Source: a bacterium | Lineage (GTDB): Bacteria > Patescibacteriota > UBA1384 > CAILIB01 | NCBI GenBank assembly: GCA_037131105.1 | Contig: JBAXRQ010000003.1 | Coordinates: 1 to 54,605 of the forward strand | Length of the DNA: 54,605 nt | Direction: 5' to 3' | Shown here: positions 1-54,605 of the stretch, piece after piece | Layout of the letters: every line of letters begins with the position of its first letter | How positions within the stretch are numbered: position 1 is the stretch's first letter | Notes under the pieces: generated by a model | Seen by the model: only the letters and a program-made list of their open reading frames with translations | The model's database searches: none | What the model was told of the DNA's origin: nothing | Position numbers and translations under genes: made by a program

Positions 1-41
1 TACTCTCTTGTAAATTTAGCCATGCAAGGGTGGTTGGCGAA

Positions 42-1895
42 ATGAGCATCATCACCATTGACTTTGAAACGTACTACGACAAGGAGTATTCCCTGTCGAA
101 GATGACCACCGAAGAGTACATCAACGATCCGCGTTTTGAAGTCATAGGCGTGGGGATCAAGATTGATGATGGAGAGACTGAGTGGGAGGAACCCGATGCG
201 CTGGCTGGGGATCGCCTGTTGGACCGTGCATGGGACTGGTCCGAGCATGCCATCCTCTGCCACAACACTCTATTCGATGGGTTTATTCTCGCGCAGAAGT
301 ACGGCATCGTACCGGGCATGTGGTTCGATACGTTATCTATGGCGCGAGCTATCCACGGAGTGGAGGTGGGTGGGTCATTGAAGGCACTGGCTTCGCGTTA
401 TCAGATAGGGGAAAAGGGCGATGAAGTCATCACTGCTCTGGGTAAGCGACGGGCTGATTTCGATAGCGATGGGCTTCATAGGTATGGGGATTATTGCCGT
501 AACGATGTGGATCTTACTCATCGTCTGTTCGATATTCTCTCCAAGGGATTTCCAGACGATGAACTTAAGCTCATCGACCTCACCATCCGGATGTTCACAG
601 AGCCAACCTTCAAAGTAGACGACGCGCTGCTGATAGAACGCTTGAAGCATATCAAGGCTGAGAAGCTGGATCTGCTGCACAACATCATGGGGCATGCCGC
701 TGCCTCAGATGAGGCTGGCGTACAGAAGATACTTAGTAGCAATCCGCAGTTTGCGGCATTGCTTAAGACATTCAGCGTTGATCCTCCTATGAAGATCAGC
801 CCGACAACAGGCAAGGAAACTTATGCGTTTGCTAAAACTGACGAAGGTTTTATGGAACTGCAAGATCATCCAGACCCTATCGTCCAACAGCTATGCGCCG
901 TCCGTCTTGGTACGAAGTCAACCATCGAGGAGTCTCGCGTCGAGCGTTTTATCGGAATTGGTGGGCGTAATCGTGGCCGTCTGCCTGTTCCCCTTCGTTA
1001 TTACGGCGCTCATACTGGACGCTGGGCTGGCAGTGATTCTGTCAATTTCCATAATCTCCCTAGCCGTGATAAAGCCAAGAAGGCTTTAAAGAATTCCATC
1101 GTCGCCCCTGATGGGCATGTGATCATCAACTCAGACTCCAGCCAGATCGAGGCCCGTGTACTTGCATGGTTAGCGGGTCAGCAGGATGTTGTCGATGCGT
1201 TTGCTGAAGGCCGGGATGTCTATTCAGAGTTTGCCAGCAAGGTATTCAAGCGCCCTATAACGAGAGATGATCCCATAGAACGATTTGTAGGTAAGACCTG
1301 TGTTCTTGGATTGGGGTACGGGACAGGTGCCGCCAAGCTCCAAAGCACTCTTAAGCTAGGCGGCGCAGACCTATCATTAGATGTCTGCCAAGAGATGGTT
1401 AGCCTATACCGCAGGGAGAGCTACAAGATCACTGCGCTATGGAGAGATTGTGATCTTGCACTGCAGCAGATGATGAGCGGAATGGTGCAGGAGGCTCCAC
1501 TGGGGTCCAAGGGCATTCACTACGGTCCACTAGGAGTTAGGCTCCCGAATGGTTTGCATATCCGCTATCCCAAGCTCCATATGTCTGAGGGAAAAATCAT
1601 CTATGACTCCCGCAGAGGGCCGGTTAGTATCTGGGGTGGGGGAATGGTCGAGAACATCGTCCAAGCCCTAGCCCGGATCATTGTCGGCCAGCAGATGTTG
1701 TGGCTTGCAGAGTTAGGGTACCGCCCTGCACTTACGGTGCATGACTCGATAGTGTTCACAGTACATGAACGGCCAGAGATACTGAACGAAGCACTGCTGG
1801 CTATATCTCGCACGATGTCTACTGCGCCGTCTTGGGCGCTGGGTCTTCCAGTTACTTGTGAAGTTAAGTTCGGTAAAACATACGGGGAAGTTTGA
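42..1895 (+). CDS. polA: Family A DNA polymerase with 3'-5' exonuclease domain
   Basis: ExoI DFETY; motif A DSSQIEAR; motif B RFVGKTCVLGLGYG; motif C TVHDS; HTGRW. ATG at 42 preferred over GTG at 30. Confidence 0.97.
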   Translation: MSIITIDFETYYDKEYSLSKMTTEEYINDPRFEVIGVGIKIDDGETEWEEPDALAGDRLLDRAWDWSEHAILCHNTLFDGFILAQKYGIVPGMWFDTLSMARAIHGVEVGGSLKALASRYQIGEKGDEVITALGKRRADFDSDGLHRYGDYCRNDVDLTHRLFDILSKGFPDDELKLIDLTIRMFTEPTFKVDDALLIERLKHIKAEKLDLLHNIMGHAAASDEAGVQKILSSNPQFAALLKTFSVDPPMKISPTTGKETYAFAKTDEGFMELQDHPDPIVQQLCAVRLGTKSTIEESRVERFIGIGGRNRGRLPVPLRYYGAHTGRWAGSDSVNFHNLPSRDKAKKALKNSIVAPDGHVIINSDSSQIEARVLAWLAGQQDVVDAFAEGRDVYSEFASKVFKRPITRDDPIERFVGKTCVLGLGYGTGAAKLQSTLKLGGADLSLDVCQEMVSLYRRESYKITALWRDCDLALQQMMSGMVQEAPLGSKGIHYGPLGVRLPNGLHIRYPKLHMSEGKIIYDSRRGPVSIWGGGMVENIVQALARIIVGQQMLWLAELGYRPALTVHDSIVFTVHERPEILNEALLAISRTMSTAPSWALGLPVTCEVKFGKTYGEV

Positions 1896-2548
1896 TGATT
1901 AAGTGGTCTTTCAGCGGATTGAAGCAATACCTAAACTGCCCCAATCAATATCACGAGATCAAGATACTCAAGAACTATGAGATCAAAGTATCTCCCCAGA
2001 TGCTGTATGGCACTGAGGTGCATAAGGCGCTGGAAGATTACGCCCGTGATGGGATTGAACTACCTAAGTTCTACCTGAAGTACAAGCCGATGATAGATGC
2101 GTTGCTTGAGATCCCCGGAGAGAAGTACCTTGAATACAAAATGGCGCTCAGTGCAGACAAATTGCCTTGTAATTTTGACGCGCCCGACTATTGGGTACGA
2201 GGCATCGTTGACTTCATGGTCATCGATACAGACACTGCGTTCATCATTGACTACAAGACTGGTAGTGCCAAGTACCCCGATCCGAAACAGCTAAAGCTGA
2301 TGGCTCTGATGACGTTCGCTAGCTTCCCCTCTGTTAACCACGTAAAAGCAGGGCTGCTATTTGTGGCATATAATAGTTTCATGCCCGCAGAATATAGGCG
2401 GAAAGACATAGACCTACTTTGGAAAGATTTCTCAGTCGATCTGTCTAGGATGGAGCATTCAGCAGATAAAGACTGGTGGCCGATGAACCCCACTGGGCTA
2501 TGTGGCTGGTGCCCGGTCATCACTTGCGAACATCATAGGAGCCGATGA
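1895..2548 (+). CDS. Cas4/RecB-like PD-(D/E)XK exonuclease
   Basis: WSFSGLKQYLNCP N-terminus, GIVD...IIDYKTG catalytic motif, C-terminal CGWCP...C (four Cys, Fe-S type). TGATG coupling to polA. Confidence 0.9.
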   Translation: MIKWSFSGLKQYLNCPNQYHEIKILKNYEIKVSPQMLYGTEVHKALEDYARDGIELPKFYLKYKPMIDALLEIPGEKYLEYKMALSADKLPCNFDAPDYWVRGIVDFMVIDTDTAFIIDYKTGSAKYPDPKQLKLMALMTFASFPSVNHVKAGLLFVAYNSFMPAEYRRKDIDLLWKDFSVDLSRMEHSADKDWWPMNPTGLCGWCPVITCEHHRSR

Positions 2549-2549
2549 A

Positions 2550-2804
2550 ATGCCTTACACCAAGTCCCCCCGTCCCTATAAGCATGAGTATAAGAAACAA
2601 GTAGAGAGAGGCGAACATGAAGACCGTATGGAGCGCCAGCGGGCGCGTAGAAAACTGGATTCCAAAGGAGTCAGTAGAAAAGGCAAGGACGTTGCCCACG
2701 TTAAAGCCTTATCTAAAGGCGGGTCCAATGCAGATGGAGTTAGACTTGAGGCTCCCAGCAAAAACCGATCCTTCCCTCGCAAGTCCAGTGGAGCTATGAA
2801 GTAA
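2550..2804 (+). CDS. Small basic HNH-type protein
   Basis: KDVAHVKALSKGGSN...NRS resembles the HNH beta-beta-alpha motif. ATG at 2550 follows the upstream stop. Confidence 0.65.
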   Translation: MPYTKSPRPYKHEYKKQVERGEHEDRMERQRARRKLDSKGVSRKGKDVAHVKALSKGGSNADGVRLEAPSKNRSFPRKSSGAMK

Positions 2805-2813
2805 GGATTAGTA

Positions 2814-4394
2814 ATGGAAGTAATACAAGACACTGCAGTTAAATTAACGCTACGTAATGACATTGCTGACCGGGCGTTACAGTTCATCGATAAGTCTGAG
2901 AAGCTCCGCGAATTCAACGGGCGCAAGGAGATAGTGGTTTATTGGGGGCATGATGAGATCGAATCATTAGCAAGCATCATGGATAACAGTCCCGCTGCGA
3001 CGACGGACATACCGTCGCCAATGATCCGTGATTACGATTGGCCGGGGTTCTATACGCCGTTCGATCATCAGAGGAACACGGCTTCGTTCTTGTCCATTCG
3101 CCCCCGCGCATTTTGCTTTAACGAGGCAGGTACAGGTAAGACTTCTGCGGCTATCTGGGCTGCAGATTACCTAATGAAGCTCGATAAGATTAAGCGTGTG
3201 CTAGTGATCTGCCCGTTGTCCATCATGTCTAGCGCGTGGCGTGACGATATATTCAAGACCGCGATGCACCGCACAGTGGCAGTGGCACATGGCACGGCTA
3301 ACAAACGTAAGATAGTTATTGATGGTGAGTACGAGTTCGTAATTATTAATTACGATGGCGTTAACATCGTCAAAGAAGATCTTAAGAGAGCTAGGTTCGA
3401 CCTGATCATCATCGATGAAGCGAACGCATACAAGACCGCTTCTACGAAACGCTGGAAGACGCTGGCAAGCATCATCACACCCGCTACGCGGATCTGGATG
3501 ATGACGGGTACCCCCGCGAGTCAAAGCCCCGTGGACGCCTTCGGGCTGGCTAAGATGATCTCCCCGCATCGTATACCCAAGTTCATGACGGCATGGCGGG
3601 ATAAGGTCATGTTCCCGATCACCCGGTTCAAGTGGAAAGCAAAAGACACCGCTAAGAACGATGTCTACAGCGCACTACAGCCAGCGATACGCTACGCGAA
3701 GCGGGACTGTCTGGATCTACCAGAGGTAACGTATCAGACGCGAGATATCCCGATGACGGTACAGGCGGCGCGCTACTACAAAGAGCTTAAGCATGAGCTT
3801 CTCATTGAAGCTGCGGGCGAGCAGATCTCTGCAGTTAATGCAGCATCTGCCATGAGTAAGCTATTGCAGATTTCCGGGGGAGCGGTTTATACGGACCAGC
3901 ATGACATCGTTGAGTTCGACATCACGCACCGTCTCAAAGCTCTTAAAGAAGTACTTGACGAGACCTTGCACAAGGTGCTTATATTCGTACCCTTTCTGCA
4001 TACAATAGAAGTCATCACCAAGTTCCTTAACCAAGAAGGATTGAGTAACGAAGTCATCAAGGGCGATGTTAGTGCTAATGAACGTACTAGGATAATCAGT
4101 AACTTCCAGATGATGGAAGACCCAAGGATCCTAGTCATTCAGCCGCAGTCAGCCTCGCACGGAGTCACCCTTACAGCAGCGGATACCATTATTTTCTGGG
4201 GTCCAGTGCTTAGTGTCGAAACGTATATTCAGTGTATCGGACGTATTGATCGAGTTGGTCAAAAGAATAAATGCACAGTAGTCCATCTACAGAGTTCAGA
4301 CGCGGAGCGTAGGGTTTACTCGATGCTCCAAGGCAAAGTTGACAGTCACTTAAAGTTAGTAGATCTATACAGACAAGAGTTGGAGGAAGTATGA
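2814..4394 (+). CDS. SNF2-family (SF2) helicase
   Basis: EAGTGKT, ICPLS, IIIDEAN, MTGTP, HGVTLT, QCIGRIDRVGQ motifs. Confidence 0.93.
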   Translation: MEVIQDTAVKLTLRNDIADRALQFIDKSEKLREFNGRKEIVVYWGHDEIESLASIMDNSPAATTDIPSPMIRDYDWPGFYTPFDHQRNTASFLSIRPRAFCFNEAGTGKTSAAIWAADYLMKLDKIKRVLVICPLSIMSSAWRDDIFKTAMHRTVAVAHGTANKRKIVIDGEYEFVIINYDGVNIVKEDLKRARFDLIIIDEANAYKTASTKRWKTLASIITPATRIWMMTGTPASQSPVDAFGLAKMISPHRIPKFMTAWRDKVMFPITRFKWKAKDTAKNDVYSALQPAIRYAKRDCLDLPEVTYQTRDIPMTVQAARYYKELKHELLIEAAGEQISAVNAASAMSKLLQISGGAVYTDQHDIVEFDITHRLKALKEVLDETLHKVLIFVPFLHTIEVITKFLNQEGLSNEVIKGDVSANERTRIISNFQMMEDPRILVIQPQSASHGVTLTAADTIIFWGPVLSVETYIQCIGRIDRVGQKNKCTVVHLQSSDAERRVYSMLQGKVDSHLKLVDLYRQELEEV

Positions 4395-4792
4395 ATGAAG
4401 TAAACATGGAAGAATTAGTTTCGGCGTATCTCGCCGTTCGTACAGAGCGCGAGAAACTAACGATGGAGTTTGAGAGTGCGGATGCAGTCCTCAAGTCCGA
4501 TCTGCTAGAGATCGAGACGTTAATGTTGGCTACCTGTAATTCTATGAATGCTAATAGCATTAATACAGTACATGGTACGGTGATCCGCAAAATCAACGAG
4601 CGGTTCATCTGCAGCGATTGGGATAATTTCCGTAAGTTCGTGCTTGAGCATGATGCAGTCGATCTCTTTGAGAAGCGTATCCATCAGGGTAACTTCAGGG
4701 AGTTCATGGCTGACCATGCCGAGGACGGACTACCCCCCGGCGTAAATGTGATGCGAGAAGTTGGCATCACTGTTCGCAAAGCAAGTAAGTAA
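4391..4792 (+). CDS. Conserved phage replication-module protein, function unknown
   Basis: 133-aa ORF with ATGA coupling, N-terminal coiled coil, DWDNFRKFV...DLFEKRIHQ segment. Confidence 0.7.
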   Translation: MNEVNMEELVSAYLAVRTEREKLTMEFESADAVLKSDLLEIETLMLATCNSMNANSINTVHGTVIRKINERFICSDWDNFRKFVLEHDAVDLFEKRIHQGNFREFMADHAEDGLPPGVNVMREVGITVRKASK

Positions 4793-4805
4793 TCAAGGAA
4801 CTAAA

Positions 4806-5687
4806 ATGAGCAATGATCTAATTCAGTCTATCAAGAACAGCGGCCTCGCCACGATCCAATCAGGGGTCGATGACGATACCCGCGCAGTAGCCGGTACTGG
4901 CACGAACAACAAGCGCATCAGCATCAAGGGTGGTGTGTTCCGGAAGTTCGCTGGTGGTAAGGAAGTTGGCGCTATCGAAGACCGGCATATGAATGTCATC
5001 TTCGTGAAGATGGCGCATAACGCTGCCCGTACCTATTACGACAAGGGCTATCAGGAGGGCGTTAAGCTTTCCCCGCTGTGCTGGTCGTCAGATAGCAAGA
5101 CACCTGACGATGGGGTGAAGGCTCCGCAGTCAGACACTTGTGATAAGTGTCAGTTCAGTGCCAAGAACTCGGGCATGAATGGGACTGGAACGGCTTGCCG
5201 CCTCCAGTGGCGTACCGCTGTTGTCCTGCCGAATGACCCATCTGGGGATATCCTGCAGCTTGTCCTGCCAGCGACTTCGGTCTTTGGTAAGGAAGATAAT
5301 GGGAAGTTTCCCTTCCGCGCCTACGTGCAGATGCTCGCTAGCAACAACATCAGTGCTGGTCGTGTAGTTACTCGTATGCAGTTTGATACGAAGTCACCTG
5401 TCCCGAAGCTGCTGTTCTCCCCCGTGGATGCAGTATCAAGTACGGACATCGAGGCTGTCATTGAGCAGTCCAAGTCTGTTGCTGCTGAGAATGCAATCAA
5501 GCTGACGGTGTTCCAGCAGGATGGTGGTGAGGAAGTCGCCCAGCCAGCCGTACCGGGTTTCAGCCCGCACTCGGATGAGCGTAGCGAGGTTTCAGAACCC
5601 ACGCTCCGTGCCAGTGGTAAGGCTGAGGAAACCACGGAAGGCGGTGACATGCCCGATGCTGTCCGTCGTTGGAGTAAGAAGAAGTAA
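4806..5687 (+). CDS. Putative ssDNA-binding/annealing protein
   Basis: AAGGA RBS before ATG 4806; RISIKGGVF, Cys cluster (CWS, CDKC, CRL), acidic low-complexity C-terminus; position in the replication module. Confidence 0.6.
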   Translation: MSNDLIQSIKNSGLATIQSGVDDDTRAVAGTGTNNKRISIKGGVFRKFAGGKEVGAIEDRHMNVIFVKMAHNAARTYYDKGYQEGVKLSPLCWSSDSKTPDDGVKAPQSDTCDKCQFSAKNSGMNGTGTACRLQWRTAVVLPNDPSGDILQLVLPATSVFGKEDNGKFPFRAYVQMLASNNISAGRVVTRMQFDTKSPVPKLLFSPVDAVSSTDIEAVIEQSKSVAAENAIKLTVFQQDGGEEVAQPAVPGFSPHSDERSEVSEPTLRASGKAEETTEGGDMPDAVRRWSKKK

Positions 5688-5690
5688 CGT

Positions 5691-6002
5691 ATGCCACGCC
5701 CATTCGGTGACAAGCTTCTGTTGGAACTAGACAGATCTACAAGCACTAACATGGGCTTGAAGCTGGCACGGCTTTGTATTGAGGCTAAGATCCCCGCCGC
5801 CTATACCGCAGTAGCTTTGGAGGCTTCCAAGACTACTGTGCATAAATGGTTCAGAGGTATGGGGGTTCGTGAGAGCCGAAGCAAAGCCGTCAAGGCTTTT
5901 ATAGAGATGCTCGAAAGAGATCTGGCAGACGGCACATTACCTGCTAAGTCGCTCAAGGATGCAAAGTTCTATATCGCTGCAGCGATAGGAACTGAATTCT
6001 GA
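5691..6002 (+). CDS. HTH DNA-binding protein
   Basis: AAYTAVALEASKTTVHKWFRG matches an XRE/Cro-like HTH pattern. Confidence 0.65.
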   Translation: MPRPFGDKLLLELDRSTSTNMGLKLARLCIEAKIPAAYTAVALEASKTTVHKWFRGMGVRESRSKAVKAFIEMLERDLADGTLPAKSLKDAKFYIAAAIGTEF

Positions 6003-6027
6003 TTTGACAGGTAATGATCTTTAAGTA

Positions 6028-6052
6028 AGGCGGGGTCGCTCCCCGCTTTTTT
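6028..6052 (+). terminator. Rho-independent terminator between the HTH gene and the primase gene
   Basis: GCGGGG-tcgct-CCCCGC stem (6030-6046) followed by T6 (6047-6052). Confidence 0.7.
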
Positions 6053-6065
6053 AGTCTTGGTAGCC

Positions 6066-8873
6066 ATGCGACAAAAATTCTATGAAAGGGCACTACCGGC
6101 ACAAGGCGTCTATTGCGCAGCGGGGATCAAGCAGGGGAAAGTCCTGCATAGATTCGCTGAATCAATCGATGACCTAGTTCAACAAACCAATAACTTAAAA
6201 GGTGAAGGATTCAATGTTTATGTAGCTCCTAACTCATTTACTGGGTATAGCAGAAAGGCTGATAGCGCAGCTTGGTCTAGATCTTTTTTCATAGATCTGG
6301 ATGTCAATCATGGGGCTATCTGCTACAGCAGTAAGGATGAGGCGCTAGCGGAACTGAGCGCGTTCCTAACGAAGACACAGCTTCCCGCCCCCGTGCGGGT
6401 AGACTCGGGAACCGGTATCCAAGCCTACTGGCTCTTTGAAGAAGACATTGCCATCCATGAATGGCGGATATATGCAGAGTTATTCAGGGACTACTGCATA
6501 AAGAATAATCTGAAGATCGACTCAGCCATTACGGCTGATGCAGCGCGGCTTATGCGTTGTCCGGATACTCTTAACTACAAGACAGACCCACCCAATATTA
6601 CCCGCGTACTCGATAGCGAGTATCCGCAGTATGATTTCTGTGAGTTTAAAGAATTTTTGAATGAGTGGAGCGGGGTAGTACCAGAGCAGGATCACAAGTC
6701 CGTACTAGACGGCATCCAGAAAGGGTTCATTAGCGAGATCGATATCCAGCCGACTAGACTGAGATCATCGTTTGAAGTAATAGCCCAGAAGAGCGTTGAC
6801 GAAGAAGGCGGCTGCAACCAGATCAAAAATATAATCGAGTCCACACGGGTTGACTACAACTCTTGGATATCGATTCTATCAATAGCAGTTAACTGCATTG
6901 AAGGGTTTGAAGCCGTACATGAGTTATCAAAATATGACCCACGGTATAACGCAGCGCAGACTCAATCTAAGGCAGAGGAGTTCGTTGGGAACCCCTTTAA
7001 GTGTTCAACCTTTGAGAAGTACCGACCCAACGGATGCGATGGATGCCCTTACCACGGGAAAATCACTAATCCCCTCGCACTTGGACAAGTCGTTGAGGAA
7101 GTGCGGCCTGAAGAGAACGCAGTACGGGTTAAGGCTAAGGAAGACATAGAGTTTCCCGACTGCCTGAAACCCTATAGCCGTCACAGGGATGGGGGTATCT
7201 ATTACATTCCACCCCCGGCCAAGGATAAAGAAGGGAAGTTCCATCAGGATCCCCCGGTAAGGCTCACTGCCCATGATGTTTATCCCGTTACACGGATGTA
7301 CAGCAAGGGGGACGGGGGCAGCTTATTGATGCGCCATGTATTGCCAAAGGATCCTTTCCGAGAGTTCACGCTTAATTTAAGTACCGTCGTATCGATGGAC
7401 GATTTCAAGAAGGTACTAGCCCGGAACGACATCATGGTTCCGATTCCTTTAGTTCCTCGTATGTATGACTACATCTGCAAGTGGGTGGAGTACTACCAAC
7501 GACAGGAGGTAGCAGAAAATATGAGAATGCAAATGGGATGGACCGAAGACTACGAGTCTTTTGTCCTCGGGAACTTTGAGATCTCAAGGAAGGGCGAGCG
7601 TGTAGCCTCTACTTCCCCAATGATTAAGAACTCAGCTAAGTATGTCAGGCGGGCTGGGGATTACGAGACATGGCAGAAGTCAGCCAACATGCTGGATTTA
7701 CCCGGTTTCGAGACTCAGGCACTGGGACTCCTGATGGGGTTTGGCTCGCCCCTGATGCGACTCACCTCCACGGCTGGCTGTGCGATTAATTTCCTTAACT
7801 CCGACACCGGAGCGGGCAAGACCGCTGCTCTTTACTCAGGGCTTAGTGTATTTAGTGATCCACACAAGTCCAGTTTGATCGAGGGTAGCTCTACAGCTAA
7901 CGCCATGATCGGGCGGTATCTGGGCATGAAGAACATCATGTTTGGACTGGACGAGATCGGTAACTTTGATGCGAAGGAGCTTTCCCGCCTACTGCATATG
8001 ATCTCGCAGGGTAAGGCAAAAGCTCGTATGCAGTCCTCGGTAAACGCAGAGCGCGAGCTAGAGATGGAAGCATCCCTGCTACTGGGTAGCACTTCTAACC
8101 AGTCATTGTATGACAAGTTCTTTAGTATCAAGGCTAGGCCCGATGGAGAAATCGCCCGCATGATTGAGTTGGTAGTAAAGCGCCCCCCGCTTATGCACGA
8201 AGACTCTTTCAAATATGGCAACCAGATCTTCGATCCGTTCCGTACTAACTACGGGTGGGCGGGGCCAAAGTTCATCGAGCATTACTATAAAGTGGGGGAG
8301 CCATACGTCCGAAATATCATGAATCGGCGTACAGAATTGTTCTATAAAGACTACAGCAAAGACCCAGCGTACCGGTTCTACGCCAATGCTATCGTCTGTT
8401 GCTTTACAGGTGGGGAACTTGCCATTGAGGCAGGGATCATCAACATAGATATTGATCGTGTCTACAATAAAATTATCTTAGACATGATTCAGATAAGGGA
8501 TAAAACAGTGAAGCTTAATACCACAGACTATAAGGGACTACTGACCGAGTTCATGTACTCGCAGTTCCCTAACTTCCTGATTCTTGATGAGAACCGGGTT
8601 GTCAGCGAGCCTAGAAACTCCTTGGTAGGTCGCATCGAAGTCCACAATCAGGAGGTTTATATCTCCAAGCAGGAGTTCAAGAAGTTCCTAGCGACCAAGC
8701 AGATCAGTATGCGAGAGTTTGAGCTTCCTATGGAGAAGGAGGGCGTATTGGATCGATCAGAAAAGAAGCGCATGTCGGCGGGTTGGCGGGCTGGGATGGG
8801 CGCTACTCCTCCCATGAACTGCCTAGTATTCAAGACCCAGATTCCTAGCGACCTGATTAACCTAGATGCTTAA
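6066..8873 (+). CDS. Primase-helicase (AEP/RepB-like primase, PriCT-like/Cys domain, DUF927-like P-loop helicase)
   Basis: FFIDLDV, DSGTGIQAYW, RLMRCP, C...CDGC, Walker A SDTGAGKT, Walker B GLDE. Confidence 0.85.
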   Translation: MRQKFYERALPAQGVYCAAGIKQGKVLHRFAESIDDLVQQTNNLKGEGFNVYVAPNSFTGYSRKADSAAWSRSFFIDLDVNHGAICYSSKDEALAELSAFLTKTQLPAPVRVDSGTGIQAYWLFEEDIAIHEWRIYAELFRDYCIKNNLKIDSAITADAARLMRCPDTLNYKTDPPNITRVLDSEYPQYDFCEFKEFLNEWSGVVPEQDHKSVLDGIQKGFISEIDIQPTRLRSSFEVIAQKSVDEEGGCNQIKNIIESTRVDYNSWISILSIAVNCIEGFEAVHELSKYDPRYNAAQTQSKAEEFVGNPFKCSTFEKYRPNGCDGCPYHGKITNPLALGQVVEEVRPEENAVRVKAKEDIEFPDCLKPYSRHRDGGIYYIPPPAKDKEGKFHQDPPVRLTAHDVYPVTRMYSKGDGGSLLMRHVLPKDPFREFTLNLSTVVSMDDFKKVLARNDIMVPIPLVPRMYDYICKWVEYYQRQEVAENMRMQMGWTEDYESFVLGNFEISRKGERVASTSPMIKNSAKYVRRAGDYETWQKSANMLDLPGFETQALGLLMGFGSPLMRLTSTAGCAINFLNSDTGAGKTAALYSGLSVFSDPHKSSLIEGSSTANAMIGRYLGMKNIMFGLDEIGNFDAKELSRLLHMISQGKAKARMQSSVNAERELEMEASLLLGSTSNQSLYDKFFSIKARPDGEIARMIELVVKRPPLMHEDSFKYGNQIFDPFRTNYGWAGPKFIEHYYKVGEPYVRNIMNRRTELFYKDYSKDPAYRFYANAIVCCFTGGELAIEAGIINIDIDRVYNKIILDMIQIRDKTVKLNTTDYKGLLTEFMYSQFPNFLILDENRVVSEPRNSLVGRIEVHNQEVYISKQEFKKFLATKQISMREFELPMEKEGVLDRSEKKRMSAGWRAGMGATPPMNCLVFKTQIPSDLINLDA

Positions 8874-9069
8874 TGAGCATGAGGAACCAGAGTGGCTTTT
8901 TCCATTTGATTCAATGGAGGTAGGGGATAGCTTTTTTATCCCCACTCTGGAACCTTCAGGGCTTATTTATATAATCGATACCCGCGCCAAGGCAGCTAAA
9001 GTCCGAATCCGAGCTTATGCTTCGGTAAAGGACGGCTGTCTTGGCGTCAGGGTATGGAGGATGCGTTAG
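8866..9069 (+). CDS. Small conserved phage protein, possibly DNA-binding
   Basis: FPFDSMEVGDSFFIP...GVRVWR pattern; overlaps the primase stop. Confidence 0.65.
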   Translation: MLNEHEEPEWLFPFDSMEVGDSFFIPTLEPSGLIYIIDTRAKAAKVRIRAYASVKDGCLGVRVWRMR

Positions 9070-12000
9070 TCTTTCTGGTAGTCCTGATACGCATCGATGA
9101 AGCTGCGCTCTAGCGCATGTAAGTTATAGCCTAGATCATCTAGGGCTTCCTTACGCTCCTTTGGGCTGTATTCCGTGTTAGCGCGGATCTTATTCATCTG
9201 CCCACGGATGTTCTTAATTCCACCATTAACGTTTTTGTTGTACATATTAACGACCATCTCAGCATTAGGGTGGGCGTCTATGTAATCGTCGTACTTATCA
9301 GTTCCCTTGAACATATTAAGAATAGCTTCAGTCTTCTTGATACCCTTCTCAATCTCAGCAAACTCTCGGTTATCAACGCTACTGTACTTGCCGATAAAGC
9401 TATCTAGTACAAAAGTATCACGCTTAATGTCGAAGTCCTTCATGCCCGTCAAGACCATTCCCAGATCCCATGAGTTATGGATGATTCTCGACTGCCCATC
9501 TAGATAGGCATTGAGGAAAAAATGCAGCGTATCTGGGGACATCGTTACATCTCCAGTAGTAGCATTAGCCATAAACCGGGTTACGTTGGAATAAAAATCA
9601 GGGATATGCTCTGAGGATACATAGGCATCACCCCAAGCATTCTGGTGGGAGCTATGTACCTGCCTACCGAACGAATCAATGTTCATCCCATATTCAATAA
9701 AGGGTCTAGCAAATGATGGGGCTGCGCTTTCAGCTATCCATGCGATAGGATTATCCATTGGGTTGAACTTAGCGACAGGCAGAGGGAGATAGGAGTCCAT
9801 AGCGATTGGGATCATATTCCCAACGATCTTACCTATCGAGTTATTCCCGGCAAGGAGTCCACCCACTTGTGCGCCGAGAGCAATGAACGCTCCAAGGCCA
9901 AACCCAGTGGGGATAACAAGATAAGGAACCCCAAGCTTCTCACCTATCTCTCCTAACGGGAGACGGATATTCCGGGTCCACATAGCCATGTCGTCCGTAC
10001 CTACCCGGTTACGGCCTTCTTCATCCAGCGGGGACATCATGTAGGCAGCGCCATAAGCTGTCATTCCCAATCCCGCCATAGCTAGCATCATCGTGCGGGC
10101 ATTAGTCTGCCGCATTTTATGATCTGCTAAGAACGCATCAACAGCTTTCTGGTTGATATACGTTCCATCCTCATTCTTCCCCTTGATCGTATCAGGGGCA
10201 TGGGCGAGCATAGACTCCCCACTACGAAATGCAGGTAGCAATACATCCAATGCTCTTACTGCAGTTGTTATCGTAGGACGAAAAAACATAACCCAAGAAC
10301 CGATCTCTCGCCCGTACTTGCCTACTTGTTCAAAATTGAACATATTCTTGGCGTAAGCAGCCGCCTCGATCTGAGCTTCCTTAAGTACCTCGGGGGACTT
10401 AATATCCCGGCCTTCTTTTTCTAGTCTAGAAAGTACCTTATCCTTCATGAATCCATAGGTTGCCGCACGGCCAGCAAGGTCGAAGCCATCAGCCCAAAGA
10501 TCAAACCACTTATGGACATGATCTACTTTAGTAGCAACGCCTGACTTACCTACCTGCTTAATCAAATCCTCAATATGGGAATTGCTCCCCAAGGAGCGGA
10601 TATAAGAAGTCCTTCCGCCGATCTCGATAAACTCCTTCAGATTCCTATAAGCAGGATCACCTGCGTTTGCTAGGGATTCTAGGGTCTTGAAATCATTTTT
10701 AGAGTAAAGGACAGCCGCCTTAAGCGCCTTGGCAACTCCGTTCCGCGCAGCGATCTCATTAGTGGCATAAGCGAGGAACCTAGCGGATTCCTTGGGGCTA
10801 AGATCCCCGCCGATAGTCCATGCTGTCGTCATCAAGTGACGAGTCAAATTGTAGGGGGAGAATGCAACGTTAAGCCGCGTATGTCCCTTACCAATAAACC
10901 CAGTAAATTTATTGATTGACTGGAAAATATTCTGCCCAGCATAACCCCGGACGGCATTAGCCATCTTTTCATTAGAGATCTTATAGACCTCTATGCTGCC
11001 ATCTGGCATGTAATGAAAGATATTATTCTTGCCCTGAATATCCTTTTTAGTAACCCCGTTGTACCGATCTTCAAACGGGATTTTCTCTACAAGCTTTCCA
11101 GCCAGATGCTTCTGGGTAATTAGGTTCTTGATAGCTTCAGTATAACCAGAATTACCAGCACGGCCCGCAGCTTTACCCGCATCTGCCATCGTCTGTAGAA
11201 CAGGGTTATCAGAATCAGACTTACGGCCTCCAGCTTCTTCAGCATACTGTGAGAATTCCCCGCTAGTATGCTTATCACCAAGCTCAAGCTCTTGGTCTTC
11301 TTTGCTAACCATAGACCCCGGACGGCCCTTGAACGGCATGTAGTGTTCATAGCCGTAGAAGTCTGTAATGTTATTTACAGGGGTTGACCAGTAGTTAGCT
11401 TCGCTATCGAGCCTAATGGTCTCTTTCTGTATGTCTTTTACAGCATCAAAGATATTTTTAAGGTCCGCGCCGTTGGCCCCAGCAAACGCTGCATCCTTCA
11501 TCTTCCGAAGCGTCTGTAGTTCAGCCTTACTAAAGGAACCCGCGACATCGTAGATAGGGGAGTCTATAGATAGTACTTCACCCTTCATCGTACCTGTCGG
11601 GTTCATGCGGCTCCAACCATCAGCTACCTTATACTTATCGACAAGATCCTCAAGGATCTTACGCATCTGCTTAGTCTCACCACCTTTAACAAGATCTATA
11701 TTCTGATGCAGGGCTTTGAAGATTTCCTCGCGGTACTGCGCAGGGGTCATCTTTATGCCACCAACATTTAGATGAATCTTGTTATTTAGCGGTACATTCT
11801 TCAGGAACTTAATCAGGCGGCGCTCGCCTTCGTGCATAGCAATCGAGTAAGCCTGAAGCCGCTTAAGCACTTCTACAGGAGTGATCTCATCCCGCTTGGC
11901 GATATCTACGATGCTCTTGTTGAGCTTGTCCAGATGCGGGTTCAATACCTGTAGCTTACGGTCAGACTCACCCGCTGCCTGAGATAGAATCTCATAGGCA

Positions 12001-15000
12001 TTATTGAAATCCCCATCGCCACGGCGAATGAGATTAGAACGTGCTAGATAATCCTCTAGTACTTTAAGTGGGCGGCGCTCGTTCTGAGTAAGACGGATGA
12101 TTTCTTCGTAGTTCTTATGCCCGCTCTTTACAAAATTCTTGAGTTTCTCTACCAGCGAAGGGCGATCTTCATACTGTTGCCTACCCTTCCCGATGCTCTT
12201 AAGAAGCTCTTCAGGGGTACGGTCTTCAGCAGGAGCAGCTTTCTCAGTCCGCTGCATCCGGATACCACCACGGATGTTCTCAGCTTCGCCGCCATGAATC
12301 ACGGTCTCATGGGCCTGATGCAGAAGATTAGTAACATCATTGTCAGTCCAGTCTTTGACTAAACCCATCTGGCGACCAAAGTCACGGATAACGGCAATGA
12401 TCTTATTAAGCGCACCACGAAGCCCAACATGCTTAATCGGCCCTGTTTCAGAGCGTCCAGCAAGCACTTCTTCGACCGCACGGATATCCCGTTCATGACC
12501 GGTAAGGTGCGTATACGAATCAGGGAATCGCTTCTTCCATTCTTCAACAGCTACTTTAACGCCGGAGTTATGCTTGAGGATATCCTCCAAGACGGAATCA
12601 AGCTTATCGCGGAACTTCTTGGAAAGGCCAAAGTGGCCTAGAGCTTCGTGGAAAAGCGTAGCCTTAATGCCAGAAGCATCTTTGGCATTGCCAGCTATGA
12701 TATGGATCGTATGAGTATTGGGGTCGTAGACGCCCTTAGCATCGTGATGGACATCACTGCGTACTTCATGAGGTAGATCTTTTACTGAGTCTACAACCTT
12801 GATCTTGGGTTTATTAGTCCATCCAGAGGTAGCCTCATCGACCGCCTTCTTAGCTTCCTCAGTCTTAACGCCCGTGTTGGTTACTTCCCCACGCTGAAGC
12901 AGCGGGAGTTCACGAACGACTTCGTCCTCATCAGGAATAGCTTCTAGTTCTTTCTTCCGTGCATCAATAGCAGCGGCGGCAGCTAGCGCCTCCTCGTCAG
13001 GAGTACTAGGTTCTTCCTTAGCAATCTCGCGGCGCTTCTTTACCTTGACCTTAACTTTTTCGCCTAGCTCTTTAGCATGGGCGACGTTTGCTTTGATCTC
13101 AGTAGCAACTTTTGCATCCCCGATCTTTTTTGCTGCCGTAGATTCAGATACAACTAGCTTATGTTTTAGCTCTTGTTGTTCAAGCGCATGAGTAAGCTTG
13201 GATTCTACAAAAGCAATATCAGGAATAGACTTACTAAGCGCGGCTCTAATAAGATTATAGTCTTCCTTAGATATTAATTTTTTAGTATAAATTCCTACAG
13301 CAGATTCTCTTAGATCATTAACTATCCGGCCAAGAGATACTCCCTCCTGAACAGTAGCTTCGGACTCGCTCTCATCTATACCCGCATTTTTAAATGCTTC
13401 AGCCGTCTTATGGTCTTCTTCAAGCTTAGTGACCTTAGCCTTCAGTGCAGGGTTGAGTGCTTTCTCTCCTGCAGGAAGTTCTCCAACATTTGCGCTAGGA
13501 ACTCCCACTCCTCCGGTAACAGTTTCGTCAGCGGCTCTTCCTTTGGCGATTGCCGTAGGTACAGAGCCTGCAACGCTCTCTCCAACTGCGGGGGCGTTAG
13601 GCTTAGTAGCAGCGACTTGCTCATCGACTTTAACTCCCTCTGCCGGGGTAACTACCCACTTAAACGGGCCATCTTTACTCAGCAGCTTCTCATCTAGCAA
13701 AGCATTTTTTGCTAGGTTTACTATTTTTGGATCAATGCCAGTAGCAGCTATCTTCTTAAGAGTCGGATCTTTGATAGTCCGAAACGCCTCCAGAACCCTA
13801 GCCTTATCTTCGCTAGTAAGTACCAGCGGCTCTGCCTTTTTCGGTTCTGCCTTTTTTGGCGCAACTTTTGCGACTACAGGGGCAACGGCAGGGGCAACGG
13901 CAGGGACTTCAGCAGCGACGGGAGCGGGAACTTCGTTCCACTTACTAAGTATATCTTCTATCTTCAAAGGAGGGACTACTGGGGGCGTTTCACCCTCCGC
14001 GACTACAGGGGCTGGCGCTCCCGCGACCCTCACATCAGAAGGAGTGATAACACCCGGAGGAGCCTCAACAACGGAAGCAACTGGCTTCCCAGCAGTGGGC
14101 GCGGCGGGTACTGCAGCAGCTTTCGCTGTTTCCTTTGCAGTAAGATCTTTGATCAGATCCTGTTCTTTCTGATATTGATTAGCCATGCCACGGTCGGTAG
14201 CAGTATTCTTGAAGCCTTCATAGCCCCCGAAGCCAACACCCATCGCTGCACCACTTGCAGCCGCATTCATATATTCTTTACGTGCATCGGCGTCGAGCAA
14301 AGGCATCCCCGCTTGCCAACGCTCAAGAGCCTGTTGTCCCATCATTACTGGAACTTGGAACTTGACGCCCTTACCAATGCCTTCCATCAGGCCATTAGCG
14401 TAGGTTAGCGTCTTGTTATCCAACGCATCCTTTAATTGAGCGCCAGTCTTAGCAGCGACTTCCTCACCCTCATGTCCCAGCAACTTGGAGACAAACGGGA
14501 ACTTGCTCAGTGCGCCTTCAAACAACGCAAGTTGGGCGGCAGTGGCAATGGCAGCGCGGGCAACAGACGGCTCATAAGCCTGTCCTTTCTCCTGCGCGGC
14601 GAGATGCTGCTGAGCCTGACGGGCTAGATCCTGCGTAGCCAACTGCGAACCGATAATACCTGTGGCGGCATATCCAGCAGCAACGGGGTTTCTAGTAGCT
14701 AGTTCAGTACCGAAAGCGGCAGCGGTGGGAGCAGCCATGAAGCCAAGCGCCCCACCCGCAAGTTCTTTGCCATATTCAAGAAAATCAGAAATACCACCGA
14801 TATCACCGAGTTCCATCTGCTTATATTTAGAAGCAGAAGCATCAACCAATGCCTTAGCATTCTCAGTCGTACCGCTCGCGGCATATCGGCCCGCAGCAAT
14901 ACTGGCAGCAACATTGGGCATCGCAGACTTAAACGCACCTGTGAACCCGGCATATTCCGTAGGTTCCTGCTGCTGCTGCTGGGGAAGGTACTGCGTCAGC

Positions 15001-15575
15001 CCTTCATTCTGTAAAGCCGCATGGTAAGAATCTACTACCTGATTGAATTCAGGGGATCCGCGACTCGCCTTATTGGCAATGAGCCACTGTGCGTACTGCA
15101 TCGAGGGGGATGTCGTAGGAGCTTGAGCGGGTTCTGCTTGTGCAGAACTGATACCCGTAAGACGCCCAACAACATCGGAAGCATAACTTCCTATGCTCTT
15201 ACCAGTAATATCTTGTAAATGGGATTGAATATTCCCGTTACGGTCAAGGGCACGGGGGCCACCGAAATAGACAGCCGCTACCTTTGGGGGATCCTGATAT
15301 CTATTCCAGAGATCTTCAATGAGGCTAACGCCAGCTTCAGTACTATGCTGGGGGTTGTTCCATTCATACTCTTTAGGAATCAACCCCTGATTTTTTAGCC
15401 CATTAAACGTAGGCTCGATAACCTGCATCGGGCCAAGGGCACCCGCCTTATTAGGTTTTGAAGTATCCGCAGCGCCGTAACTTGATTCTTGTCCAAATAT
15501 AGATCTAGCGACATTAGCAGCAGCAGGATCCGTACCCCGACGCGCTAGGATATCTTCAAATTCGTTCCTATTCAT
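9066..15575 (-). CDS. Large polyvalent ejection protein: N-terminal lytic transglycosylase, central zincin-like HExxxH domain, C-terminal LPD38-like region
   Basis: 2169 aa; QESS and GALGPMQV (SLT); TLFHEALGHFGL with EEVLA; C-terminal WTRNIRLP...IPTGFGLG; last gene of the virion operon. Confidence 0.75.
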   Translation of the reverse strand: MNRNEFEDILARRGTDPAAANVARSIFGQESSYGAADTSKPNKAGALGPMQVIEPTFNGLKNQGLIPKEYEWNNPQHSTEAGVSLIEDLWNRYQDPPKVAAVYFGGPRALDRNGNIQSHLQDITGKSIGSYASDVVGRLTGISSAQAEPAQAPTTSPSMQYAQWLIANKASRGSPEFNQVVDSYHAALQNEGLTQYLPQQQQQEPTEYAGFTGAFKSAMPNVAASIAAGRYAASGTTENAKALVDASASKYKQMELGDIGGISDFLEYGKELAGGALGFMAAPTAAAFGTELATRNPVAAGYAATGIIGSQLATQDLARQAQQHLAAQEKGQAYEPSVARAAIATAAQLALFEGALSKFPFVSKLLGHEGEEVAAKTGAQLKDALDNKTLTYANGLMEGIGKGVKFQVPVMMGQQALERWQAGMPLLDADARKEYMNAAASGAAMGVGFGGYEGFKNTATDRGMANQYQKEQDLIKDLTAKETAKAAAVPAAPTAGKPVASVVEAPPGVITPSDVRVAGAPAPVVAEGETPPVVPPLKIEDILSKWNEVPAPVAAEVPAVAPAVAPVVAKVAPKKAEPKKAEPLVLTSEDKARVLEAFRTIKDPTLKKIAATGIDPKIVNLAKNALLDEKLLSKDGPFKWVVTPAEGVKVDEQVAATKPNAPAVGESVAGSVPTAIAKGRAADETVTGGVGVPSANVGELPAGEKALNPALKAKVTKLEEDHKTAEAFKNAGIDESESEATVQEGVSLGRIVNDLRESAVGIYTKKLISKEDYNLIRAALSKSIPDIAFVESKLTHALEQQELKHKLVVSESTAAKKIGDAKVATEIKANVAHAKELGEKVKVKVKKRREIAKEEPSTPDEEALAAAAAIDARKKELEAIPDEDEVVRELPLLQRGEVTNTGVKTEEAKKAVDEATSGWTNKPKIKVVDSVKDLPHEVRSDVHHDAKGVYDPNTHTIHIIAGNAKDASGIKATLFHEALGHFGLSKKFRDKLDSVLEDILKHNSGVKVAVEEWKKRFPDSYTHLTGHERDIRAVEEVLAGRSETGPIKHVGLRGALNKIIAVIRDFGRQMGLVKDWTDNDVTNLLHQAHETVIHGGEAENIRGGIRMQRTEKAAPAEDRTPEELLKSIGKGRQQYEDRPSLVEKLKNFVKSGHKNYEEIIRLTQNERRPLKVLEDYLARSNLIRRGDGDFNNAYEILSQAAGESDRKLQVLNPHLDKLNKSIVDIAKRDEITPVEVLKRLQAYSIAMHEGERRLIKFLKNVPLNNKIHLNVGGIKMTPAQYREEIFKALHQNIDLVKGGETKQMRKILEDLVDKYKVADGWSRMNPTGTMKGEVLSIDSPIYDVAGSFSKAELQTLRKMKDAAFAGANGADLKNIFDAVKDIQKETIRLDSEANYWSTPVNNITDFYGYEHYMPFKGRPGSMVSKEDQELELGDKHTSGEFSQYAEEAGGRKSDSDNPVLQTMADAGKAAGRAGNSGYTEAIKNLITQKHLAGKLVEKIPFEDRYNGVTKKDIQGKNNIFHYMPDGSIEVYKISNEKMANAVRGYAGQNIFQSINKFTGFIGKGHTRLNVAFSPYNLTRHLMTTAWTIGGDLSPKESARFLAYATNEIAARNGVAKALKAAVLYSKNDFKTLESLANAGDPAYRNLKEFIEIGGRTSYIRSLGSNSHIEDLIKQVGKSGVATKVDHVHKWFDLWADGFDLAGRAATYGFMKDKVLSRLEKEGRDIKSPEVLKEAQIEAAAYAKNMFNFEQVGKYGREIGSWVMFFRPTITTAVRALDVLLPAFRSGESMLAHAPDTIKGKNEDGTYINQKAVDAFLADHKMRQTNARTMMLAMAGLGMTAYGAAYMMSPLDEEGRNRVGTDDMAMWTRNIRLPLGEIGEKLGVPYLVIPTGFGLGAFIALGAQVGGLLAGNNSIGKIVGNMIPIAMDSYLPLPVAKFNPMDNPIAWIAESAAPSFARPFIEYGMNIDSFGRQVHSSHQNAWGDAYVSSEHIPDFYSNVTRFMANATTGDVTMSPDTLHFFLNAYLDGQSRIIHNSWDLGMVLTGMKDFDIKRDTFVLDSFIGKYSSVDNREFAEIEKGIKKTEAILNMFKGTDKYDDYIDAHPNAEMVVNMYNKNVNGGIKNIRGQMNKIRANTEYSPKERKEALDDLGYNLHALERSFIDAYQDYQKD

Positions 15576-17476
15576 TCCTCACCAGAAATAGCTTGGTTAG
15601 CCTCGGAATAGATAGAAGAACTATCAAGCGCACCCTTAGATCTAATACCTGATATCTCAGCCTGTAGTTCTTTATTAGCCATAGCTTGACTAAGCATAGA
15701 GTTATCTAGGTTATCTAACTGAGCTTTAAAAGTCGCCCTATCTTTAGGGCTAGTATTAGGATCATTTACTTTAGTAAAAAGCCTATTCCTTTGCATTGGG
15801 TACATGGGATTATTTTTAGTAATAGCAGCATAAATGGACCTATGTACATCGGCTTCAATTTTCTGCTTCAACAGTTCCATTCTTTGATTATCTAACACGC
15901 CCCGTCTAACCCCCGTCCGATCCCGCATAGCATTCGTATCAATACTATTTTGGCGATTAACCATATCAGTTAGGATGCCACGCTTTAAACTATCAGCAAT
16001 CCGAGCTTCTTGCGTAGCCGTCTGACTATCACCCTTCTTGAGAGCAATCTGCTCATTGATAAGCGCCTGACGCATCATGCTGCCCTTAGCAGACATGTCC
16101 ATATATGCAGCCATACCAGTACGTTCAGTCTCAAGTGAACCCAGAGTACCTGCACTGATAGCCTGAATACCTGTGGTACCGCCCGGAGCCGCACCCATAT
16201 TTGCCCAGAAGCTACGCTCCTTGTTTCCTGCAAGGCTTCTACGGTAGTCATTAACCTGCTGCTCATAATCAGTCTGCGCTTTATTAGACTGCTCAAGAAG
16301 AGCTGGGATACCCATTGCCTTATCTCGTCCAGCTTGCGCAGTCATATTGCTAGCGTAATCTCCACCAGTCCCTGAGTCCTCCAATTCTTTTTTAAGCATC
16401 GTCATTATGGAATCTTGAGCCGGGACATAATCCCGCTGAATTACAGGCGCATTGGAAATGGGGGCGGGAGCGGCTGGAGGAACAATAGTTGGCTTGGGGG
16501 GAGCGGGCGGGGGAGTTCTGGCAGTCTCACCGCTATGTCGCATAGTATCTAACATGCCCCCCGGACCACCGACTCCCATCGTGCCATAACGATGCAACGT
16601 GCCGAGCGCACGGATACTAGCGTCTTTCCAGAACCCGTGTTCTCTTGTATCCGTTTCAGATGGCGAGTAGTACTTGTAAAAGTCTTCAGTTGGGATGTTC
16701 TGGTACGACGCATCGCCTGTGACCTGTCCAGCGACAGCATGTACAATATCAGAAGCTCCCATTGCGGCAGCGGCGGGGATAATGCCCGCTCTCATAATTC
16801 CGGGGGCTAGTCCTCTAATTCCTGACATAGCTCTAATTCCTGACATAGAAGGAAGTATATTAGTCCTACCTATTTTTCCAGCCCCTAAAGCTTCATGCAT
16901 TGCAGCGCGCCAACCCGCTGCTTTAGAAGCCGCTGCTGGCGGGGCTACTGCTTCTAAAGCAGCGGCTTCGCCAGCAGCGGCTTCGCCAGCAGCGGCTTCG
17001 CCAGCAGCGGCTTCGCCAGCCGGGGCTTCGTCATAGCTAAGGTCGAACTCGGTCTGGTAAGGTTCTCCACCTCCAGCAAACGCGACGATACCCCCGCCTC
17101 TCAACTGGAAGTCAGCAGGGAGACTCGCAAGCCCCTGCGACTGTTCAGGCATCTGAGGAATATCATAAGGACCGCCATAAGCATCTATCCCCGGCTGTCC
17201 ATGTAACCCCTTCTGACTATGCAGTCCCATAGAGGATAGCTTGGGATTCCCCTGCCCCTGTGGCTGCTGTCCCTGCTGCTGCATAGCCAGCATAGAATTA
17301 CGATAATGAGAAATCTGTTCCTGCAGCGCGGGAATATCACCCGGTCGAACCTTACCCATCTGGATAGCATTAGCAATAGATTGCTTCTGTAACTCAGGAG
17401 GCTCATTCCCAATAATCTGGGCCATGTTCAGCATTCCTAGATCGAGAATGCTCGGGTTATATGACGAAGTAGCCAT
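15572..17476 (-). CDS. Internal virion/ejection protein
   Basis: 634 aa, Ala/Gly/Gln-rich with helical C-terminus; contains LRGGGIVAFAGGG; lies between the pilot-like gene and the giant gene. Confidence 0.6.
   Translation of the reverse strand: MATSSYNPSILDLGMLNMAQIIGNEPPELQKQSIANAIQMGKVRPGDIPALQEQISHYRNSMLAMQQQGQQPQGQGNPKLSSMGLHSQKGLHGQPGIDAYGGPYDIPQMPEQSQGLASLPADFQLRGGGIVAFAGGGEPYQTEFDLSYDEAPAGEAAAGEAAAGEAAAGEAAALEAVAPPAAASKAAGWRAAMHEALGAGKIGRTNILPSMSGIRAMSGIRGLAPGIMRAGIIPAAAAMGASDIVHAVAGQVTGDASYQNIPTEDFYKYYSPSETDTREHGFWKDASIRALGTLHRYGTMGVGGPGGMLDTMRHSGETARTPPPAPPKPTIVPPAAPAPISNAPVIQRDYVPAQDSIMTMLKKELEDSGTGGDYASNMTAQAGRDKAMGIPALLEQSNKAQTDYEQQVNDYRRSLAGNKERSFWANMGAAPGGTTGIQAISAGTLGSLETERTGMAAYMDMSAKGSMMRQALINEQIALKKGDSQTATQEARIADSLKRGILTDMVNRQNSIDTNAMRDRTGVRRGVLDNQRMELLKQKIEADVHRSIYAAITKNNPMYPMQRNRLFTKVNDPNTSPKDRATFKAQLDNLDNSMLSQAMANKELQAEISGIRSKGALDSSSIYSEANQAISGEE
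16958..17032. repeat. 15-bp tandem repeat, 4 perfect copies plus 1 degenerate (GEAAA repeats)
   Basis: agcagcggcttcgcc at 16958, 16973, 16988, 17003; degenerate copy at 17018. Confidence 0.95.
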
Positions 17477-17485
17477 GATAATTCC

Positions 17486-18364
17486 TTAACCCTTCGGAAC
17501 GCCGCCAGACGCAGCCTGACCTACCAGACTTGCAATGCCGCTAGCCTGATTAGGCGTTGGCGCGTAGAACTGCTGGGCCGATGCCTGAGAAGGTACGCCA
17601 TGCAAAATATCAGACATGAACCCCAACTGCTTGTAGGGATAGTTTTGCTGGTTCAGGAAGTCTTGATACTTAGACGTATCAATCTGCTGGGCAAGGGCTT
17701 GCTGCTGGGCACCTGCCGCACCTTGCGCCTGATTGATACCCATCTCCTGACCGTATTGCTGCTGGCCCAACTGACCCAACTGACCCGCACCCGCTAGTGC
17801 TGTCTGCTGCTGTGTATTATATTCATTCTGGGCGTTCTGGAACGCATTCTGATAGCCAGTAGCCGTAATACCCTGAAGCTGATTCTGTAGATTCCGGTTA
17901 GCCTCAGACTGCATAAGCGCACTCCGAGTACCGCCAAGTCCCCCCGCCTGACCCGCTGCGGATCCCAACTGCGGAAGACTCCGACCATAATCACCAATTG
18001 CCCCCAACTGCTGCTGGTTTATAACCTGCTGCGTATAAGGAGACATGTATTGGCTGACTTGGTTACTAAATCGTTCAGGACTTAGCGCATTCGCAGTAGC
18101 CATACCTGCAGCGCCCGTTGCTTGCTGTGTCTGACCGGGTACTTTCATACCCTGTACATTCTTGAATACCTGCTCTTGCTGGGGATTGAATCCCGCAACC
18201 TGCGTACCACCATATGCTTGATAGGGGTTATCTGTGGTATTTGTTAGCTTTGCTGCGCTATCAAGCGTAGCAGTCGCATAAGGAACGGCCCAATCTGGGA
18301 TGTTATTCTGGTTAACGGTCTGAGTCGAAGACCCGCCGCCGCCGCCGCTGCACCATGAACCCAT
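17486..18364 (-). CDS. Pilot/DNA-transfer ejection protein (P22 gp7-like position)
   Basis: MGSWCSGGGGGSSTQT N-terminus, Gln/Ala/Gly-rich, YMSPY...GGTRS motif; directly after the GNAT gene. Confidence 0.65.
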   Translation of the reverse strand: MGSWCSGGGGGSSTQTVNQNNIPDWAVPYATATLDSAAKLTNTTDNPYQAYGGTQVAGFNPQQEQVFKNVQGMKVPGQTQQATGAAGMATANALSPERFSNQVSQYMSPYTQQVINQQQLGAIGDYGRSLPQLGSAAGQAGGLGGTRSALMQSEANRNLQNQLQGITATGYQNAFQNAQNEYNTQQQTALAGAGQLGQLGQQQYGQEMGINQAQGAAGAQQQALAQQIDTSKYQDFLNQQNYPYKQLGFMSDILHGVPSQASAQQFYAPTPNQASGIASLVGQAASGGVPKG

Positions 18365-18366
18365 AG

Positions 18367-18831
18367 CTATTCTCCGAAATAATAAAAACTGCCCGCTAGT
18401 TTCATGCCGAGTCTTTCCATCATCTTATTTTTTCGTTCCGTATCATCCATATTGAAGATACCAAGAACTACTGGATGCTGAGATTCTCTGGAAAAAGCTT
18501 TAACTTCGTTAATGAACGCCCTAGCTAATCTGTATTCCCTATTTTCGGGTAATACATAAAACCATAAATCACCATATCTATGCTCATGTGAGTACCACGG
18601 GGAATTTAATAGCAGTCCTAAAGACCCAATAATTATCCCATTCTCATCTTCTGCGACCCAAGCTGCGGTATCAATAGACGCAATAATTGACCGTAGAGCT
18701 TTTTCCCGATCAAAATTCGCGGTAATTTCCGACCCCATCTTATGTTCTTTAGAAAAGTGGTTCGCAAGTAACTCAAAGATCTGGGATAGATCATTAGGAT
18801 TTTTCTCTGCCCTGCGAACTACATATTTCAT
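18367..18831 (-). CDS. GNAT-family acyltransferase of the virion module
   Basis: WVAEDENGIIIGSLGL, DLWFYVLPENR..RLA (acyl-CoA-binding motif A-like), MERLGMK. Confidence 0.8.
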   Translation of the reverse strand: MKYVVRRAEKNPNDLSQIFELLANHFSKEHKMGSEITANFDREKALRSIIASIDTAAWVAEDENGIIIGSLGLLLNSPWYSHEHRYGDLWFYVLPENREYRLARAFINEVKAFSRESQHPVVLGIFNMDDTERKNKMMERLGMKLAGSFYYFGE

Positions 18832-21518
18832 CTAGGAAGATACTTGTCGGGATTAATCTGCTTACCCTGCTTATTATTACCAGTACGTGCCTTACGAATC
18901 TTACTCATCATCGCATAGAGCTTCTTGGCACCAGCATTTGTAGATCCATTACCCAGATGGGAAACAACATCTGCAGGGACTACGAACTCACCGTCAGCCA
19001 ATGCAGCGCGTTGTGGATTCTTGCCATTAATTACAGCAGGAATAGAATCAGACATGCCATCGCCGCCGCCATGCAGAAGATTCCCACCAGCCGCGTAAGT
19101 ATTGTTAGTAAGGGGGGATAAGCCTCCCTGCATATAATGACGGGCCTGAATATCATGGGTAGAGCCACCCTGTGCGCCGTTAACGGACCCCCCGCTATCT
19201 CCCAAACCGGGAGCTAATGTAAAGTTAAGTGATGATGTGGGGTCAGGTGCGCCCATACCCCCACCAGTACCGCCGTACATACCCTGATAGCCACTAAAAC
19301 CATTACCGGGGTTACTGAAATCAGTAGCAATCGAATGACCACCGCCGCCATAACTTGCTGGATTGACTGCATTCGGTAAGGGAGGGACAGCCTTTGGGGA
19401 AAATAGAGCGTTGCCCGCAGAAGCTAACCCCTGACCTAATTTTAATATCCCATAAGCTTGCCCACCGGGAACAAAAGTAGACGCGAGGGATTTACCTACA
19501 GTACCCCAACTAGGTATGAGCGCACTACCCGCCGCTCCCCAATTAGGGCCGCTAGATCCCCCCGACGCTCCACCCCGTGCGAAATGACGGGCCTGAATAT
19601 CATGGGTAGAGCCACCCTGTGCGGCGACCATACCTTGATCCATCTTAAAAGTACCCATGCCGCCATTAGGCCCGCTAGCATCGGGGCCAAACATTCCCCC
19701 ATTCCAGCCACCGAATGCAGTATCGACACCACGGCTACTAAAATCAGGTGCGCCCATACCGCCACCCATACCGCCTAAACCTTGATAGCCACTGAAGCCA
19801 TCACCGGGGACAAAATCATTATTCATCCCACCCTGATTTGCTTGGGCAAAAGCTGCGGCATCTCTATTTTGTGCAGCAAGTTCTTGAGCTTGATTTGTAG
19901 CGTCAAGCTTTGCTTGTTCCGCTGGGGTTAGTGTGTCTTGGCCGCTCAGTATCTTCCCTACATCCTTAAGAGTAGATGGAAGTTTTGATGACATAAGCAA
20001 CGAGGGGCCAAAAGGAAATGCCCCAGCTAATGCCGCTAATCCAAGAGTGCCCGGTGAAGGAGTAATAGCATTTCTCAACTTACCCAACATACCGGGGTTC
20101 TTCTTCAGATTAAACTGAGAATAATCTGGAGTTGTAGGAGTCGTAGGAGTCGTAGGAGTCGTAGGAGTCGTATTAGGTGGGGGAGTCGTCGTAGGATTCA
20201 CTACAACTGGGCCGGTATATCCAGCACCGCCATAACCAGCACCATGCGTACCGCCGCCCGCACCGCCGCCAGTATTTACAGGAGGAACAGTCATATGAAA
20301 GGTAGCAGGGGCTTGCTTACTTAACTCGTTAAGATAGTTACCCTCTGCGGTTTTGAAATTATTAGTTACCTGCCCAGTAGCGGGATCATAACTAATACCC
20401 TCCCCTGTATTCATTTGTTGGGGAGTCACCGGGGTGTTAAACATGCTGTCGTAGTAGTCATACATTGACTGACTAGGCGACGGGGGAGAAGAAGGGGGAG
20501 CCGCATCGGGGATACGGCTCGGCTGATTGACCGGAGGCCCCATCGTAGGATAACGAGCAGCAACAGTCGTCGCGCCACCATCAGCCATCTTACGAACTTC
20601 ACCACCCGCTTTCGCACTAGGGGTATACGTCGCAGGAGAGCCATCTGGATTAATAGCAACGTCGCTAGGGAACGTATAAGACTTGCTGAGCGTACCCGGC
20701 GTATACCCCTGACCGATAAAGTAAGGCTGACCCGGCTGACCAAACTTGGGGTTGACCTTACCCGGATGGTAATGCCCACCGCTGATATAGCGGGTCTGGT
20801 TCTTCGGACCCTGCTGCGTACCTGCAGCCAATAACGCAGGGATAGCAGGAGCAAGGAGCTTAATACGATCCAAGCCACCCATCTTGCTATAGATATTAGC
20901 TAGCCCACTTTCACCACTAGCGGGCTTATAGTTAAACCCAGCTTTCATATTTTCAGAAGTTAGAGGAGCATTAAGCTTTTGAAGTTCTGCAGGAGAAAGA
21001 GTTTCGGCCTGATTACTTAGATCACGATAAGTAGCAGTGGGGGCAATATTCTGCAGTGAAGCTGTAGGATCAGCTTCTGTGGGAAGAAACTGAGCAGTGG
21101 GGTGGATATCTTGCAAAGAAGAAGTTACTCCTACGGGTGTACTAGCTGCAGAGCCAATATTAGCTGCTTGCTGCATCCCCGCTTGCGCTCCCTGCGCCCC
21201 CAGATAGCCAGCAAGACCCCCCATCGGGCCACCTTTTATCGCGCCCATAATACCCGACACCTGCGGTGCCATCTCCCCTATTCCAGCCATACCCATACCC
21301 CCTTGGATAAGCATAGGCATGAACGCGGACATGAGTGAGTCCATCCAGCTAGCTTCTGGGAGACCCGTATGGGGGTTAATGGTAGGTGTATTACCCGTCG
21401 CAAGAGCGAGTCTATGCAGTCCAGATACCTCGTTAGGCGTCATATGGACAAGCATGGAGTCGCCGTTTCGTCCGAATGAGGCGAGACCAGCAGCAGCATT
21501 GTGAATGGTTTTGCTCAT
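18828..21518 (-). CDS. Internal virion protein with multiple xxGG modules
   Basis: 896 aa; N-terminal GRNGDSMLVH...TINPHTGLPE; C-terminal GDGMSDSIPA...ALADGEFVVPADVV; Gly/Pro-rich middle. Confidence 0.65.
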   Translation of the reverse strand: MSKTIHNAAAGLASFGRNGDSMLVHMTPNEVSGLHRLALATGNTPTINPHTGLPEASWMDSLMSAFMPMLIQGGMGMAGIGEMAPQVSGIMGAIKGGPMGGLAGYLGAQGAQAGMQQAANIGSAASTPVGVTSSLQDIHPTAQFLPTEADPTASLQNIAPTATYRDLSNQAETLSPAELQKLNAPLTSENMKAGFNYKPASGESGLANIYSKMGGLDRIKLLAPAIPALLAAGTQQGPKNQTRYISGGHYHPGKVNPKFGQPGQPYFIGQGYTPGTLSKSYTFPSDVAINPDGSPATYTPSAKAGGEVRKMADGGATTVAARYPTMGPPVNQPSRIPDAAPPSSPPSPSQSMYDYYDSMFNTPVTPQQMNTGEGISYDPATGQVTNNFKTAEGNYLNELSKQAPATFHMTVPPVNTGGGAGGGTHGAGYGGAGYTGPVVVNPTTTPPPNTTPTTPTTPTTPTTPDYSQFNLKKNPGMLGKLRNAITPSPGTLGLAALAGAFPFGPSLLMSSKLPSTLKDVGKILSGQDTLTPAEQAKLDATNQAQELAAQNRDAAAFAQANQGGMNNDFVPGDGFSGYQGLGGMGGGMGAPDFSSRGVDTAFGGWNGGMFGPDASGPNGGMGTFKMDQGMVAAQGGSTHDIQARHFARGGASGGSSGPNWGAAGSALIPSWGTVGKSLASTFVPGGQAYGILKLGQGLASAGNALFSPKAVPPLPNAVNPASYGGGGHSIATDFSNPGNGFSGYQGMYGGTGGGMGAPDPTSSLNFTLAPGLGDSGGSVNGAQGGSTHDIQARHYMQGGLSPLTNNTYAAGGNLLHGGGDGMSDSIPAVINGKNPQRAALADGEFVVPADVVSHLGNGSTNAGAKKLYAMMSKIRKARTGNNKQGKQINPDKYLPR
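19136..19623. repeat. 41-bp exact direct repeat (AQGGSTHDIQARH) within a duplicated module
   Basis: aatgacgggcctgaatatcatgggtagagccaccctgtgcg at 19136-19176 and 19583-19623; a second 17-bp repeat at 19243 and 19744. Confidence 0.95.
20134..20172. repeat. 9-bp tandem repeat, about 4 copies (TTP repeats)
   Basis: gtaggagtc repeated from 20134. Confidence 0.9.
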
Positions 21519-21557
21519 ATAAATCTCGCCAAGTCAAGGTTATAGAATAGTAGCATT

Positions 21558-22154
21558 TTAGTACGAAAGACTGGATACCCAATTTATTGTGAAAATCATG
21601 GAAGGCGAGGCCGGGGCACTTACGGTAGGGACAATAGCCGGGAGGGTGGCACCCGTGTCCGTACAGGCCCATGCAAGCTGCACATAGTCCCCCGCCTGTA
21701 ACTGCAGGAGGAAGTTCCACGCAGCAATACCCTTGTCATTCGGGGCTATAGCAATATACCCCGTAGAATTCGGGATATTTATCCCATTCTGGAGCATCCA
21801 GAAATAGATGCTCGTAGTAGGGCCGCCGCCTTTCTGGGTTTGGGCTGAAAACTGGATATTGTAGACACCTGATTGGGTCACGTAGACCCTAGAATTCGCC
21901 ACACCATCTTCAACTGAGCATAGATACTGTGTAACGATAGTGTTCAGATGGGCTATGTTGGTCGCACCGCTAACAGGATTAGTCTGGGTAGTAGTATCGT
22001 AAAAAGACCCATACGGGGTGGCCGAGCCGACCGTAGTGACTAGCTGGTTAAAGAACAGCCGAAGTACGTTGGAGAACTGCTCCTGCCATGAATTGCTGTA
22101 TTGCAGGGGTGAAAGTGGCAGGTTGGGAGCGGCTACTTTGCGTAGGACAGCCAT
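21558..22154 (-). CDS. Virion structural protein following the nozzle gene
   Basis: APNLPLSP...NVLRLFFNQL N-terminus followed by a beta-rich domain (GVYNIQFSAQ). Confidence 0.55.
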   Translation of the reverse strand: MAVLRKVAAPNLPLSPLQYSNSWQEQFSNVLRLFFNQLVTTVGSATPYGSFYDTTTQTNPVSGATNIAHLNTIVTQYLCSVEDGVANSRVYVTQSGVYNIQFSAQTQKGGGPTTSIYFWMLQNGINIPNSTGYIAIAPNDKGIAAWNFLLQLQAGDYVQLAWACTDTGATLPAIVPTVSAPASPSMIFTINWVSSLSY

Positions 22155-24724
22155 TAGCGACGCCCATCCGTACGAATATCAAACCGCATGAAGCCCAACT
22201 GCCATGTGGTTCCTAGCTTATTAGACTCTATTTTAAATGCCACCTGACGCCCACGTACACGGGAATATAGTACCCCGGTATATTCCTCAACAGGATAGGC
22301 AGTTGGCGGAGTTGGGGGAGGGCGGATCCCCACAACAGAACTCGCATAGGGGGTGCCATAGGCCGAACCGGGATAATCCCGAGGAGTCAGAGTTAACGTA
22401 GCTCTTGGGTTGGACCCTGCTGTTGAGCTATCGAAAGTCAAATCGGGAATAATTCGGCTAATAAATACATAATGATCGCCGTCGTCTATATCAAAATCAC
22501 TTGTCTCAATATAAGCAGGGATAGCAATAGCAGGACTAACTGATCCGTCGTCAACCCCGATTTCATGTAGCACTAATTGATTAGCCATTGTCTGCGTGAC
22601 TCTAGATGCAATGACATGAGAAGCGGCAGTCGTACTATTATATCCGCGAGTCAGGCCACCGAAAAACGTCCCGCCATTAGTCGTATAGGCAATTTGCTCC
22701 GAGTCAATTACGATAATCCCAGAAATTGGGAATGATCTGCAATCAGCTACAGGGATAGTCGTACTGACAGCCGTAATCGCAGCAGTCAGGTAAGGATTCT
22801 GTACGCTGATAACCGCGATAGGGTTTGGAACTAGCGGCGTGTCATACCACGCAGTACGGTTGAGAGTCCCGAAGGCCCAGTTATTGTCTACATAATTCCA
22901 CGTTACATAGCTATCATTCGTCATACTATTAGTAGACGGATAGTGCCACCAAACTTCGCTGTACTCTTCGTTATGCCCGCAGATAACTTGGAAAGACTGC
23001 GAGATATTTAAATTATTCATGACGTACTGACGAACGGTGCAAGGGAGTGTCTGCACAGTGCCGCTATACGTATAGAACTTATCTACGCCCATCCAATAGG
23101 TAATGTTGTTTACCGTGATCATGGCGTTAGGCGACATGATGGAGATATTGTCCATCAGAATCTGGAAGGTAAACACGAACGGAGCGCCGATGTACTGCAT
23201 AGAGTACAGCGCACGGTCAGTCCAGATCAGGAATTCTTGCCGTGCGGGCGCACCGCCTACGATATAAGACCCATTAGAAAGTATTGATTCGCCCGATTGA
23301 TTGAACGTCGTCGCGGTCCATTCAGCCGCAACGGACTGATCTGACCAACGCACCAGCATAGGGTTAAACGCGGGCGTAAAGTTTGAAGGGTCGTAGGGGG
23401 TAGATCCTAGTGCTACGACAAACTGATAAACACTAAATACCCCTATCTGGTTAATCGTATTAGGGGCAGTTTTACCGGAGTAGCTAAAATTAATTTGCGC
23501 TCCCGCCGTAATTGATACAGCAGGAGTAACCGTAATTGTTGTGCCGCCCGCCCAAGCAGTAGTGACGTAGGTGCCAGCAACTATAGTAGCTGCACCGGAT
23601 TTTAGAGTAATTACAGACCCTACATCTATATCAGCCGTATCTGTTACAACAAAAGTAGTACTTGCAACTACGCCAGCGGCAACAGTTTTAAAAGTCTTAA
23701 CCTGCGTAGCCGCGTAGGCATTGATTGTAGTCGCGGGGGTATAGTTACCATATACGTCAGCGGTAGTGTTCTTAACCCAGTAATAAATAGCCCCACCACG
23801 GGGAGAAAAAATGAAATCCTCCCCCCAGTTTGCCTGTGACCAGAGCGCAAGGGGGATAGACCCGCCTGTACTAGTCCCCCACCCACCGGAACCCCAGTTA
23901 GAAATGCCCCATCCCGCGTTGGTTAAAGCTGAATAGATAGCACTGCTGGCAGATAGCTCATAGGCAGCATCTACTACCGCACCGCCGCCAGAGATACTCG
24001 TAGTGGCCCCCGGCGAATAAATCGTATAAGTGCCCGCTCCGACCGTGACGATCTCATAAGATCCATTCAGAGGCAGGGTGACTGTACCCGCTACGGTCTG
24101 GACACCGGTAGTCGCATTGGTAAAAGATATTGAGGAGGCCGTAGATGCTGTTACGGTTTGCGCACCGTTATATCCCGCAGGGGTTACGCCAGCAACAGTT
24201 ACAACAGACCCCACAGCAGGAGGGTTAACTTGCGTAGTAAAACTTACAGTAGCCGTAGTACCGTTACCTGCTGCTGCAGTTGTCGCCACTACAACAAACG
24301 CAGCGCATCCTGTGAAATTAACAAATGACCCCACTGAGGATAAAAATCCAGCATCAGTTACGGTAACTAAGTTGCTACCGGCTAGCGTAGTAAATGGGTT
24401 ATTTACTAGATGAGCGCCCGTACCAGCAATAGATACGTTACGAACAATCGGCGTAATAGGGTAGAACGTGCCGCTATTTTGAAGGTAATACCGCTGATTG
24501 GTCCCTACGCCGGTAAGCGCCTGACTATCTAGCGTGACCCAGTTGAACAGGGAGCGGCATACGCCAGCGAAGCTATTAACTGAGTTCGTGACCCACCCGC
24601 CAATCTTCTCCGCATAGCCAGACCGGAACCGGATCTTGTCGCAGTTGTAATAGCCGCCCTCGCCCGCGTAGTTAGTATTTTCGCGGTTGAGTCCGGTTTT
24701 TACTGGAACTTTTTTAAGAGCCAT
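22154..24724 (-). CDS. Tail nozzle/stabilisation protein (T7 gp12 / P22 gp10-like)
   Basis: GLNRENT...DKIRFRSG..EKIGGW N-terminus, VRWSDQ, FYTYSG, EVWWHYPS, RGRQVAFKIES...WQLG..RFDIRTDGRR C-terminus. Confidence 0.8.
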   Translation of the reverse strand: MALKKVPVKTGLNRENTNYAGEGGYYNCDKIRFRSGYAEKIGGWVTNSVNSFAGVCRSLFNWVTLDSQALTGVGTNQRYYLQNSGTFYPITPIVRNVSIAGTGAHLVNNPFTTLAGSNLVTVTDAGFLSSVGSFVNFTGCAAFVVVATTAAAGNGTTATVSFTTQVNPPAVGSVVTVAGVTPAGYNGAQTVTASTASSISFTNATTGVQTVAGTVTLPLNGSYEIVTVGAGTYTIYSPGATTSISGGGAVVDAAYELSASSAIYSALTNAGWGISNWGSGGWGTSTGGSIPLALWSQANWGEDFIFSPRGGAIYYWVKNTTADVYGNYTPATTINAYAATQVKTFKTVAAGVVASTTFVVTDTADIDVGSVITLKSGAATIVAGTYVTTAWAGGTTITVTPAVSITAGAQINFSYSGKTAPNTINQIGVFSVYQFVVALGSTPYDPSNFTPAFNPMLVRWSDQSVAAEWTATTFNQSGESILSNGSYIVGGAPARQEFLIWTDRALYSMQYIGAPFVFTFQILMDNISIMSPNAMITVNNITYWMGVDKFYTYSGTVQTLPCTVRQYVMNNLNISQSFQVICGHNEEYSEVWWHYPSTNSMTNDSYVTWNYVDNNWAFGTLNRTAWYDTPLVPNPIAVISVQNPYLTAAITAVSTTIPVADCRSFPISGIIVIDSEQIAYTTNGGTFFGGLTRGYNSTTAASHVIASRVTQTMANQLVLHEIGVDDGSVSPAIAIPAYIETSDFDIDDGDHYVFISRIIPDLTFDSSTAGSNPRATLTLTPRDYPGSAYGTPYASSVVGIRPPPTPPTAYPVEEYTGVLYSRVRGRQVAFKIESNKLGTTWQLGFMRFDIRTDGRR

Positions 24725-24732
24725 AACAACAC

Positions 24733-25209
24733 CTATAGCATCAAATTACGTGCAATTCGACGCGCCCAGCCCTTCCCGAACGTAGACCATTGTGGCAAGT
24801 CAGTCATGAACTGCAGCCTCCGTCCATTGAATCCTGCACGGAGTTTCTGGGGGTCCATCTTATGAGCAGCGTCCAGAGTTTTAGGGCCGAGTACCCCATC
24901 CTCTTCTACGCTACATACATGCTGTAGCCACCGGATAGCCTCAGTGACTCCGCTATTAACTGCTGCATCAAAGATGTCATACCGGATACATTCCGGTAGG
25001 GACTCGATCTTCAGGCTTCCCCAGTACATGATCTTGTAGACTTCTTTGGCTTGTTCTAGCGGATAATCTTTCATACCCCCGGTATAGCCAAAACTACGGG
25101 CAACAGCTTCGGTTATACCCCACTTAGTCGCGCCACCCGGATCATAGACGTTATTGGAATATGAGCCTTCTACGCCAAGTAGCCACATGAATGCGTCGTC
25201 GAAAGTCAT
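24733..25209 (-). CDS. Endolysin, glycoside hydrolase family 108 with PG-binding domain
   Basis: EGSYSNNVYDPGGATKWGIT, FDAAVNSG, DGVLGPKT, FGKGWARR. Confidence 0.92.
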   Translation of the reverse strand: MTFDDAFMWLLGVEGSYSNNVYDPGGATKWGITEAVARSFGYTGGMKDYPLEQAKEVYKIMYWGSLKIESLPECIRYDIFDAAVNSGVTEAIRWLQHVCSVEEDGVLGPKTLDAAHKMDPQKLRAGFNGRRLQFMTDLPQWSTFGKGWARRIARNLML

Positions 25210-25607
25210 TTTTTTACTGCACTCATAATAGACGGAGCAAGCTTCTCAAGGCTGCGGCCAGCAACATAGCCGCCAAGACCGATCTGAAGAAGAACCCATG
25301 CTTCCGGGGCTAGTCGATTAGGGAGCCAGCCAAATGAGTCGCAAACCACCAAAGCTAGAAACGTAAGCATGGTAATAGGACGCCAGTTGCGCTGCATCCA
25401 TGAATTACCCTGTGCTTCTGCCTTGATGATCTGCATCTGGCTATCGAGAAGCTGCTTCTCATAGTCCATGACCTGTGACGCAGCGGCCAACTGGCCCTCT
25501 AGCATTTTCTGCTGAAGCTGAATCTTCGCGTCCCCAGAAGGTAGAACGTGTTCGATCACATCCGCAATGGGTTTAAAGATTCCTGATACTACGTCTAGCC
25601 AGCCCAT
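25206..25607 (-). CDS. Holin (3TM, GTA-type)
   Basis: EAQGNSWMQRNWRP, hydrophobic segments, GGYVAGRSLEK; adjacent to the endolysin. Confidence 0.8.
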   Translation of the reverse strand: MGWLDVVSGIFKPIADVIEHVLPSGDAKIQLQQKMLEGQLAAASQVMDYEKQLLDSQMQIIKAEAQGNSWMQRNWRPITMLTFLALVVCDSFGWLPNRLAPEAWVLLQIGLGGYVAGRSLEKLAPSIMSAVKK

Positions 25608-25613
25608 GACTAT

Positions 25614-25832
25614 TTACTCCTTACCTCTACGATCACGTTGCTCAAGCGACGTAACCCTAGTCTCCATACGCAGGGCATACTGATTAAAGTTAGCTGTCAG
25701 GACATCAACCCGAGTGATCAAAGACACCCCTATCCAGACAATAATTCCAATCAGGCCCGTAAAAAGGAACCCTATCATTCGGCCAAGGCCAGAGGATCCT
25801 ATAATAAATTTTTGTGTATCTTCTGGTCTCAT
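25614..25832 (-). CDS. Small membrane protein, lysis-associated
   Basis: One TM segment (MIGFLFTGLIGIIVWIGVSL), then a coiled coil and basic tail. Confidence 0.55.
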   Translation of the reverse strand: MRPEDTQKFIIGSSGLGRMIGFLFTGLIGIIVWIGVSLITRVDVLTANFNQYALRMETRVTSLEQRDRRGKE

Positions 25833-25837
25833 GACTG

Positions 25838-26032
25838 CTACTTCGTGCCGCCGACATCCGAGGGATTCGGACGACCACCCGGAGGAACATTAGAAGGAGG
25901 ACCGTGGGGGGTACCAGCACTGGGGGAAGCCGGTGCGGAATTAACCGTATTAGGCATATTCTTCCACCACCAGAATCCCAAGCCAATAACTATGGCACCG
26001 CCGAGGATGCCGAATAACAAATTAATGGTCAT
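25838..26032 (-). CDS. Small membrane protein with Pro-rich tail
   Basis: GAGGAG RBS, ATGA overlap at 26029-26032, N-terminal TM ending WWWK. Confidence 0.55.
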   Translation of the reverse strand: MTINLLFGILGGAIVIGLGFWWWKNMPNTVNSAPASPSAGTPHGPPSNVPPGGRPNPSDVGGTK

Positions 26033-26619
26033 AACATCTCCTCTTTTAACCATTGTAGGGCTTGATCCGTATTAGTGATTACAGCCCATTTATCATAGGG
26101 TAACTTGTCATATAAGCCCCCATCGCTGAATGCAATTCTGTCGATACCTAGCTCTGGAATGCTAACCCCTTCAATGAGATCCTCATAAAAAATGGTCTGC
26201 TTTACTGCATTCTTGGTATCCCACGCTATATTCCTAGCCTTCTTGAGAACAAGAAATCGTTGAATATCGCCTCGTACTACATCGAATTTATCAGCGCATA
26301 CTTCAGTCAATCTATCTAGGTCTCTATCCCTTGCGCTACCTCGCTGCATAAAGGGATGGCTGTACCATTCTGGATGCGCTGTTTTCGCCCTATCCATTAT
26401 GATCCAACTTAGAAAATGCTCAAAAACATCTTTGCGGGTACTACGCAGTAATACCCCATGAGCATCTTTCAACCTATCAAATGAGTGAGTCTGATGTACC
26501 CCATCTGGAACTGTCCCGTCCTGCTCTATATAGGCGAACGGTAAATTCAACATACCTGCTATATGAGTAATTAGCCATGTACTTCCTGAACGCTCCTCTG
26601 CAAATAACCAGATAGTCAT
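26029..26619 (-). CDS. Sulfotransferase-like protein (Stf0-type P-loop fold)
   Basis: RSGSTWL 5'-PAPS loop, RKDVFEHFLSW 3'-phosphate motif, IFYEDL. ATG at 26619 overlaps the upstream stop. Confidence 0.72.
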   Translation of the reverse strand: MTIWLFAEERSGSTWLITHIAGMLNLPFAYIEQDGTVPDGVHQTHSFDRLKDAHGVLLRSTRKDVFEHFLSWIIMDRAKTAHPEWYSHPFMQRGSARDRDLDRLTEVCADKFDVVRGDIQRFLVLKKARNIAWDTKNAVKQTIFYEDLIEGVSIPELGIDRIAFSDGGLYDKLPYDKWAVITNTDQALQWLKEEML

Positions 26620-27044
26620 TTCCCTAAGTACATCGCAATAGCTGGTCTTACGATAAAACAATCATCCCCAACCGGGCACTCCTCTGGAGGGCCAAAAGCT
26701 ACTCGCTTTAACGTTCCTTCAGAATGAACACAAAACCAACTCATTGGGGTGTCCGCAACACAGTGCATCCATGACCCTAATATATTGTGATGTAGGTTGT
26801 CAGGGGCTGTGAAATCCCAGAACCCCTTGTAGACCGTGCCTACGATGGCCGGATCCTTCGCCTCTACCACTCGCAGATCCCCTTCGTAATACGCGCAGAC
26901 TGCCGATACACAGGTCTCATCCATGTCGAACCGCCAGAATGCATTGCGGTCTGACGTAAAATGGACGACCTGATATCCATCAAAGTCATACGTTGAGCAG
27001 CTACTAATCGTAGCCCAACTTTTATGGCGTTTTGGAGCTTTCAT
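26616..27044 (-). CDS. Hypothetical protein (Cys/His/aromatic-rich)
   Basis: 142-aa ORF coupled to genes on both sides; no motif recognised. Confidence 0.6.
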   Translation of the reverse strand: MKAPKRHKSWATISSCSTYDFDGYQVVHFTSDRNAFWRFDMDETCVSAVCAYYEGDLRVVEAKDPAIVGTVYKGFWDFTAPDNLHHNILGSWMHCVADTPMSWFCVHSEGTLKRVAFGPPEECPVGDDCFIVRPAIAMYLGK

Positions 27045-27709
27045 GTGTAGTAGAAAATAACCTTGCCAGAACCTGCAGCAACTGGCCCAGTATTTCCGAC
27101 CTGACCAACGTTGCCGGATCCGTTGACCCCGGTGACAGCGGCCCCTCCGGTTCCTCCCACGGAGCTATTAGCTAATCCAATGCCACCAGCGTTACCGGTC
27201 GTATTGGTGTCCGTGCCACCGGTACCAATCGTACCCGCCGCGCCAGCAACGCTGTTCGCCGTTACGCCGCCCGGATCCGCGCCGCCGCCGCCACCGCCAC
27301 CCGGACCAGAAAGTGTAGTAATCGTCTTGGTGCCACTACTTACAGAAGACGCAGCACCGTTAGTGCCGTTTGCACCAGACCAAACGCCAGAGCCAGACCA
27401 ACTGCTATTCGTGCCGCCTGTTCCACCCCCGCCAACAGTGTATATCAGAGTCTGACCACCGCTGATGGCAGTCGTCGTCTTGCTATAGCCACCAGTTCCG
27501 CCGCCAGCACCGGAATCGATAGTACCCGGAGAAATTTTGCCGTGTGCACCCTGCCCGCCGCCACCACCCACACCGCCAAAGACTTCGATGACTACTTGAG
27601 ATGCACCAGTAGGAGCCGTCTCGGTTACGCTAGTACCCGTCGTATAGGTATGAGTAACCGGAGCAAAAGAAGATGAAGTTAACCAAGCCGCAACAGCAGA
27701 ACCACTCAT
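27041..27709 (-). CDS. Glycine-rich tail fibre-associated protein
   Basis: TAPTGASQVVIEVFGGVGGGG...GSGKVIFYYT Gly-rich domain. Confidence 0.65.
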   Translation of the reverse strand: MSGSAVAAWLTSSSFAPVTHTYTTGTSVTETAPTGASQVVIEVFGGVGGGGGQGAHGKISPGTIDSGAGGGTGGYSKTTTAISGGQTLIYTVGGGGTGGTNSSWSGSGVWSGANGTNGAASSVSSGTKTITTLSGPGGGGGGGADPGGVTANSVAGAAGTIGTGGTDTNTTGNAGGIGLANSSVGGTGGAAVTGVNGSGNVGQVGNTGPVAAGSGKVIFYYT

Positions 27710-28917
27710 GTCAGGTTACTCCCGCTAATAAACCATCTGGTAGAAGTGACTTTCACGGCAGTAGCTATACCGTAACGTCCGAGTGTACGAGGTCCAGTAG
27801 TACCCGCTGTAGTCCAGACTAGTACATCTGAAGTAATAGCAATAAAAATAGACACTGCCGCTGCAGCATCATTGACGAACATCAGCGTAGTACCGATAGG
27901 GAACGTAACGCTAGTGTTGGCCGGAATAGTCATGGTAGCAATCGGGCCAGTAGCAGTACCGGTGTAATAGATATGCTTGTTCGCGTCTGCTGATACGATT
28001 GGATATGAAGCTGTCTTACCTACCTGCGGGATAGTCGCGTAACCCGCGTCATATAGAGCAGCGGCAGGGTCGGCAATCTGTAGTGAGGTATTACCCGTGT
28101 TGTTTGCTACACCGTTAATAGTGACAGTCGCGCCGCTAGCGGGCGCAGCGAATGCCGCACTACCCGTACCGGATATAGTGAAGTAGTCAAAATTGAAACA
28201 CGCGATAGCTACGCCATTATTAGTTGTAGTACCAAGTCTAAGCCGGGTACTACCCGTATCCCAGAATGTAGTAATACTCCCATCAGTCGCGCTAAAAGCT
28301 TTTTGTCCAGACGTAAACGAAAGCCCGATAGCCGGTGCCGCCGAAGCAGCAGAGATTGTCAGCGCCGTAGCAGAAGTAGTAGTAGGAGCAGCGACCGTGA
28401 ATGCCCCAGTCGCTACAACATAAGTCATCGCGGACCCAGCAAGGGATCCAGCGTTGTTGTACTGCATTTGGGTAGTAGTTCCCCCCGCAGTTATAGCCGT
28501 CATAGCATTAAGAACATTAGTTCCATCGCAATAAACAGCAAGCGTCTTACCATTGGGAACACTAATACCCGTGCCGCCGCTGGTTTTTACAGTGACCGCA
28601 TAAGGGCCAAGAACGCCACCATCAGTAGTAGCGTTGTTGATGAAGTAGAGCTTGGGAACAGTCGGTACGATGAGATTCCGACTGGCGGTAAGTGCGCCCG
28701 TCAGCTTCAAGACCATGTTTCTACCGGTACTAGATGCACCGTTAGTAATAGATACGACCGTATCCGCGCCGTCTGTAATGGCCTGAGTACCATACCCACT
28801 GATAGCTTGCTCGATAAGGGTACAAACGTTCGTATTGGTATAGCTACCCCATAGACCAGATTCAGTACCCGTAGTGATACTGATCAAGCCAAGGTTAGTG
28901 CTGTATGCAATTGTCAT
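27706..28917 (-). CDS. Tail fibre/spike protein
   Basis: YSTNLGL...TGTESGLWGSYTNTN anchor, LKLTGALTASRN, C-terminal ATAVKVTSTRWFISG. Confidence 0.7.
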   Translation of the reverse strand: MTIAYSTNLGLISITTGTESGLWGSYTNTNVCTLIEQAISGYGTQAITDGADTVVSITNGASSTGRNMVLKLTGALTASRNLIVPTVPKLYFINNATTDGGVLGPYAVTVKTSGGTGISVPNGKTLAVYCDGTNVLNAMTAITAGGTTTQMQYNNAGSLAGSAMTYVVATGAFTVAAPTTTSATALTISAASAAPAIGLSFTSGQKAFSATDGSITTFWDTGSTRLRLGTTTNNGVAIACFNFDYFTISGTGSAAFAAPASGATVTINGVANNTGNTSLQIADPAAALYDAGYATIPQVGKTASYPIVSADANKHIYYTGTATGPIATMTIPANTSVTFPIGTTLMFVNDAAAAVSIFIAITSDVLVWTTAGTTGPRTLGRYGIATAVKVTSTRWFISGSNLT

Positions 28918-28926
28918 AGGTAATCC

Positions 28927-29169
28927 TTACGGAACCGGAATCCAGATAGAAATCTGGGAGTCATTAACAGGAGTCCAAGTATTGCTGACATTCGCAATCT
29001 GGAAGGCGGGCTGAAATGCACCTAGCTGGAACGCGCCAGCAATAGCCACTGCAATCGCAGACCATGATGGGATATTTGAACCACCGGCAGATGCCCACGG
29101 AGAAACAGGACCGGGGCTTACCCCAGTCCATCCCCCTGTTTGTGAGTCATCTACCGGAGTCCAAGTCAT
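28927..29169 (-). CDS. Small Trp-repeat structural protein
   Basis: TWTPV(D/N)DSQ at both ends, AFQ x3 in the middle; AAGGA RBS downstream serves the next gene. Confidence 0.5.
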   Translation of the reverse strand: MTWTPVDDSQTGGWTGVSPGPVSPWASAGGSNIPSWSAIAVAIAGAFQLGAFQPAFQIANVSNTWTPVNDSQISIWIPVP

Positions 29170-29172
29170 AGC

Positions 29173-29718
29173 TTACTTCTTGGTAATAGTGATGATCAGA
29201 TCGCGGTACGAATTGATGTACTTGCCCATAGCAAACATCTTCGTCTCCATCGTCCGCGTTTCCAGCCACGGCTCCCAACTACCACCCACTACGAAATCAA
29301 AATCGCAAGTGAGAGGGGCATGGGGAGCATTGGCATCGCGCCAAGCTTTATTCAGGTAGTACACCGCCCATTCAGACATCGGCGGCCACTGATGGGTCGG
29401 ATCGCCATATGCACAAGCGTTTGACCAGTGCGGCACTACTATTCTGGCTTGTGCGCCTTTCTTCATGACGCGACCAAGCTCATTCCAGAACTTGACCCGC
29501 TCATTGTTAGTCAGGTGTTCTACGAAGTGAGAGGAGTGGACTTCATCTACTGAGTCATCCTCCCACGGCCACGGGGTCTCACGAACATCCATGACGGTAT
29601 CGACGCCATCAAATTGGATGGAATCTACGCCATGAAAGCCAGCGGCTTTGTTCTTGCCACAGCCAATATCGAGCTTCAATGGCGGCTTGGGGGCTTCTTC
29701 AACTACAACTGCGTTCAT
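29173..29718 (-). CDS. Class I SAM-dependent methyltransferase
   Basis: LDIGCG motif I, GVD, SSHFVEHL, PHWS...GDPTH; AAGGA RBS before ATG 29718. Confidence 0.88.
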   Translation of the reverse strand: MNAVVVEEAPKPPLKLDIGCGKNKAAGFHGVDSIQFDGVDTVMDVRETPWPWEDDSVDEVHSSHFVEHLTNNERVKFWNELGRVMKKGAQARIVVPHWSNACAYGDPTHQWPPMSEWAVYYLNKAWRDANAPHAPLTCDFDFVVGGSWEPWLETRTMETKMFAMGKYINSYRDLIITITKK

Positions 29719-29726
29719 ATTTTCCT

Positions 29727-30464
29727 TTACCACATCGTGTCTGGAATGCCGAATTTACCTTCATGATCATAGTGTCCAACAAGGACTCCACAATCAACAG
29801 CGCACCGGTAGCCATACTTTCTGGCATCGTTCCAGAAGTACAGATCCTGTGTGCCGATACCCTGACCTTCAGAGCCATTCAAGGTCTTGAACCATGGCTT
29901 ACGCAGCCGGTCATCCTTGAACATACTCATACGCCATAGGTTGAACCCCATGCTAGTACCACAGCACTCAACGAGTTCGTTGGGCTTGGGGACTTGGGGA
30001 CGGAAATTGATCTGGGCATCTTTCGCGTCTCCCCAGATATGGGCGCAACCTTCAGGGCCTTTACACCAGTAAAGACCGCCAATACAGGCATACTCTGGGT
30101 GCTTCTCCATCTGAGTAATCAGCTTGACGACTCCATCACCCGGTGGGCAGTTATCCGACTCGATGGTCAGGATGTACTCCCACTGGCTAAGATCAGGATG
30201 GGCAAGGATTTCAGCTATGCAGTTGCTATACGCTTCACCAACTTCTTGGCCGAGCGCGAGCATCCGATGGACCGCCTGATTAGGCGGGAAAGCAATCGAC
30301 CAATGCGACAGAGCTACCTTCGTGGGGATCGTAGCAGCAGACGGTAGGATCACAATGACCCTCTGCTTTTTCCAAGATCCACCTTCCAGCACACGCAACG
30401 AAGACTTTGCGAGGTCTTCATTGTGATAGCCAGAATCATGCGTGGTTAAAATCTGCGGTTTCAT
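29727..30464 (-). CDS. GT-A fold (GT2-like) glycosyltransferase
   Basis: YILTIESDNCPP (DxD-like), SMGFNLW, PWFK, TQDLYFW...GYRCAVD..VLVGH. Confidence 0.75.
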   Translation of the reverse strand: MKPQILTTHDSGYHNEDLAKSSLRVLEGGSWKKQRVIVILPSAATIPTKVALSHWSIAFPPNQAVHRMLALGQEVGEAYSNCIAEILAHPDLSQWEYILTIESDNCPPGDGVVKLITQMEKHPEYACIGGLYWCKGPEGCAHIWGDAKDAQINFRPQVPKPNELVECCGTSMGFNLWRMSMFKDDRLRKPWFKTLNGSEGQGIGTQDLYFWNDARKYGYRCAVDCGVLVGHYDHEGKFGIPDTMW

Positions 30465-33400
30465 TTAGTTCTCAAAAAATACATAGGGGTAGGCGTTAGC
30501 TACTGCTCCTCGCATATCACTAAGTGGCATTGTTGACGGCCATGCTCCTGAAGTTGCGGAATATATAAACCCAAACGGTTCGTGAAGAATTGACGCATTA
30601 GTGGCGGTAACACCGTTAGGGGCCAGTCCACCAAACCCAGTAAGTGAGGCTTCAGCATTCGCCATGTATGAGATGCGTATAGCGCCTGTATTACCTACTG
30701 AGGCGGTAGAGTTTGCCAGACCAAAATAGTATAACCCACCCTCTGCAATACTAGTAGCAAACGGGAGGGAGGCGATCTTCTGCCCTGTCCATGCTGATAC
30801 AGAACCCGTGCCCGCACTGCTGTAGGTAGTGCTATTTGCACCTTGGGCAATCGTGTAACCAGCGGATAGGTTAGAAGAGTAAGAATGTATAATCGCCATT
30901 GAAGAAGATACCATTAGCAGCATCTGGCTAGTACTCGCCCCAGTACCCTGAGAATACATTGCGTAACTTAGAGTATTACTAACAGCGTGGCTAATAGAGC
31001 TACTCGCATTAGAGAGGCTCATCATAAATTCTACAATGGACATAGAATAATTGCCCATTGGGAACATCGGCATAAAAGCCAACGTATTCTGACCGAAGGA
31101 GGTATACGTCGAGTTGCCTAGCTGCCAAGGTAAATAATCTTGCATTGTGGTAGGAGTAGGGGCACCAATACTGATGGTGCTACCGTTAACCGAGATACTA
31201 ACGGCACCTGTTCCGCTTATGGACGAGGTAGCAGGTACCGAGAACAGCGCACTTTGAATACCATTACTGATAGTCAATGCGCCGCCCGCAGCAGCCAAAA
31301 CTACAGTACCAGACGTAAACGTCGAGTTACTCGCGGCTATAGCAACACCGCCACCGCCGCCGCCAGATGGGACAGAGATTAGAACAACACCACCAGATAC
31401 ACCGACAGAGGCTACGCCCGCTCCCGCGAACGAGAGACTACGGAAGTCAATAGCTGCACTAGACGATAGCTGTGTACTGTTGGCTGTGACGTAGACATTG
31501 CCTGTCTGGTTGGACTGCGAGAAGCTCGCAGTTATGGTGCCAATCGGGCCAAGCCCAGCAGTGGACAACCCGAAAGACATGTTGTTGCTGTTAACGAACA
31601 CAACTTGCGTTACGTTCGCGCTGGCGTTGCTGCCGCTGATGTTAATAGCTGAGATCAGGCCCGCTGTGCTAGGAGCAGTCGTTAGGTAAGCACCTGCACT
31701 CTGAAGGGCAGTGGTGATGTTCGATGCCAACCCGAACGTGATCGAGGATCCATTGGTCGATGCCGATAGGCTGGAGCCTACGTTGAGGCTGATGGCACCC
31801 GAGGATCCATTGACGCTACTGACATACGCCGTAGGAACAGTCGGGACCGTGTAGCTACCGACAATCGCATTGCCGAGAGACGTATAGAACGTCAATCCAT
31901 TGGCGTTGCTGAAGCTCACTGCACCCGACAGGGATGCTGTTCCACCACCTGTGTTGTTCGTAGCCGCAATAGCCAGCGATACGTTAGAAGCTGAAGACTG
32001 GGCGGCAGTCGTCAGGTAAGCGCCAACAGGTTGAGCAGTCGTTAGATAAGCACCTGCACTCTGAAGGGCAGTGGTGATGTTCGATGCCAACCCGAACGTG
32101 ATCGAGGATCCATTGGTCGATGCCGATAGGCTGGAGCCTACGTTGAGGCTGATGGCACCCGAGGATCCATTGACGCTACTGACATATGCCGTAGGAACAG
32201 CAGGTACGGTGTAGCTCACCGTGATCTGCGATGAGTTCGACATGCCAAACGTCATGCCGTTAGAGTTCACAAACTGCAGAGTACCTGCAGTCTGAAGCTG
32301 TGTACCTGCACTTATCCCGCTAATACCCGTCTGGGCACCCGCTGCATTAGCACCGGAAATGGTGACAGTCATGCCCCCTGCACCGGTAACTCCGGAGAGG
32401 GTGATGTTGTTTCCACCCGCAAACACTAGCTGGTTGGAGACAGTACCGCTGGTGTTAGAAGTGTTACCGCCTGAGACGCCCATCGATACCGCAGGGGCAC
32501 CAATACTGATGGTATTTCCAGCGCCTACAACACTGACAATCCCAGTACCAACAATTGAGGATGTAGCCGGGGTAGTCGTTATATAGACGGGCAAACCCAT
32601 GTTCAGGCCGTTGGTATCCAGCGTCGCTACGATCAGAGATCCAGCGGTCGAGGCACTCGTAAATCCAGTCTTAGCAAAGACGGAGGAAGACTGCGATTGC
32701 ATGGCAGTCGTCAGATACGCGCCTGTGAAACTTGCCGTAATCGTGCCGTTGCTTAGGCCGAAGGCGATATTGCCGGGGCCGCTATTAGAGAACAGTACAG
32801 TACCTGAAGTCTGGGTCTGGGTTCCCGCCCCGATGGCGCTTATCCCAGTCTGGGCACCCGCTGCAGCAGTCAGATAGGCAGGGATGCCCATGTTCAGGCC
32901 GTTGGTATCCAGCGTCGCTACGATCAGAGATCCAGCAGTTGAGGCGCTTGTAAACCCGGTCTTAGCGAAGACAGATGAAGACTGTGACTGCATAGCAGTC
33001 GTCAGGTAAGCACCCGCACTCTGGAGGGCAGTGGTGATGTTCGATGCCAACCCAAACGTGATCGAGGATCCATTGGTCGATGCCGAAAGGCTAGAGCCTA
33101 CGTTGAGGCTGATAGCACCCGAGGATCCATTGACGCTACTGACATATGCCGTAGGAACAGCAGGTACGGTGTAGCTCACCGTGATCTGCGATGAGTTCGA
33201 CATGCCAAACGTCATGCCGTTAGAGTTCACAAACTGCAGAGTACCTGCAGTCTGAAGCTGTGTACCTGCACTTATCCCGCTAATACCCGTCTGGGCACCC
33301 GCTGCATTAGCACCGGAAATGGTGACAGTCATGCCCCCTGCACCGGTAACTCCGGAGAGGGTGATGTTGTTTCCACCCGCAAACACTAGCTGGTTGGAGA

Positions 33401-34748
33401 CAGTACCGCTGGTGTTAGAAGTGTTACCGCCTGAGACGCCCATCGACACTGCTGGGGCACCAATACTGATGGTGCTACCGTTAACCGAAATACTAACGGC
33501 ACCTGTTCCGCTTATGGACGAGGTAGCAGGTACCGAGAACGACCCAATAATGCCCTGACCAGTCGTAGACAAGAACGAGAAGCTATTGCTATTAATAAAG
33601 TTGATAGAGCCTGACGTATACGTTGCACCACCGACTGCGACGCTGCTAATACCCGTCTGGGCACCACCAACAGCAGGTACTGTGTAGCTACCAACGATGC
33701 TTCCATTGGTTGTATAGAACGTCAGTCCGTTAGACGCGCCCATCGAGAGTGTCGAGAAGGCAAAAGATCCATTAGATCCACTGACAGCAACAGGCTGGGT
33801 AGTCTGGACTGGGGTAGTCGTTAGATAGGCGGGAACGCCCATGTTCAGGCCATTGGTATCCAACGTAGCAACAATTGCTGCACCAGCGGTCGAGGCACTC
33901 GTAAATCCAGTCTTGGCGAAGACGGATGAAGACTGCGATTGCATGGCAGTCGTTAGGTAAGCACCCGTGAAGCTAGCGGTAATCGTGCCGTTGCTTAAGC
34001 CGAAGGCGATATTGCCGGGGCCGCTATTAGAGAACAGTACAGTACCTGAAGTCTGAGTCTGGGTTCCCGCCCCGATGCCACTGATAGCAGTCTGGGCACC
34101 ACCAACAGCAGGTACTGTGTAGCTACCAACGATGCTTCCATTGGTTGTATAGAACGTCAGTCCGTTAGACGCGCCCATCGAGAGTGTCGAGAAGGCAAAA
34201 GATCCATTAGATCCACTGACAGCAACAGGCTGGGTAGTCTGGACTGGGGTAGTCGTTAGGTAAGCACCTGCACTCTGAAGGGCAGTGGTGATGTTCGATG
34301 CCAACCCGAACGTGATCGAGGATCCATTGGTCGATGCCGATAGGCTGGAGCCTACGTTGAGGCTGATGGCACCCGAGGATCCATTGACCTGACTAACATA
34401 TGACGTAGGAACAGTCGGGACCGTGTAGCTCGCCGTCATGGTCCCATTGCTGAGACCAAACGAAACACCGTTGGAATTGGCGAAGACAATTGATCCACTG
34501 GATGCAGATGAAGTGCCACCGCTAATGGTTAGATTGCCCCCGCCGCCTGATGGGGCTGAAGCAGTGATAAACCCATTCGCGCTCAATCCGAAGGTGACGT
34601 TACCACCGTTGGAGAACGCTCCGCTAATCTCAGAGCCTACGGCATTGATGGACGCCGCATGTCCAGAGTTCCAGTGGCTGGGACGGATCTCGTATTGAGT
34701 AATGTCCGGAGTAGTTGCCGTTAGGGAATGAAATACGGTAATAGGCAT
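30465..34748 (-). CDS. Ser/Thr/Gly-rich repetitive fibre/adhesin
   Basis: 1427 aa; IRPSHWNSGH anchor, recurring FxNSNGxTFG beta-hairpin units, large internal duplications. Confidence 0.75.
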   Translation of the reverse strand: MPITVFHSLTATTPDITQYEIRPSHWNSGHAASINAVGSEISGAFSNGGNVTFGLSANGFITASAPSGGGGNLTISGGTSSASSGSIVFANSNGVSFGLSNGTMTASYTVPTVPTSYVSQVNGSSGAISLNVGSSLSASTNGSSITFGLASNITTALQSAGAYLTTTPVQTTQPVAVSGSNGSFAFSTLSMGASNGLTFYTTNGSIVGSYTVPAVGGAQTAISGIGAGTQTQTSGTVLFSNSGPGNIAFGLSNGTITASFTGAYLTTAMQSQSSSVFAKTGFTSASTAGAAIVATLDTNGLNMGVPAYLTTTPVQTTQPVAVSGSNGSFAFSTLSMGASNGLTFYTTNGSIVGSYTVPAVGGAQTGISSVAVGGATYTSGSINFINSNSFSFLSTTGQGIIGSFSVPATSSISGTGAVSISVNGSTISIGAPAVSMGVSGGNTSNTSGTVSNQLVFAGGNNITLSGVTGAGGMTVTISGANAAGAQTGISGISAGTQLQTAGTLQFVNSNGMTFGMSNSSQITVSYTVPAVPTAYVSSVNGSSGAISLNVGSSLSASTNGSSITFGLASNITTALQSAGAYLTTAMQSQSSSVFAKTGFTSASTAGSLIVATLDTNGLNMGIPAYLTAAAGAQTGISAIGAGTQTQTSGTVLFSNSGPGNIAFGLSNGTITASFTGAYLTTAMQSQSSSVFAKTGFTSASTAGSLIVATLDTNGLNMGLPVYITTTPATSSIVGTGIVSVVGAGNTISIGAPAVSMGVSGGNTSNTSGTVSNQLVFAGGNNITLSGVTGAGGMTVTISGANAAGAQTGISGISAGTQLQTAGTLQFVNSNGMTFGMSNSSQITVSYTVPAVPTAYVSSVNGSSGAISLNVGSSLSASTNGSSITFGLASNITTALQSAGAYLTTAQPVGAYLTTAAQSSASNVSLAIAATNNTGGGTASLSGAVSFSNANGLTFYTSLGNAIVGSYTVPTVPTAYVSSVNGSSGAISLNVGSSLSASTNGSSITFGLASNITTALQSAGAYLTTAPSTAGLISAINISGSNASANVTQVVFVNSNNMSFGLSTAGLGPIGTITASFSQSNQTGNVYVTANSTQLSSSAAIDFRSLSFAGAGVASVGVSGGVVLISVPSGGGGGGVAIAASNSTFTSGTVVLAAAGGALTISNGIQSALFSVPATSSISGTGAVSISVNGSTISIGAPTPTTMQDYLPWQLGNSTYTSFGQNTLAFMPMFPMGNYSMSIVEFMMSLSNASSSISHAVSNTLSYAMYSQGTGASTSQMLLMVSSSMAIIHSYSSNLSAGYTIAQGANSTTYSSAGTGSVSAWTGQKIASLPFATSIAEGGLYYFGLANSTASVGNTGAIRISYMANAEASLTGFGGLAPNGVTATNASILHEPFGFIYSATSGAWPSTMPLSDMRGAVANAYPYVFFEN
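31681..34388. repeat. Intragenic direct repeats in the fibre gene
   Basis: 134 bp identical at 31681-31814 and 34255-34388, with further copies at 32041 and 33001; about 330 bp identical at 32158-32486 and 33118-33446; 170 bp identical at 33655-33824 and 34090-34259. Confidence 0.93.
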
Positions 34749-34756
34749 GAGCTACT

Positions 34757-35191
34757 CTAATAGAATCTAAGTACGGAAGTCGTCGCACCATTCACCGGGA
34801 ATTGTACGGTGAACGTGTTGTTGACTGGCGTTTTATTACCTCCAAAGGCCAAGATGAATACTGCTCGATTCCCCTGTGTCGAGTTGTAGATCAATGCCCC
34901 GTTAGCAGTGAAACTTGCGCCTAGCCATACAGCATCAGCAAAAGACTCATACGCAGTAACCCCACTATTAGCCGGGGCCGTGGGAGTCAGGACTATCCCA
35001 CCCGCAGAATATCCTGCGCCGGTGATTTCACCGACTGAGGTATAGAGGGTAGTCGCCGCAGGATCAAGGCTAGCCGTAGAAGCATATAGCGCCATCTTGA
35101 ACGTGTCGGCTGCGCGGTACGCTGAACTAAATGCATGGTACCCGTTTAGGAGTTCCGCTCTAAAGCTACCGCACTGACCTTGGATAATCAT
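34757..35191 (-). CDS. Conserved virion structural protein
   Basis: QGQCGSFRAELL...TFKMALY...GAGYSAGG...ANGALIYN...LAFGGNKT pattern. Confidence 0.65.
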   Translation of the reverse strand: MIIQGQCGSFRAELLNGYHAFSSAYRAADTFKMALYASTASLDPAATTLYTSVGEITGAGYSAGGIVLTPTAPANSGVTAYESFADAVWLGASFTANGALIYNSTQGNRAVFILAFGGNKTPVNNTFTVQFPVNGATTSVLRFY

Positions 35192-35835
35192 TGCACAGGT
35201 ACTCTAACTTGACCGTTACGGTAAGCATCGCGGCGGTTCTTACCATCGCCAAGCTGCTTCAGAAGCCCCATGCCTTCCTGATACTTCTGCTCATAGTACC
35301 CGATAATGTCCTGCTCACCCTTCATGAACAGATACGCTTCACGAAGCGCACCGTATAGAAGGACTTCAGCAAAATTATTACCCAGCCAGCTAGTCCCAGC
35401 GGTAACAATCGAAGTCGGGTAATAGTAGTAATGAAGTTCTACAGCATACGACTGATCCGGAGTAGGACCTAGAATCAGCGTATTCTGGTCAAACTGCGCA
35501 TAGAAACCCGGAGTACCTGTGACAGTCGGAGTAGGGAACGACTGCCGGATAAAGTTCACATCTTTATCTAATGGATAAGAATAAGCCCCTGATACCGGGT
35601 CGATTACGGCTAGCGAGAATGTCGCTAGCCAATCAGTCGGTAGAGTCAGGTACTTATTAGTAGCCGTCAGTGTACCCGTCTGGTTCTTCCGAATAGCCGG
35701 AAGCTGGACCGAGTTATATACCCGCTCTTCTGCAAGCTGTACAAACGTAGGAATATTAGAAACAAAAGTTGGTTCCGTATTCTGGCAATAGTCCTCAATA
35801 GCTTGCGTAAGCTGCGCGTATGTCAAGGTAGCCAC
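35188..35835 (-). CDS. Head-tail adaptor / tail tubular protein A-like
   Basis: TYAQLTQAIEDY...IPTFVQLAEERVY, GPTPD, LLYGALREAY..MKGE. Confidence 0.72.
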   Translation of the reverse strand: MATLTYAQLTQAIEDYCQNTEPTFVSNIPTFVQLAEERVYNSVQLPAIRKNQTGTLTATNKYLTLPTDWLATFSLAVIDPVSGAYSYPLDKDVNFIRQSFPTPTVTGTPGFYAQFDQNTLILGPTPDQSYAVELHYYYYPTSIVTAGTSWLGNNFAEVLLYGALREAYLFMKGEQDIIGYYEQKYQEGMGLLKQLGDGKNRRDAYRNGQVRVPVQ

Positions 35836-35838
35836 AGA

Positions 35839-36105
35839 TTACCCCTTAGTACGCACCGGGTCGTGATCTTCGATATCCGAGTAGAACTCGCGGCCACGCT
35901 CTGCAGCGCCATAACCACGCATTTCCATACGGTTCTTTTTCTTGCCATAAGGATCAATAAAACGACCCTTACTCTTGGTACCCGTCAGGTTCATATCATC
36001 CTGCGGATAGCCCTGCTTAGTTGGGTTCGTGTTCTGCTTTGGCTGCTTGTACTTGCCAATAGGGTCTTCATCAAACCCAAACCAATCAAACTTATCGTTG
36101 CTCAT
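35839..36105 (-). CDS. Small basic protein
   Basis: 88 aa containing MRGYGAAERG; TAATG coupling. Confidence 0.55.
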   Translation of the reverse strand: MSNDKFDWFGFDEDPIGKYKQPKQNTNPTKQGYPQDDMNLTGTKSKGRFIDPYGKKKNRMEMRGYGAAERGREFYSDIEDHDPVRTKG

Positions 36106-36227
36106 TACGATCCCCGCTTGCCGCCGCGCTGATTCATAACGCGGGACATATTCCGACCATACTTCTTACGATCCATCGACGAAGGACCGCCCTTAGAACG
36201 GGGGGCTGGTTTGCTCTCTTTCTTCAT
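36105..36227 (-). CDS. 40-aa basic protein missing from the ORF track
   Basis: MKKESKPAPRSKGGPSSMDRKKYGRNMSRVMNQRGGKRGS; AGGAG RBS; stop overlaps the next ATG. Confidence 0.7.
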   Translation of the reverse strand: MKKESKPAPRSKGGPSSMDRKKYGRNMSRVMNQRGGKRGS

Positions 36228-36236
36228 TCTATTCTC

Positions 36237-36614
36237 CTACGAAATGACCACAGTTACATCGCTAACAGCGCAGTTAGTTGTTAAAGCATTGGGAGTAAGC
36301 CCATTATCAATGCCCTGAGACCCACCTACTGGATTCCATCCCCAATTGATAACCCGGCTACCGCCCGCCCCGTCATTCCCAGCCTCGTAATAACTTACGT
36401 CTGGGCGAGGGTTACGGACAGCTTGAGGATCATCGACAGGATATAACCCCAACTGTAACTGCGGCTGATCTGGTTCCCAGCACTCTGGGCATACCTTGAT
36501 ATTCACGTTCTTGGTCTTTATGACCAAAGTTTTCAGTTCAGAAAGCTTATACCGAAATCCGCAACGGTCACACTCCGCAATAGAATGTCTAGCTGATGCG
36601 TAACGACTTGACAT
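36237..36614 (-). CDS. Zn-finger-like virion morphogenesis protein
   Basis: CDRC...CPEC, WEPDQPQL, DDPQAVRNPRPD. Confidence 0.65.
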   Translation of the reverse strand: MSSRYASARHSIAECDRCGFRYKLSELKTLVIKTKNVNIKVCPECWEPDQPQLQLGLYPVDDPQAVRNPRPDVSYYEAGNDGAGGSRVINWGWNPVGGSQGIDNGLTPNALTTNCAVSDVTVVIS

Positions 36615-36616
36615 GA

Positions 36617-37336
36617 CTATCTCAGGAACGACTCACGGGGGACAAAGCGAATAGCCGCTTTTTCACGGTCTTCATCTGAAGCCCACTGCCAATCTTCATC
36701 GTACATCGCTTTGAGAACCGCTGTACGGGAGTCAGCACCGGGGATCTTAAGAGACAAAAGATAAGCTAGCCCAGAGATCATCGGGGTAAGGAACCTGAAT
36801 GGAATATCTTGCCCATTGATACCATCGCCCGCGTCCTGCATACGCTTCAGCCGCGTATAGACAAACGTGTAAGTTGTACTATTATCAGGTAACGGCCAAA
36901 CATTAATAGTCGGATAGACGACCGCGCCTACCGAATTCGTAGCCCCAGAAAGACGATTGATCCAAACTTGAATCGGACGCCCTGTAGCGTTCTTATTAGG
37001 GATGGAAAGATACGTCGAGCTAGAGATCCGAGTGATATTAATATCAATCTGGGTCGTACCTGTACCCGTCCGGATTACATGGTCGAGAAGATCAATCGTA
37101 TTTACTGGGAGAGTATAGGTTCCAACGTTATACGTTAGAAGCTGGGATCCAGTATCGAGCGTCCAGAGATTAATGCCCTTGTTGGCCCAATCAGCAAGTA
37201 GAAGATTCAGACTACGTTTAGCAGTCCGAAAGTCATAGCCGCTACGGAGTTCTGCACCGCATCGTTCAAAAGCTTCTTCAAGGATCTCATTAAGATCTGG
37301 ATTGAATGAAGTAGTACCTGAAAGTTGGGCTGTCAT
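36617..37336 (-). CDS. Second head-tail connector/adaptor-like protein
   Basis: LNEILEEAFERCG..LRSGYDFRTAKRSLNLL..DWANKGINLW; TAATG-coupled start at 37336. Confidence 0.68.
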   Translation of the reverse strand: MTAQLSGTTSFNPDLNEILEEAFERCGAELRSGYDFRTAKRSLNLLLADWANKGINLWTLDTGSQLLTYNVGTYTLPVNTIDLLDHVIRTGTGTTQIDINITRISSSTYLSIPNKNATGRPIQVWINRLSGATNSVGAVVYPTINVWPLPDNSTTYTFVYTRLKRMQDAGDGINGQDIPFRFLTPMISGLAYLLSLKIPGADSRTAVLKAMYDEDWQWASDEDREKAAIRFVPRESFLR

Positions 37337-37677
37337 TAGCAGTTCCACGCCCTTAAGGACTTATTGATCCGGCTATCCGGATCACCAGCCGTTTTCTTGC
37401 TCGTTAGTTTACGCTTCATGCCCTTCATACGGGCGCAAAACGAATTCCGGCGAGACCCACCTTCTGGCTGTGGAGCCTTAAGATGCGCTCCGTGGGCCTT
37501 GTTATAAGAAGTCCTACCCTTGGCGTTCAACCCGCCTTTGGGGTTCTGGCCTTCCTTGCGCGTCCACGCGGTGCCGCCCTCTGAGTATAACTTCACGGGA
37601 ACATCAGAATCCTTTCTCTCGATGAGTCTAGGTTTCTTGGAAGGCGAAATAGCCCCCATGCCCCGTGAGGGTCTCAT
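37336..37677 (-). CDS. Small basic conserved phage protein
   Basis: MRPSRGMGAI..., GGLNAKGR, RRNSFCARM, SRINKSLRAWNC. Confidence 0.65.
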   Translation of the reverse strand: MRPSRGMGAISPSKKPRLIERKDSDVPVKLYSEGGTAWTRKEGQNPKGGLNAKGRTSYNKAHGAHLKAPQPEGGSRRNSFCARMKGMKRKLTSKKTAGDPDSRINKSLRAWNC

Positions 37678-37895
37678 TAGACAAACTTCCCGCGAGTCTT
37701 ACCCTTGGATTCACAGCCGCTACCCCGGACGGAGCCACCTGAAGCGAACTTCTTGCGTTCCCGCCACTCCTTACCCGCTCCAGTAGGAGCAGACGGGACA
37801 GTCCCCTTGGGGGGCGTATCCTGATCACTCATAGGATTAGGCTTAGGATCCGGCTTAGCGGGTCCCCCGTCTGCCATCTTCTTACAGCGGGCCAT
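37677..37895 (-). CDS. Small basic xxGG-motif protein
   Basis: MADGG, FASGG and C-terminal RGSGCESKGKTRG; coupled on both sides. Confidence 0.6.
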   Translation of the reverse strand: MARCKKMADGGPAKPDPKPNPMSDQDTPPKGTVPSAPTGAGKEWRERKKFASGGSVRGSGCESKGKTRGKFV

Positions 37896-38518
37896 TAGCA
37901 GACCCGCCCCTTGGTCTTACCCTTGGACGCGCAGCCATCGCCGCGACTAGTCGAGCCGCCCTTAGCCATCTTGACCATCCGGGTCAGCGTACGTCCCTTA
38001 GCCTCGACTCCACTGCCAATACGCTTATCGCTGCTTTTATTGTCAGACAGCGGGATATTAGAGACTTGCTTACCCTTAGCAATCCTACCGCCCTTTTTCA
38101 TACCGGGCATAGGAGGCGCACCAGCAGGGGGGCCTGACGGCATACCCATGCTAGGGCCGGGGCCGGGAGGGCCAGCCTGTGCCATAAGAGCAGCAAGACC
38201 CGCAGGATTAATCCGGGGCTTCTTCACGCCACCACCGCGCTTATAGCCCTTCGGCTCGCCCTTTTCCTCGTCAGCTTCAGCCGACTCTTCCTTGACCATG
38301 CTCTTGGGAGCGCCATGCGACTTCATCCAAGCAGCGTGTTTCTTTTCCATCGCAGGACTAGCGTTCTTCATGATCCCTCCGGATCCAAATTTGTGGCCCT
38401 TGTCGGCCTTGTTAAAATCTTTCCCAACTGATTGGGAAATGCCGACCTTCTTGGCGAAGCCCGGATTGTGGGCTACTGCCGCCATCATACGGGCCTGTTT
38501 GGCTGACTTACTGGGCAT
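37895..38518 (-). CDS. Basic Lys/Gly-rich xxGG-motif protein
   Basis: MPSKSAKQARMMAAVAHNP; FGSGG, YKRGG, MKKGG, MAKGG; C-terminal RGDGCASKGKTKG. Confidence 0.65.
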   Translation of the reverse strand: MPSKSAKQARMMAAVAHNPGFAKKVGISQSVGKDFNKADKGHKFGSGGIMKNASPAMEKKHAAWMKSHGAPKSMVKEESAEADEEKGEPKGYKRGGGVKKPRINPAGLAALMAQAGPPGPGPSMGMPSGPPAGAPPMPGMKKGGRIAKGKQVSNIPLSDNKSSDKRIGSGVEAKGRTLTRMVKMAKGGSTSRGDGCASKGKTKGRVC

Positions 38519-38765
38519 TTAATACGCCACTCACTGCGTGTAGCGCAAACAGGGACAGGACTCCGATAACACCCCCAGCGACGGTAGCGATAAAGTCGTA
38601 CCAGTCCGGGGTGCCATAGCCGAGACTATCGACGCCTTCTTTCGCTGCCCCTGCGACGGTAGCCGCTAGGAGTGCGTAAAGGGGACCGATGGTCGGTGAG
38701 AGGGTAGCAGCAATAGCCCAGCCGCCGAGGGCGTGGGCGCGCTTGTCGAGGGGAAATTCAATCAC
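38508..38765 (-). CDS. Small membrane protein (VanZ/YfiM-like pattern)
   Basis: DKRAH..GG, AGAAKE..D, DWYDFIATVAGG, hydrophobic helices. Confidence 0.55.
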   Translation of the reverse strand: MIEFPLDKRAHALGGWAIAATLSPTIGPLYALLAATVAGAAKEGVDSLGYGTPDWYDFIATVAGGVIGVLSLFALHAVSGVLNAQ

Positions 38766-38767
38766 GA

Positions 38768-40099
38768 TCAGCCTACCTTCCAGTTCGTGCCGTCGCTATA
38801 TACCGGGATAAACACTGCGCCGCCCGCTGCGACGGTTGCGCCGAATGTTGGGGTTAGTGCGTCTGTGGCAAACGCCCGTGATCCCGCGCCGACTGTGGCT
38901 GCTGCGGGCAGACCCGCGACCGTGAACGATGCGAACTTGATTGCGCCGGTCGTCACGATTGCGTTCTGACCCGCCAGCGGCGAAACCGTCAGCGCGACTC
39001 CCGCAGTAGGTGCGGACAGGGTTGCGGCACCAACGGAACTGATGGAGAGGCGCTGCGCGGAATTAGTCCATAACCCGACAGCCACCGCAGCATTTGTCCC
39101 TATGTTTAGGGCCGGGCTTGACACAATCTCAGTTGTAGAACCCGCAAACACCGCGCCGTTAGAAACGGACATCCCACCTATAGTTGCTACTACTACGTTT
39201 GAGCCGGCAGTATTGACCGTAAGTGACGCGCCACTCGTAGGCGCGTTGATCGTGACATTGCCCGTCGAGCTGACAGCGACGCGTTGCGCGGCGACGGCAC
39301 CCGTCGTCGTCCAGATCCCGAGGTCGATGGCGTCCTTCGACGTGCTCTGGTGCGTGGCCGTGAAGTACACACGAGCGCGACCCGCCATGCCGAGCGCGAG
39401 CGCGGAGCCGTCGCCCGCCGCGACCGTGCCGGGGTCGGCGTAGGTGAACGACGACAGGAGCCCGGTCGATCCAGTCAGCGCCGCCGCCGCGAGCGTGGTC
39501 GTGATCACGCCGGAAATATTCAATGCGCTATTCGCGCTCGCACCACCGACGGTAAGTGCGATGCCGCTTGACGGGGCGGCGATGGTGACGTTTCCGAGTG
39601 GGCCAATAGAGAATCTATCAGTGCCAGCAGGTATCGGGTTGCCGTTCTGCGCCGTCGATTGCCGGATAACAAAATCACCGTAAGCATTCTGGCTGGTAAG
39701 GACAGCCCAGTTGCGGTTCGCTGGATCTGCAAACGTGTTGTAAAGGCCAATACCCGTAGGCGAGGTAGAGCTTGTTGCGACAATCGCCGCAGTGGTAAGG
39801 GCGGTGTTACTGACCGTCAGTCCATTGCCACTCGTAGGCGCGGCAATGGTGACGTTGCCAGTGGCGGCAATATTGAACTTACTAACCCCGCCCACCTGAA
39901 AGTCTGCCAGCAGACTCCCGGCTCCACTAGCCGTATTGACGACGTTGACTTTAAGCAGCGTCGCCACGCCCGTCGTATTCCAAGTGCCCGACATATCGAG
40001 CAGCGCGTTTGCGGCGGCTCCTGTGAGCGAGTAGCCGGTGAGTCCGATGCCTGTGGTGTTGGCAATCGTCGTGAGAGTCGAAAGAGGTACGTTAGCCAT
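38768..40099 (-). CDS. Modular fibre protein
   Basis: MANVPLSTL N-terminus, four GNVTIxAPxSG-type hinges, C-terminal VYSDGTNWKVG. Confidence 0.68.
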   Translation of the reverse strand: MANVPLSTLTTIANTTGIGLTGYSLTGAAANALLDMSGTWNTTGVATLLKVNVVNTASGAGSLLADFQVGGVSKFNIAATGNVTIAAPTSGNGLTVSNTALTTAAIVATSSTSPTGIGLYNTFADPANRNWAVLTSQNAYGDFVIRQSTAQNGNPIPAGTDRFSIGPLGNVTIAAPSSGIALTVGGASANSALNISGVITTTLAAAALTGSTGLLSSFTYADPGTVAAGDGSALALGMAGRARVYFTATHQSTSKDAIDLGIWTTTGAVAAQRVAVSSTGNVTINAPTSGASLTVNTAGSNVVVATIGGMSVSNGAVFAGSTTEIVSSPALNIGTNAAVAVGLWTNSAQRLSISSVGAATLSAPTAGVALTVSPLAGQNAIVTTGAIKFASFTVAGLPAAATVGAGSRAFATDALTPTFGATVAAGGAVFIPVYSDGTNWKVG

Positions 40100-40107
40100 G
40101 ATAAATC

Positions 40108-42537
40108 CTAGAGGTAGTTGACTACCGAATCACCAGCATCAGAGACAACAAAGTTGCCAAGCGCGTCTATTACTAAGGAGCTAATTTTGGTAAGAAGCTG
40201 CAACTGCGTATTCGACAGCGCGGTGTTGTAGTAGGCGAGGGACTGAATGTGGCCGTTGAGGAAGTTGACGGTCCCGCTTCTGCTACCAATGCCGATAGAT
40301 GCCGGAGATGCAATTACGGCCGCGTTCACGTTATTCGCTACCGTCCCGCCATTTGTACATCCGTTATGGTTGCCAGCGAGATAGGCGTACGCCGTCTTGA
40401 AGGAAACATTCTTCGTCAAGGCTCCCGTGACTGACTGGCTGAACGATCCGTTCAGGCCATAGTTGACGGTGGTTGACCCGAATACGCCGGGAGCAGTGGC
40501 CGTCGATGTGTCCCACAGCGAGCTTGGTCCGGGGATGTTCGCCGTATCCGCCACCGCCACAATCGTCCCGCTGGGCTGGTTGTACCAAGCTCCCGGCGTA
40601 ATCGTCGCGTTATCCGCATTCCTCGGCACCGCCGCCGCAGCGGTCGGGATGTAGCTGGTGGCGAAGGCTCCGGCTTCTAGCTGTACGCCCCAAATGTACA
40701 GCCCCGCTGCGTTCAGGCCAGTAGCAGGCGCGGTAGAAAGATCCGCATCAGTACTGTAATTGAATACTTGAATGGCCGTTGCCGCGTTGCTGGTAACTGT
40801 GCAAACGCACTGATACCAACCATTTCCCACATACACCATCGAGTAAGACGGCCCAGTAAAGCCGGCTCCAATAATGGCGGAACTTCCCAACACTCCAGTA
40901 GAGACGTTGAACCAAAATCTATAACCATTTGCAGAGCCATCATAAAGCGTTGCGCAAATCCATGAGCGCCCCGCTGCCTTTACGTACAAAGAATATGTGT
41001 AAGTGATTGCACTTGCGGCTTTGGATACTGCCTGATGGGCTTCGTGTGCAGCGGATGCAGAAGCGTTTTCAACAAGCGCGCTAGCATCTGAAATTCCAGA
41101 GGGAGAAACAGTTGCATTTGCAGTAATCGTGCAATTAGTTACCGACCATACCGTCGCCTGCGTCAGGTCCTGTGAATACAGGCACAGATTCGTCCTTGCC
41201 TCCTCCACCAACAGGCCGAGCGGGGCGCACTGCGTGATCGCAGCCGTCGTTGTCGCGGTGTAGGTGAGGGCGGACGCATAATCATTCCACTGACCGCCGT
41301 AGACATACCAGTAAAAGCCCGGAGTCACTGCAAATGTAGCCCCGTAGTAGAAAGACAGTGAGTCTCCCATGGTGATGCCGGATGTCGCAGTCATAGACAC
41401 GCGCTTCCAGCCATTACCGGCATCAGAAACTAGATACGAGCCATTCGCCGTAGATCCGCTAGTAGCGCTCGCAAGACAGTTAACTAACGTAGTTGATGTC
41501 GTATTGTTACGAAACTGTAGGTTTATATTGCTAAGACCATAGTTGGCACTCGGCCTAACGTAGATGCTAACTGTCGCGGGCAAACATGTTGCCGTGAACG
41601 CCCTTACCGTGACATCAGCACCTGATACGGACATGATCTGCGACGCCGCCGTGCCACCGAATGGGTCGGCGGTGGCATTGGGGGTTACAGAGAACCCTCC
41701 GTTCCCCCAGAGCGCGGGACTGGTGAAGTCATTGCTGAATGTAAAAAGGTTCTGCGCCACCAGCGTCGTCGGGTCGTAGTCCTGACGCGGGCCATAGTAG
41801 GCCGTGCCAGTCGTCACTGCATATGCGCCTACGGTGCCGCCGTTCTCAAGCTGGCCGCCCCAGACGTAAATGCCGCTAGCCCCGCCCGCCGCGCCAGTGA
41901 CGATCTGGTCAATGTTGCCGCTCGCCCACGCGACGTTGGACGGCGTGAACAGCAGCGAAGTTCCTGCCGTTGTGGGCCGCACAACCGTGATAGAGCAACG
42001 GTACCAGCCATTGCCTACGTTAGTGATCGTAGGGTTGGATACCGTAGTCGCAGCGTCAGATCCGGGAGTACCAGCTGTGCCTGTCAGTAGGTTGAACTGG
42101 CAACCTGCAACACTGGCCTGTACGCCTAGATTGAACAGGCTGTATTCGGCGGCTTTCGCGTACATCGAAAACGTGTAAGTAGCGCCGACTGTAAGCGTTG
42201 GCTGCGGCAATACCTGTACGCTGGAGTTAATCGCCGTAGACTGTAGGCCAATCTTAATGGCTGTAGCCGTGCTGTCAGGAGCGGTATTGTTCGTAGAGAC
42301 GGCAGTAGGGCCGTTGAAGAGCCAGCCGGGGTTGTTACCAAAGCCAGATTGGCTTCTTGGAACAAGGTTCATCGGCGCGTACTGAATCAGCCGGTTCTGG
42401 CCCATCAGTGTCGCGGCAGTGCCACGACTGAAAGTCACATTGGCTGGGAAATTCGGCCCAGTAAAGCCAAGTGAGAAGATCGGTCCACCCGCAGCACCAA
42501 CACCGCGAGTGAACCCATGACCGAAGCCAAAGGTCAT
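40108..42537 (-). CDS. Head spike/fibre protein with three tandem carbohydrate-binding-like domains
   Basis: TFSRGTAAT, GLLVEEARTNL, GNGW(Y/K) x3, GVQLEAGAFATSYIPT; directly after the spike-base gene. Confidence 0.72.
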   Translation of the reverse strand: MTFGFGHGFTRGVGAAGGPIFSLGFTGPNFPANVTFSRGTAATLMGQNRLIQYAPMNLVPRSQSGFGNNPGWLFNGPTAVSTNNTAPDSTATAIKIGLQSTAINSSVQVLPQPTLTVGATYTFSMYAKAAEYSLFNLGVQASVAGCQFNLLTGTAGTPGSDAATTVSNPTITNVGNGWYRCSITVVRPTTAGTSLLFTPSNVAWASGNIDQIVTGAAGGASGIYVWGGQLENGGTVGAYAVTTGTAYYGPRQDYDPTTLVAQNLFTFSNDFTSPALWGNGGFSVTPNATADPFGGTAASQIMSVSGADVTVRAFTATCLPATVSIYVRPSANYGLSNINLQFRNNTTSTTLVNCLASATSGSTANGSYLVSDAGNGWKRVSMTATSGITMGDSLSFYYGATFAVTPGFYWYVYGGQWNDYASALTYTATTTAAITQCAPLGLLVEEARTNLCLYSQDLTQATVWSVTNCTITANATVSPSGISDASALVENASASAAHEAHQAVSKAASAITYTYSLYVKAAGRSWICATLYDGSANGYRFWFNVSTGVLGSSAIIGAGFTGPSYSMVYVGNGWYQCVCTVTSNAATAIQVFNYSTDADLSTAPATGLNAAGLYIWGVQLEAGAFATSYIPTAAAAVPRNADNATITPGAWYNQPSGTIVAVADTANIPGPSSLWDTSTATAPGVFGSTTVNYGLNGSFSQSVTGALTKNVSFKTAYAYLAGNHNGCTNGGTVANNVNAAVIASPASIGIGSRSGTVNFLNGHIQSLAYYNTALSNTQLQLLTKISSLVIDALGNFVVSDAGDSVVNYL

Positions 42538-42538
42538 A

Positions 42539-42796
42539 TCAGTAAATCCCAACCAGACCTGACGCCGTAAGAGTAGCAGCCCAGACACGCAGTACCTGTA
42601 CTGGTAATACGGTTCCGGTCGCTACACCTGTGAACGTAACAACGTCTCCGTTAGCCGTAGTCACCTTAATGGTGCCGCCCGTACCCACGTAGACAATCGC
42701 AACGTTCTGGAGGTTGACAGTATCACTCGCCGTAATAGCGAACGCCCCCGCAGGATACTGCGGGAACGTCGGGCTATAGTTAGTCTGCTTACCCAT
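42539..42796 (-). CDS. Head spike base/decoration protein (RcGTA-like)
   Basis: AITASD...VYVGTGGTIKV...GDVVTF.GV..GTVLPVQV.RV pattern. Confidence 0.7.
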   Translation of the reverse strand: MGKQTNYSPTFPQYPAGAFAITASDTVNLQNVAIVYVGTGGTIKVTTANGDVVTFTGVATGTVLPVQVLRVWAATLTASGLVGIY

Positions 42797-42810
42797 GACT
42801 AACTCCTAGA

Positions 42811-43362
42811 TTACGCCTGAGCGTAAGTCGGGGCGGCGGTACCGTCAGCGTTACGGACAGTATACGCAATCTGGATGTTAGCCGTACCGCCCGAGGTATA
42901 GTTACCAGCGGTGGCGAAAATAAGCTGAACAATCAGATCGCTGGTACCCACGTTACTCCACAACGCAATGTTCGTAGTATTCGGGGACATCGTAGTACGT
43001 CCAGCAGCAACAGTAGACGTAGCACTAATCTGTGCCAACTGAGTAGCCGCCGCAAAGTTAGACGAAAGACCCAACGTTGCATTACCCGTCTGAACCGTCA
43101 GCGTTGTCGCTGCAGTAGCGCCTACAAACGCTGTAATGACATCAACAATGATGTCATGGATAACCGCGCCAGCCGGGAGAACCGCAATAGCCGTCGTAAC
43201 GCCCGTATACGGTGCAGCGGCAGAAACGCCAGCAGGGGTCGTATACGAAGCAGTCTGGGTGACTACTGTCGCGCCCGTGTTACGAATCAGACCAGCCGTC
43301 GAACCCGTCGTATTCTTGACGGTACCGAGCAGCCACGGACCAAGGTGAGTTGCAAGACCCAT
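42811..43362 (-). CDS. Capsid decoration/cement protein
   Basis: Directly after the major capsid gene; MGLATHLGPW...; LPAGAVIHDIIVDV jelly-roll-like beta pattern; AAGGAG RBS. Confidence 0.6.
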   Translation of the reverse strand: MGLATHLGPWLLGTVKNTTGSTAGLIRNTGATVVTQTASYTTPAGVSAAAPYTGVTTAIAVLPAGAVIHDIIVDVITAFVGATAATTLTVQTGNATLGLSSNFAAATQLAQISATSTVAAGRTTMSPNTTNIALWSNVGTSDLIVQLIFATAGNYTSGGTANIQIAYTVRNADGTAAPTYAQA

Positions 43363-43368
43363 AAATCA

Positions 43369-43426
43369 CTCCTTATGCACAAGTTGCCATGTCATCTGTG
43401 CATTGTCCCGTTAGGGCTGACATGGC
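43369..43426 (-). promoter_or_regulatory. Structured RNA leader (pseudoknot or alternative helices) abutting an RBS
   Basis: 9-bp GCCAUGUCA/UGACAUGGC helix, CCC-UAAC-GGG hairpin, and a crossing AUGCACAG/UUGUGCAU helix ending at AAGGAG. Confidence 0.55.
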
Positions 43427-43428
43427 TC

Positions 43429-43465
43429 AAAAAATTAGTGGGGGGAGAGGTTGCCCCCTCCCCCC
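43429..43465 (-). terminator. Terminator after the major capsid gene
   Basis: 11-bp G/C-rich stem with GCAA loop (43440-43465), then ACUAA and U6. Confidence 0.75.
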
Positions 43466-43471
43466 GTATCA

Positions 43472-44383
43472 TCAGGTCGAACCAGCCGAACCAAAGGCAC
43501 CCAGCGGGTCACTCCAACCGAAGCTGTAACGCTCGCGGCTCTTGTAACGCACGTTGCCAGTGTCGAAGTCGCCGTCCATGCTGTTAGCCAGCGGAGTACG
43601 GACGAAGTGCTTCAGGCCATTCGGGACATCAGTCAGCAGGTACCAGCTATTGCTGTCCGTGATGAAGTGATTGACCTTGTAGCCTTCCGGAACCGAACCC
43701 ATCGCCTTCAGCGCGTTGATGTCGTTGTCAGTGGTGCCGACACGGAGTTCCGTATCCAGCAGCCGCTTGGCAACGAACATCAGGCCCGGAGGGACAACCA
43801 GCTTACGCGGCTTGGCCGCGATGAGCAGACCGCGCTCATCCGTCCACGCCGCGATCTGAATGACCGCAGCCTCAAGCGAAGTCTCGTTGAGATCTGCCTG
43901 AGTGGTGAACGTGTTGCTGTTAGAAGCACCATTAACCAGAGGATGCGCCGTCGAGAACAGCGCCACACCATCGCCACCAGTCACAGCGGCACTAAAGCCG
44001 TTGTTGATGACCGAAGCACCCTTAACCTGCTTCGTATACGCCATCGCCCGAGCGAGCGACTTCGTATAACGCTTGCTGAGTGAGTCGTACAGGTTGTCCT
44101 CAATCGCCTCTTCCGTCAGGGAGAAGCCAAGAGCAATCGTCTCATGGTTATAGCGAGCGGTCCATGCTTCCTGCGCGTTGTCGTACTGGATGCCCGAACC
44201 TTCCGACTTGACAGGAGCCGCCGAGAAACCCGACAGCTTCGTCTCTTCTTCAAAAGAACGTTCCGAGGTCTCTACCTCAAACAGTTCCTTATGCTCCTCG
44301 CCGTAGGTCGCATACTCCATACCGAACAGAGCGTTCAGGCCGGGGAGCAGTTCCTTGAGGAGTTGTGCGCGTGAAATAGCCAT
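43472..44383 (-). CDS. Major capsid protein
   Basis: MAISRAQLLKELLPGLNALFG, SERSFEEE, EEAIEDNLY, DFDTGNVRYKSRERYSFGWSDP; high GC codon bias; AGGAG RBS. Confidence 0.92.
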   Translation of the reverse strand: MAISRAQLLKELLPGLNALFGMEYATYGEEHKELFEVETSERSFEEETKLSGFSAAPVKSEGSGIQYDNAQEAWTARYNHETIALGFSLTEEAIEDNLYDSLSKRYTKSLARAMAYTKQVKGASVINNGFSAAVTGGDGVALFSTAHPLVNGASNSNTFTTQADLNETSLEAAVIQIAAWTDERGLLIAAKPRKLVVPPGLMFVAKRLLDTELRVGTTDNDINALKAMGSVPEGYKVNHFITDSNSWYLLTDVPNGLKHFVRTPLANSMDGDFDTGNVRYKSRERYSFGWSDPLGAFGSAGST

Positions 44384-44398
44384 TTAATTACTCCTCAA

Positions 44399-45337
44399 TT
44401 ACACAATAGCGATGGACGTATAGTAACCATGAGTACCGAGGTTGAACTTAACCACGGCCTCCGGAAACTGCGTCACAACGAGGGTGGGGGTACCCGTGAT
44501 GCTCGTCAGCGGGGCGTTAGAGATGACGATGTTCGCGGTGTTGTTGGCCGTGATGGCCGTGGCAACAAACGAACCCGTATCAACCAACTGACCGTTGGGG
44601 GCAATCCACGAAAGCTGCGCACCGACCGGGACCGCGAAGGTCAGGTTAGCCGAAGCAACAACAGTCGTTGAGTTACCACCGCTGGAGTACGTCGCCGTAC
44701 CCAGAACAACCGCCGTATCACGAACCACATCTACCATCCGGAACGGATAGGCGCTGGCAGTAAGCTCGCCAGCAATAGACTGGGTAATCGCCGTGTACAG
44801 TAGACCGTTAGACGAGTCGCCCGTGTTCACGTTACCCGCGAGATCCGAACCCGTGAGGTTCTGACCGATCATCGACGGAGCAACCGAACTAACAATCACG
44901 CCGCCCTGCGCAGTGACGACAGCAGCCTTGAAGGCCGTATCCGGGTCATCGCAAACGAACGCAACCGCATCGCCAGCCAGCGTCGAAGCGGGCCAGTACT
45001 GCGAGTAACGCTTCTGCTTGGTCGTGGGATCCGTGAACGAGCAACCGAGGAACACACCGACAGTACTCGTCGTACCGCCAACCACCGCACCGGCACCGGT
45101 CGTATACGAACTACCCGCCGCAGCGGTGATCGTACCAGCCCAGTTCAGGGCACCAGCGGTCGTAATCGCAACACGGTTAACCTGACCACGCGAGACGGAG
45201 ACGAAATCCCCGTTGTAAATGCTCGTCGCATAGCCATAGGCAATCTGGATTTGACGGGTGGCACCCGCAAACGGCTGACTGCCAATAAGATTAACCGGCT
45301 TAAACCCATAGGGGGCTGAAACAGTCGGATAAGCCAT
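44399..45337 (-). CDS. Capsid-associated (minor capsid/cement) protein
   Basis: APYGFKPV...IYNGDFV...GVFLGCSFTDP...DDPD; directly upstream of the major capsid gene. Confidence 0.7.
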   Translation of the reverse strand: MAYPTVSAPYGFKPVNLIGSQPFAGATRQIQIAYGYATSIYNGDFVSVSRGQVNRVAITTAGALNWAGTITAAAGSSYTTGAGAVVGGTTSTVGVFLGCSFTDPTTKQKRYSQYWPASTLAGDAVAFVCDDPDTAFKAAVVTAQGGVIVSSVAPSMIGQNLTGSDLAGNVNTGDSSNGLLYTAITQSIAGELTASAYPFRMVDVVRDTAVVLGTATYSSGGNSTTVVASANLTFAVPVGAQLSWIAPNGQLVDTGSFVATAITANNTANIVISNAPLTSITGTPTLVVTQFPEAVVKFNLGTHGYYTSIAIV

Positions 45338-45353
45338 TGTAGACTCCTAAAAA

Positions 45354-45809
45354 TTAAGAACGATTTCCACGGCCAAACGAGACATCCGACTTCTTTTCAG
45401 AGAAAAGAGGCATCCGTGCATCGTTCTGCCGCATGAAGTTATTATCGACAGCTTCGATCTGAGACTGAGCTTGGCGGCGGTAATATTCATCCCGCTGCTT
45501 CATCAGTTCAACCGGGGCCTTGCAAAGAAGAAGTCCACCGTTTTCAACGTTGTCTTTATAACGACTGTTGGCATCGGCGTACATCATGAGTTCCGGATGG
45601 TCAGCGGCCTTCACAGGCTCCCAACCTTCACGAAGCTTTGCGGACGTATTAGTCGGGTCAGGCTGACCCATAATGGCTGTCCGGATCCATCGGAAAGTCC
45701 ACCCGTTCTGCGGGATTGGACTAGGAAGAGCTGATGGCGGGGTCCAAGTCTGCGGGCGCTTGGTAATCTCCCGAGTTTCTACCTCTCGGTTCATACGAGG
45801 ATCAGACAT
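45354..45809 (-). CDS. Conserved head morphogenesis protein
   Basis: WTPPSALP, FRWIR, KLREGWEPV, GGLLLCKAP. Confidence 0.7.
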   Translation of the reverse strand: MSDPRMNREVETREITKRPQTWTPPSALPSPIPQNGWTFRWIRTAIMGQPDPTNTSAKLREGWEPVKAADHPELMMYADANSRYKDNVENGGLLLCKAPVELMKQRDEYYRRQAQSQIEAVDNNFMRQNDARMPLFSEKKSDVSFGRGNRS

Positions 45810-46710
45810 TGTTGTTCTCCAGTTTGATTTTTTCACGGGCATACGCTTCAGGGGTCAGTCCTAATCTTTTAGCAATTGCGGCTTCACTAGCCGTGATTCG
45901 GATCTGCTTAGAAGAAGTAGACCGTGTTGCCGGGGCAACTACAGTGCTGTTCCTGCGGGTGGGCTTGCTTGCCTCATCCGTATCGGACTCCTCTGAGAAG
46001 TTCTCAGGGAATCGCTTCCGCATCGTCGTATCAACTCGACGGTAGTACTCGTCGGAGCGCGGATCTAAACCCGCGTCAAGCAACTCATCATGCAAGCCTA
46101 GCGCAAGGGCGGTCATAGACTTGTTCCGGCCAAACCACGTATTCTTTTCTTGCCAAGCTTCGGCTTTTTGATCCGGCTGGGGAGAAGACTGCGGCTGTGG
46201 AGCCTGATATACAGGTTGTACACCTGATTCTTGTTCCTGTAAAGAAGGACGGAATTTCTCTACTTCACGAACTTTTAGCTTCGCATCTGTAAAGGTATCC
46301 AGAGCATCGCTAATCTTGTCAGCGTCCCCCGATTCCTGCGCTTGTTTCAAGGCTGTCTTGGCAGAAAGTAGGTCATTAGAAGCTGATTTGTTAACTTCAC
46401 TAATGAAGACTCGCTCGCCAGCCCCGAGCCGCTGCTTAAGTGCCTGATTTTCCTGATAAGTATTACGGGCAAAGTGAAGAGCCTCTTCCCGCTCGCGGGT
46501 GGCTGATTCCTTAGCACGGCGCTCGTCATGCCAGACTTTCTTCATCTGGCTAATGCGGGTCTTTACCTTATCGGAATATTCCTCAAGGTCGTCCTTATCC
46601 AGTTCTTCCACAATATTTTCTGGAAGGGGGGAACGATTACGATCCGCTGGCGGGGTATCGTCTACAACCAAAACCTTGATTTCATCGTCTTCTGGAGTCT
46701 CGGGGGGCAT
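45802..46710 (-). CDS. Scaffolding protein
   Basis: Acidic coiled coil, W..KN.WFG, C-terminal IAKRLGLTPEAYA; AAGGA RBS before ATG 46710. Confidence 0.72.
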   Translation of the reverse strand: MPPETPEDDEIKVLVVDDTPPADRNRSPLPENIVEELDKDDLEEYSDKVKTRISQMKKVWHDERRAKESATREREEALHFARNTYQENQALKQRLGAGERVFISEVNKSASNDLLSAKTALKQAQESGDADKISDALDTFTDAKLKVREVEKFRPSLQEQESGVQPVYQAPQPQSSPQPDQKAEAWQEKNTWFGRNKSMTALALGLHDELLDAGLDPRSDEYYRRVDTTMRKRFPENFSEESDTDEASKPTRRNSTVVAPATRSTSSKQIRITASEAAIAKRLGLTPEAYAREKIKLENNNV

Positions 46711-46720
46711 ATTTATTTCC

Positions 46721-47104
46721 TTATGCGCGGCCAACGCCACGGGGATCTTCGACAACGGCATCTACCGTGTCATCATTAATGATTCTCCACTCGGTACCGT
46801 GGATCTTCAATCGTGTACCGGCATATGCCCGTACAACGATAAAATCTCCCACCTTGCACCAAGGGCCATTGGGGAACCGAGTCTTATCTGTATAAGCATC
46901 CGGACCCATCTTTGCTACAAACAGGACTACAGTCATCTGCTCTTCAACTCGCATAGATTCATCAGACTTGAGGATTTTGCTATCGCCAAAAGTATCCTCA
47001 ATCTTCGGAACCATACACAGCATCCTGAACCCAGTAGGTTCTGGTAGCTGCTTTGCTTTCCTAGTGGCTTCATCCTGCGTCTGATCGACGTTAATATCAC
47101 TCAT
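46721..47104 (-). CDS. groES: GroES-like co-chaperonin
   Basis: PTGFRML, KMGPDAY...WCKVGDFI...YAGT...RIINDDTV (Cpn10 pattern). Confidence 0.85.
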   Translation of the reverse strand: MSDINVDQTQDEATRKAKQLPEPTGFRMLCMVPKIEDTFGDSKILKSDESMRVEEQMTVVLFVAKMGPDAYTDKTRFPNGPWCKVGDFIVVRAYAGTRLKIHGTEWRIINDDTVDAVVEDPRGVGRA

Positions 47105-47291
47105 CTTCTTCCTCTACTTTGGTTGCAAGGTCGATAATAATCATCTTTGCGAAGTCGATACCTTGGATAACCCCGCAAAGTCTGTGGTACTCCGCTTCAG
47201 TAGCCCGCCCAGTAATGACGCTTTCTGCGCTACTAGCTCTCTGTTCATCTAGTCGGGCAAGTAAATATTCAGCGGCGGTAGTGGCTTTCAC
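47097..47291 (-). CDS. Small conserved head-module protein
   Basis: 64 aa, EYHRLCGVIQGI; coupled on both sides. Confidence 0.6.
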   Translation of the reverse strand: MKATTAAEYLLARLDEQRASSAESVITGRATEAEYHRLCGVIQGIDFAKMIIIDLATKVEEEDE

Positions 47292-50032
47292 TCAGCCTCT
47301 CCAGCCGGGGGCGGCTGCTGCGCAGCCTGTTCCGTTTGCGACTCACGGGCCTTAGCCTGTTCATCGAGGTTCGTATGGTGCTTATGCAAGTCAACCTGAT
47401 GTTTCGTATGTTGCTGCGAAATATCAACGCCTGTCTTGATCGAAGCGAGCTTGTGCTGTTGCTCGGCTAGATTATGTGTATCGGCCTTACTAGCGATGTC
47501 GATAGCCTGATCGTGCTGGGTATTCTGCATATCAGCCATAGTCTTGATAATCTCATGCCTATGCTGATCCTTCTGGTGATTCTGCTGATCAGCCTTAGAT
47601 GCACTGTCAACAATGAACTGACGCTTGCGATGCTCAATCTCAGCACCCAACTTCACGCTATCAAGCTGAGAAGTTATCTTCAGTTCTTCTTTCTTTAGCT
47701 CAAGTTCTGCTGACCGGAATGCAGCGTTAGCCTGATCCAGTGCATTCTTACGCTGCTGCTCGGCAGAAGATATCTGCCCCTCCAACTGCAGCGAGGCTTG
47801 CTTGATCTGGATCTCCTGCTGCTTAAGCTGAAGCTCCTGCTGCTGCATCTGTACAATCGGATCCTGCATCTTCTGCTGGGCTTGCTGTGCAGCGGCTTCC
47901 TGCTTATCTTTCTGCAAAAGCTGGCTGGCAGCTTGCGCAATGATCGGAGACAGCTTGGCCTCAAGCTCCGGGGGGATATACCCAGAGTCATTATCATAGT
48001 CAGGCGGGGCAGGAAGCTGCAGAGGCATCAGCTTCTGTACTTCAGCACGGTACTGGAACGCGACATGCTCCATGATATGGGCCATCGCGGAGGACTGAAT
48101 TGCTTGGGCCTGTGGGTTCTGCCCCATGATCTGCATCAGCTTGGGATCCTGAATAGCCCCCATATGCACCGTTAGATGTGCCTGATGATCCTGATACATG
48201 AATGCCCTGACCGGCGTACCATTCAAGATCGCCATGTTCTCAGACACGGGATCAACTGGTTTCATGTCGTCCTTATTGGGAATAATCTTCTCGACGTTCT
48301 TGACGCCCAGTGTTTCGATCATTTGCCTGTGAAGAAACGGCAGATTATAGATCTGAGGTGCTGTCTGAGATAGCTGAAGAACTGCCTGATACTGCACCAC
48401 ACGCTGTGCCATTGTGGAGGCATTGGGGTCAGATACAGGCAGGACATCACAATGATCGTAGTCGCTACGCTTCGCGCCAGCGTCCCCAGTCTCAGGTTCA
48501 TAATCATAGGACTCCGGGGCATTATCCCTGATAATCGCGGCGAGGAGCTTAAACTCCTGCTTCATCGTATAGTGAATGCGGGCCTGAATGGCCCCCATTA
48601 CCTTGAGAGTGCGCTCAAGTACCGCGAGTGTCGTACCCACCGGGGCCTGAGATGACATGTCCGAGACGTTTAGATCACCCGCTCCCGCGAATCTACGACC
48701 GTCCTCGACTACCTGATTCATCAAGGCCATCAAGACCTGACTCGGCTCCTTATAAGGGAGGGGCAGGATGTTGTCCCGCATAGTCCCGCTGGGAAGATCT
48801 ACGTCTCGGAATTCGCCCGGTGCGATAGGAGTGTCATCACCCTTGATGCGAAGGCCTTTAGTCTTGAGACCCCCCGGTAGATTGCTGAGCGTACCCGCAT
48901 CGATAAGCTGCCGCATGAGCGACGTTGCTGATCTAGTGTGGCCGCCAATGAGGTGAATGAGACCAAAATAGTAGAATCCGAAACCCGGTATGTAACCGTA
49001 GTGGACAAAGTGTTGGCGGCGCAGTTTGAGCTTGTCTTCTTCAAGCCAATTGCGTCGGATGGCAAGGACTGTTGAGGTACCTTTTTCAATGGTGACAATG
49101 TACGGGAGTTCGATCCCCGTCGCTTCCCCGTGCTTGTCTTCATCTTCGTACCCCTTCAGGTCAAGATTACAATGAATCTCGTAGATCTGATAACGGTCGT
49201 CCATCGTAGCTGAGAAGCCCTGCTGCTCAGCTTTCTTCTTCTCTACTTCATCCAATACGCGAAGTGGATCACCAAGATCTACATCACTATAGAATCCTGC
49301 TGCCTGAAGCTTGCGCAACTCGTTTTTAGTCTTGCGCATCTTGTGCGTGACACGTTCAGCAGACTCGATATTGGTAGCACCGTAAGGTACGACTACATCT
49401 TCTGCCGAGATAAACGGGGCCGTCTGACGATTCAGGCTAGGGTCAAAGTAAATCTTCTTGAAGGCGTTACCCGCCAATGCTACCGAGATCAATAGACGCT
49501 CATGCTCTGGACGATACTCCTGCATGATCTCCGTCAATTCAAAGTTCATATCTGCTTCGACACGCTTGGCAGCGTCTATCTTGTCCTGCGTTTCCTTACC
49601 AATAATGACTGTACGGACTGGTCCCGCAGCGGGGAATGTCTCCATAATAGTCTCAGATTGGAACTTGACTGCAGCTTCCATCAATAGTGGATGGTATACG
49701 CCACAAGCACCGGGCCAAGGCTCGCTACGCTCTTCATACTTCAAACCAAGAAGCTGAAGCCCCTTGACGTAGGTATCCAGCCAATCCTTACGGGAATTCA
49801 TATCCTCCTGTACGTCAGTCATAAGCTCAGACGCCAACGAGGTCAACTCACCATCGTCAATATCGTCCGCGAGGTTCGCGTCAAAGTCAGGAGTCGAAGG
49901 CTCAATATGAACCTTAAAGCCAGAACCCTCGATATCTACCGACTCCGGATCCTCAATATGAACCTCAATAGGCTCTTCGTTGCCAGCACTGATCCCCTGT
50001 GGGGCAGAATAAATACTCTTATCAATGCTCAT
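47288..50032 (-). CDS. Portal protein (P22-like) with long C-terminal helical extension
   Basis: PWPGACGVYHP, FPAAGPV, GNAFKKIY, YIPGFGFYYFGLIHL, DAGTLSNLPGG, PVSDPN. Confidence 0.9.
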   Translation of the reverse strand: MSIDKSIYSAPQGISAGNEEPIEVHIEDPESVDIEGSGFKVHIEPSTPDFDANLADDIDDGELTSLASELMTDVQEDMNSRKDWLDTYVKGLQLLGLKYEERSEPWPGACGVYHPLLMEAAVKFQSETIMETFPAAGPVRTVIIGKETQDKIDAAKRVEADMNFELTEIMQEYRPEHERLLISVALAGNAFKKIYFDPSLNRQTAPFISAEDVVVPYGATNIESAERVTHKMRKTKNELRKLQAAGFYSDVDLGDPLRVLDEVEKKKAEQQGFSATMDDRYQIYEIHCNLDLKGYEDEDKHGEATGIELPYIVTIEKGTSTVLAIRRNWLEEDKLKLRRQHFVHYGYIPGFGFYYFGLIHLIGGHTRSATSLMRQLIDAGTLSNLPGGLKTKGLRIKGDDTPIAPGEFRDVDLPSGTMRDNILPLPYKEPSQVLMALMNQVVEDGRRFAGAGDLNVSDMSSQAPVGTTLAVLERTLKVMGAIQARIHYTMKQEFKLLAAIIRDNAPESYDYEPETGDAGAKRSDYDHCDVLPVSDPNASTMAQRVVQYQAVLQLSQTAPQIYNLPFLHRQMIETLGVKNVEKIIPNKDDMKPVDPVSENMAILNGTPVRAFMYQDHQAHLTVHMGAIQDPKLMQIMGQNPQAQAIQSSAMAHIMEHVAFQYRAEVQKLMPLQLPAPPDYDNDSGYIPPELEAKLSPIIAQAASQLLQKDKQEAAAQQAQQKMQDPIVQMQQQELQLKQQEIQIKQASLQLEGQISSAEQQRKNALDQANAAFRSAELELKKEELKITSQLDSVKLGAEIEHRKRQFIVDSASKADQQNHQKDQHRHEIIKTMADMQNTQHDQAIDIASKADTHNLAEQQHKLASIKTGVDISQQHTKHQVDLHKHHTNLDEQAKARESQTEQAAQQPPPAGEAE

Positions 50033-50292
50033 CAACGTCTCCTAGTCGCCCGGTTTGTGCGGGGATCGTAAGTCATGTTCTGTTCAGGTATGCTGGTCTT
50101 CTTGGAGGCGCGGTCTTTCGCACGTTCTTCGGCGGTCATGTTATCTCGGGCCTTGCCCGTTGCAGTCAGTACGCCTTCAGTAGTCATCTGCCCACGCTTA
50201 ATTAGAATACTTCTGGCCGTATCCTCAGACCCCACCTGCGCAGCGAGGCGATTGAGTAGCTGATTACGACCCATGAACTTCTGGGTAGTCAT
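50032..50292 (-). CDS. Small basic protein upstream of the portal gene
   Basis: 86 aa, LLNRLAAQVG...LIKRG...MTAEERAKDRA. Confidence 0.65.
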   Translation of the reverse strand: MTTQKFMGRNQLLNRLAAQVGSEDTARSILIKRGQMTTEGVLTATGKARDNMTAEERAKDRASKKTSIPEQNMTYDPRTNRATRRR

Positions 50293-50321
50293 TAGTAATA
50301 CCCCGCCTTATTGGCACTCAT
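50292..50321 (-). other. Coupling mini-ORF MSANKAGYY
   Basis: ATG overlaps the upstream TGA; TAA overlaps the downstream ATG; repeated at 51529-51558. Confidence 0.5.
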
Positions 50322-51529
50322 AGAATTTTCCTGTAATACGTCGTACGCTCGATAGCTCCACCATGCTTATATTCCCTATAATCAGGCTCGGGGTCAGGGA
50401 AATCGAGTTCTGTTCCTCTCGGGGGCAAGGGTCTATCCGGACCCTTGTAGATCCCATACTCGTCTGCGAGTCCGAGTTTCTGCCGGGCATTGGCCTTATG
50501 CGCGTTTTCTATCCAAGGCTGATAACTGGATTCTTGTAATCCGCTAGGCGAATGTCTACTCTTGAGCCCGTTCGTCCACACTATTTCACCATCACGCATG
50601 GATGCGCGATTGCCAGTGAACGGATCCACGTACTCGCCACCGGACTTCAGCTTGCTTTCCACGGTTTCCAGATGTGGAAACTGATCAGCAATCCAAGATT
50701 CTCGTGTGGGAAGCCAGCCTTGTTTCAGATACTCCGCGACATGTTCTTCATCACCGTGGACGTTAGCATTGTATTTTTGGTTGATTTCTTTATGCGTAGG
50801 ATACGGCTCGACACGGCTGTGCAAGTCGTCCAATAGCTCGGCATGTGCCTTGTTGTATGCTGCATCCCTGTGGGTGTGCCAAGACTCCGCCGTCATACCG
50901 TCGTACATATCATTCGCTGTTCTATCAGCTACATGATTGGCGTGGACATTTGCCTGCCCTCGCATGGCATGGTAGTCATGGGGTGACACCACGCGAGTCG
51001 TCGCCGTCTCCGCTACTTCAGGAGCCGCATGCTCCGCAGCCTTGCCGAGTCCGCGCAGCAGCAGCGGTGTCGCGACTGCCGTCCCGACCGCCGCCTGTCC
51101 CGCATTCTTCATGAACTGACGGCGACCGGCCTGCATGGGCACGGACTCAATGACTCGCCGCATGGCAGACGCTCCCAGCGAGCGAGCCAGCGAGCGAGCC
51201 AGCCCTCCGATCCCGGCTGCTTCTCCCACGGGCAGGAAAGCCGTGTCGATAATCCCCCGATCACGGCCCGGTGCGAAGTTGAGCGTACCCTGATAGAACG
51301 GCGACGATCCCTGTGCCCATTGATGGATTTCTTCCGGGGATTGACCAACAAGAAGACTACCAACAGGTAACTGGGTATTGGGTACCAGCGCACTTGCTAC
51401 GCTTTCACCGGCATTATCAAGATAGCGGCGCAGCGTCCCCAGACCCTGCGAGGCGGTACGCAGCATGGGGTTCTCTGGAATGGGGCGTATGGCCCCATTG
51501 TCCGTGTAGGCATATTTATCGTACGGCAT
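50318..51529 (-). CDS. Hypothetical cassette protein with internal Tat-like motif and terminal YKHGG
   Basis: 403 aa; GRRQFMK followed by a hydrophobic stretch; His-rich middle; no family recognised. Confidence 0.7.
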   Translation of the reverse strand: MPYDKYAYTDNGAIRPIPENPMLRTASQGLGTLRRYLDNAGESVASALVPNTQLPVGSLLVGQSPEEIHQWAQGSSPFYQGTLNFAPGRDRGIIDTAFLPVGEAAGIGGLARSLARSLGASAMRRVIESVPMQAGRRQFMKNAGQAAVGTAVATPLLLRGLGKAAEHAAPEVAETATTRVVSPHDYHAMRGQANVHANHVADRTANDMYDGMTAESWHTHRDAAYNKAHAELLDDLHSRVEPYPTHKEINQKYNANVHGDEEHVAEYLKQGWLPTRESWIADQFPHLETVESKLKSGGEYVDPFTGNRASMRDGEIVWTNGLKSRHSPSGLQESSYQPWIENAHKANARQKLGLADEYGIYKGPDRPLPPRGTELDFPDPEPDYREYKHGGAIERTTYYRKIL

Positions 51530-51603
51530 CAGTAGTACCCCGCCTTATTGGCACTCATATAAGAACGATCATAGAATTTTCCTATCGCGAGTACATATGG
51601 CAT
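51529..51603 (-). other. 24-aa coupling mini-ORF MPYVLAIGKFYDRSYMSANKAGYY
   Basis: TGATG overlaps at both ends; 75 nt in frame. Confidence 0.5.
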
Positions 51604-52406
51604 CAGATCACCCGCACCCTGCCGCCCTTGCAGTAGTTCTCTGGAAGTGTGATGGCTTTCTTGGCGGATATATCCCCGCCAACGAAGTTCAGGAAGGGGT
51701 ATTGGTTACGCTGCTCAACCATTGTCTTCGGTATCTTGCCAACGCTAGTTTCTACCGTGTTGCCAGTCAGGTAATCCATCGGATGGGCCATATACCCCTG
51801 AGATTCGCCGCTATTGACGGCGGCGTGGGTGTCGACAGCGTACATCGTCAGGTTAGGATATGCCTCGGGAGAATTGAAGATCCTGCTATCCAAAGCGGAC
51901 ATCACCTTCTTCTCCTTGTCCCCCACTGATATCTTCTCACCCCTATCGCCATATAATCCTTCATAGAGCGATTGCAGGTTATTGGAGTACTGGGCGCGTG
52001 AGTTGGAGTGGATCAAGTCCTGTATCCGATTCGCCATTTCATCATTGATCTTGTCGTGGCGGTACTCATGGGCCATCGTCTGCGGACTGGCCCCGTTACC
52101 GATGCCATAGACCGTTTTCTTCGGATCTCCCAGCGCATTGTAGGATGCAGAGTTGATCTGCCCGAGTCCCATCGCCATTCGCTGGGCGAAATCCTCCCGA
52201 TTTTCAGGGCGCACCCTATGGGCGTTGATCCCCAAGAGATTGTAGGAATGCCCCGGATTCAGGAACACCGCCTTATTGGGGTCCACCAGATCACGGTACG
52301 GCGTCCCGATCTTGGCCCTGATCTTGGCTGCTAGCTCGGGATCTTTCGCATTGAGCGGATCCGCGTAGCTATCCAACTGCTTGCGCTGGCGTTCTCCGGT
52401 ATCCAT
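51603..52406 (-). CDS. Hypothetical cassette protein with HExxH zincin motif and terminal YCKGG
   Basis: 267 aa; TMAHEYRH...E at 52056-52070. Confidence 0.7.
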   Translation of the reverse strand: MDTGERQRKQLDSYADPLNAKDPELAAKIRAKIGTPYRDLVDPNKAVFLNPGHSYNLLGINAHRVRPENREDFAQRMAMGLGQINSASYNALGDPKKTVYGIGNGASPQTMAHEYRHDKINDEMANRIQDLIHSNSRAQYSNNLQSLYEGLYGDRGEKISVGDKEKKVMSALDSRIFNSPEAYPNLTMYAVDTHAAVNSGESQGYMAHPMDYLTGNTVETSVGKIPKTMVEQRNQYPFLNFVGGDISAKKAITLPENYCKGGRVRVI

Positions 52407-53938
52407 TAGTAATATCCTTTCCCATGCGCCCGCGACGACTTAAACCATTTAACGGGATCAGGCTCATCAGTAGGTAGACGGACAAAACCACCCTGACGGA
52501 AGCGAAGAAGAGCAAGAGTCGTACTGTCCACCAAGTCATCATTTTTGCCAGATGGAAAGTCATTGCACTCTTCAATTACCTCACGCGCCCACCGCCTGTC
52601 GGGTGCCCATACAATACCTGCATTAAACATATCAGATACTGCGTTGACACGGCTAATCTTGTCTTGCCCTTTGCCGGGGGTGAACTCCCCCACCGGAATG
52701 CCCATACGCCGCATCTCTTGATAAATAGCAGCACCATTCGATTTCTTTTCTACGATAAAGCTATCCGGCTGCCACTCTTTATACTCATCCAGACAGAGCT
52801 TCTTAAGGTCAGGAAACTCTAGCCGTTCTTTGATCGCATTGAGAAGTATAATATTATAGGCTTTGACTTCTTCATTAAAGAAAACGCCCCACGTTGTAAG
52901 CGCATTATAGTCAGCCCGAGTATTAGCTTCTTGCGCAGCGTCAAGACTCATAATAATGAACTCACACTTGGGGGGATTATCTTCCTCCCAAATCTTCCAC
53001 CACTCACGTTTAAGCAGCGCACCTTCCTCAGAGGTAGGCTGCTGCATGTACTGAGCCATCCAGTACCGGGGGTCCATCCCTGCTTTCTTGGCAAGTAATT
53101 CTTCAAGCGGCCAGAAGTCAGGCCATAGCGGCTTGTCGTTCAGGATGGCAGGGAATTCCACAACTTCCCACGGGTCCGCGTCGTCATTCCTCATCATGTG
53201 GTCGATGATCTGCCCACTGAGATCCAGCTTCGACCATCGAGTCATAACGATAATTATGGCCCCTCCCGGCATCAGTCGCTGGATGGGTCCAGACTGGAAC
53301 CATTCCCACGCTGGCTCAAATACGTCGGACCTTCCCTGCTTGGCTTCCTGCTCCGAGTGGGGGTCATCAATAATAAACAGGTCAGCACCGCGACCAGCCA
53401 AAGCACCACCAACACCAATGGCAAAATACTCACCATTAAAATTAGTACCCCAACGCGACGCAGACTTTGAGTCAGCCTGAAGCTCCACTTGGGGGAAAAT
53501 GTCATGGTAAAGGTCACTTCCTACTAGATTTCGGACCCTACGACCGAAATTTACTGCCAAATCGGCAGTGTGAGAGGCCATTATGACCTTTTTGTGCGGA
53601 TATTTGCCCAAAAACCATGCCGGGGCGAGGTAAGAGATCATTTCTGACTTACCATGACGGGGTGCGATGTTCACGATCACCCGTTTCTTCTTGCCCTCGG
53701 CAATTTCCTCGAAAATTCTAGCTAATTTAGCATGGTGTGGACCCACCATGTAGCCGGGGTAGACATGCTTGATGAAAGAAAGGAAGTTATCCTTGGCCTT
53801 TTCCTTAATTAAGGAGTCGGCATACTGTTTAATTAACTCAGCCGTTCGACGTTTCTGCTTATCAGGCATGGACGGAAGCGCCTGTCGGAGCTTCATGATG
53901 TCTGATGCAGACAACTTCTGGGAGAAGACGCTACTCAT
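52406..53938 (-). CDS. terL: Terminase large subunit
   Basis: Walker A APRHGKSE, Walker B LFIIDDPH, MTRW, nuclease D..ADYNA, EKKSNG, NDDLVDS. Confidence 0.96.
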   Translation of the reverse strand: MSSVFSQKLSASDIMKLRQALPSMPDKQKRRTAELIKQYADSLIKEKAKDNFLSFIKHVYPGYMVGPHHAKLARIFEEIAEGKKKRVIVNIAPRHGKSEMISYLAPAWFLGKYPHKKVIMASHTADLAVNFGRRVRNLVGSDLYHDIFPQVELQADSKSASRWGTNFNGEYFAIGVGGALAGRGADLFIIDDPHSEQEAKQGRSDVFEPAWEWFQSGPIQRLMPGGAIIIVMTRWSKLDLSGQIIDHMMRNDDADPWEVVEFPAILNDKPLWPDFWPLEELLAKKAGMDPRYWMAQYMQQPTSEEGALLKREWWKIWEEDNPPKCEFIIMSLDAAQEANTRADYNALTTWGVFFNEEVKAYNIILLNAIKERLEFPDLKKLCLDEYKEWQPDSFIVEKKSNGAAIYQEMRRMGIPVGEFTPGKGQDKISRVNAVSDMFNAGIVWAPDRRWAREVIEECNDFPSGKNDDLVDSTTLALLRFRQGGFVRLPTDEPDPVKWFKSSRAHGKGYY

Positions 53939-54527
53939 TAGCTTCGCAAGTCTCTATTCCCTCATTATCTGGAATATGATTGACGACATAATTAGCATCT
54001 TCAGGCTCTATAACTGTGTACTCGATATTATTGAGTACAGATAATAGTTCGCGTTCCACTTCCTCGATGGGCTGGATCTTAACCACCATCTCGGAACGCT
54101 TCTTGAAGGCATCTACACCATCGACCTCGCCTAATTTAGCTATGGCTGTGAGCCGAGATTTACTATCTTTGGCATGTTCAACCTCGTAGATGAGTTTGTT
54201 TACAACATACATCTTCAACTCAGACAATTCGTCTACGAGTTGGACATTAGTCTGGGCCACCATCCCAGCCAGATAAGCCATGACCTCATTCGGGTACTTG
54301 GCATACTGCGGACGAACCTGTGGGTTCGACATCATTTCACGGGCTAATACTTCAGCTTCAGCAATGTTCTCATTGCTGGGAATTAGCGCAATTCCCGTGA
54401 TATCAGACAACATTTTAATTGTCCGTGCCCTCATGTCCAATTCTTCTTTTGGAGAGAGGTCAGGCAGGGCGTCGCCCGCGCTAATAGGCAGCGGGATATC
54501 TTCCTCAATGTCAGGAATCAAGTGCAT
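53931..54527 (-). CDS. Putative terminase small subunit
   Basis: Helical ~198-aa ORF overlapping the terL start; first gene of the late region. Confidence 0.55.
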   Translation of the reverse strand: MHLIPDIEEDIPLPISAGDALPDLSPKEELDMRARTIKMLSDITGIALIPSNENIAEAEVLAREMMSNPQVRPQYAKYPNEVMAYLAGMVAQTNVQLVDELSELKMYVVNKLIYEVEHAKDSKSRLTAIAKLGEVDGVDAFKKRSEMVVKIQPIEEVERELLSVLNNIEYTVIEPEDANYVVNHIPDNEGIETCEANE

Positions 54528-54550
54528 GGGGATCCCCAAGTAATACGTAG

Positions 54551-54579
54551 TGTATATAAGAAATCGGTGGTTCCATCAA
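54551..54579 (-). promoter_or_regulatory. Possible sigma70-type promoter for the terminase operon
   Basis: TTGATG, 17-nt spacer, TATACA; imperfect consensus in an AT-rich intergenic stretch. Confidence 0.3.
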
Positions 54580-54605
54580 GGGGGGTGTTTTTATAAATAG
54601 GGGGG

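What the first reader, a model, noticed from the sequence alone, without database searches (positions are those of the whole stretch)
15572..52406. Shared [MFY]-x-x-G-G motif across internal, basic and cassette proteins: candidate cleavage or packaging tag
Seen, about 15 copies in 7-8 ORFs: FAGGG and LRGGG (634 aa); MADGG, FARGG, YMQGG, YAAGG, AQGG x2 (896 aa); YSEGG (113 aa); MADGG, FASGG (72 aa); FGSGG, YKRGG, MKKGG, MAKGG (207 aa); YKHGG (403 aa); YCKGG (267 aa). I did not see this pattern in the capsid, portal or terminase. In the two cassettes it sits 5-12 residues from the C-terminus. Established: T4 internal proteins use a shared capsid-targeting/cleavage signal; adenovirus protease cuts (M/I/L)xGG; from memory, lambda tape measure gpH has FATGG...GEFV...YATGG. 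Inference: a common tag that recruits otherwise unrelated cargo into the head or marks maturation cuts, allowing payload to be swapped freely. No canonical prohead protease gene is visible.
Basis: partly seen in the sequence, partly recalled or inferred. Interest (0 to 1): 0.75.

Follow-up and report, generated by a model that had tools for sequence, protein, structure and literature searches.

The report
Portable Gly-Gly peptide tags on phage proteins
A short glycine-glycine peptide recurs in a water-dwelling phage's presumed internal proteins and forms the conserved extreme C-terminal tail of swappable accessory proteins encoded beside the portal gene, which looks like a transferable address label, though what it binds and whether it is cut remain untested.

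Summary
The listed motif copies are all in the sequence. Within this one genome the excess is modest (31 copies against 16 expected) and sits mainly in three proteins.

Comparison with relatives makes the motif convincing. In the 207-aa basic-protein family, 80% of GG sites have M/F/Y three residues upstream. The motif before the GDGMSD module of the 896-aa family is nearly invariant. Unalignable positional counterparts of the 634-aa protein keep tandem [FY]xxGGxV[AD] 8-mers at the same place.

The strongest result concerns the two cassette proteins. Their tails (..GGxIExTTHxRKxx and ..YRxGGRVRMI) occur in public viral contigs only as extreme C-termini: 16 of 16 and 49 of 49 in-frame matches. 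They sit on unrelated bodies (HExxH, SLT transglycosylase, ParB-like and unknown folds), differ by synonymous codon changes, and swap between homologous bodies. They lie in two insertion hot spots beside portal-vertex genes. Structure prediction puts the motif segments in disordered regions.

My best reading is a portable docking peptide for virion or portal-vertex incorporation, at confidence 0.45. Cleavage marking remains possible, by analogy with T5 and lambda tape-measure processing. M/F/Y is not obligatory, the adenovirus protease consensus does not fit, and homology to lambda gpH is not significant.

The parts
50321..50371 (-). Type-1 C-terminal tail of the 403-aa cassette protein: YKHGGAIERTTYYRKIL-COOH
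   Evidence: The same tail is found on unrelated bodies, always at the extreme C-terminus (16/16). AF2 pLDDT is below 50 for residues 383-403.
51606..51641 (-). Type-2 C-terminal tail of the 267-aa HExxH cassette protein: ENYCKGGRVRVI-COOH
   Evidence: In IMG/VR, 49 of 49 in-frame pattern matches are followed directly by a stop codon, on several unrelated bodies. Homologues P0242 and P0243 keep the tail.
50318..52406 (-). Two accessory cassette genes (267 aa with an HEYRH motif; 403 aa) inserted between the large terminase and the portal gene
   Evidence: In 34 of 50 related loci the terminase-portal gap is 15 bp or less, usually 10-12 bp. Cassettes are present in only a minority of loci and their bodies differ. 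The 403-aa family is always encoded next to the portal.
37895..38518 (-). 207-aa lysine-rich protein: a 43-aa N-domain, then FGSGG, YKRGG and MKKGG, then MAKGG followed by ...RGDGCASKGKTKGRVC
   Evidence: 2195 homologues, each with 2-7 copies. 79.5% of GG sites have M/F/Y at -3, against a 12.9% background.
37677..37895 (-). 72-aa basic protein with MADGG and the C-terminal module FASGGSVRGSGCESKGKTRGKFV
   Evidence: 2 copies against 0.1 expected. The same C-terminal module occurs in syntenic small proteins of L087, L097, L118, L119 and L134.
37336..37677 (-). 113-aa basic protein: N-module MRPSRGMGAI..., then YSEGG, then DUF6321
   Evidence: Pfam DUF6321, E = 4.3e-22. In L087 the same N-module followed by YKEGG is fused to a different C-domain, so the motif sits at a module junction.
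18828..21518 (-). 896-aa Gly-rich presumed internal/ejection protein with 7 motif copies. The last copy (YAAGG, nt 19083-19097) opens the conserved C-terminal module YAAGGNLLHGGGDGMSDSIPAV..GEFVVPADVV.
   Evidence: 689 homologues. The motif before GDGMSD has M/F/Y at -3 in nearly all of the 120 retrieved homologues (a few have R, A, N or P). The motif region is predicted disordered. The gene lies in a block with an SLT-bearing 2169-aa protein and a 'DNA ejection protein' homologue.
17066..17137 (-). 634-aa protein segment QGLASLPADFQ-LRGGGIVA-FAGGG: tandem 8-residue units
   Evidence: The positional counterparts in L093 (580 aa) and L094 (545 aa) show no BLAST similarity, yet they keep 2-4 tandem [FY]xxGGxV[AD] units at the same relative place.
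52472..52501 (-). Large terminase FRQGGFVRLP, at the start of its 30-residue C-terminal tail (a lead only)
   Evidence: RFRQGGF[IV] is invariant in 80 related terminases, and the motif persists as ..RMGGFIGLP in a terminase 56% identical over the part held in L118. It is the top non-self hit of the type-2 tail matrix in the whole window proteome, at only 7.5 bits.

Best explanation
The [MFY]xxGG pattern is the visible core of a set of related short linear peptides. A better description is [K/M/F/Y]-[A/K]-x-G-G-x-[I/V/L], lying in disordered segments. This clade of aquatic podophages (HTVC023P/027P-like) uses these peptides as docking elements.

On the accessory cassette proteins the peptide forms a portable extreme C-terminal tail. 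I infer that the tail attaches late-expressed, otherwise unrelated proteins (HExxH, SLT transglycosylase, ParB-like and unknown folds) to the assembling particle, most likely at or near the portal vertex. The proteins would then travel in the virion and enter the next host along with the ejection proteins. The Gly-rich internal proteins (896 aa, 634 aa) and the cluster of small lysine-rich proteins carry the same core in several copies, which would allow multivalent binding to a symmetric partner.

Shown here: the peptides are conserved, disordered, restricted to the C-terminus on cassettes, transferable between bodies, and encoded beside portal-vertex genes.

Inferred only: binding, the identity of the partner, encapsidation and ejection.
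For: Position. Tails are always at the very C-terminus: type 2 in 49 of 49 in-frame matches, and type 1 in 16 of 16 (always two residues before the stop). A chance match would be followed by a stop about 5% of the time.

Diversity of bodies. Tails sit on unrelated bodies (BLAST clusters). One body is a Pfam SLT transglycosylase (E = 2e-9), a domain typical of virion-internal proteins and also present at the N-terminus of the window's 2169-aa protein.

Swapping. The HExxH body carries tail type 2 in the window, P0242 and P0243, and type 1 in L030 and L148-L157. The 403-aa family carries type 1, type 2 or an acidic ..PF tail.

Selection on the protein. Tail codons differ at synonymous sites.

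Location. Cassettes lie only in two hot spots inside the structural module: terminase|cassette|portal and adaptor|cassette|125-aa gene.

Shared module. GG-h-x-S-h-P-x-x-[YF]-x-x-GG links the type-2 tail (GGSVTMPNNYRAGGRVRMI), the 896-aa family (GGIASLPEYAAGGKLL) and the 634-aa protein (GLASLPADFQLRGGGIV).

Disorder. Motif segments have pLDDT below 50, next to confident domains, as expected of peptides that fold on binding.

Distribution. Copies occur in late genes only, with 0 of 14 GG sites in replication genes. The roughly 2000-aa neighbouring proteins have 0-1 copies, while the 545-641-aa neighbours have 3-6.

Lead. The terminase has a similar peptide at the start of its C-terminal tail. 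In other phages that tail is the portal-docking element; this last point rests on my own knowledge and was not tested.
Against: There is no virion proteomics, structure or interaction data for this phage group. No PDB relatives were found and no relevant papers.

The motif is heterogeneous, so lumping the classes may be wrong. Type-1 tails often have K at -3, and their conserved part lies after the GG (IENTTHDRK).

Some homologues of the 403-aa protein instead end in ..D-x-PF, which resembles the SSB tail. That would fit host-protein binding rather than packaging.

The N-terminal 43-aa domain of the 207-aa protein and DUF6321 also occur in jumbo phages and cyanomyophages without the motif, and not obviously as virion proteins.

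Gene adjacency to the portal and adaptor genes is weak evidence for physical contact. The terminase match scores only 7.5 bits.
Confidence: 0.45

Rival explanations
1. The motif marks processing sites. The peptide is where these proteins are cut during assembly or ejection, by an unidentified host or phage protease or by self-cleavage. Cutting would release modules of the small basic proteins and trim the internal proteins, as happens in siphophage tape-measure proteins.
For: T5 pb2 is cut after R1127 (PMC10038345). In the sequence this is ...NSFVPR|AEGGMMYPGVSYQMGEHGTEVV, two residues before a GG and just upstream of a GE.V element.

Lambda gpH is cut in its Gly-rich region about 14 kDa from the C-terminus. 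The site and the protease are unknown (PMC12617516). FATGG (735-739) ...HRGEFVF...YATGG lies there.

In the small proteins the motif sits at junctions between shuffled modules. The 43-aa N-domain exists alone in phiKZ and N1M2, ending where the motif would begin.
Against: No protease gene was detected. The HExxH cassette is absent from most relatives, so it cannot be the general enzyme.

The 5-12 residues after the GG in cassette tails are strongly conserved right to the last residue, which is odd for a piece that would be discarded.

The spacing does not fit the adenovirus protease consensus. The T5 cut is after Arg and not after GG.

Similarity of the 896-aa C-terminus to gpH is not significant.
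Confidence: 0.2
2. Several unrelated functions have been lumped together by a loose pattern. On this reading the repeats in the lysine-rich proteins and Gly-rich internal proteins are structural: beta-hairpin or solenoid units, hinges, or DNA-condensing basic repeats. The cassette tails would then be a separate element that only happens to contain GG.
For: The conserved context differs between classes: K-M-A-x-GG-x-V...ADGIAxKGKTKG in the 207-aa family, 8-residue tandem units in the 634-aa counterparts, and GGxIENTTHDRK in type-1 tails.

M/F/Y is not needed in type-1 tails.

The small proteins are strongly basic, with net charges of +26, +9 and +19. That fits charge neutralisation of packed DNA.
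Against: The double-GG module links the type-2 tails to the 896-aa and 634-aa proteins. KKASGGSI of type-1 tails resembles KMASGGSV of the basic proteins. All classes are confined to the same late gene block of the same phage clade.

AF2 predicts no ordered structure for the motif segments of the two proteins modelled, the 896-aa C-terminal region and the 403-aa tail.
Confidence: 0.2
3. The cassette tails are host-directed C-terminal signals. They might be a protease or unfoldase recognition tag (basic residues followed by hydrophobic ones, as in RRKKAI-type tags), or a peptide that binds a host hub protein. They would control the stability or targeting of accessory proteins in the infected cell and would have nothing to do with the virion.
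For: Some homologues of the 403-aa protein end in ..DDFPF..DDIPF or ..DYIPF, which resemble the SSB tip DDDIPF. Types 1 and 2 end in basic-then-hydrophobic residues (DRKIL, RVRMI). Tails are strictly C-terminal.
Against: The genes lie in late structural operons beside the portal and adaptor genes. The same core recurs internally, in multiple copies, in the presumed ejection proteins. One tagged body is an SLT transglycosylase, which is of little use in the cytoplasm.
Confidence: 0.1
4. The pattern is a chance or compositional artefact of Gly-rich proteins, or a DNA-level constraint such as recombination junctions or ribosome-binding sites of the next gene.
For: Without three proteins the within-window excess is not significant (17 vs 13). 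The last codons of some type-1 tails (AGG AAA AT. CTA TGA) overlap a Shine-Dalgarno-like AGGA and the start codon of the next gene.
Against: The motif is conserved across thousands of homologues with variable flanks. Tail codons vary at synonymous sites. The tails are kept where no downstream gene overlaps them (window 403 aa and 267 aa; L007). The tails occur at two different genomic sites.
Confidence: 0.03

Closest known systems
T4 capsid targeting sequence of internal proteins (IPI-III, Alt)
   Same: A short peptide shared by otherwise unrelated proteins that directs them into the head so that they are injected with the DNA. The payload can be exchanged.
   Different: The T4 signal is N-terminal, about 10 residues long, and is removed by the prohead protease at LxE/IxE. 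Here the tag is C-terminal or internal, is centred on GG, and no prohead protease is detectable. Encapsidation is not shown here.
Encapsulin cargo-loading peptides
   Same: A short, disordered, Gly-containing peptide at the extreme C-terminus of diverse cargo proteins that docks on the inside of an HK97-fold shell. It is portable between cargos.
   Different: The consensus is different (GSLxIGSLKG-type). Encapsulins are bacterial nanocompartments and not virions. The partner here is unknown and may be the portal rather than the shell.
Lambda gpH and T5 pb2 tape-measure C-terminal region (gpH*/gpHC, pb2*/pb2C processing)
   Same: These are Gly-rich, disordered regions of ejected proteins with [FY]AxGG followed by a ..GE.V.. 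element, lying where the protein is cut during assembly. The 896-aa protein has YAAGG...ADGEFVVP.
   Different: Similarity is at the level of a pattern only (HMM E = 0.78). The T5 cut is after Arg. The lambda site is unmapped. Those proteins are tail tape measures of siphophages, not podophage internal proteins.
MuF / SPP1 gp7-type minor head proteins with polymorphic C-terminal toxins, and the P1 Dar packaged antirestriction proteins
   Same: Accessory effector proteins are encoded next to the portal gene and delivered through the capsid. The design is modular, with a constant incorporation part and a variable payload.
   Different: In those systems the constant part is a folded N-terminal domain (MuF) or a set of dedicated partner proteins. 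Here it is a C-terminal peptide of 10-20 residues. No MuF domain was detected.
T7 gp6.7 and gp7.3 (small basic virion proteins ejected at infection)
   Same: Small, basic, Gly-containing proteins encoded among head-tail genes.
   Different: T7 gp7.3 has no [MFY]xxGG copy, and no homology was found.

Membership tests
T4-type capsid targeting sequence | N-terminal position of the signal | tested here: not met
   Tails are at the extreme C-terminus. The other copies are internal.
T4-type capsid targeting sequence | Removal by a prohead protease encoded in the head module | tested here: not met
   No protease family hit in PHROGs or Pfam for the head-module proteins. The capsid protein matches only the capsid part of protease-capsid fusion families.
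T4-type capsid targeting sequence | The tagged proteins are found inside the capsid | not testable with these tools
   This needs virion proteomics. No such data were found.
Adenovirus protease (adenain) cleavage sites | Consensus (M/I/L)-X-G-G|X or (M/I/L)-X-G-X|G, with one residue between the hydrophobic residue and the first Gly | tested here: not met
   Here two residues separate M/F/Y from GG. The consensus itself is taken from my own knowledge.
Adenovirus protease (adenain) cleavage sites | A papain-like or CE-clan cysteine protease encoded by the virus | tested here: not met
   None detected among the proteins scanned. Not every small ORF was scanned against Pfam.
Encapsulin-type C-terminal cargo-loading peptide | A short peptide at the extreme C-terminus, shared by unrelated cargo proteins | tested here: met
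   49/49 and 16/16 matches are at the C-terminus, on several unrelated bodies.
Encapsulin-type C-terminal cargo-loading peptide | The peptide binds the inner face of the HK97-fold shell | not testable with these tools
   No complex prediction or experiment was available.
Lambda-family tape-measure C-terminal module | The pattern [FY]AxGG ... GE[FY]V ... [FY]AxGG is present in gpH as recalled | tested here: met
   gpH 735 FATGG, 755 GEFV, 778 YATGG.
Lambda-family tape-measure C-terminal module | Statistically supported homology of the 896-aa C-terminus to gpH | tested here: not met
   Family HMM against gpH gives E = 0.78. BLAST gives E = 0.13-0.17.
Pfam DUF6321 | Match above the gathering score | tested here: met
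   113-aa protein residues 44-111: 79 bits against a cut-off of 28.5. The motif YSEGG lies just upstream of the domain, outside it.
RTX / beta-roll calcium-binding repeats | Tandem nonapeptides GGxGxDxUx | tested here: not met
   Tandem units here have period 8 and lack the Asp ([FY]xxGGxV[AD]).
GlyGly-CTERM sorting signal | GG followed by a transmembrane helix and a basic cluster at the C-terminus | tested here: not met
   The tails have only 5-12 mostly polar or basic residues after the GG.
SSB C-terminal tip mimic | Acidic residues followed by a terminal I/L-P-F | tested here: not met
   This occurs only in some distant homologues of the 403-aa protein (for example ..DDFPF..DYIPF). It does not occur in the window.

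The most novel reading that the evidence does not exclude
A widespread clade of aquatic podophages uses a 10-20-residue C-terminal 'address label' built on a Gly-Gly core to load arbitrary effector proteins at the portal vertex for injection. The same core would serve as the portal-docking element of the terminase tail. It would also be the long-unmapped processing region of siphophage tape-measure proteins (lambda gpH, T5 pb2). That would make it one ancient peptide code for entering and leaving the portal/tail channel.
Probability: 0.2. Interest if true: 0.85.

Novelty: new variant of a known kind. Interest (0 to 1): 0.66.

Why it matters
If the tails are incorporation tags, they give a simple, transferable rule for which accessory proteins a large group of environmental podophages carries into the next host. 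That group includes relatives of the abundant HTVC023P-type pelagiphages.

Injected effectors could then be read directly from metagenomes: any gene ending in one of these tails in the two hot spots would be a candidate. The tails would also offer a small tag for loading foreign proteins into phage particles in laboratory strains.

The apparent link to the Gly-rich region of lambda gpH and to the mapped T5 pb2 cut points to a concrete place to look for the gpH cleavage site. A 2025 structural paper still lists that site as unknown (PMC12617516).

If the tails instead bind host factors, they would still define a new family of modular phage accessory proteins.

Tried and rejected
- Nucleotide search of the structural region against GenBank phages found no match.
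- Sequence searches of the 207-aa, 896-aa, portal, 319-aa and 267-aa proteins against PDB chains found nothing useful.
- Foldseek of the 403-aa model against PDB and BFVD gave no match with E <= 0.001.
- The AF2 model of the 896-aa C-terminal region has only two confident helices, so I did not search with it.
- The search for related loci with the 403-aa and 267-aa proteins as single queries found nothing, because it needs close relatives. The homologue search for the 267-aa protein gave only 3 relatives.
- Literature searches for DUF6321, Pag-Yong1 and HTVC023P proteomics returned nothing usable.
- Homology of the 896-aa N- and C-modules to lambda gpH or to other window proteins was not significant.
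- T7 gp7.3 has no copy of the motif.
- I rejected the idea that the tails are conserved only as DNA (recombination junction, or RBS of the next gene). The tails show synonymous variation, persist without an overlapping downstream gene, and occur at two genomic sites.
- I rejected the idea that the HExxH cassette protein is the protease that cuts the motif, because most relatives lack that gene.
Full report
**What the window is**

The window is most of a podophage genome. On the plus strand, at 30-9069, are the replication genes: family A DNA polymerase, exonuclease, helicase and primase. On the minus strand are the late genes:
- large terminase, 52406-53938
- portal, 47288-50035
- a GroES-like protein
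- capsid protein, 43472-44383
- tail proteins
- an SU10-type adaptor, 36617-37348
- holin and endolysin
- a block of presumed internal/ejection proteins: 896 aa, a GNAT acetyltransferase, a 292-aa 'DNA ejection protein' homologue, 634 aa, and a 2169-aa protein with an N-terminal SLT transglycosylase and an LPD38 domain.

The portal is 30-44% identical to those of Pelagibacter phages HTVC027P and HTVC023P, Planktothrix phage Pag-Yong1, Roseobacter phages CRP-901/902 and Caulobacter phage RW. There is no close nucleotide match in GenBank phages and no solved structure for any protein tested. No prohead protease was detected.

**Check of the observation**

All listed copies exist.

Per-protein shuffles expect 16.1 copies and 31 are seen; 0 of 2000 shuffles reach that number. 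Given a GG, M/F/Y at -3 occurs 29 times in 169 against 16.3 expected (p = 0.0016). Without the 896-, 72- and 207-aa proteins the excess disappears (17 vs 13.0). So the window alone gives moderate, post-hoc evidence.

**Conservation in relatives is decisive**

- **207-aa protein.** It has 2195 homologues. Each of the 120 retrieved carries 2-7 copies (median 4). 79.5% of all GG sites have M/F/Y at -3, against a 12.9% background. The consensus is K-[MFY]-[AK]-x-G-G-x-[VM], alternating with ADGIAxKGKTKG.
- **896-aa protein.** It has 689 homologues with a conserved N-module, a variable Gly-rich middle and a conserved C-module. The motif in front of GDGMSD (YAAGG, YSDGG, MAKGG, MARGG, YAKGG and so on) is kept in nearly all 120 retrieved, with a handful of exceptions.
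- **634-aa protein.** Its positional counterparts in two relatives (580 and 545 aa) are not detectably similar by BLAST. They still carry two to four tandem 8-residue units [FY]xxGGxV[AD] at the same relative place. The neighbouring proteins of about 2000 aa have 0-1 copies.
- **Syntenic small basic proteins.** In clusters of these proteins in relatives, the motif sits between shuffled modules. For example, MRPSRGMGAI...Y.EGG is joined to DUF6321 in the window and to another domain in L087.

**The cassette tails**

In 34 of 50 related loci that hold both genes, the terminase is followed by the portal gene after 15 bp or less, usually 10-12 bp. In a minority of loci, one or two extra genes sit there, and their bodies differ.

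Almost all of these extra genes end in one of two peptides:
- type 1: x-K-x-GG-[AFSM]-IE-[NR]-TTH-x-RK-h-h
- type 2: P-x-x-Y-R-x-GG-RVR-[MI]-I

The window has both types (403 aa and 267 aa).

The tails differ at synonymous codon positions, so selection acts on the protein. They persist where no downstream gene overlaps them. This rules out a pure RBS or junction effect, although the last codons of some type-1 tails do overlap a Shine-Dalgarno-like AGGA and the next start codon.

Pattern scans of IMG/VR gave clear results:
- Type 2: 52 matches. 49 are in frame, and all 49 are followed directly by a stop codon.
- Type 1: 16 matches. All are in frame and exactly two residues before the stop.

The bodies fall into several unrelated clusters:
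- the HExxH family of the 267-aa protein
- the family of the 403-aa protein
- a 282/326-aa family
- a 201-aa SLT transglycosylase (Pfam E = 2e-9)
- proteins with a DGHHR (ParB-like) segment
- others

Tails swap between bodies. HExxH bodies carry type 2 in the window and type 1 in L030 and L148-L157. Homologues of the 403-aa protein carry type 1, type 2 or an acidic ..D-x-PF end.

A second insertion site lies between the adaptor gene and the homologue of window 36237-36614. It is empty in the window.

**One motif or several**

M/F/Y is not obligatory: HExxH-type bodies have KKASGG. The conserved part of type 1 lies after the GG.

Even so, the classes are linked:
- Type-2 tails in their longer form (GGSVTMPNNYRAGGRVRMI) resemble the 896-aa family's GGIASLPEYAAGGKLL and the 634-aa GLASLPADFQLRGGGIV.
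- KKASGGSI resembles KMASGGSV of the basic proteins.
- One cassette ends in YNQGGIASLLKKPRR.

I therefore treat them as a family of related Gly-Gly peptides and not as one strict motif.

**Structure**

AF2 with family alignments gives confident domains for the 403-aa protein (residues 10-100 and 180-365), but pLDDT is below 50 for the tail. For the 896-aa C-terminal region only the last ~55 residues are confident (helical), and the segment holding YMQGG and YAAGG is disordered. This is the usual signature of short linear motifs that act by binding or by being processed. No fold relatives were found.

**Tape-measure proteins**

Neither BLAST nor a family HMM supports homology with the 896-aa protein.

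The literature adds three points:
- gpH is cut in its Gly-rich region about 14 kDa from the C-terminus. The site and the enzyme are unknown.
- gpH residues ~690-817 are unresolved in the virion (PMC12617516).
- T5 pb2 is cut after R1127 (PMC10038345). In the sequence that is R|AEGGMMYPGVSYQMGEHGTEVV.

The cleavage reading therefore has an experimental analogue.

**Terminase**

RFRQGGF[IV] is invariant in 80 related terminases, and the motif persists as ..RMGGFIGLP in a terminase 56% identical over the part held in L118. It begins the 30-residue tail after the nuclease domain. It is the best non-self match of the type-2 tail matrix in the window proteome, though at only 7.5 bits. Terminase C-terminal tails dock on the portal in other phages; that statement rests on my own knowledge. 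I keep this as a lead.

**Verdict**

The best explanation (confidence 0.45) is a portable docking peptide that brings late-expressed accessory proteins, and perhaps the internal proteins, into the particle at or near the portal vertex.

The rivals are:
- processing marks (0.2)
- unrelated structural or DNA-condensing repeats lumped with a separate tail element (0.2)
- host-directed C-terminal signals (0.1)
- chance or DNA-level constraint (0.03)

None of binding, encapsidation or cleavage could be tested with the tools at hand.

Noticed in passing
window 51050-51127 (minus strand), residues 135-160 of the 403-aa protein: An internal twin-arginine-like signal: GRRQFMKNAGQAAVGTAVATPLLL. In the family alignment the two Arg are nearly invariant within the consensus RRxFLKxAGxxAAxxAAA. 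This is a canonical Tat motif plus hydrophobic region, but it lies about 135 residues from the N-terminus, in a low-confidence linker between two confident domains.
   Followed up: partly
between window 36614 and 36617 (adaptor / 125-aa gene junction); L097, L118, L119, L134: A second cassette hot spot. Relatives carry a 212-380-aa gene with a type-2 tail directly after the adaptor gene. The window has none there. These cassettes share an Ala/Gly-rich hydrophobic segment and a charged helix before the tail, and their N-domains vary, one having a DGHHR (ParB-like) segment.
   Followed up: partly
window 38390-38518 (minus strand), residues 1-43 of the 207-aa protein: The N-terminal domain MPSKSxKQ..AVAHNP.FAKKVGI..SVGK.F occurs as a stand-alone 46-58-aa protein in jumbo phages (phiKZ orf165.1, Klebsiella phage N1M2). 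It also forms the N-terminus of a 264-aa 'virion structural protein' of 350-kb E. coli phages. None of these has the GG motif.
   Followed up: partly
window 37345-37548 (minus strand): DUF6321 (113-aa protein) is found in 530 phage records, mostly T4-like cyanomyophages and pelagiphages. In PHROGs it is the C-terminal domain of proteins of very different lengths (99-928 aa). No paper in the library mentions it.
   Followed up: partly
family of the 207-aa protein (P0001-P0120); window 37895-37903 and 37336-37344: 93 of the 120 small basic proteins have a Cys among their last three residues (..GGKC..GGYC..RVC). The window's 207-aa and 113-aa proteins end in C. Many also have ADGCA in place of ADGIA.
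   Followed up: no
P0252, P0255, P0258, P0267, P0272-P0274, P0279, P0282, P0308; L089: Some homologues of the 403-aa protein end in acidic ..D-x-PF tails (DDFPF, DYIPF, DDIPF) that resemble the SSB C-terminal tip. The one example examined lies after a portal-like gene and a 326-aa gene in a different phage type.
   Followed up: partly
L092 (phage T5 pb2), residues 1120-1150: The mapped pb2 cleavage site reads NSFVPR|AEGGMMYPGVSYQMGEHGTEVVTP. This GG...GE.V arrangement resembles lambda gpH FATGG..HRGEFVF and the window's YAAGG..ADGEFVVP.
   Followed up: partly
window 9066-15575 (minus strand): A 2169-aa protein with an N-terminal SLT transglycosylase domain and an LPD38 'polyvalent protein' domain, presumably the large ejected core protein. 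It has no [MFY]xxGG copy despite 14 GG dipeptides.
   Followed up: no
window 27041-27709 (minus strand): A 222-aa protein with 28.8% glycine (runs of GGGGG, GTGG). It has no family match and lies next to a tail-fibre-like 403-aa protein.
   Followed up: no
window 18367-18831 (minus strand): A GNAT-type acetyltransferase gene sits inside the block of presumed ejection-protein genes. Relatives have small unrelated genes at the same place.
   Followed up: no
window 50032-50292 (minus strand): An 86-aa basic protein (..MTYDPRTNRATRRR) is an optional gene just upstream of the portal. It is present alone in some relatives and together with cassettes in others.
   Followed up: no

Follow-up and report, generated by a model that had tools for sequence, protein, structure and literature searches.

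A conserved pseudoknotted RNA leader precedes the capsid cement gene in hundreds of aquatic phages

Results

Organization of the capsid–cement spacer

The window (the whole 54,605-nt stretch of DNA analysed here) carries on its minus strand the gene for a 303-aa major capsid protein (43472..44383; PF25209 Phage_capsid_4, Mu-like gpT; phrog_371 major head protein), which adjoins the gene for a 183-aa protein (42811..43362). The capsid gene terminates with tandem in-frame stops (UGA UGA, 43472-43477, minus strand), and the same TGATGA ending is present in several relatives (L008, L011, L012, L022 and others). A terminator scan detected a G+C-rich hairpin of 11 pairs, 9 of them G-C, immediately downstream (43440..43465, minus strand). 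No other strong terminator-like site turned up in the 20 kb of structural operon that was scanned. The sequence-only reading of this DNA had described the hairpin as a terminator preceding a folded RNA. The stem is indeed strong, but the U6 run (43434-43429), which ends the ACUAA-U6 segment at 43429..43439, begins 5 nt past it. Homologous hairpins follow the capsid gene in relatives, with a U-run contiguous with the stem. Owing to this difference, the window terminator is probably leaky, and the displaced U-tract suggests that it attenuates transcription, part of which would continue into the cement and tail genes.

Read back from the minus strand, the element between the U6 tract and the downstream gene is identical to the layout first drawn for it. 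After a GA dinucleotide, the 5′ strand of helix b (GCCAUGUCA, 43418..43426) pairs with its 3′ strand (UGACAUGGC, 43386..43394), and the resulting 9-bp helix encloses G 43417 and the 3-bp hairpin c (43407..43416), in which CCC (43416-43414) and GGG (43409-43407) flank the 4-nt loop UAAC (43413-43410). The junction ACA (43404..43406) leads into the 5′ strand of helix d (AUGCACAG, that is AUGCAC(AG), 43396..43403), which runs into the AGA preceding b3′ (43395..43397). The linker AAC (43383..43385) then separates b3′ from the 3′ strand of helix d (UUGUGCAU, that is (UU)GUGCAU, 43375..43382), so that helices b and d interleave. As initially noted, d3′ ends exactly at the Shine-Dalgarno sequence of the 183-aa gene (AAGGAG, 43369..43374), which lies 6 nt (UGAUUU) ahead of the AUG at 43362-43360.

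We evaluated this arrangement with 2000 dinucleotide-preserving shuffles of the 60-nt spacer, scoring the summed base pairs of the best pair of crossing helices. The spacer scores 17 bp whereas the shuffles peak at 14 and none (0/2000) reaches 17, which argues that the helices are not a product of chance. The crossing of the 9-bp and 8-bp helices originally proposed is real, but only the inner 6 bp of helix d (AUGCAC/GUGCAU) are supported by the family described below. We rejected the extension of d by an A-U and a G.U pair, as the GA before b3′ is invariant whatever its partner. Since the additional pairs would use this near-invariant GA, the effective linkers in the window are AGA and AACUU, and not A and AAC.

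The nested minimum-free-energy fold of the window RNA (43350-43428, minus strand) reaches -21.4 kcal/mol, compared with -16.1 for b and c, by pairing the b 5′ strand (GCCAUGUC) with the AUG region and the CCC of c with the GG of the Shine-Dalgarno sequence. We discarded this fold, which hides both initiation signals, as idiosyncratic to the window, since RNAalifold detected no conserved counterpart in the relatives.

A family of longer, four-helix leaders

Using the capsid protein as a query, we retrieved 80 IMG/VR loci (82-91% identity; the best 80 of at least 600), the post-capsid spacers of which show a longer version of the window element. Parsing identified 49 clear cases, which were aligned with MAFFT (alignment A1) and used to build a covariance model, R1, from the nested helices b and c only. 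This seed set was picked by a structure-aware parser, a bias from which the gene-anchored alignment A6 and the set A3 from metagenome-assembled genomes (MAGs) are free. R1 matches the window at 43367..43441 on the minus strand (36.2 bits, E 2e-5) and nowhere else, either in the 54.6-kb window or in the rest of the 1.3-Mb assembly. Searching the window together with the 80 capsid-matched loci returned 71 matches, one per source, which corresponds to 70/80 loci. The model also matches 26/43 capsid-matched contigs from GTDB MAGs of many phyla, as well as 80/80 loci fetched through the downstream protein alone, in which no RNA criterion was applied and the match ends ~4 nt before the gene. Near-complete phage genomes contain exactly one copy (12/12), and the element is present in the metagenome-assembled phages DSL-LC04 and ct7L0027. 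R1 finds no element in the cultured Planktothrix phage Pag-Yong1 or Roseobacter phage CRP-902.

R1 likewise finds no copy in 60 relatives of the window's assembly, which have genomes of 0.5-1.3 Mb, and a host origin of the element was rejected on this ground. The most plausible reading of the 54.6-kb contig is a phage genome that was binned together with a bacterium of small genome size. MAGs assigned to a dozen different phyla contain near-identical capsid modules, often on 50-63-kb contigs. This pattern indicates that free phage genomes were swept into the bins, whose labels therefore do not reveal the host. One capsid relative (L113, 71% identity) sits 8-14 kb from the end of a 466-kb Pseudomonas MAG contig and may be integrated or chimeric, unlike the rest of the group, which appears as free genomes of ~60 kb. 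The podophages that carry the leader are mostly from freshwater and very abundant, and IMG/VR contains more than 595 relatives of the cement gene.

The conserved family form is a leader of ~75-80 nt with the strand order a-b-c-a′-c′-d-b′-d′, in which helix a crosses b and c, and b crosses d. From its 5′ end, the consensus consists of a -10 box (often with a -35 box), 1-3 nt, the 5-nt a5′ strand, a junction of 4-8 nt, and a b5′ strand of 9-10 nt. The middle part comprises an A, the 3-nt c5′ strand, N, the 5-nt a3′ strand, the 3-nt c3′ strand, A-C-N, and a d5′ strand of 6-8 nt. The leader ends with (N)GA, b3′, a linker of 3-7 nt (often NACUU), d3′, the Shine-Dalgarno sequence, a spacer of 6-9 nt and the AUG. 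The loop of hairpin c in the relatives is thus N followed by the 5-nt a3′ strand, and helix a pairs the first nucleotides of the transcript with this loop.

Compensatory changes support all four helices

The four helices are paired in 90.2% of the cells of the plain MAFFT alignment A1, 93.4% of A2, 87.4% of the independent MAG set A3 and 93.5% of A6, which was retrieved by protein only and anchored on the gene. Slid controls gave 31-38%, 26-37%, 30-38% and 24-43%, respectively, and double changes were found at 22/24 pairs in each alignment. In none of the four did a column shuffle attain the covariation score of the real alignment, although neither the slid nor the shuffled controls are to be taken as phylogeny-corrected probabilities. 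Every pair of b (all 10 in the family) and of d shows double changes, as do 4/5 pairs of a. Hairpin c is 100% paired in all alignments; two of its pairs covary and its C-G closing pair is invariant. The support for a and d does not derive from model fitting because neither helix was paired in R1, and RNAalifold recovers c and d unaided from the plain MAFFT alignment. Paired cells contain 187 G.U against 92 A.C combinations, an excess expected for an RNA of the minus strand.

Outside the covarying pairs, the near-invariant positions are the A before c, the AC after c (A 70/71, C 67/71) and the GA before b3′ (G 65/70, A 70/70), and only about six unpaired positions are strongly conserved. The compensatory changes in both crossing helices identify b and d as an RNA pseudoknot, and the four covarying helices as a conserved structure. 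The sequence-only reading had proposed a real, selected RNA fold and named the absence of covariation in homologous spacers as an outcome that would count against it; covariation was found across ~160 distinct homologous spacers, in addition to the outcome of the shuffles. The reading had also raised the possibility that the 3-nt linker is too short for both helices to form fully, as in a two-state switch. Our data do not support this suggestion, as both helices covary, share no nucleotides and keep a constant geometry throughout the family (b of 9-10 bp, linkers of ..GA and of 3-7 nt).

The length of b and that of the linker are anticorrelated (r = -0.63) and their sum is roughly constant, indicating an architecture of fixed size. 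In a classical H-type geometry, a linker of 3-7 nt would not be able to track the groove of a coaxial 9-10-bp helix, so either d may pack non-coaxially or the outer pairs of b may breathe. The sole alternative pairing with comparative support uses helix a and is absent from the window copy. In one large clade, a5′ can also pair with a*, a second copy of a3′ located close by and overlapping the first nucleotides of b5′. At least 4 bp of a5′/a* pairing is found in 42/92 copies (10.6 +/- 2.5 expected), with at least nine compensatory types: CCGG/CCGG, CUGG/CCAG, CCGA/UCGG, CCAGG/CCUGG, CCAAG/CUUGG, CGGGU/ACCCG, GCGG/CCGC, CCAA/UUGG and CCCG/CGGG. This pairing, which is also missing from the CUAGG and most CUGGG clades, could be a switch or a guide for co-transcriptional folding.

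Promoters and the 5′-shortened window copy

The relatives usually have a sigma-70-like promoter: a5′ lies 7-10 nt past the end of a -10 box, mostly TATATT, in 59/82 copies, and 14 copies have a perfect TTGACA -35 box spaced by 16-18 nt. This arrangement indicates that the leader starts a transcript in most of these phages, with helix a engaging its first nucleotides. Neither a sigma-70 scan nor a search for the family GGTGTATATTG box found a promoter in the window. The loci L048, L123, L197 and L085 are also promoterless, with a terminator hairpin directly followed by the element, and keep helix a.

The window copy is the only one among ~160 distinct copies in which helix a is missing, its c loop (UAAC) having no complementary 5′ strand. 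Its closest relatives, L086 (91% capsid identity and the same type of terminator), L016 and L137, keep helix a. The window copy nevertheless has the traits of the R1 leader, with b of 9 bp, c of 3 bp, d of 6-8 bp and both ACA and AGA. Since b, c, d and the AC and GA bases are intact, the core is still under selection. Judged from this comparison, the window element is a 5′-shortened copy of the conserved leader. It is thus a member of a larger four-helix family, usually with its own promoter, which the sequence-only reading had overlooked. The lack of helix a and of a recognisable promoter implies that at least part of the family function is dispensable or different in the window phage.

The downstream gene encodes a putative cement protein

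The AlphaFold2 model of the 183-aa protein (pLDDT 73.7) was compared with known structures using Foldseek. The best PDB matches are the cyanophage Pam1 capsid entry 7eel_H (E 8e-5), the KHP40 and KHP30 cement proteins and GP4 8h89_J; 7dou_4 matches with E 1e-3. Overall, E values range from 8e-5 to 4e-3, with modest TM scores of 0.36-0.55. The protein has no Pfam or PHROG match, and its annotated homologues are named 'cement protein' or 'minor capsid protein'. The modelled fold therefore agrees with the initial proposal of a capsid decoration protein, and the predicted product resembles the trimeric capsid cement proteins of the Pam1, KHP30/40 and GP4 type, whose hallmarks are a small beta-sandwich fold and a gene neighbouring that of the major capsid protein. 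Proteins of this type assemble as trimers on three-fold and quasi-three-fold axes, and the GP4 capsid contains 540 capsid and 540 cement copies, in equimolar amounts (PMC9698820).

The downstream proteins of the family are very diverse (15-49% identity) and have in common only an N-terminal M-x-x-(S/T)-T-(F/H)-x-G-P motif and an LPAG motif; the first ~12 codons of the cement gene are also conserved. The Pam1 cement protein binds the capsid through an extended N-terminal loop (PMC9698820), which explains the conserved N-terminus without invoking RNA binding.

Coupling to the ribosome-binding site

The Shine-Dalgarno sequence starts at most 1 nt from the end of d3′ in most copies, the distance between the two ranging from full overlap to 5 nt. 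At least two of its nucleotides lie inside helix d in 33/155 copies and at least four in 11/155. In the subclade of L003, L175 and L137, d5′ is anti-Shine-Dalgarno-like (CCUCAA or CUCCUC) and d3′ is the Shine-Dalgarno sequence itself (e.g. UUGAGG). By abutting or including the Shine-Dalgarno sequence, d3′ physically couples the pseudoknot to the ribosome-binding site. The helices leave both the Shine-Dalgarno sequence and the AUG free in most copies, the window included, so that initiation is not necessarily blocked by the fold. RNAalifold found no conserved alternative pairing hiding either signal in the relatives, and an anti-Shine-Dalgarno sequence in the a-b junction was rejected as it is not enriched (22 observed versus 24 +/- 3 in shuffles).

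Other spacer types

Two further conserved spacer types were observed among the capsid relatives. In L001, L002, L018, L023, L032, L041, L054-L056, L070 and L077, the capsid gene is followed by a second type of leader, which consists of a -10 box, UUACCUGU(R)(W)C(K)AAG...(C)AGGAG and the AUG. The gene behind it is a different one, inserted between those for the capsid and cement proteins, and its product starts M..LPKTR.EAKA.GA..YFTG.PC. A CCUGU/ACAGG pairing present in several copies would place the Shine-Dalgarno sequence inside a hairpin. The third type (L021, L024, L027, L047, L072, L007 and L030; ..UUGCAGCGCCGUGCUGCRCCAUUUUUACAGGGG..) contains a GCAGC-N-GCUGC hairpin and precedes a gene for a product starting MEFTLTIDFG.

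In Pag-Yong1 (L082, 4940-5012), the spacer between the capsid and 'minor capsid protein' genes shows, by eye, interleaved complementarities in a similar order and no hairpin c. They comprise CCCGGGG/CCCCGGG, CCGUCUCC/GGAGACGG (which contains the Shine-Dalgarno sequence) and CAUGUC/GACAUG (which contains the AUG). This spacer, which R1 does not detect, may be a diverged analogue hiding both signals.

Discussion

Our analysis shows that a conserved and uncatalogued leader sits before the cement gene in hundreds of aquatic phages. We propose, with a probability of roughly 0.55, that it acts in cis to control the start of translation of the cement gene, and that it probably also shields the mRNA. 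Behind this proposal stand the covarying structure, the strict association with one gene, the occurrence of the leader once in each genome, the surrounding promoter and terminator signals and the fold of the cement protein. Helix b encloses hairpin c and a single-stranded d5′, which pairs with the 6-8 nt ending at the Shine-Dalgarno sequence. As d3′ ends there, the fold decides what the 30S subunit encounters at the ribosome-binding site. In nearly all relatives, helix a additionally ties transcript positions ~+2 to +8 into the c loop. Acting in cis, as RNA, on the cement mRNA, the leader would match cement output to that of the capsid protein, which is made from the preceding, terminator-closed unit.

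The leader could instead act mainly as a barrier to decay, an explanation that we regard as unlikely. Exoribonuclease-resistant RNAs (xrRNAs) of flaviviruses and plant viruses are ~70 nt long, have few conserved unpaired bases and form three-way junctions in the 3′ UTRs of eukaryotic RNA viruses; a closing helix has its 5′ flank paired into the interior, and the interior paired to the 3′ flank. By analogy, the double pseudoknot would cap the 5′ end and block 5′-end-dependent decay, either by an RNase J-type 5′-3′ exonuclease or by RNase E entry and scanning, thereby prolonging the life of the cement mRNA. Both flanks of the closing helix b pair with its interior, as in the flaviviral topology, helix a begins 1-3 nt past the predicted transcription start, and the scarcity of conserved unpaired bases fits a function based on shape. 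At the promoterless loci (the window, L048, L197 and L123), the downstream cistron would be protected after upstream cleavage. However, a simple 5′ hairpin is normally enough to stabilise an mRNA, b, c and d are intact in the window copy despite the absence of helix a, and the likeness to xrRNAs is topological only, with no similarity in sequence or to the models of xrRNA families in Rfam 15. In favour of this reading, viral xrRNAs are reported to stop bacterial RNase J1 as well (PMC5760640). We find it slightly less likely still that the leader is a sensor, that is an operator for a phage protein (such as unassembled cement or capsid protein, acting autogenously) or a small-molecule riboswitch that stabilises d at the Shine-Dalgarno sequence. 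Its layout is riboswitch-like, spanning the transcription start to the Shine-Dalgarno sequence with variable helices around near-invariant A, C-G, AC and GA, and with a 3′ pseudoknot strand that abuts or includes the Shine-Dalgarno sequence; the a5′/a* pairing of 42/92 copies has the signature of two exclusive conformations. Precedents for sensing leaders include the T4 gene 32 leader pseudoknot, P22 scaffold autoregulation, preQ1-II and SAM-II. Yet the family conserves far fewer unpaired positions than metabolite aptamers of like size, no Rfam riboswitch matches even at E<=10, and the a/a* switch is missing from the window and from the CUAGG and most CUGGG clades. Moreover, all that the cement proteins share is an N-terminal motif that is a capsid-binding arm in Pam1 (PMC9698820).

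A self-cleaving ribozyme, or a defined RNase processing site splitting the cement mRNA from the capsid transcript, is very unlikely. Small ribozymes are common in phages, and the element is small, pseudoknotted, furnished with invariant junction bases and, in the window and several relatives, placed directly after a terminator hairpin. Most copies are nonetheless at the 5′ end of a transcript, where cleavage would have no obvious purpose, and a CUGANGA match is confined to the clade with c3′ = CUG. We rejected an identity with HDV-like, twister, pistol, hatchet and hammerhead ribozymes, as no Rfam ribozyme model matches and, compared by hand, the order of strands and helices differs. The helices might also reflect complementarity by chance or a site acting at the DNA level, such as an operator or a linker for recombination between the conserved capsid and variable cement genes, which would agree with the location at the border of a conserved and a hypervariable gene and with the conservation of the first cement codons. 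Given the covariation, with hundreds of compensatory double changes, this explanation is effectively refuted, and the outcome of the 2000 shuffles and the G.U excess on the mRNA strand also speak against it. Last, we entertain as a tentative and rather unlikely possibility that the leader is a new pseudoknot class with an active mechanism: a switch of a5′ between a* and the c loop that would respond to a phage or host factor and so time cement synthesis, or the first phage counterpart of xrRNAs, which would protect a late mRNA.

The proposed translational leader, which the sequence-only reading could not assign to a named family, belongs to none: a search of Rfam 15 with the window and 20 full-length relatives yielded 0 matches at the gathering threshold and, at E<=10, nothing but terminator-hairpin look-alikes. 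A structured, pseudoknotted leader at the ribosome-binding site is a familiar kind of element. The preQ1-II and SAM-II riboswitches and the E. coli rpsO/S15 leader are alike in having a 5′-UTR pseudoknot whose downstream strand reaches the Shine-Dalgarno sequence, and variable helices around conserved junction bases. The cement leader differs from them in strand order, in its embedded hairpin, in its usual second pseudoknot at the 5′ end, in leaving the Shine-Dalgarno sequence mostly outside the helix, and in its phage structural gene context. The T4 gene 32 leader is also a pseudoknot in a phage mRNA, ahead of a gene whose product is needed stoichiometrically. It is, however, a single H-type pseudoknot ~40 nt upstream of the ribosome-binding site that nucleates cooperative gp32 binding, whereas the fold described here has four helices and reaches the Shine-Dalgarno sequence. 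The int-alpA motif (RF02996) is likewise a conserved folded RNA directly before head genes of uncultivated phages, but gives no match and differs in size and architecture. In the part of the phage candidate structured RNA survey considered here (PMC10690425), the cement leader is not described, although it may be there anonymously, and the T4 gene 32 pseudoknot is said to have no Rfam model either. Within the reach of these searches, the family is new, as are its four-helix double-pseudoknot architecture and its exclusive link with the cement gene.

Few structured RNAs are known from phage late operons, and these findings contribute a well-supported one, a compact four-helix double pseudoknot, which is also a candidate for a new regulatory or nuclease-resistant fold. 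Naturally occurring variants differ in the presence of helix a, in the presence of a promoter and in the position of the Shine-Dalgarno sequence inside or outside helix d, and constitute a ready mutational series. The leader thereby offers a tractable model for how phages balance the synthesis of capsid and cement proteins.

Follow-up and report, generated by a model that had tools for sequence, protein, structure and literature searches.

Probable recombination scars in a terL-portal hotspot of accessory-gene turnover in a relative of HTVC023P-type phages

Phage genomes are reportedly mosaics generated by illegitimate recombination, in which morons are inserted between conserved genes, as described by Hendrix, Juhala and colleagues. 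In phage T4, the capsid targeting sequence (CTS) is N-terminal. [quoted passage not shown] The MuF polymorphic toxins of temperate phages are likewise variable, are encoded in the packaging module and have been proposed to travel in the virion (PMC5576092). Encapsulins use C-terminal targeting peptides, e.g., NTGGDLGIRK, with the consensus DGSLGIGSLKG (PMC7925596).

We analysed a stretch of DNA of 54,605 nucleotides (the window), in which the genes gA, gB and gC lie between terL and the portal gene. We consider it probable that this interval is a hotspot of accessory-gene turnover belonging to the HTVC023P-related podovirus clade, where cargo is gained, stacked, swapped and deleted, and that a GYY-stop-ATG element repeated within it is the scar of one stacking event; together they are assigned a probability of about 0.8. 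The genes and reading frames of the interval are as follows.

52406-53938, minus strand: terL, large terminase subunit (PHROG 38, E=6e-100; Pfam Terminase_6N/6C)
52404-52423, minus strand: native terL 3' end, GGGAAAGGATATTACTAATG, with the GKGYY codons and a Shine-Dalgarno-like AAGGA; its stop overlaps the gA start
51603-52406, minus strand: gA, cargo gene 1, 267 aa, of an uncharacterised family with an invariant HExxH motif
51606-51653, minus strand: type-2 GG tail of gA, ITLPENYCKGGRVRVI, followed by the stop
51529-51603, minus strand: mini-ORF 1, MPYVLAIGKFYDRSYMSANKAGYY and stop, 24 codons, joining the gA stop to the gB start
50318-51529, minus strand: gB, cargo gene 2, 403 aa, with a direct repeat on both flanks
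50321-50371, minus strand: type-1 GG tail of gB, YKHGGAIERTTYYRKIL, followed by the stop
50292-50321, minus strand: mini-ORF 2, MSANKAGYY and stop
50032-50292, minus strand: gC, a conserved 86-aa gene without GG tail, often found just upstream of portal
47288-50032, minus strand: portal gene (PHROG 1216); its true start is the ATG at 50032 (MSIDK...), matching the portal starts of relatives

Pfam and PHROG searches returned no match for gA, gB or gC. Elsewhere in the window, PHROG matches include DNA polymerase, exonuclease, helicase, primase and structural proteins, and no integrase was matched among the window ORFs scanned, which included part of the small ORFs. The GC content of gA (~0.52) is similar to that of the flanks, and values of 0.57-0.64 are confined to the Ala/Gly/Arg-rich centre of gB. 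A promoter scan for sigma-70-type signals found none on the coding strand ahead of gA, gB or gC, its sole minus-strand match lying inside gB, and the terL-portal region lacks a terminator-like site, an RNA structure signal and any significant Rfam match. From terL to portal, stops and starts overlap in succession (TAATG, TGATG, TGATG, ATGA, TAATG and TGATG), and Shine-Dalgarno-like AAGGA, GGGG or AGGA(G) motifs lie 6-9 nt upstream of the starts, inside the upstream gene. In type-1 tails the Arg codon is AGG in 9/9, and AGGA thus stands 7 nt ahead of the next ATG. Both mini-ORFs overlap both of their neighbours, just as the preliminary description of this DNA reported, and the overlaps combined with the embedded Shine-Dalgarno-like motifs make translational coupling across these junctions plausible.

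The same description had proposed the terL-portal interval as an insertion hotspot, and the variable gene content of relatives supports this. Among 91 non-redundant terL-portal intervals, 27 are empty (<=20 nt), 39 span 21-300 nt and hold about one small gene each (gC in those examined), and the 25 that exceed 300 nt hold other, diverse cargo; relative to gC, cargo is found on either side. Like morons, these are extra genes between neighbours that are adjacent in relatives (27/91, with a gap of <=20 nt), novel joints coincide with gene boundaries, and otherwise collinear genomes differ in content. Unlike morons, the cargo here is embedded in a chain of stop/start overlaps with no promoter or terminator of its own found, its joints appear legible as stubs of the flanking genes, and most inserts end in a common C-terminal tail. 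The ordered promoterless cassettes with a repeated element at their borders also resemble an integron array, but neither an integrase, among the ORFs scanned, nor an attC-like hairpin was found (folding z-scores at the junctions are -0.30 and -0.07, and inverted repeats are absent there), and the repeat is known from just two lineages and is explained by flanking-gene stubs.

The element itself, GGNTAYTACTRATG, recurs exactly at 50290, 51527 and 52404, as first noticed (three copies versus 0.23 expected), and with one mismatch allowed there are four matches, a count reached in 0/100 shuffles. It does not mark every junction, as had been claimed, since the fourth, gC|portal, is without it. Around gB it extends into a 43/57-nt direct repeat (50290-50332 versus 51527-51583), in which 36 nt are 92% identical and a further 15 nt are 100% identical. 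The earlier account of this extended repeat holds except for the insert in the 51.5-kb copy, which is 14 nt rather than 13 nt (alignment offsets 1251 versus 1237). The two copies have a common breakpoint and are separated by only two substitutions and a 14-nt indel between TATGA direct repeats, which indicates that they are copies of one event. The window sequence is not an assembly artefact: over the junctions covered it is 100% identical in contigs from three ENA samples and one Logan run, with junction J2 spanned by two contigs and J3 by all four.

The element is more than a terL end. We read it as a chimera, i.e., a recombination scar in which the terminal codons of a type-1 cargo tail (RKIL and stop) are joined to a portal 5' stub ATGAGTGCCAAT comprising the first 6-12 nt of a portal gene, and to a terL 3' stub AAGGCGGGGTAYTACTRA comprising the last ~18 nt of a terL gene (KAGYY and stop). 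The 51.5-kb copy seems also to keep the remains of a deleted gB-like gene. The parts, as assigned from the sequence, are listed below.

51596-51603, minus strand: putative 5' stub ATGCCATA of a deleted gB-like gene (compare the gB start, ATGCCGTA)
51569-51595, minus strand: putative 3' stub of a deleted type-1 cargo gene, reading (C)TRDRKIL and stop in a frame without start codon
51559-51568, minus strand: 10-nt stretch TCGTTCTTAT, which with the next ATGA makes up the 14-nt difference between the repeat copies
51547-51558, minus strand: putative portal 5' stub, copy 1, ATGAGTGCCAAT (MSAN), 11/12 nt matching the L169 portal start
51529-51546, minus strand: putative terL 3' stub, copy 1, AAGGCGGGGTACTACTGA (KAGYY and stop); the stop overlaps the gB start
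50310-50321, minus strand: putative portal 5' stub, copy 2, ATGAGTGCCAAT; its ATG overlaps the gB stop (ATGA)
50292-50309, minus strand: putative terL 3' stub, copy 2, AAGGCGGGGTATTACTAA; the stop overlaps the gC start, and the stub holds the 15-mer GGCGGGGTATTACTA

That the element holds a copy of a terL 3' end, as proposed earlier, is borne out by the 15-mer GGCGGGGTATTACTA, which outside the window scar occurs only at the terL end of the related loci L030/L031 (1.83 Mb of related loci; 0.003 expected). The window's own terL ends in ...SSRAHGKGYY and that of relatives at ~80% identity in G[YF]Y; the terL proteins of close relatives most often end in G[YF]Y, and almost all of them in YY or FY. 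A terL gene with a scar-like C-terminus exists in L203, where it ends in KAGYY with its stop overlapping an ATG (TAATG). The portal-stub assignment is less secure than the terL-stub assignment. In L169, the portal start ATGAGTGCTAAT... (MSANFDK) directly follows a gA homologue, and the portal-stub 12-mer has 8 matches with <=1 mismatch in related loci, which equals the chance frequency. The first codons of the scar could alternatively be read as terL throughout, i.e., KSxxxAGYY with the K changed to M. Because CCAATAAGGCGGTGT inside gA (52265-52279) matches the scar at 14/15 nt, part of the scar could also be templated filler or micro-conversion.

The related locus L081 provides the proof of principle for a scar that fuses a portal start to a terL end. 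Its gB|gC junction consists of 11 nt, ATGAGCATCGA, fused to 14 nt, GAGGATACTACTAA; the former exactly reproduces the portal start of L081 itself (L081:2229-2239) and the latter the L081 terL end (L081:776-789), and the right half of the junction plus gC is identical to the terL|gC junction of L168. Searches for relatives recovered no intermediate or parental genome for the window lineage. Scars of this type were found in two lineages only, the window and L081.

At junction J2, ATGCCATA followed by TGTACTCGCGATAGGAAAATTCTATGA reads (C)TRDRKIL and stop out of frame, which matches the tail ERTT[HR]DRKIL of relatives L001 and L081. An analogous deletion stub is present in L006, in which an L007-type gene is reduced to its 5'-terminal 46 nt and its 3'-terminal 30 nt. 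Mini-ORF 1 is an accidental read-through of the stubs. We also considered a simple tandem duplication, which does not fit, because the two gB-type tail ends beside the repeat are strongly different (TRD versus TYY) while the repeat itself is 94-100% identical.

In the mechanism that we propose, a genome with the order terL-cargo-portal would have recombined illegitimately, just inside the portal start, with a second genome that was joined at the extreme terL 3' end and carried different cargo. Two direct copies of a terL end would then have been present, and short-homology unequal exchange could have duplicated or deleted units. The outcome in the window would be the same scar flanking gB on both sides, with the upstream unit eroded until a 5' stub of 8 nt and a 3' stub of 27 nt were left. 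Usefulness is the probable reason why the stubs persist: since stops and starts overlap throughout the terS-to-portal operon and the upstream codons carry a Shine-Dalgarno-like motif, a gene placed behind a terL end would keep its native translation-initiation context. The Shine-Dalgarno sequences would be supplied by GGAGG in the terL GG codons and by AGGAAR in the R-K codons of the tail. The mini-ORFs would be by-products that may still relay ribosomes. Mosaic joints of phages are seldom so legible, with breakpoints that can be read base by base as stubs of named flanking genes, and for one hotspot, in uncultured phages related to the abundant HTVC023P type, the locus gives direct evidence of accessory-gene stacking and loss.

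The preliminary description favored a different reading, in which the element is a selected portable cassette adaptor, i.e., a terL-end module with a ribosome binding site and a coupling mini-ORF, by which the array grows regularly. It would account for the stop/start overlaps that run uninterrupted through the scar in both scarred lineages, for the Shine-Dalgarno-like G-run that the terL stub keeps ~8 nt before the ATG, and for the presence of the scar on either side of gB. But the element is not a general cassette border: in relatives, 104 of the 116 distinct junctions join stop to start tightly and L081 alone repeats a terL end, the remaining junctions, apart from L081, being deletion stubs, a spacer or a frameshifted gC. 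The cassettes of L028, L029, L121 and L217-L224 are joined directly by overlap. An overlapping stop is moreover expected by chance in two of the three possible frames, and the scar peptide is not the same between lineages, so that we regard an adaptor as unlikely. A far more doubtful proposal is that functional micropeptides are made from the mini-ORFs, such as a mimic of the terL C-terminus (…GYY) competing for portal. The prevalence of YY/FY-COOH and G[YF]Y-COOH ends does suggest that the terL tail is functional, and the mini-ORFs reproduce AGYY-COOH, but their peptide is not conserved in L081, where the scar is read in another frame (MSIEDTTK), IMG/VR and JGI metagenomes gave no match to the DNA coding MSANKAGYY, and mini-ORF 1 is evidently pieced together from out-of-frame stubs. 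Least credible of all is convergence, whereby any gene at this position would evolve a G-rich Shine-Dalgarno sequence, TAYTAY and an overlapping stop/start; the scars have just 14 nt in common with the window's own terL end, under the constraint of GYY codons and Shine-Dalgarno sequence, yet the scar GYY codons lie outside every cargo protein, an exact 15-mer is in common with a foreign terL allele, the two parts of the L081 scar exactly repeat the terL end and the portal start of that locus, and the similarity of the window copies (36 nt at 92% plus 15 nt at 100%) includes non-functional stubs.

Besides the recombination scar, the cargo proteins have a tail of their own. Each cassette gene had been described as ending in an xxGG tag; the motif is indeed present in gA and gB, but 7-14 residues before the C-terminus, and gC is without GG. 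A conserved C-terminal tail [YF]xxGGx[IV]… is found in 19/26 distinct cargo proteins versus 2/466 background ORFs (Fisher 1.7e-26), as well as in the cultured phages HTVC023P (gp30) and HTVC027P (gp41). Tail types differ within one body family, and the tail is freely combined with different protein bodies. This by-product of the analysis outweighs the scar in our assessment. Independently shuffled bodies and tails point to a modular targeting or docking signal, and the GG tail may be a loading or docking tag. A more specific proposal, which we offer tentatively and consider somewhat improbable, is that the tail [YF]xxGGx[IV]...[KR]-hydrophobic is an address tag that docks accessory proteins to a packaging or head partner, leading to virion loading and delivery with the DNA. 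The conserved docking partner would be the portal, the capsid interior or the terminase, the hotspot would be a polymorphic "injected effector" locus of a very abundant aquatic phage group, and the scars would be a record of cassette shuffling in the field.

As with the T4 CTS, a short conserved peptide is common to otherwise unrelated accessory proteins, but the peptide here is C-terminal, and the genes lie between terL and portal. An address tag would make the locus a functional analogue of the T4 internal proteins and their CTS, with the tag at the other end. The likeness to MuF loci noted earlier extends to the location in the packaging module (terL-portal), but no MuF domain was found (Pfam, PHROG) and the polarity is reversed, since the bodies are variable and the C-terminal tail constant here, whereas MuF toxins combine a constant N-terminus with a variable C-terminal toxin. 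Also unlike MuF loci, there is no evident immunity gene, and the ORFs scanned in the window include replication genes but no integrase. The tail resembles encapsulin peptides in being short and C-terminal, with glycines, spaced hydrophobics and a terminal basic residue, on unrelated cargo of an HK97-fold shell system; this likeness amounts to no more than a loose pattern (GGx[IV]...[KR]xx-COOH), and the cargo genes here adjoin the portal, not the capsid gene. Should the tail prove to load proteins into virions, a new class of phage-delivered effectors would be defined, and a simple tag for loading foreign proteins would be at hand. The cargo includes the HExxH family of putative metalloproteins and a protein with an internal Tat-like segment.

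The region from terS to portal lies on the minus strand throughout, and stop and start codons overlap at every junction from terL to portal. Its features are as follows:

53931-54539, minus strand, terS
52406-53938, minus strand, terL (PHROG 38 match)
51603-52406, minus strand, gA, cargo gene of 267 aa
51529-51603, minus strand, mini-ORF 1, 24 codons
50318-51529, minus strand, gB, cargo gene of 403 aa
50292-50321, minus strand, mini-ORF 2, 9 codons, MSANKAGYY
50032-50292, minus strand, gC, gene of 86 aa
start ATG at 50032, minus strand, portal

The recurring GYY-stop-ATG element reported in the preliminary description is real. GGNTAYTACTRATG has three exact matches in the window (50290, 51527 and 52404) against 0.23 expected, and four matches when one mismatch is allowed, a number reached in 0 of 100 shuffles. 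The two downstream copies, at the gB-gC and gA-gB junctions, extend into a direct repeat of 43 and 57 nt (36 nt at 92% and 15 nt at 100% identity), with an offset difference of 14 nt rather than the 13-nt insert described. Wherever they cover the junctions, contigs of three ENA samples (ERZ27300165, ERZ27299960, ERZ27300174) and of one Logan run (SRR7053571) agree at 100% identity, and the repeat is therefore not an assembly artefact; none of the few available contigs showed a variant without gB. The element had been placed at every junction and a GG tag on each cassette gene, but the gC-portal junction has no element and gC has no GG motif.

The closest cultured relatives by terL are DSL-LC04, 023Pt_psg01 and the Pelagibacter phages HTVC027P and HTVC023P (48-53% amino-acid identity), and about 600 terL relatives at ~80% identity are found in IMG/VR. 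Among 50,697 phage records, none matched the interval at the nucleotide level. Also encoded in the window are a DNA polymerase, an exonuclease, a helicase, a primase and structural proteins; no integrase was found among the window ORFs scanned. A GroES-like co-chaperonin gene (46721-47104, minus strand) lies two genes past portal, a placement shared with HTVC023P-type phages and Planktothrix phage Pag-Yong1.

The proposal that the terL-portal interval is an insertion hotspot is borne out by our survey of 91 non-redundant intervals. In 27 of them portal follows terL directly (gap <=20 nt), 39 have an interval of 21-300 nt holding about one small gene (gC in those examined), and 25 have a longer interval with other genes. 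The cargo bodies belong to at least five families plus about ten singletons, and their position varies, upstream or downstream of gC; one relative has its gA homologue after gC. One related locus (L121:1959-5798) has four genes in the interval, with two paralogous cargo genes, which have a common TPRWKYTPP N-terminus and type-2 tails (see below), flanking a third cargo gene and gC, and every joint is a scarless overlap. In another (L061:3755-4330), the terL stop is the exact insertion point of a 2OG-Fe(II)-oxygenase-like gene that lacks a GG tail, with the usual terL-portal spacer and its Shine-Dalgarno motif kept downstream; this is a different insert class at the same hotspot. Portal genes and the terL-portal interval are unmentioned in what a term search of the HTVC023P-type pan-genome paper (PMC9599517) covers.

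The part of the finding that deserves follow-up is the conserved C-terminal GG tail. Proteins of the cargo whose bodies are unrelated have related tails of about 16-25 residues, of which four types, among further variants, can be written as follows (* is the stop):

type 1, YK[RH]GGx[IV]E[RN]TTHDRK[ILM][IL]*
type 2, ...MP.NY..GGRVR.I*
type 3, GGSVQMP.EYSQG.WKLI*
type 4, YKKGGMIDKPI.GG.K.I*

The pattern [YFWH]..GG.{2,20}$ occurs in 19 of 26 distinct cargo proteins versus 2 of 466 background ORFs (Fisher 1.7e-26), both of which look spurious; by eye, the tail is present in 23 of the 26. Tail DNA varies synonymously, which indicates that the peptide itself is conserved. Several tail types are found in a single body family: many gA-family members have type-1 or type-2 tails, the gA-family body is paired with type 2 in the window but with type 1 in L029 and L217-L224. 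Tail-bearing proteins between terL and portal also occur in the cultured relatives, namely HTVC023P gp30 (...FKKGSMIKARGGGMARMKPTKMY), HTVC027P gp41 (...NASGGLPHILGV), 023Pt_psg01 (...HYARGGLATMFTRRR*) and DSL-LC04, whose 825-aa PcfJ-like protein has three N-terminal xxGGxV repeats and the GG tail ...LLGGVNKYD*. A profile search with type-1 tails returned 18 candidates, none significant. The most economical hypothesis for such a tail is that it would serve as a docking or loading tag. Its closest functional analogy is the T4 internal-protein system, a diverse set of proteins with only a capsid targeting sequence in common (PMC3012670), and a looser likeness is to the C-terminal targeting peptides of encapsulin (PMC7925596). 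The GroES-like protein of the phage led us to consider a link of the tail to the GroES mobile loop (GGIVL) as well; this was dropped as unsupported, since the phage protein itself is without such a loop motif. A third tail-bearing ORF of the window (37677-37895, minus strand, 72 aa) lies in the structural module, outside the hotspot; it has the N-terminus MADGGPAKP and ends ...KKFASGGSVRGSGCESKGKTRGKFV, resembling the cargo tails of L111 and L138 (..KKGGxVxASSRADGIAxRGKTRGRMVK).

Sequence searches with gA, gB and gC against Pfam, PHROGs, PADLOC and PDB gave no match, and neither did gA and gB peptide patterns in IMG/VR or the gB profile in JGI metagenomes. A word-index protein search with gA or gB found only 2-3 homologues in each case, and AlphaFold2 models of both were unusable (pLDDT ~40). 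A full HMMER search brought the gA family to 57 representative clusters; the family has no relative in Pfam or PDB. All representatives listed but one have HExxH, in gA itself HEYRH (residues 113-117; 52056-52070, minus strand). In a 45-sequence alignment, H113, E114 and H117 are invariant and E123, N126, R127 and D130 nearly so; gA is a putative metalloprotein. In gB, residues 135-165 (51035-51127, minus strand) comprise GRRQFMKNAG and a hydrophobic stretch, kept in both homologues; this GRRxF[LM]K motif is Tat-signal-like, yet mid-protein. A perfect tandem 12-nt repeat in gB (51175-51198, CCAGCGAGCGAG twice, coding for LARSLARS) lies inside a GC-rich stretch (0.57-0.64).

As for the element, its sequence is best read as the legible scar of a recombination at a hypervariable locus, neither a dedicated coupling gene nor a universal border. 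The clearest case is L081, a related locus ordered terL, gB homologue, gC, portal. Its gB-gC junction reads ...AGGAAAATACTATGAGCATCGAGGATACTACTAAATG, in which 11 nt (ATGAGCATCGA) are identical to its own portal start and 14 nt (GAGGATACTACTAA) to its own terL end, whereas the right half together with gC is identical to the terL-gC junction of L168. The junction therefore joins two gene orders, terL-gB-portal (found in L084 and L007) and terL-gC-portal (found in L040 and L168), into a chimera. The window element is built in the same way. Within it, AGGAAAATTCTATGA matches the R-K-I-L-stop end of a type-1 cargo tail. ATGAGTGCCAAT matches at 11 of 12 nt the portal start ATGAGTGCTAAT (MSANFDK...) of L169, which directly follows a gA homologue 68% identical to gA; since this 12-mer occurs at chance frequency overall, its position and the analogy with L081 are what suggest a portal stub. 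That AAGGCGGGGTATTACTAA represents a terL end is well supported by sequence matches: in 1.83 Mb of related loci, the 15-mer GGCGGGGTATTACTA is confined to the 3' end of terL in L030/L031 (0.003 expected). The idea that cargo genes bring a terL end along was therefore right in substance. One terL relative, in L203, ends ...RRKAGYY* with TAATG. Exact and degenerate scar searches (AATAAGGCGGGGTAYTAYTRATG; DNA for MSANKAGYY*+ATG) found none in IMG/VR or JGI metagenomes. Inside gA, CCAATAAGGCGGTGT (52265-52279, minus strand) agrees with the scar (CCAATAAGGCGGGGT) in 14 of 15 nt; at 6 of these 15 positions gA homologues differ, and the patch may be templated filler or micro-conversion.

Among distinct junctions in relatives, 104 of 116 are tight (<=12 nt), so the element is not the general cassette border it had been taken for. 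The non-tight ones are L006, L081, the window, the L061 spacer and frameshifted gC copies, while a few further non-tight gC-portal joints reflect misplaced portal start calls. The mini-ORFs, read as coupling genes in the preliminary description, are more plausibly by-products: the L081 scar is translated in a different frame (MSIEDTTK), and an overlapping stop arises by chance in 2 of 3 possible frames. A regulatory RNA, terminator or promoter at the junctions was rejected on the basis of site scans, folding and Rfam. The interval has no terminator-like site, no sigma-70-type promoter was found at the junctions on the minus strand (the sole match on that strand lies inside gB), junction folding z-scores were -0.30, -0.07 and +2.09, and the single Rfam match was to a sub-threshold snoRNA model. 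The locus behaves like a moron/mosaic hotspot but differs in having no transcription signals of its own. It differs from an integron in having no attC hairpin and no integrase among the ORFs scanned. The suggested likeness to the MuF toxin locus (PMC5576092) does not hold either, since polarity is reversed and the MuF domain is missing, the latter as correctly stated at the outset.

The gene ends themselves may explain why stubs persist. In relatives, the GG codons of the terL end form GGAGGA about 9 nt ahead of the next ATG and are predicted to double as a Shine-Dalgarno motif for the downstream gene. Likewise, the R-K codons are AGG-AAR in 9 of 9 type-1 tails, so that AGGA lies 7 nt from the ATG that follows. 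Such runs in the last codons suggest that each gene's end is the next gene's ribosome-binding site; a gene with a terL end upstream would then retain its native initiation context. The terL C-terminus is YY* or FY* in nearly all relatives, with G[YF]Y* the commonest (L001-L080, L225-L229), and such ends are shared by the Pelagibacter phages as well as one Planktothrix phage (..EPFY*). The tail is probably functional, perhaps as a portal contact.

Cargo can also be lost, leaving relics. L006 (2193-3384) shows such loss by internal deletion: downstream of its type-2 cargo gene, a relic of 71 nt is left of an L007-type gene, with GAAC microhomology joining the 46 nt kept from the 5' end to the 30 nt kept from the 3' end. 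At the 51.5-kb junction of the window, the gA stop is followed by ATGCCATA, resembling the gB start ATGCCGTA, and by TGTACTCGCGATAGGAAAATTCTATGA, a startless frame of which encodes (C)TRDRKIL*; the two are the 5' and 3' stubs of an otherwise deleted gB-like gene. All of this junction apart from ten nt (51559-51568) is assigned to stubs.

The two repeat copies in the window have a common breakpoint and are only two substitutions and an indel apart, and we infer that both derive from one joint. Direct repeats of TATGA lie on both sides of the 14-nt difference, and slippage deletion could therefore interconvert the two forms. A scar would bring a second terL-end copy into the locus, one that in L081 still matches the genuine terL end in full. 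Through unequal exchange between such copies, the cargo unit between them would be duplicated or deleted. The window would fit an order of unit, scar, unit, scar and gC, from which the first unit was deleted later. A simple duplication does not fit, since the two tail ends next to the repeat are not alike (TRD in one, TYY in the other) though the repeat is 94-100% identical, and the two original units were probably different alleles.
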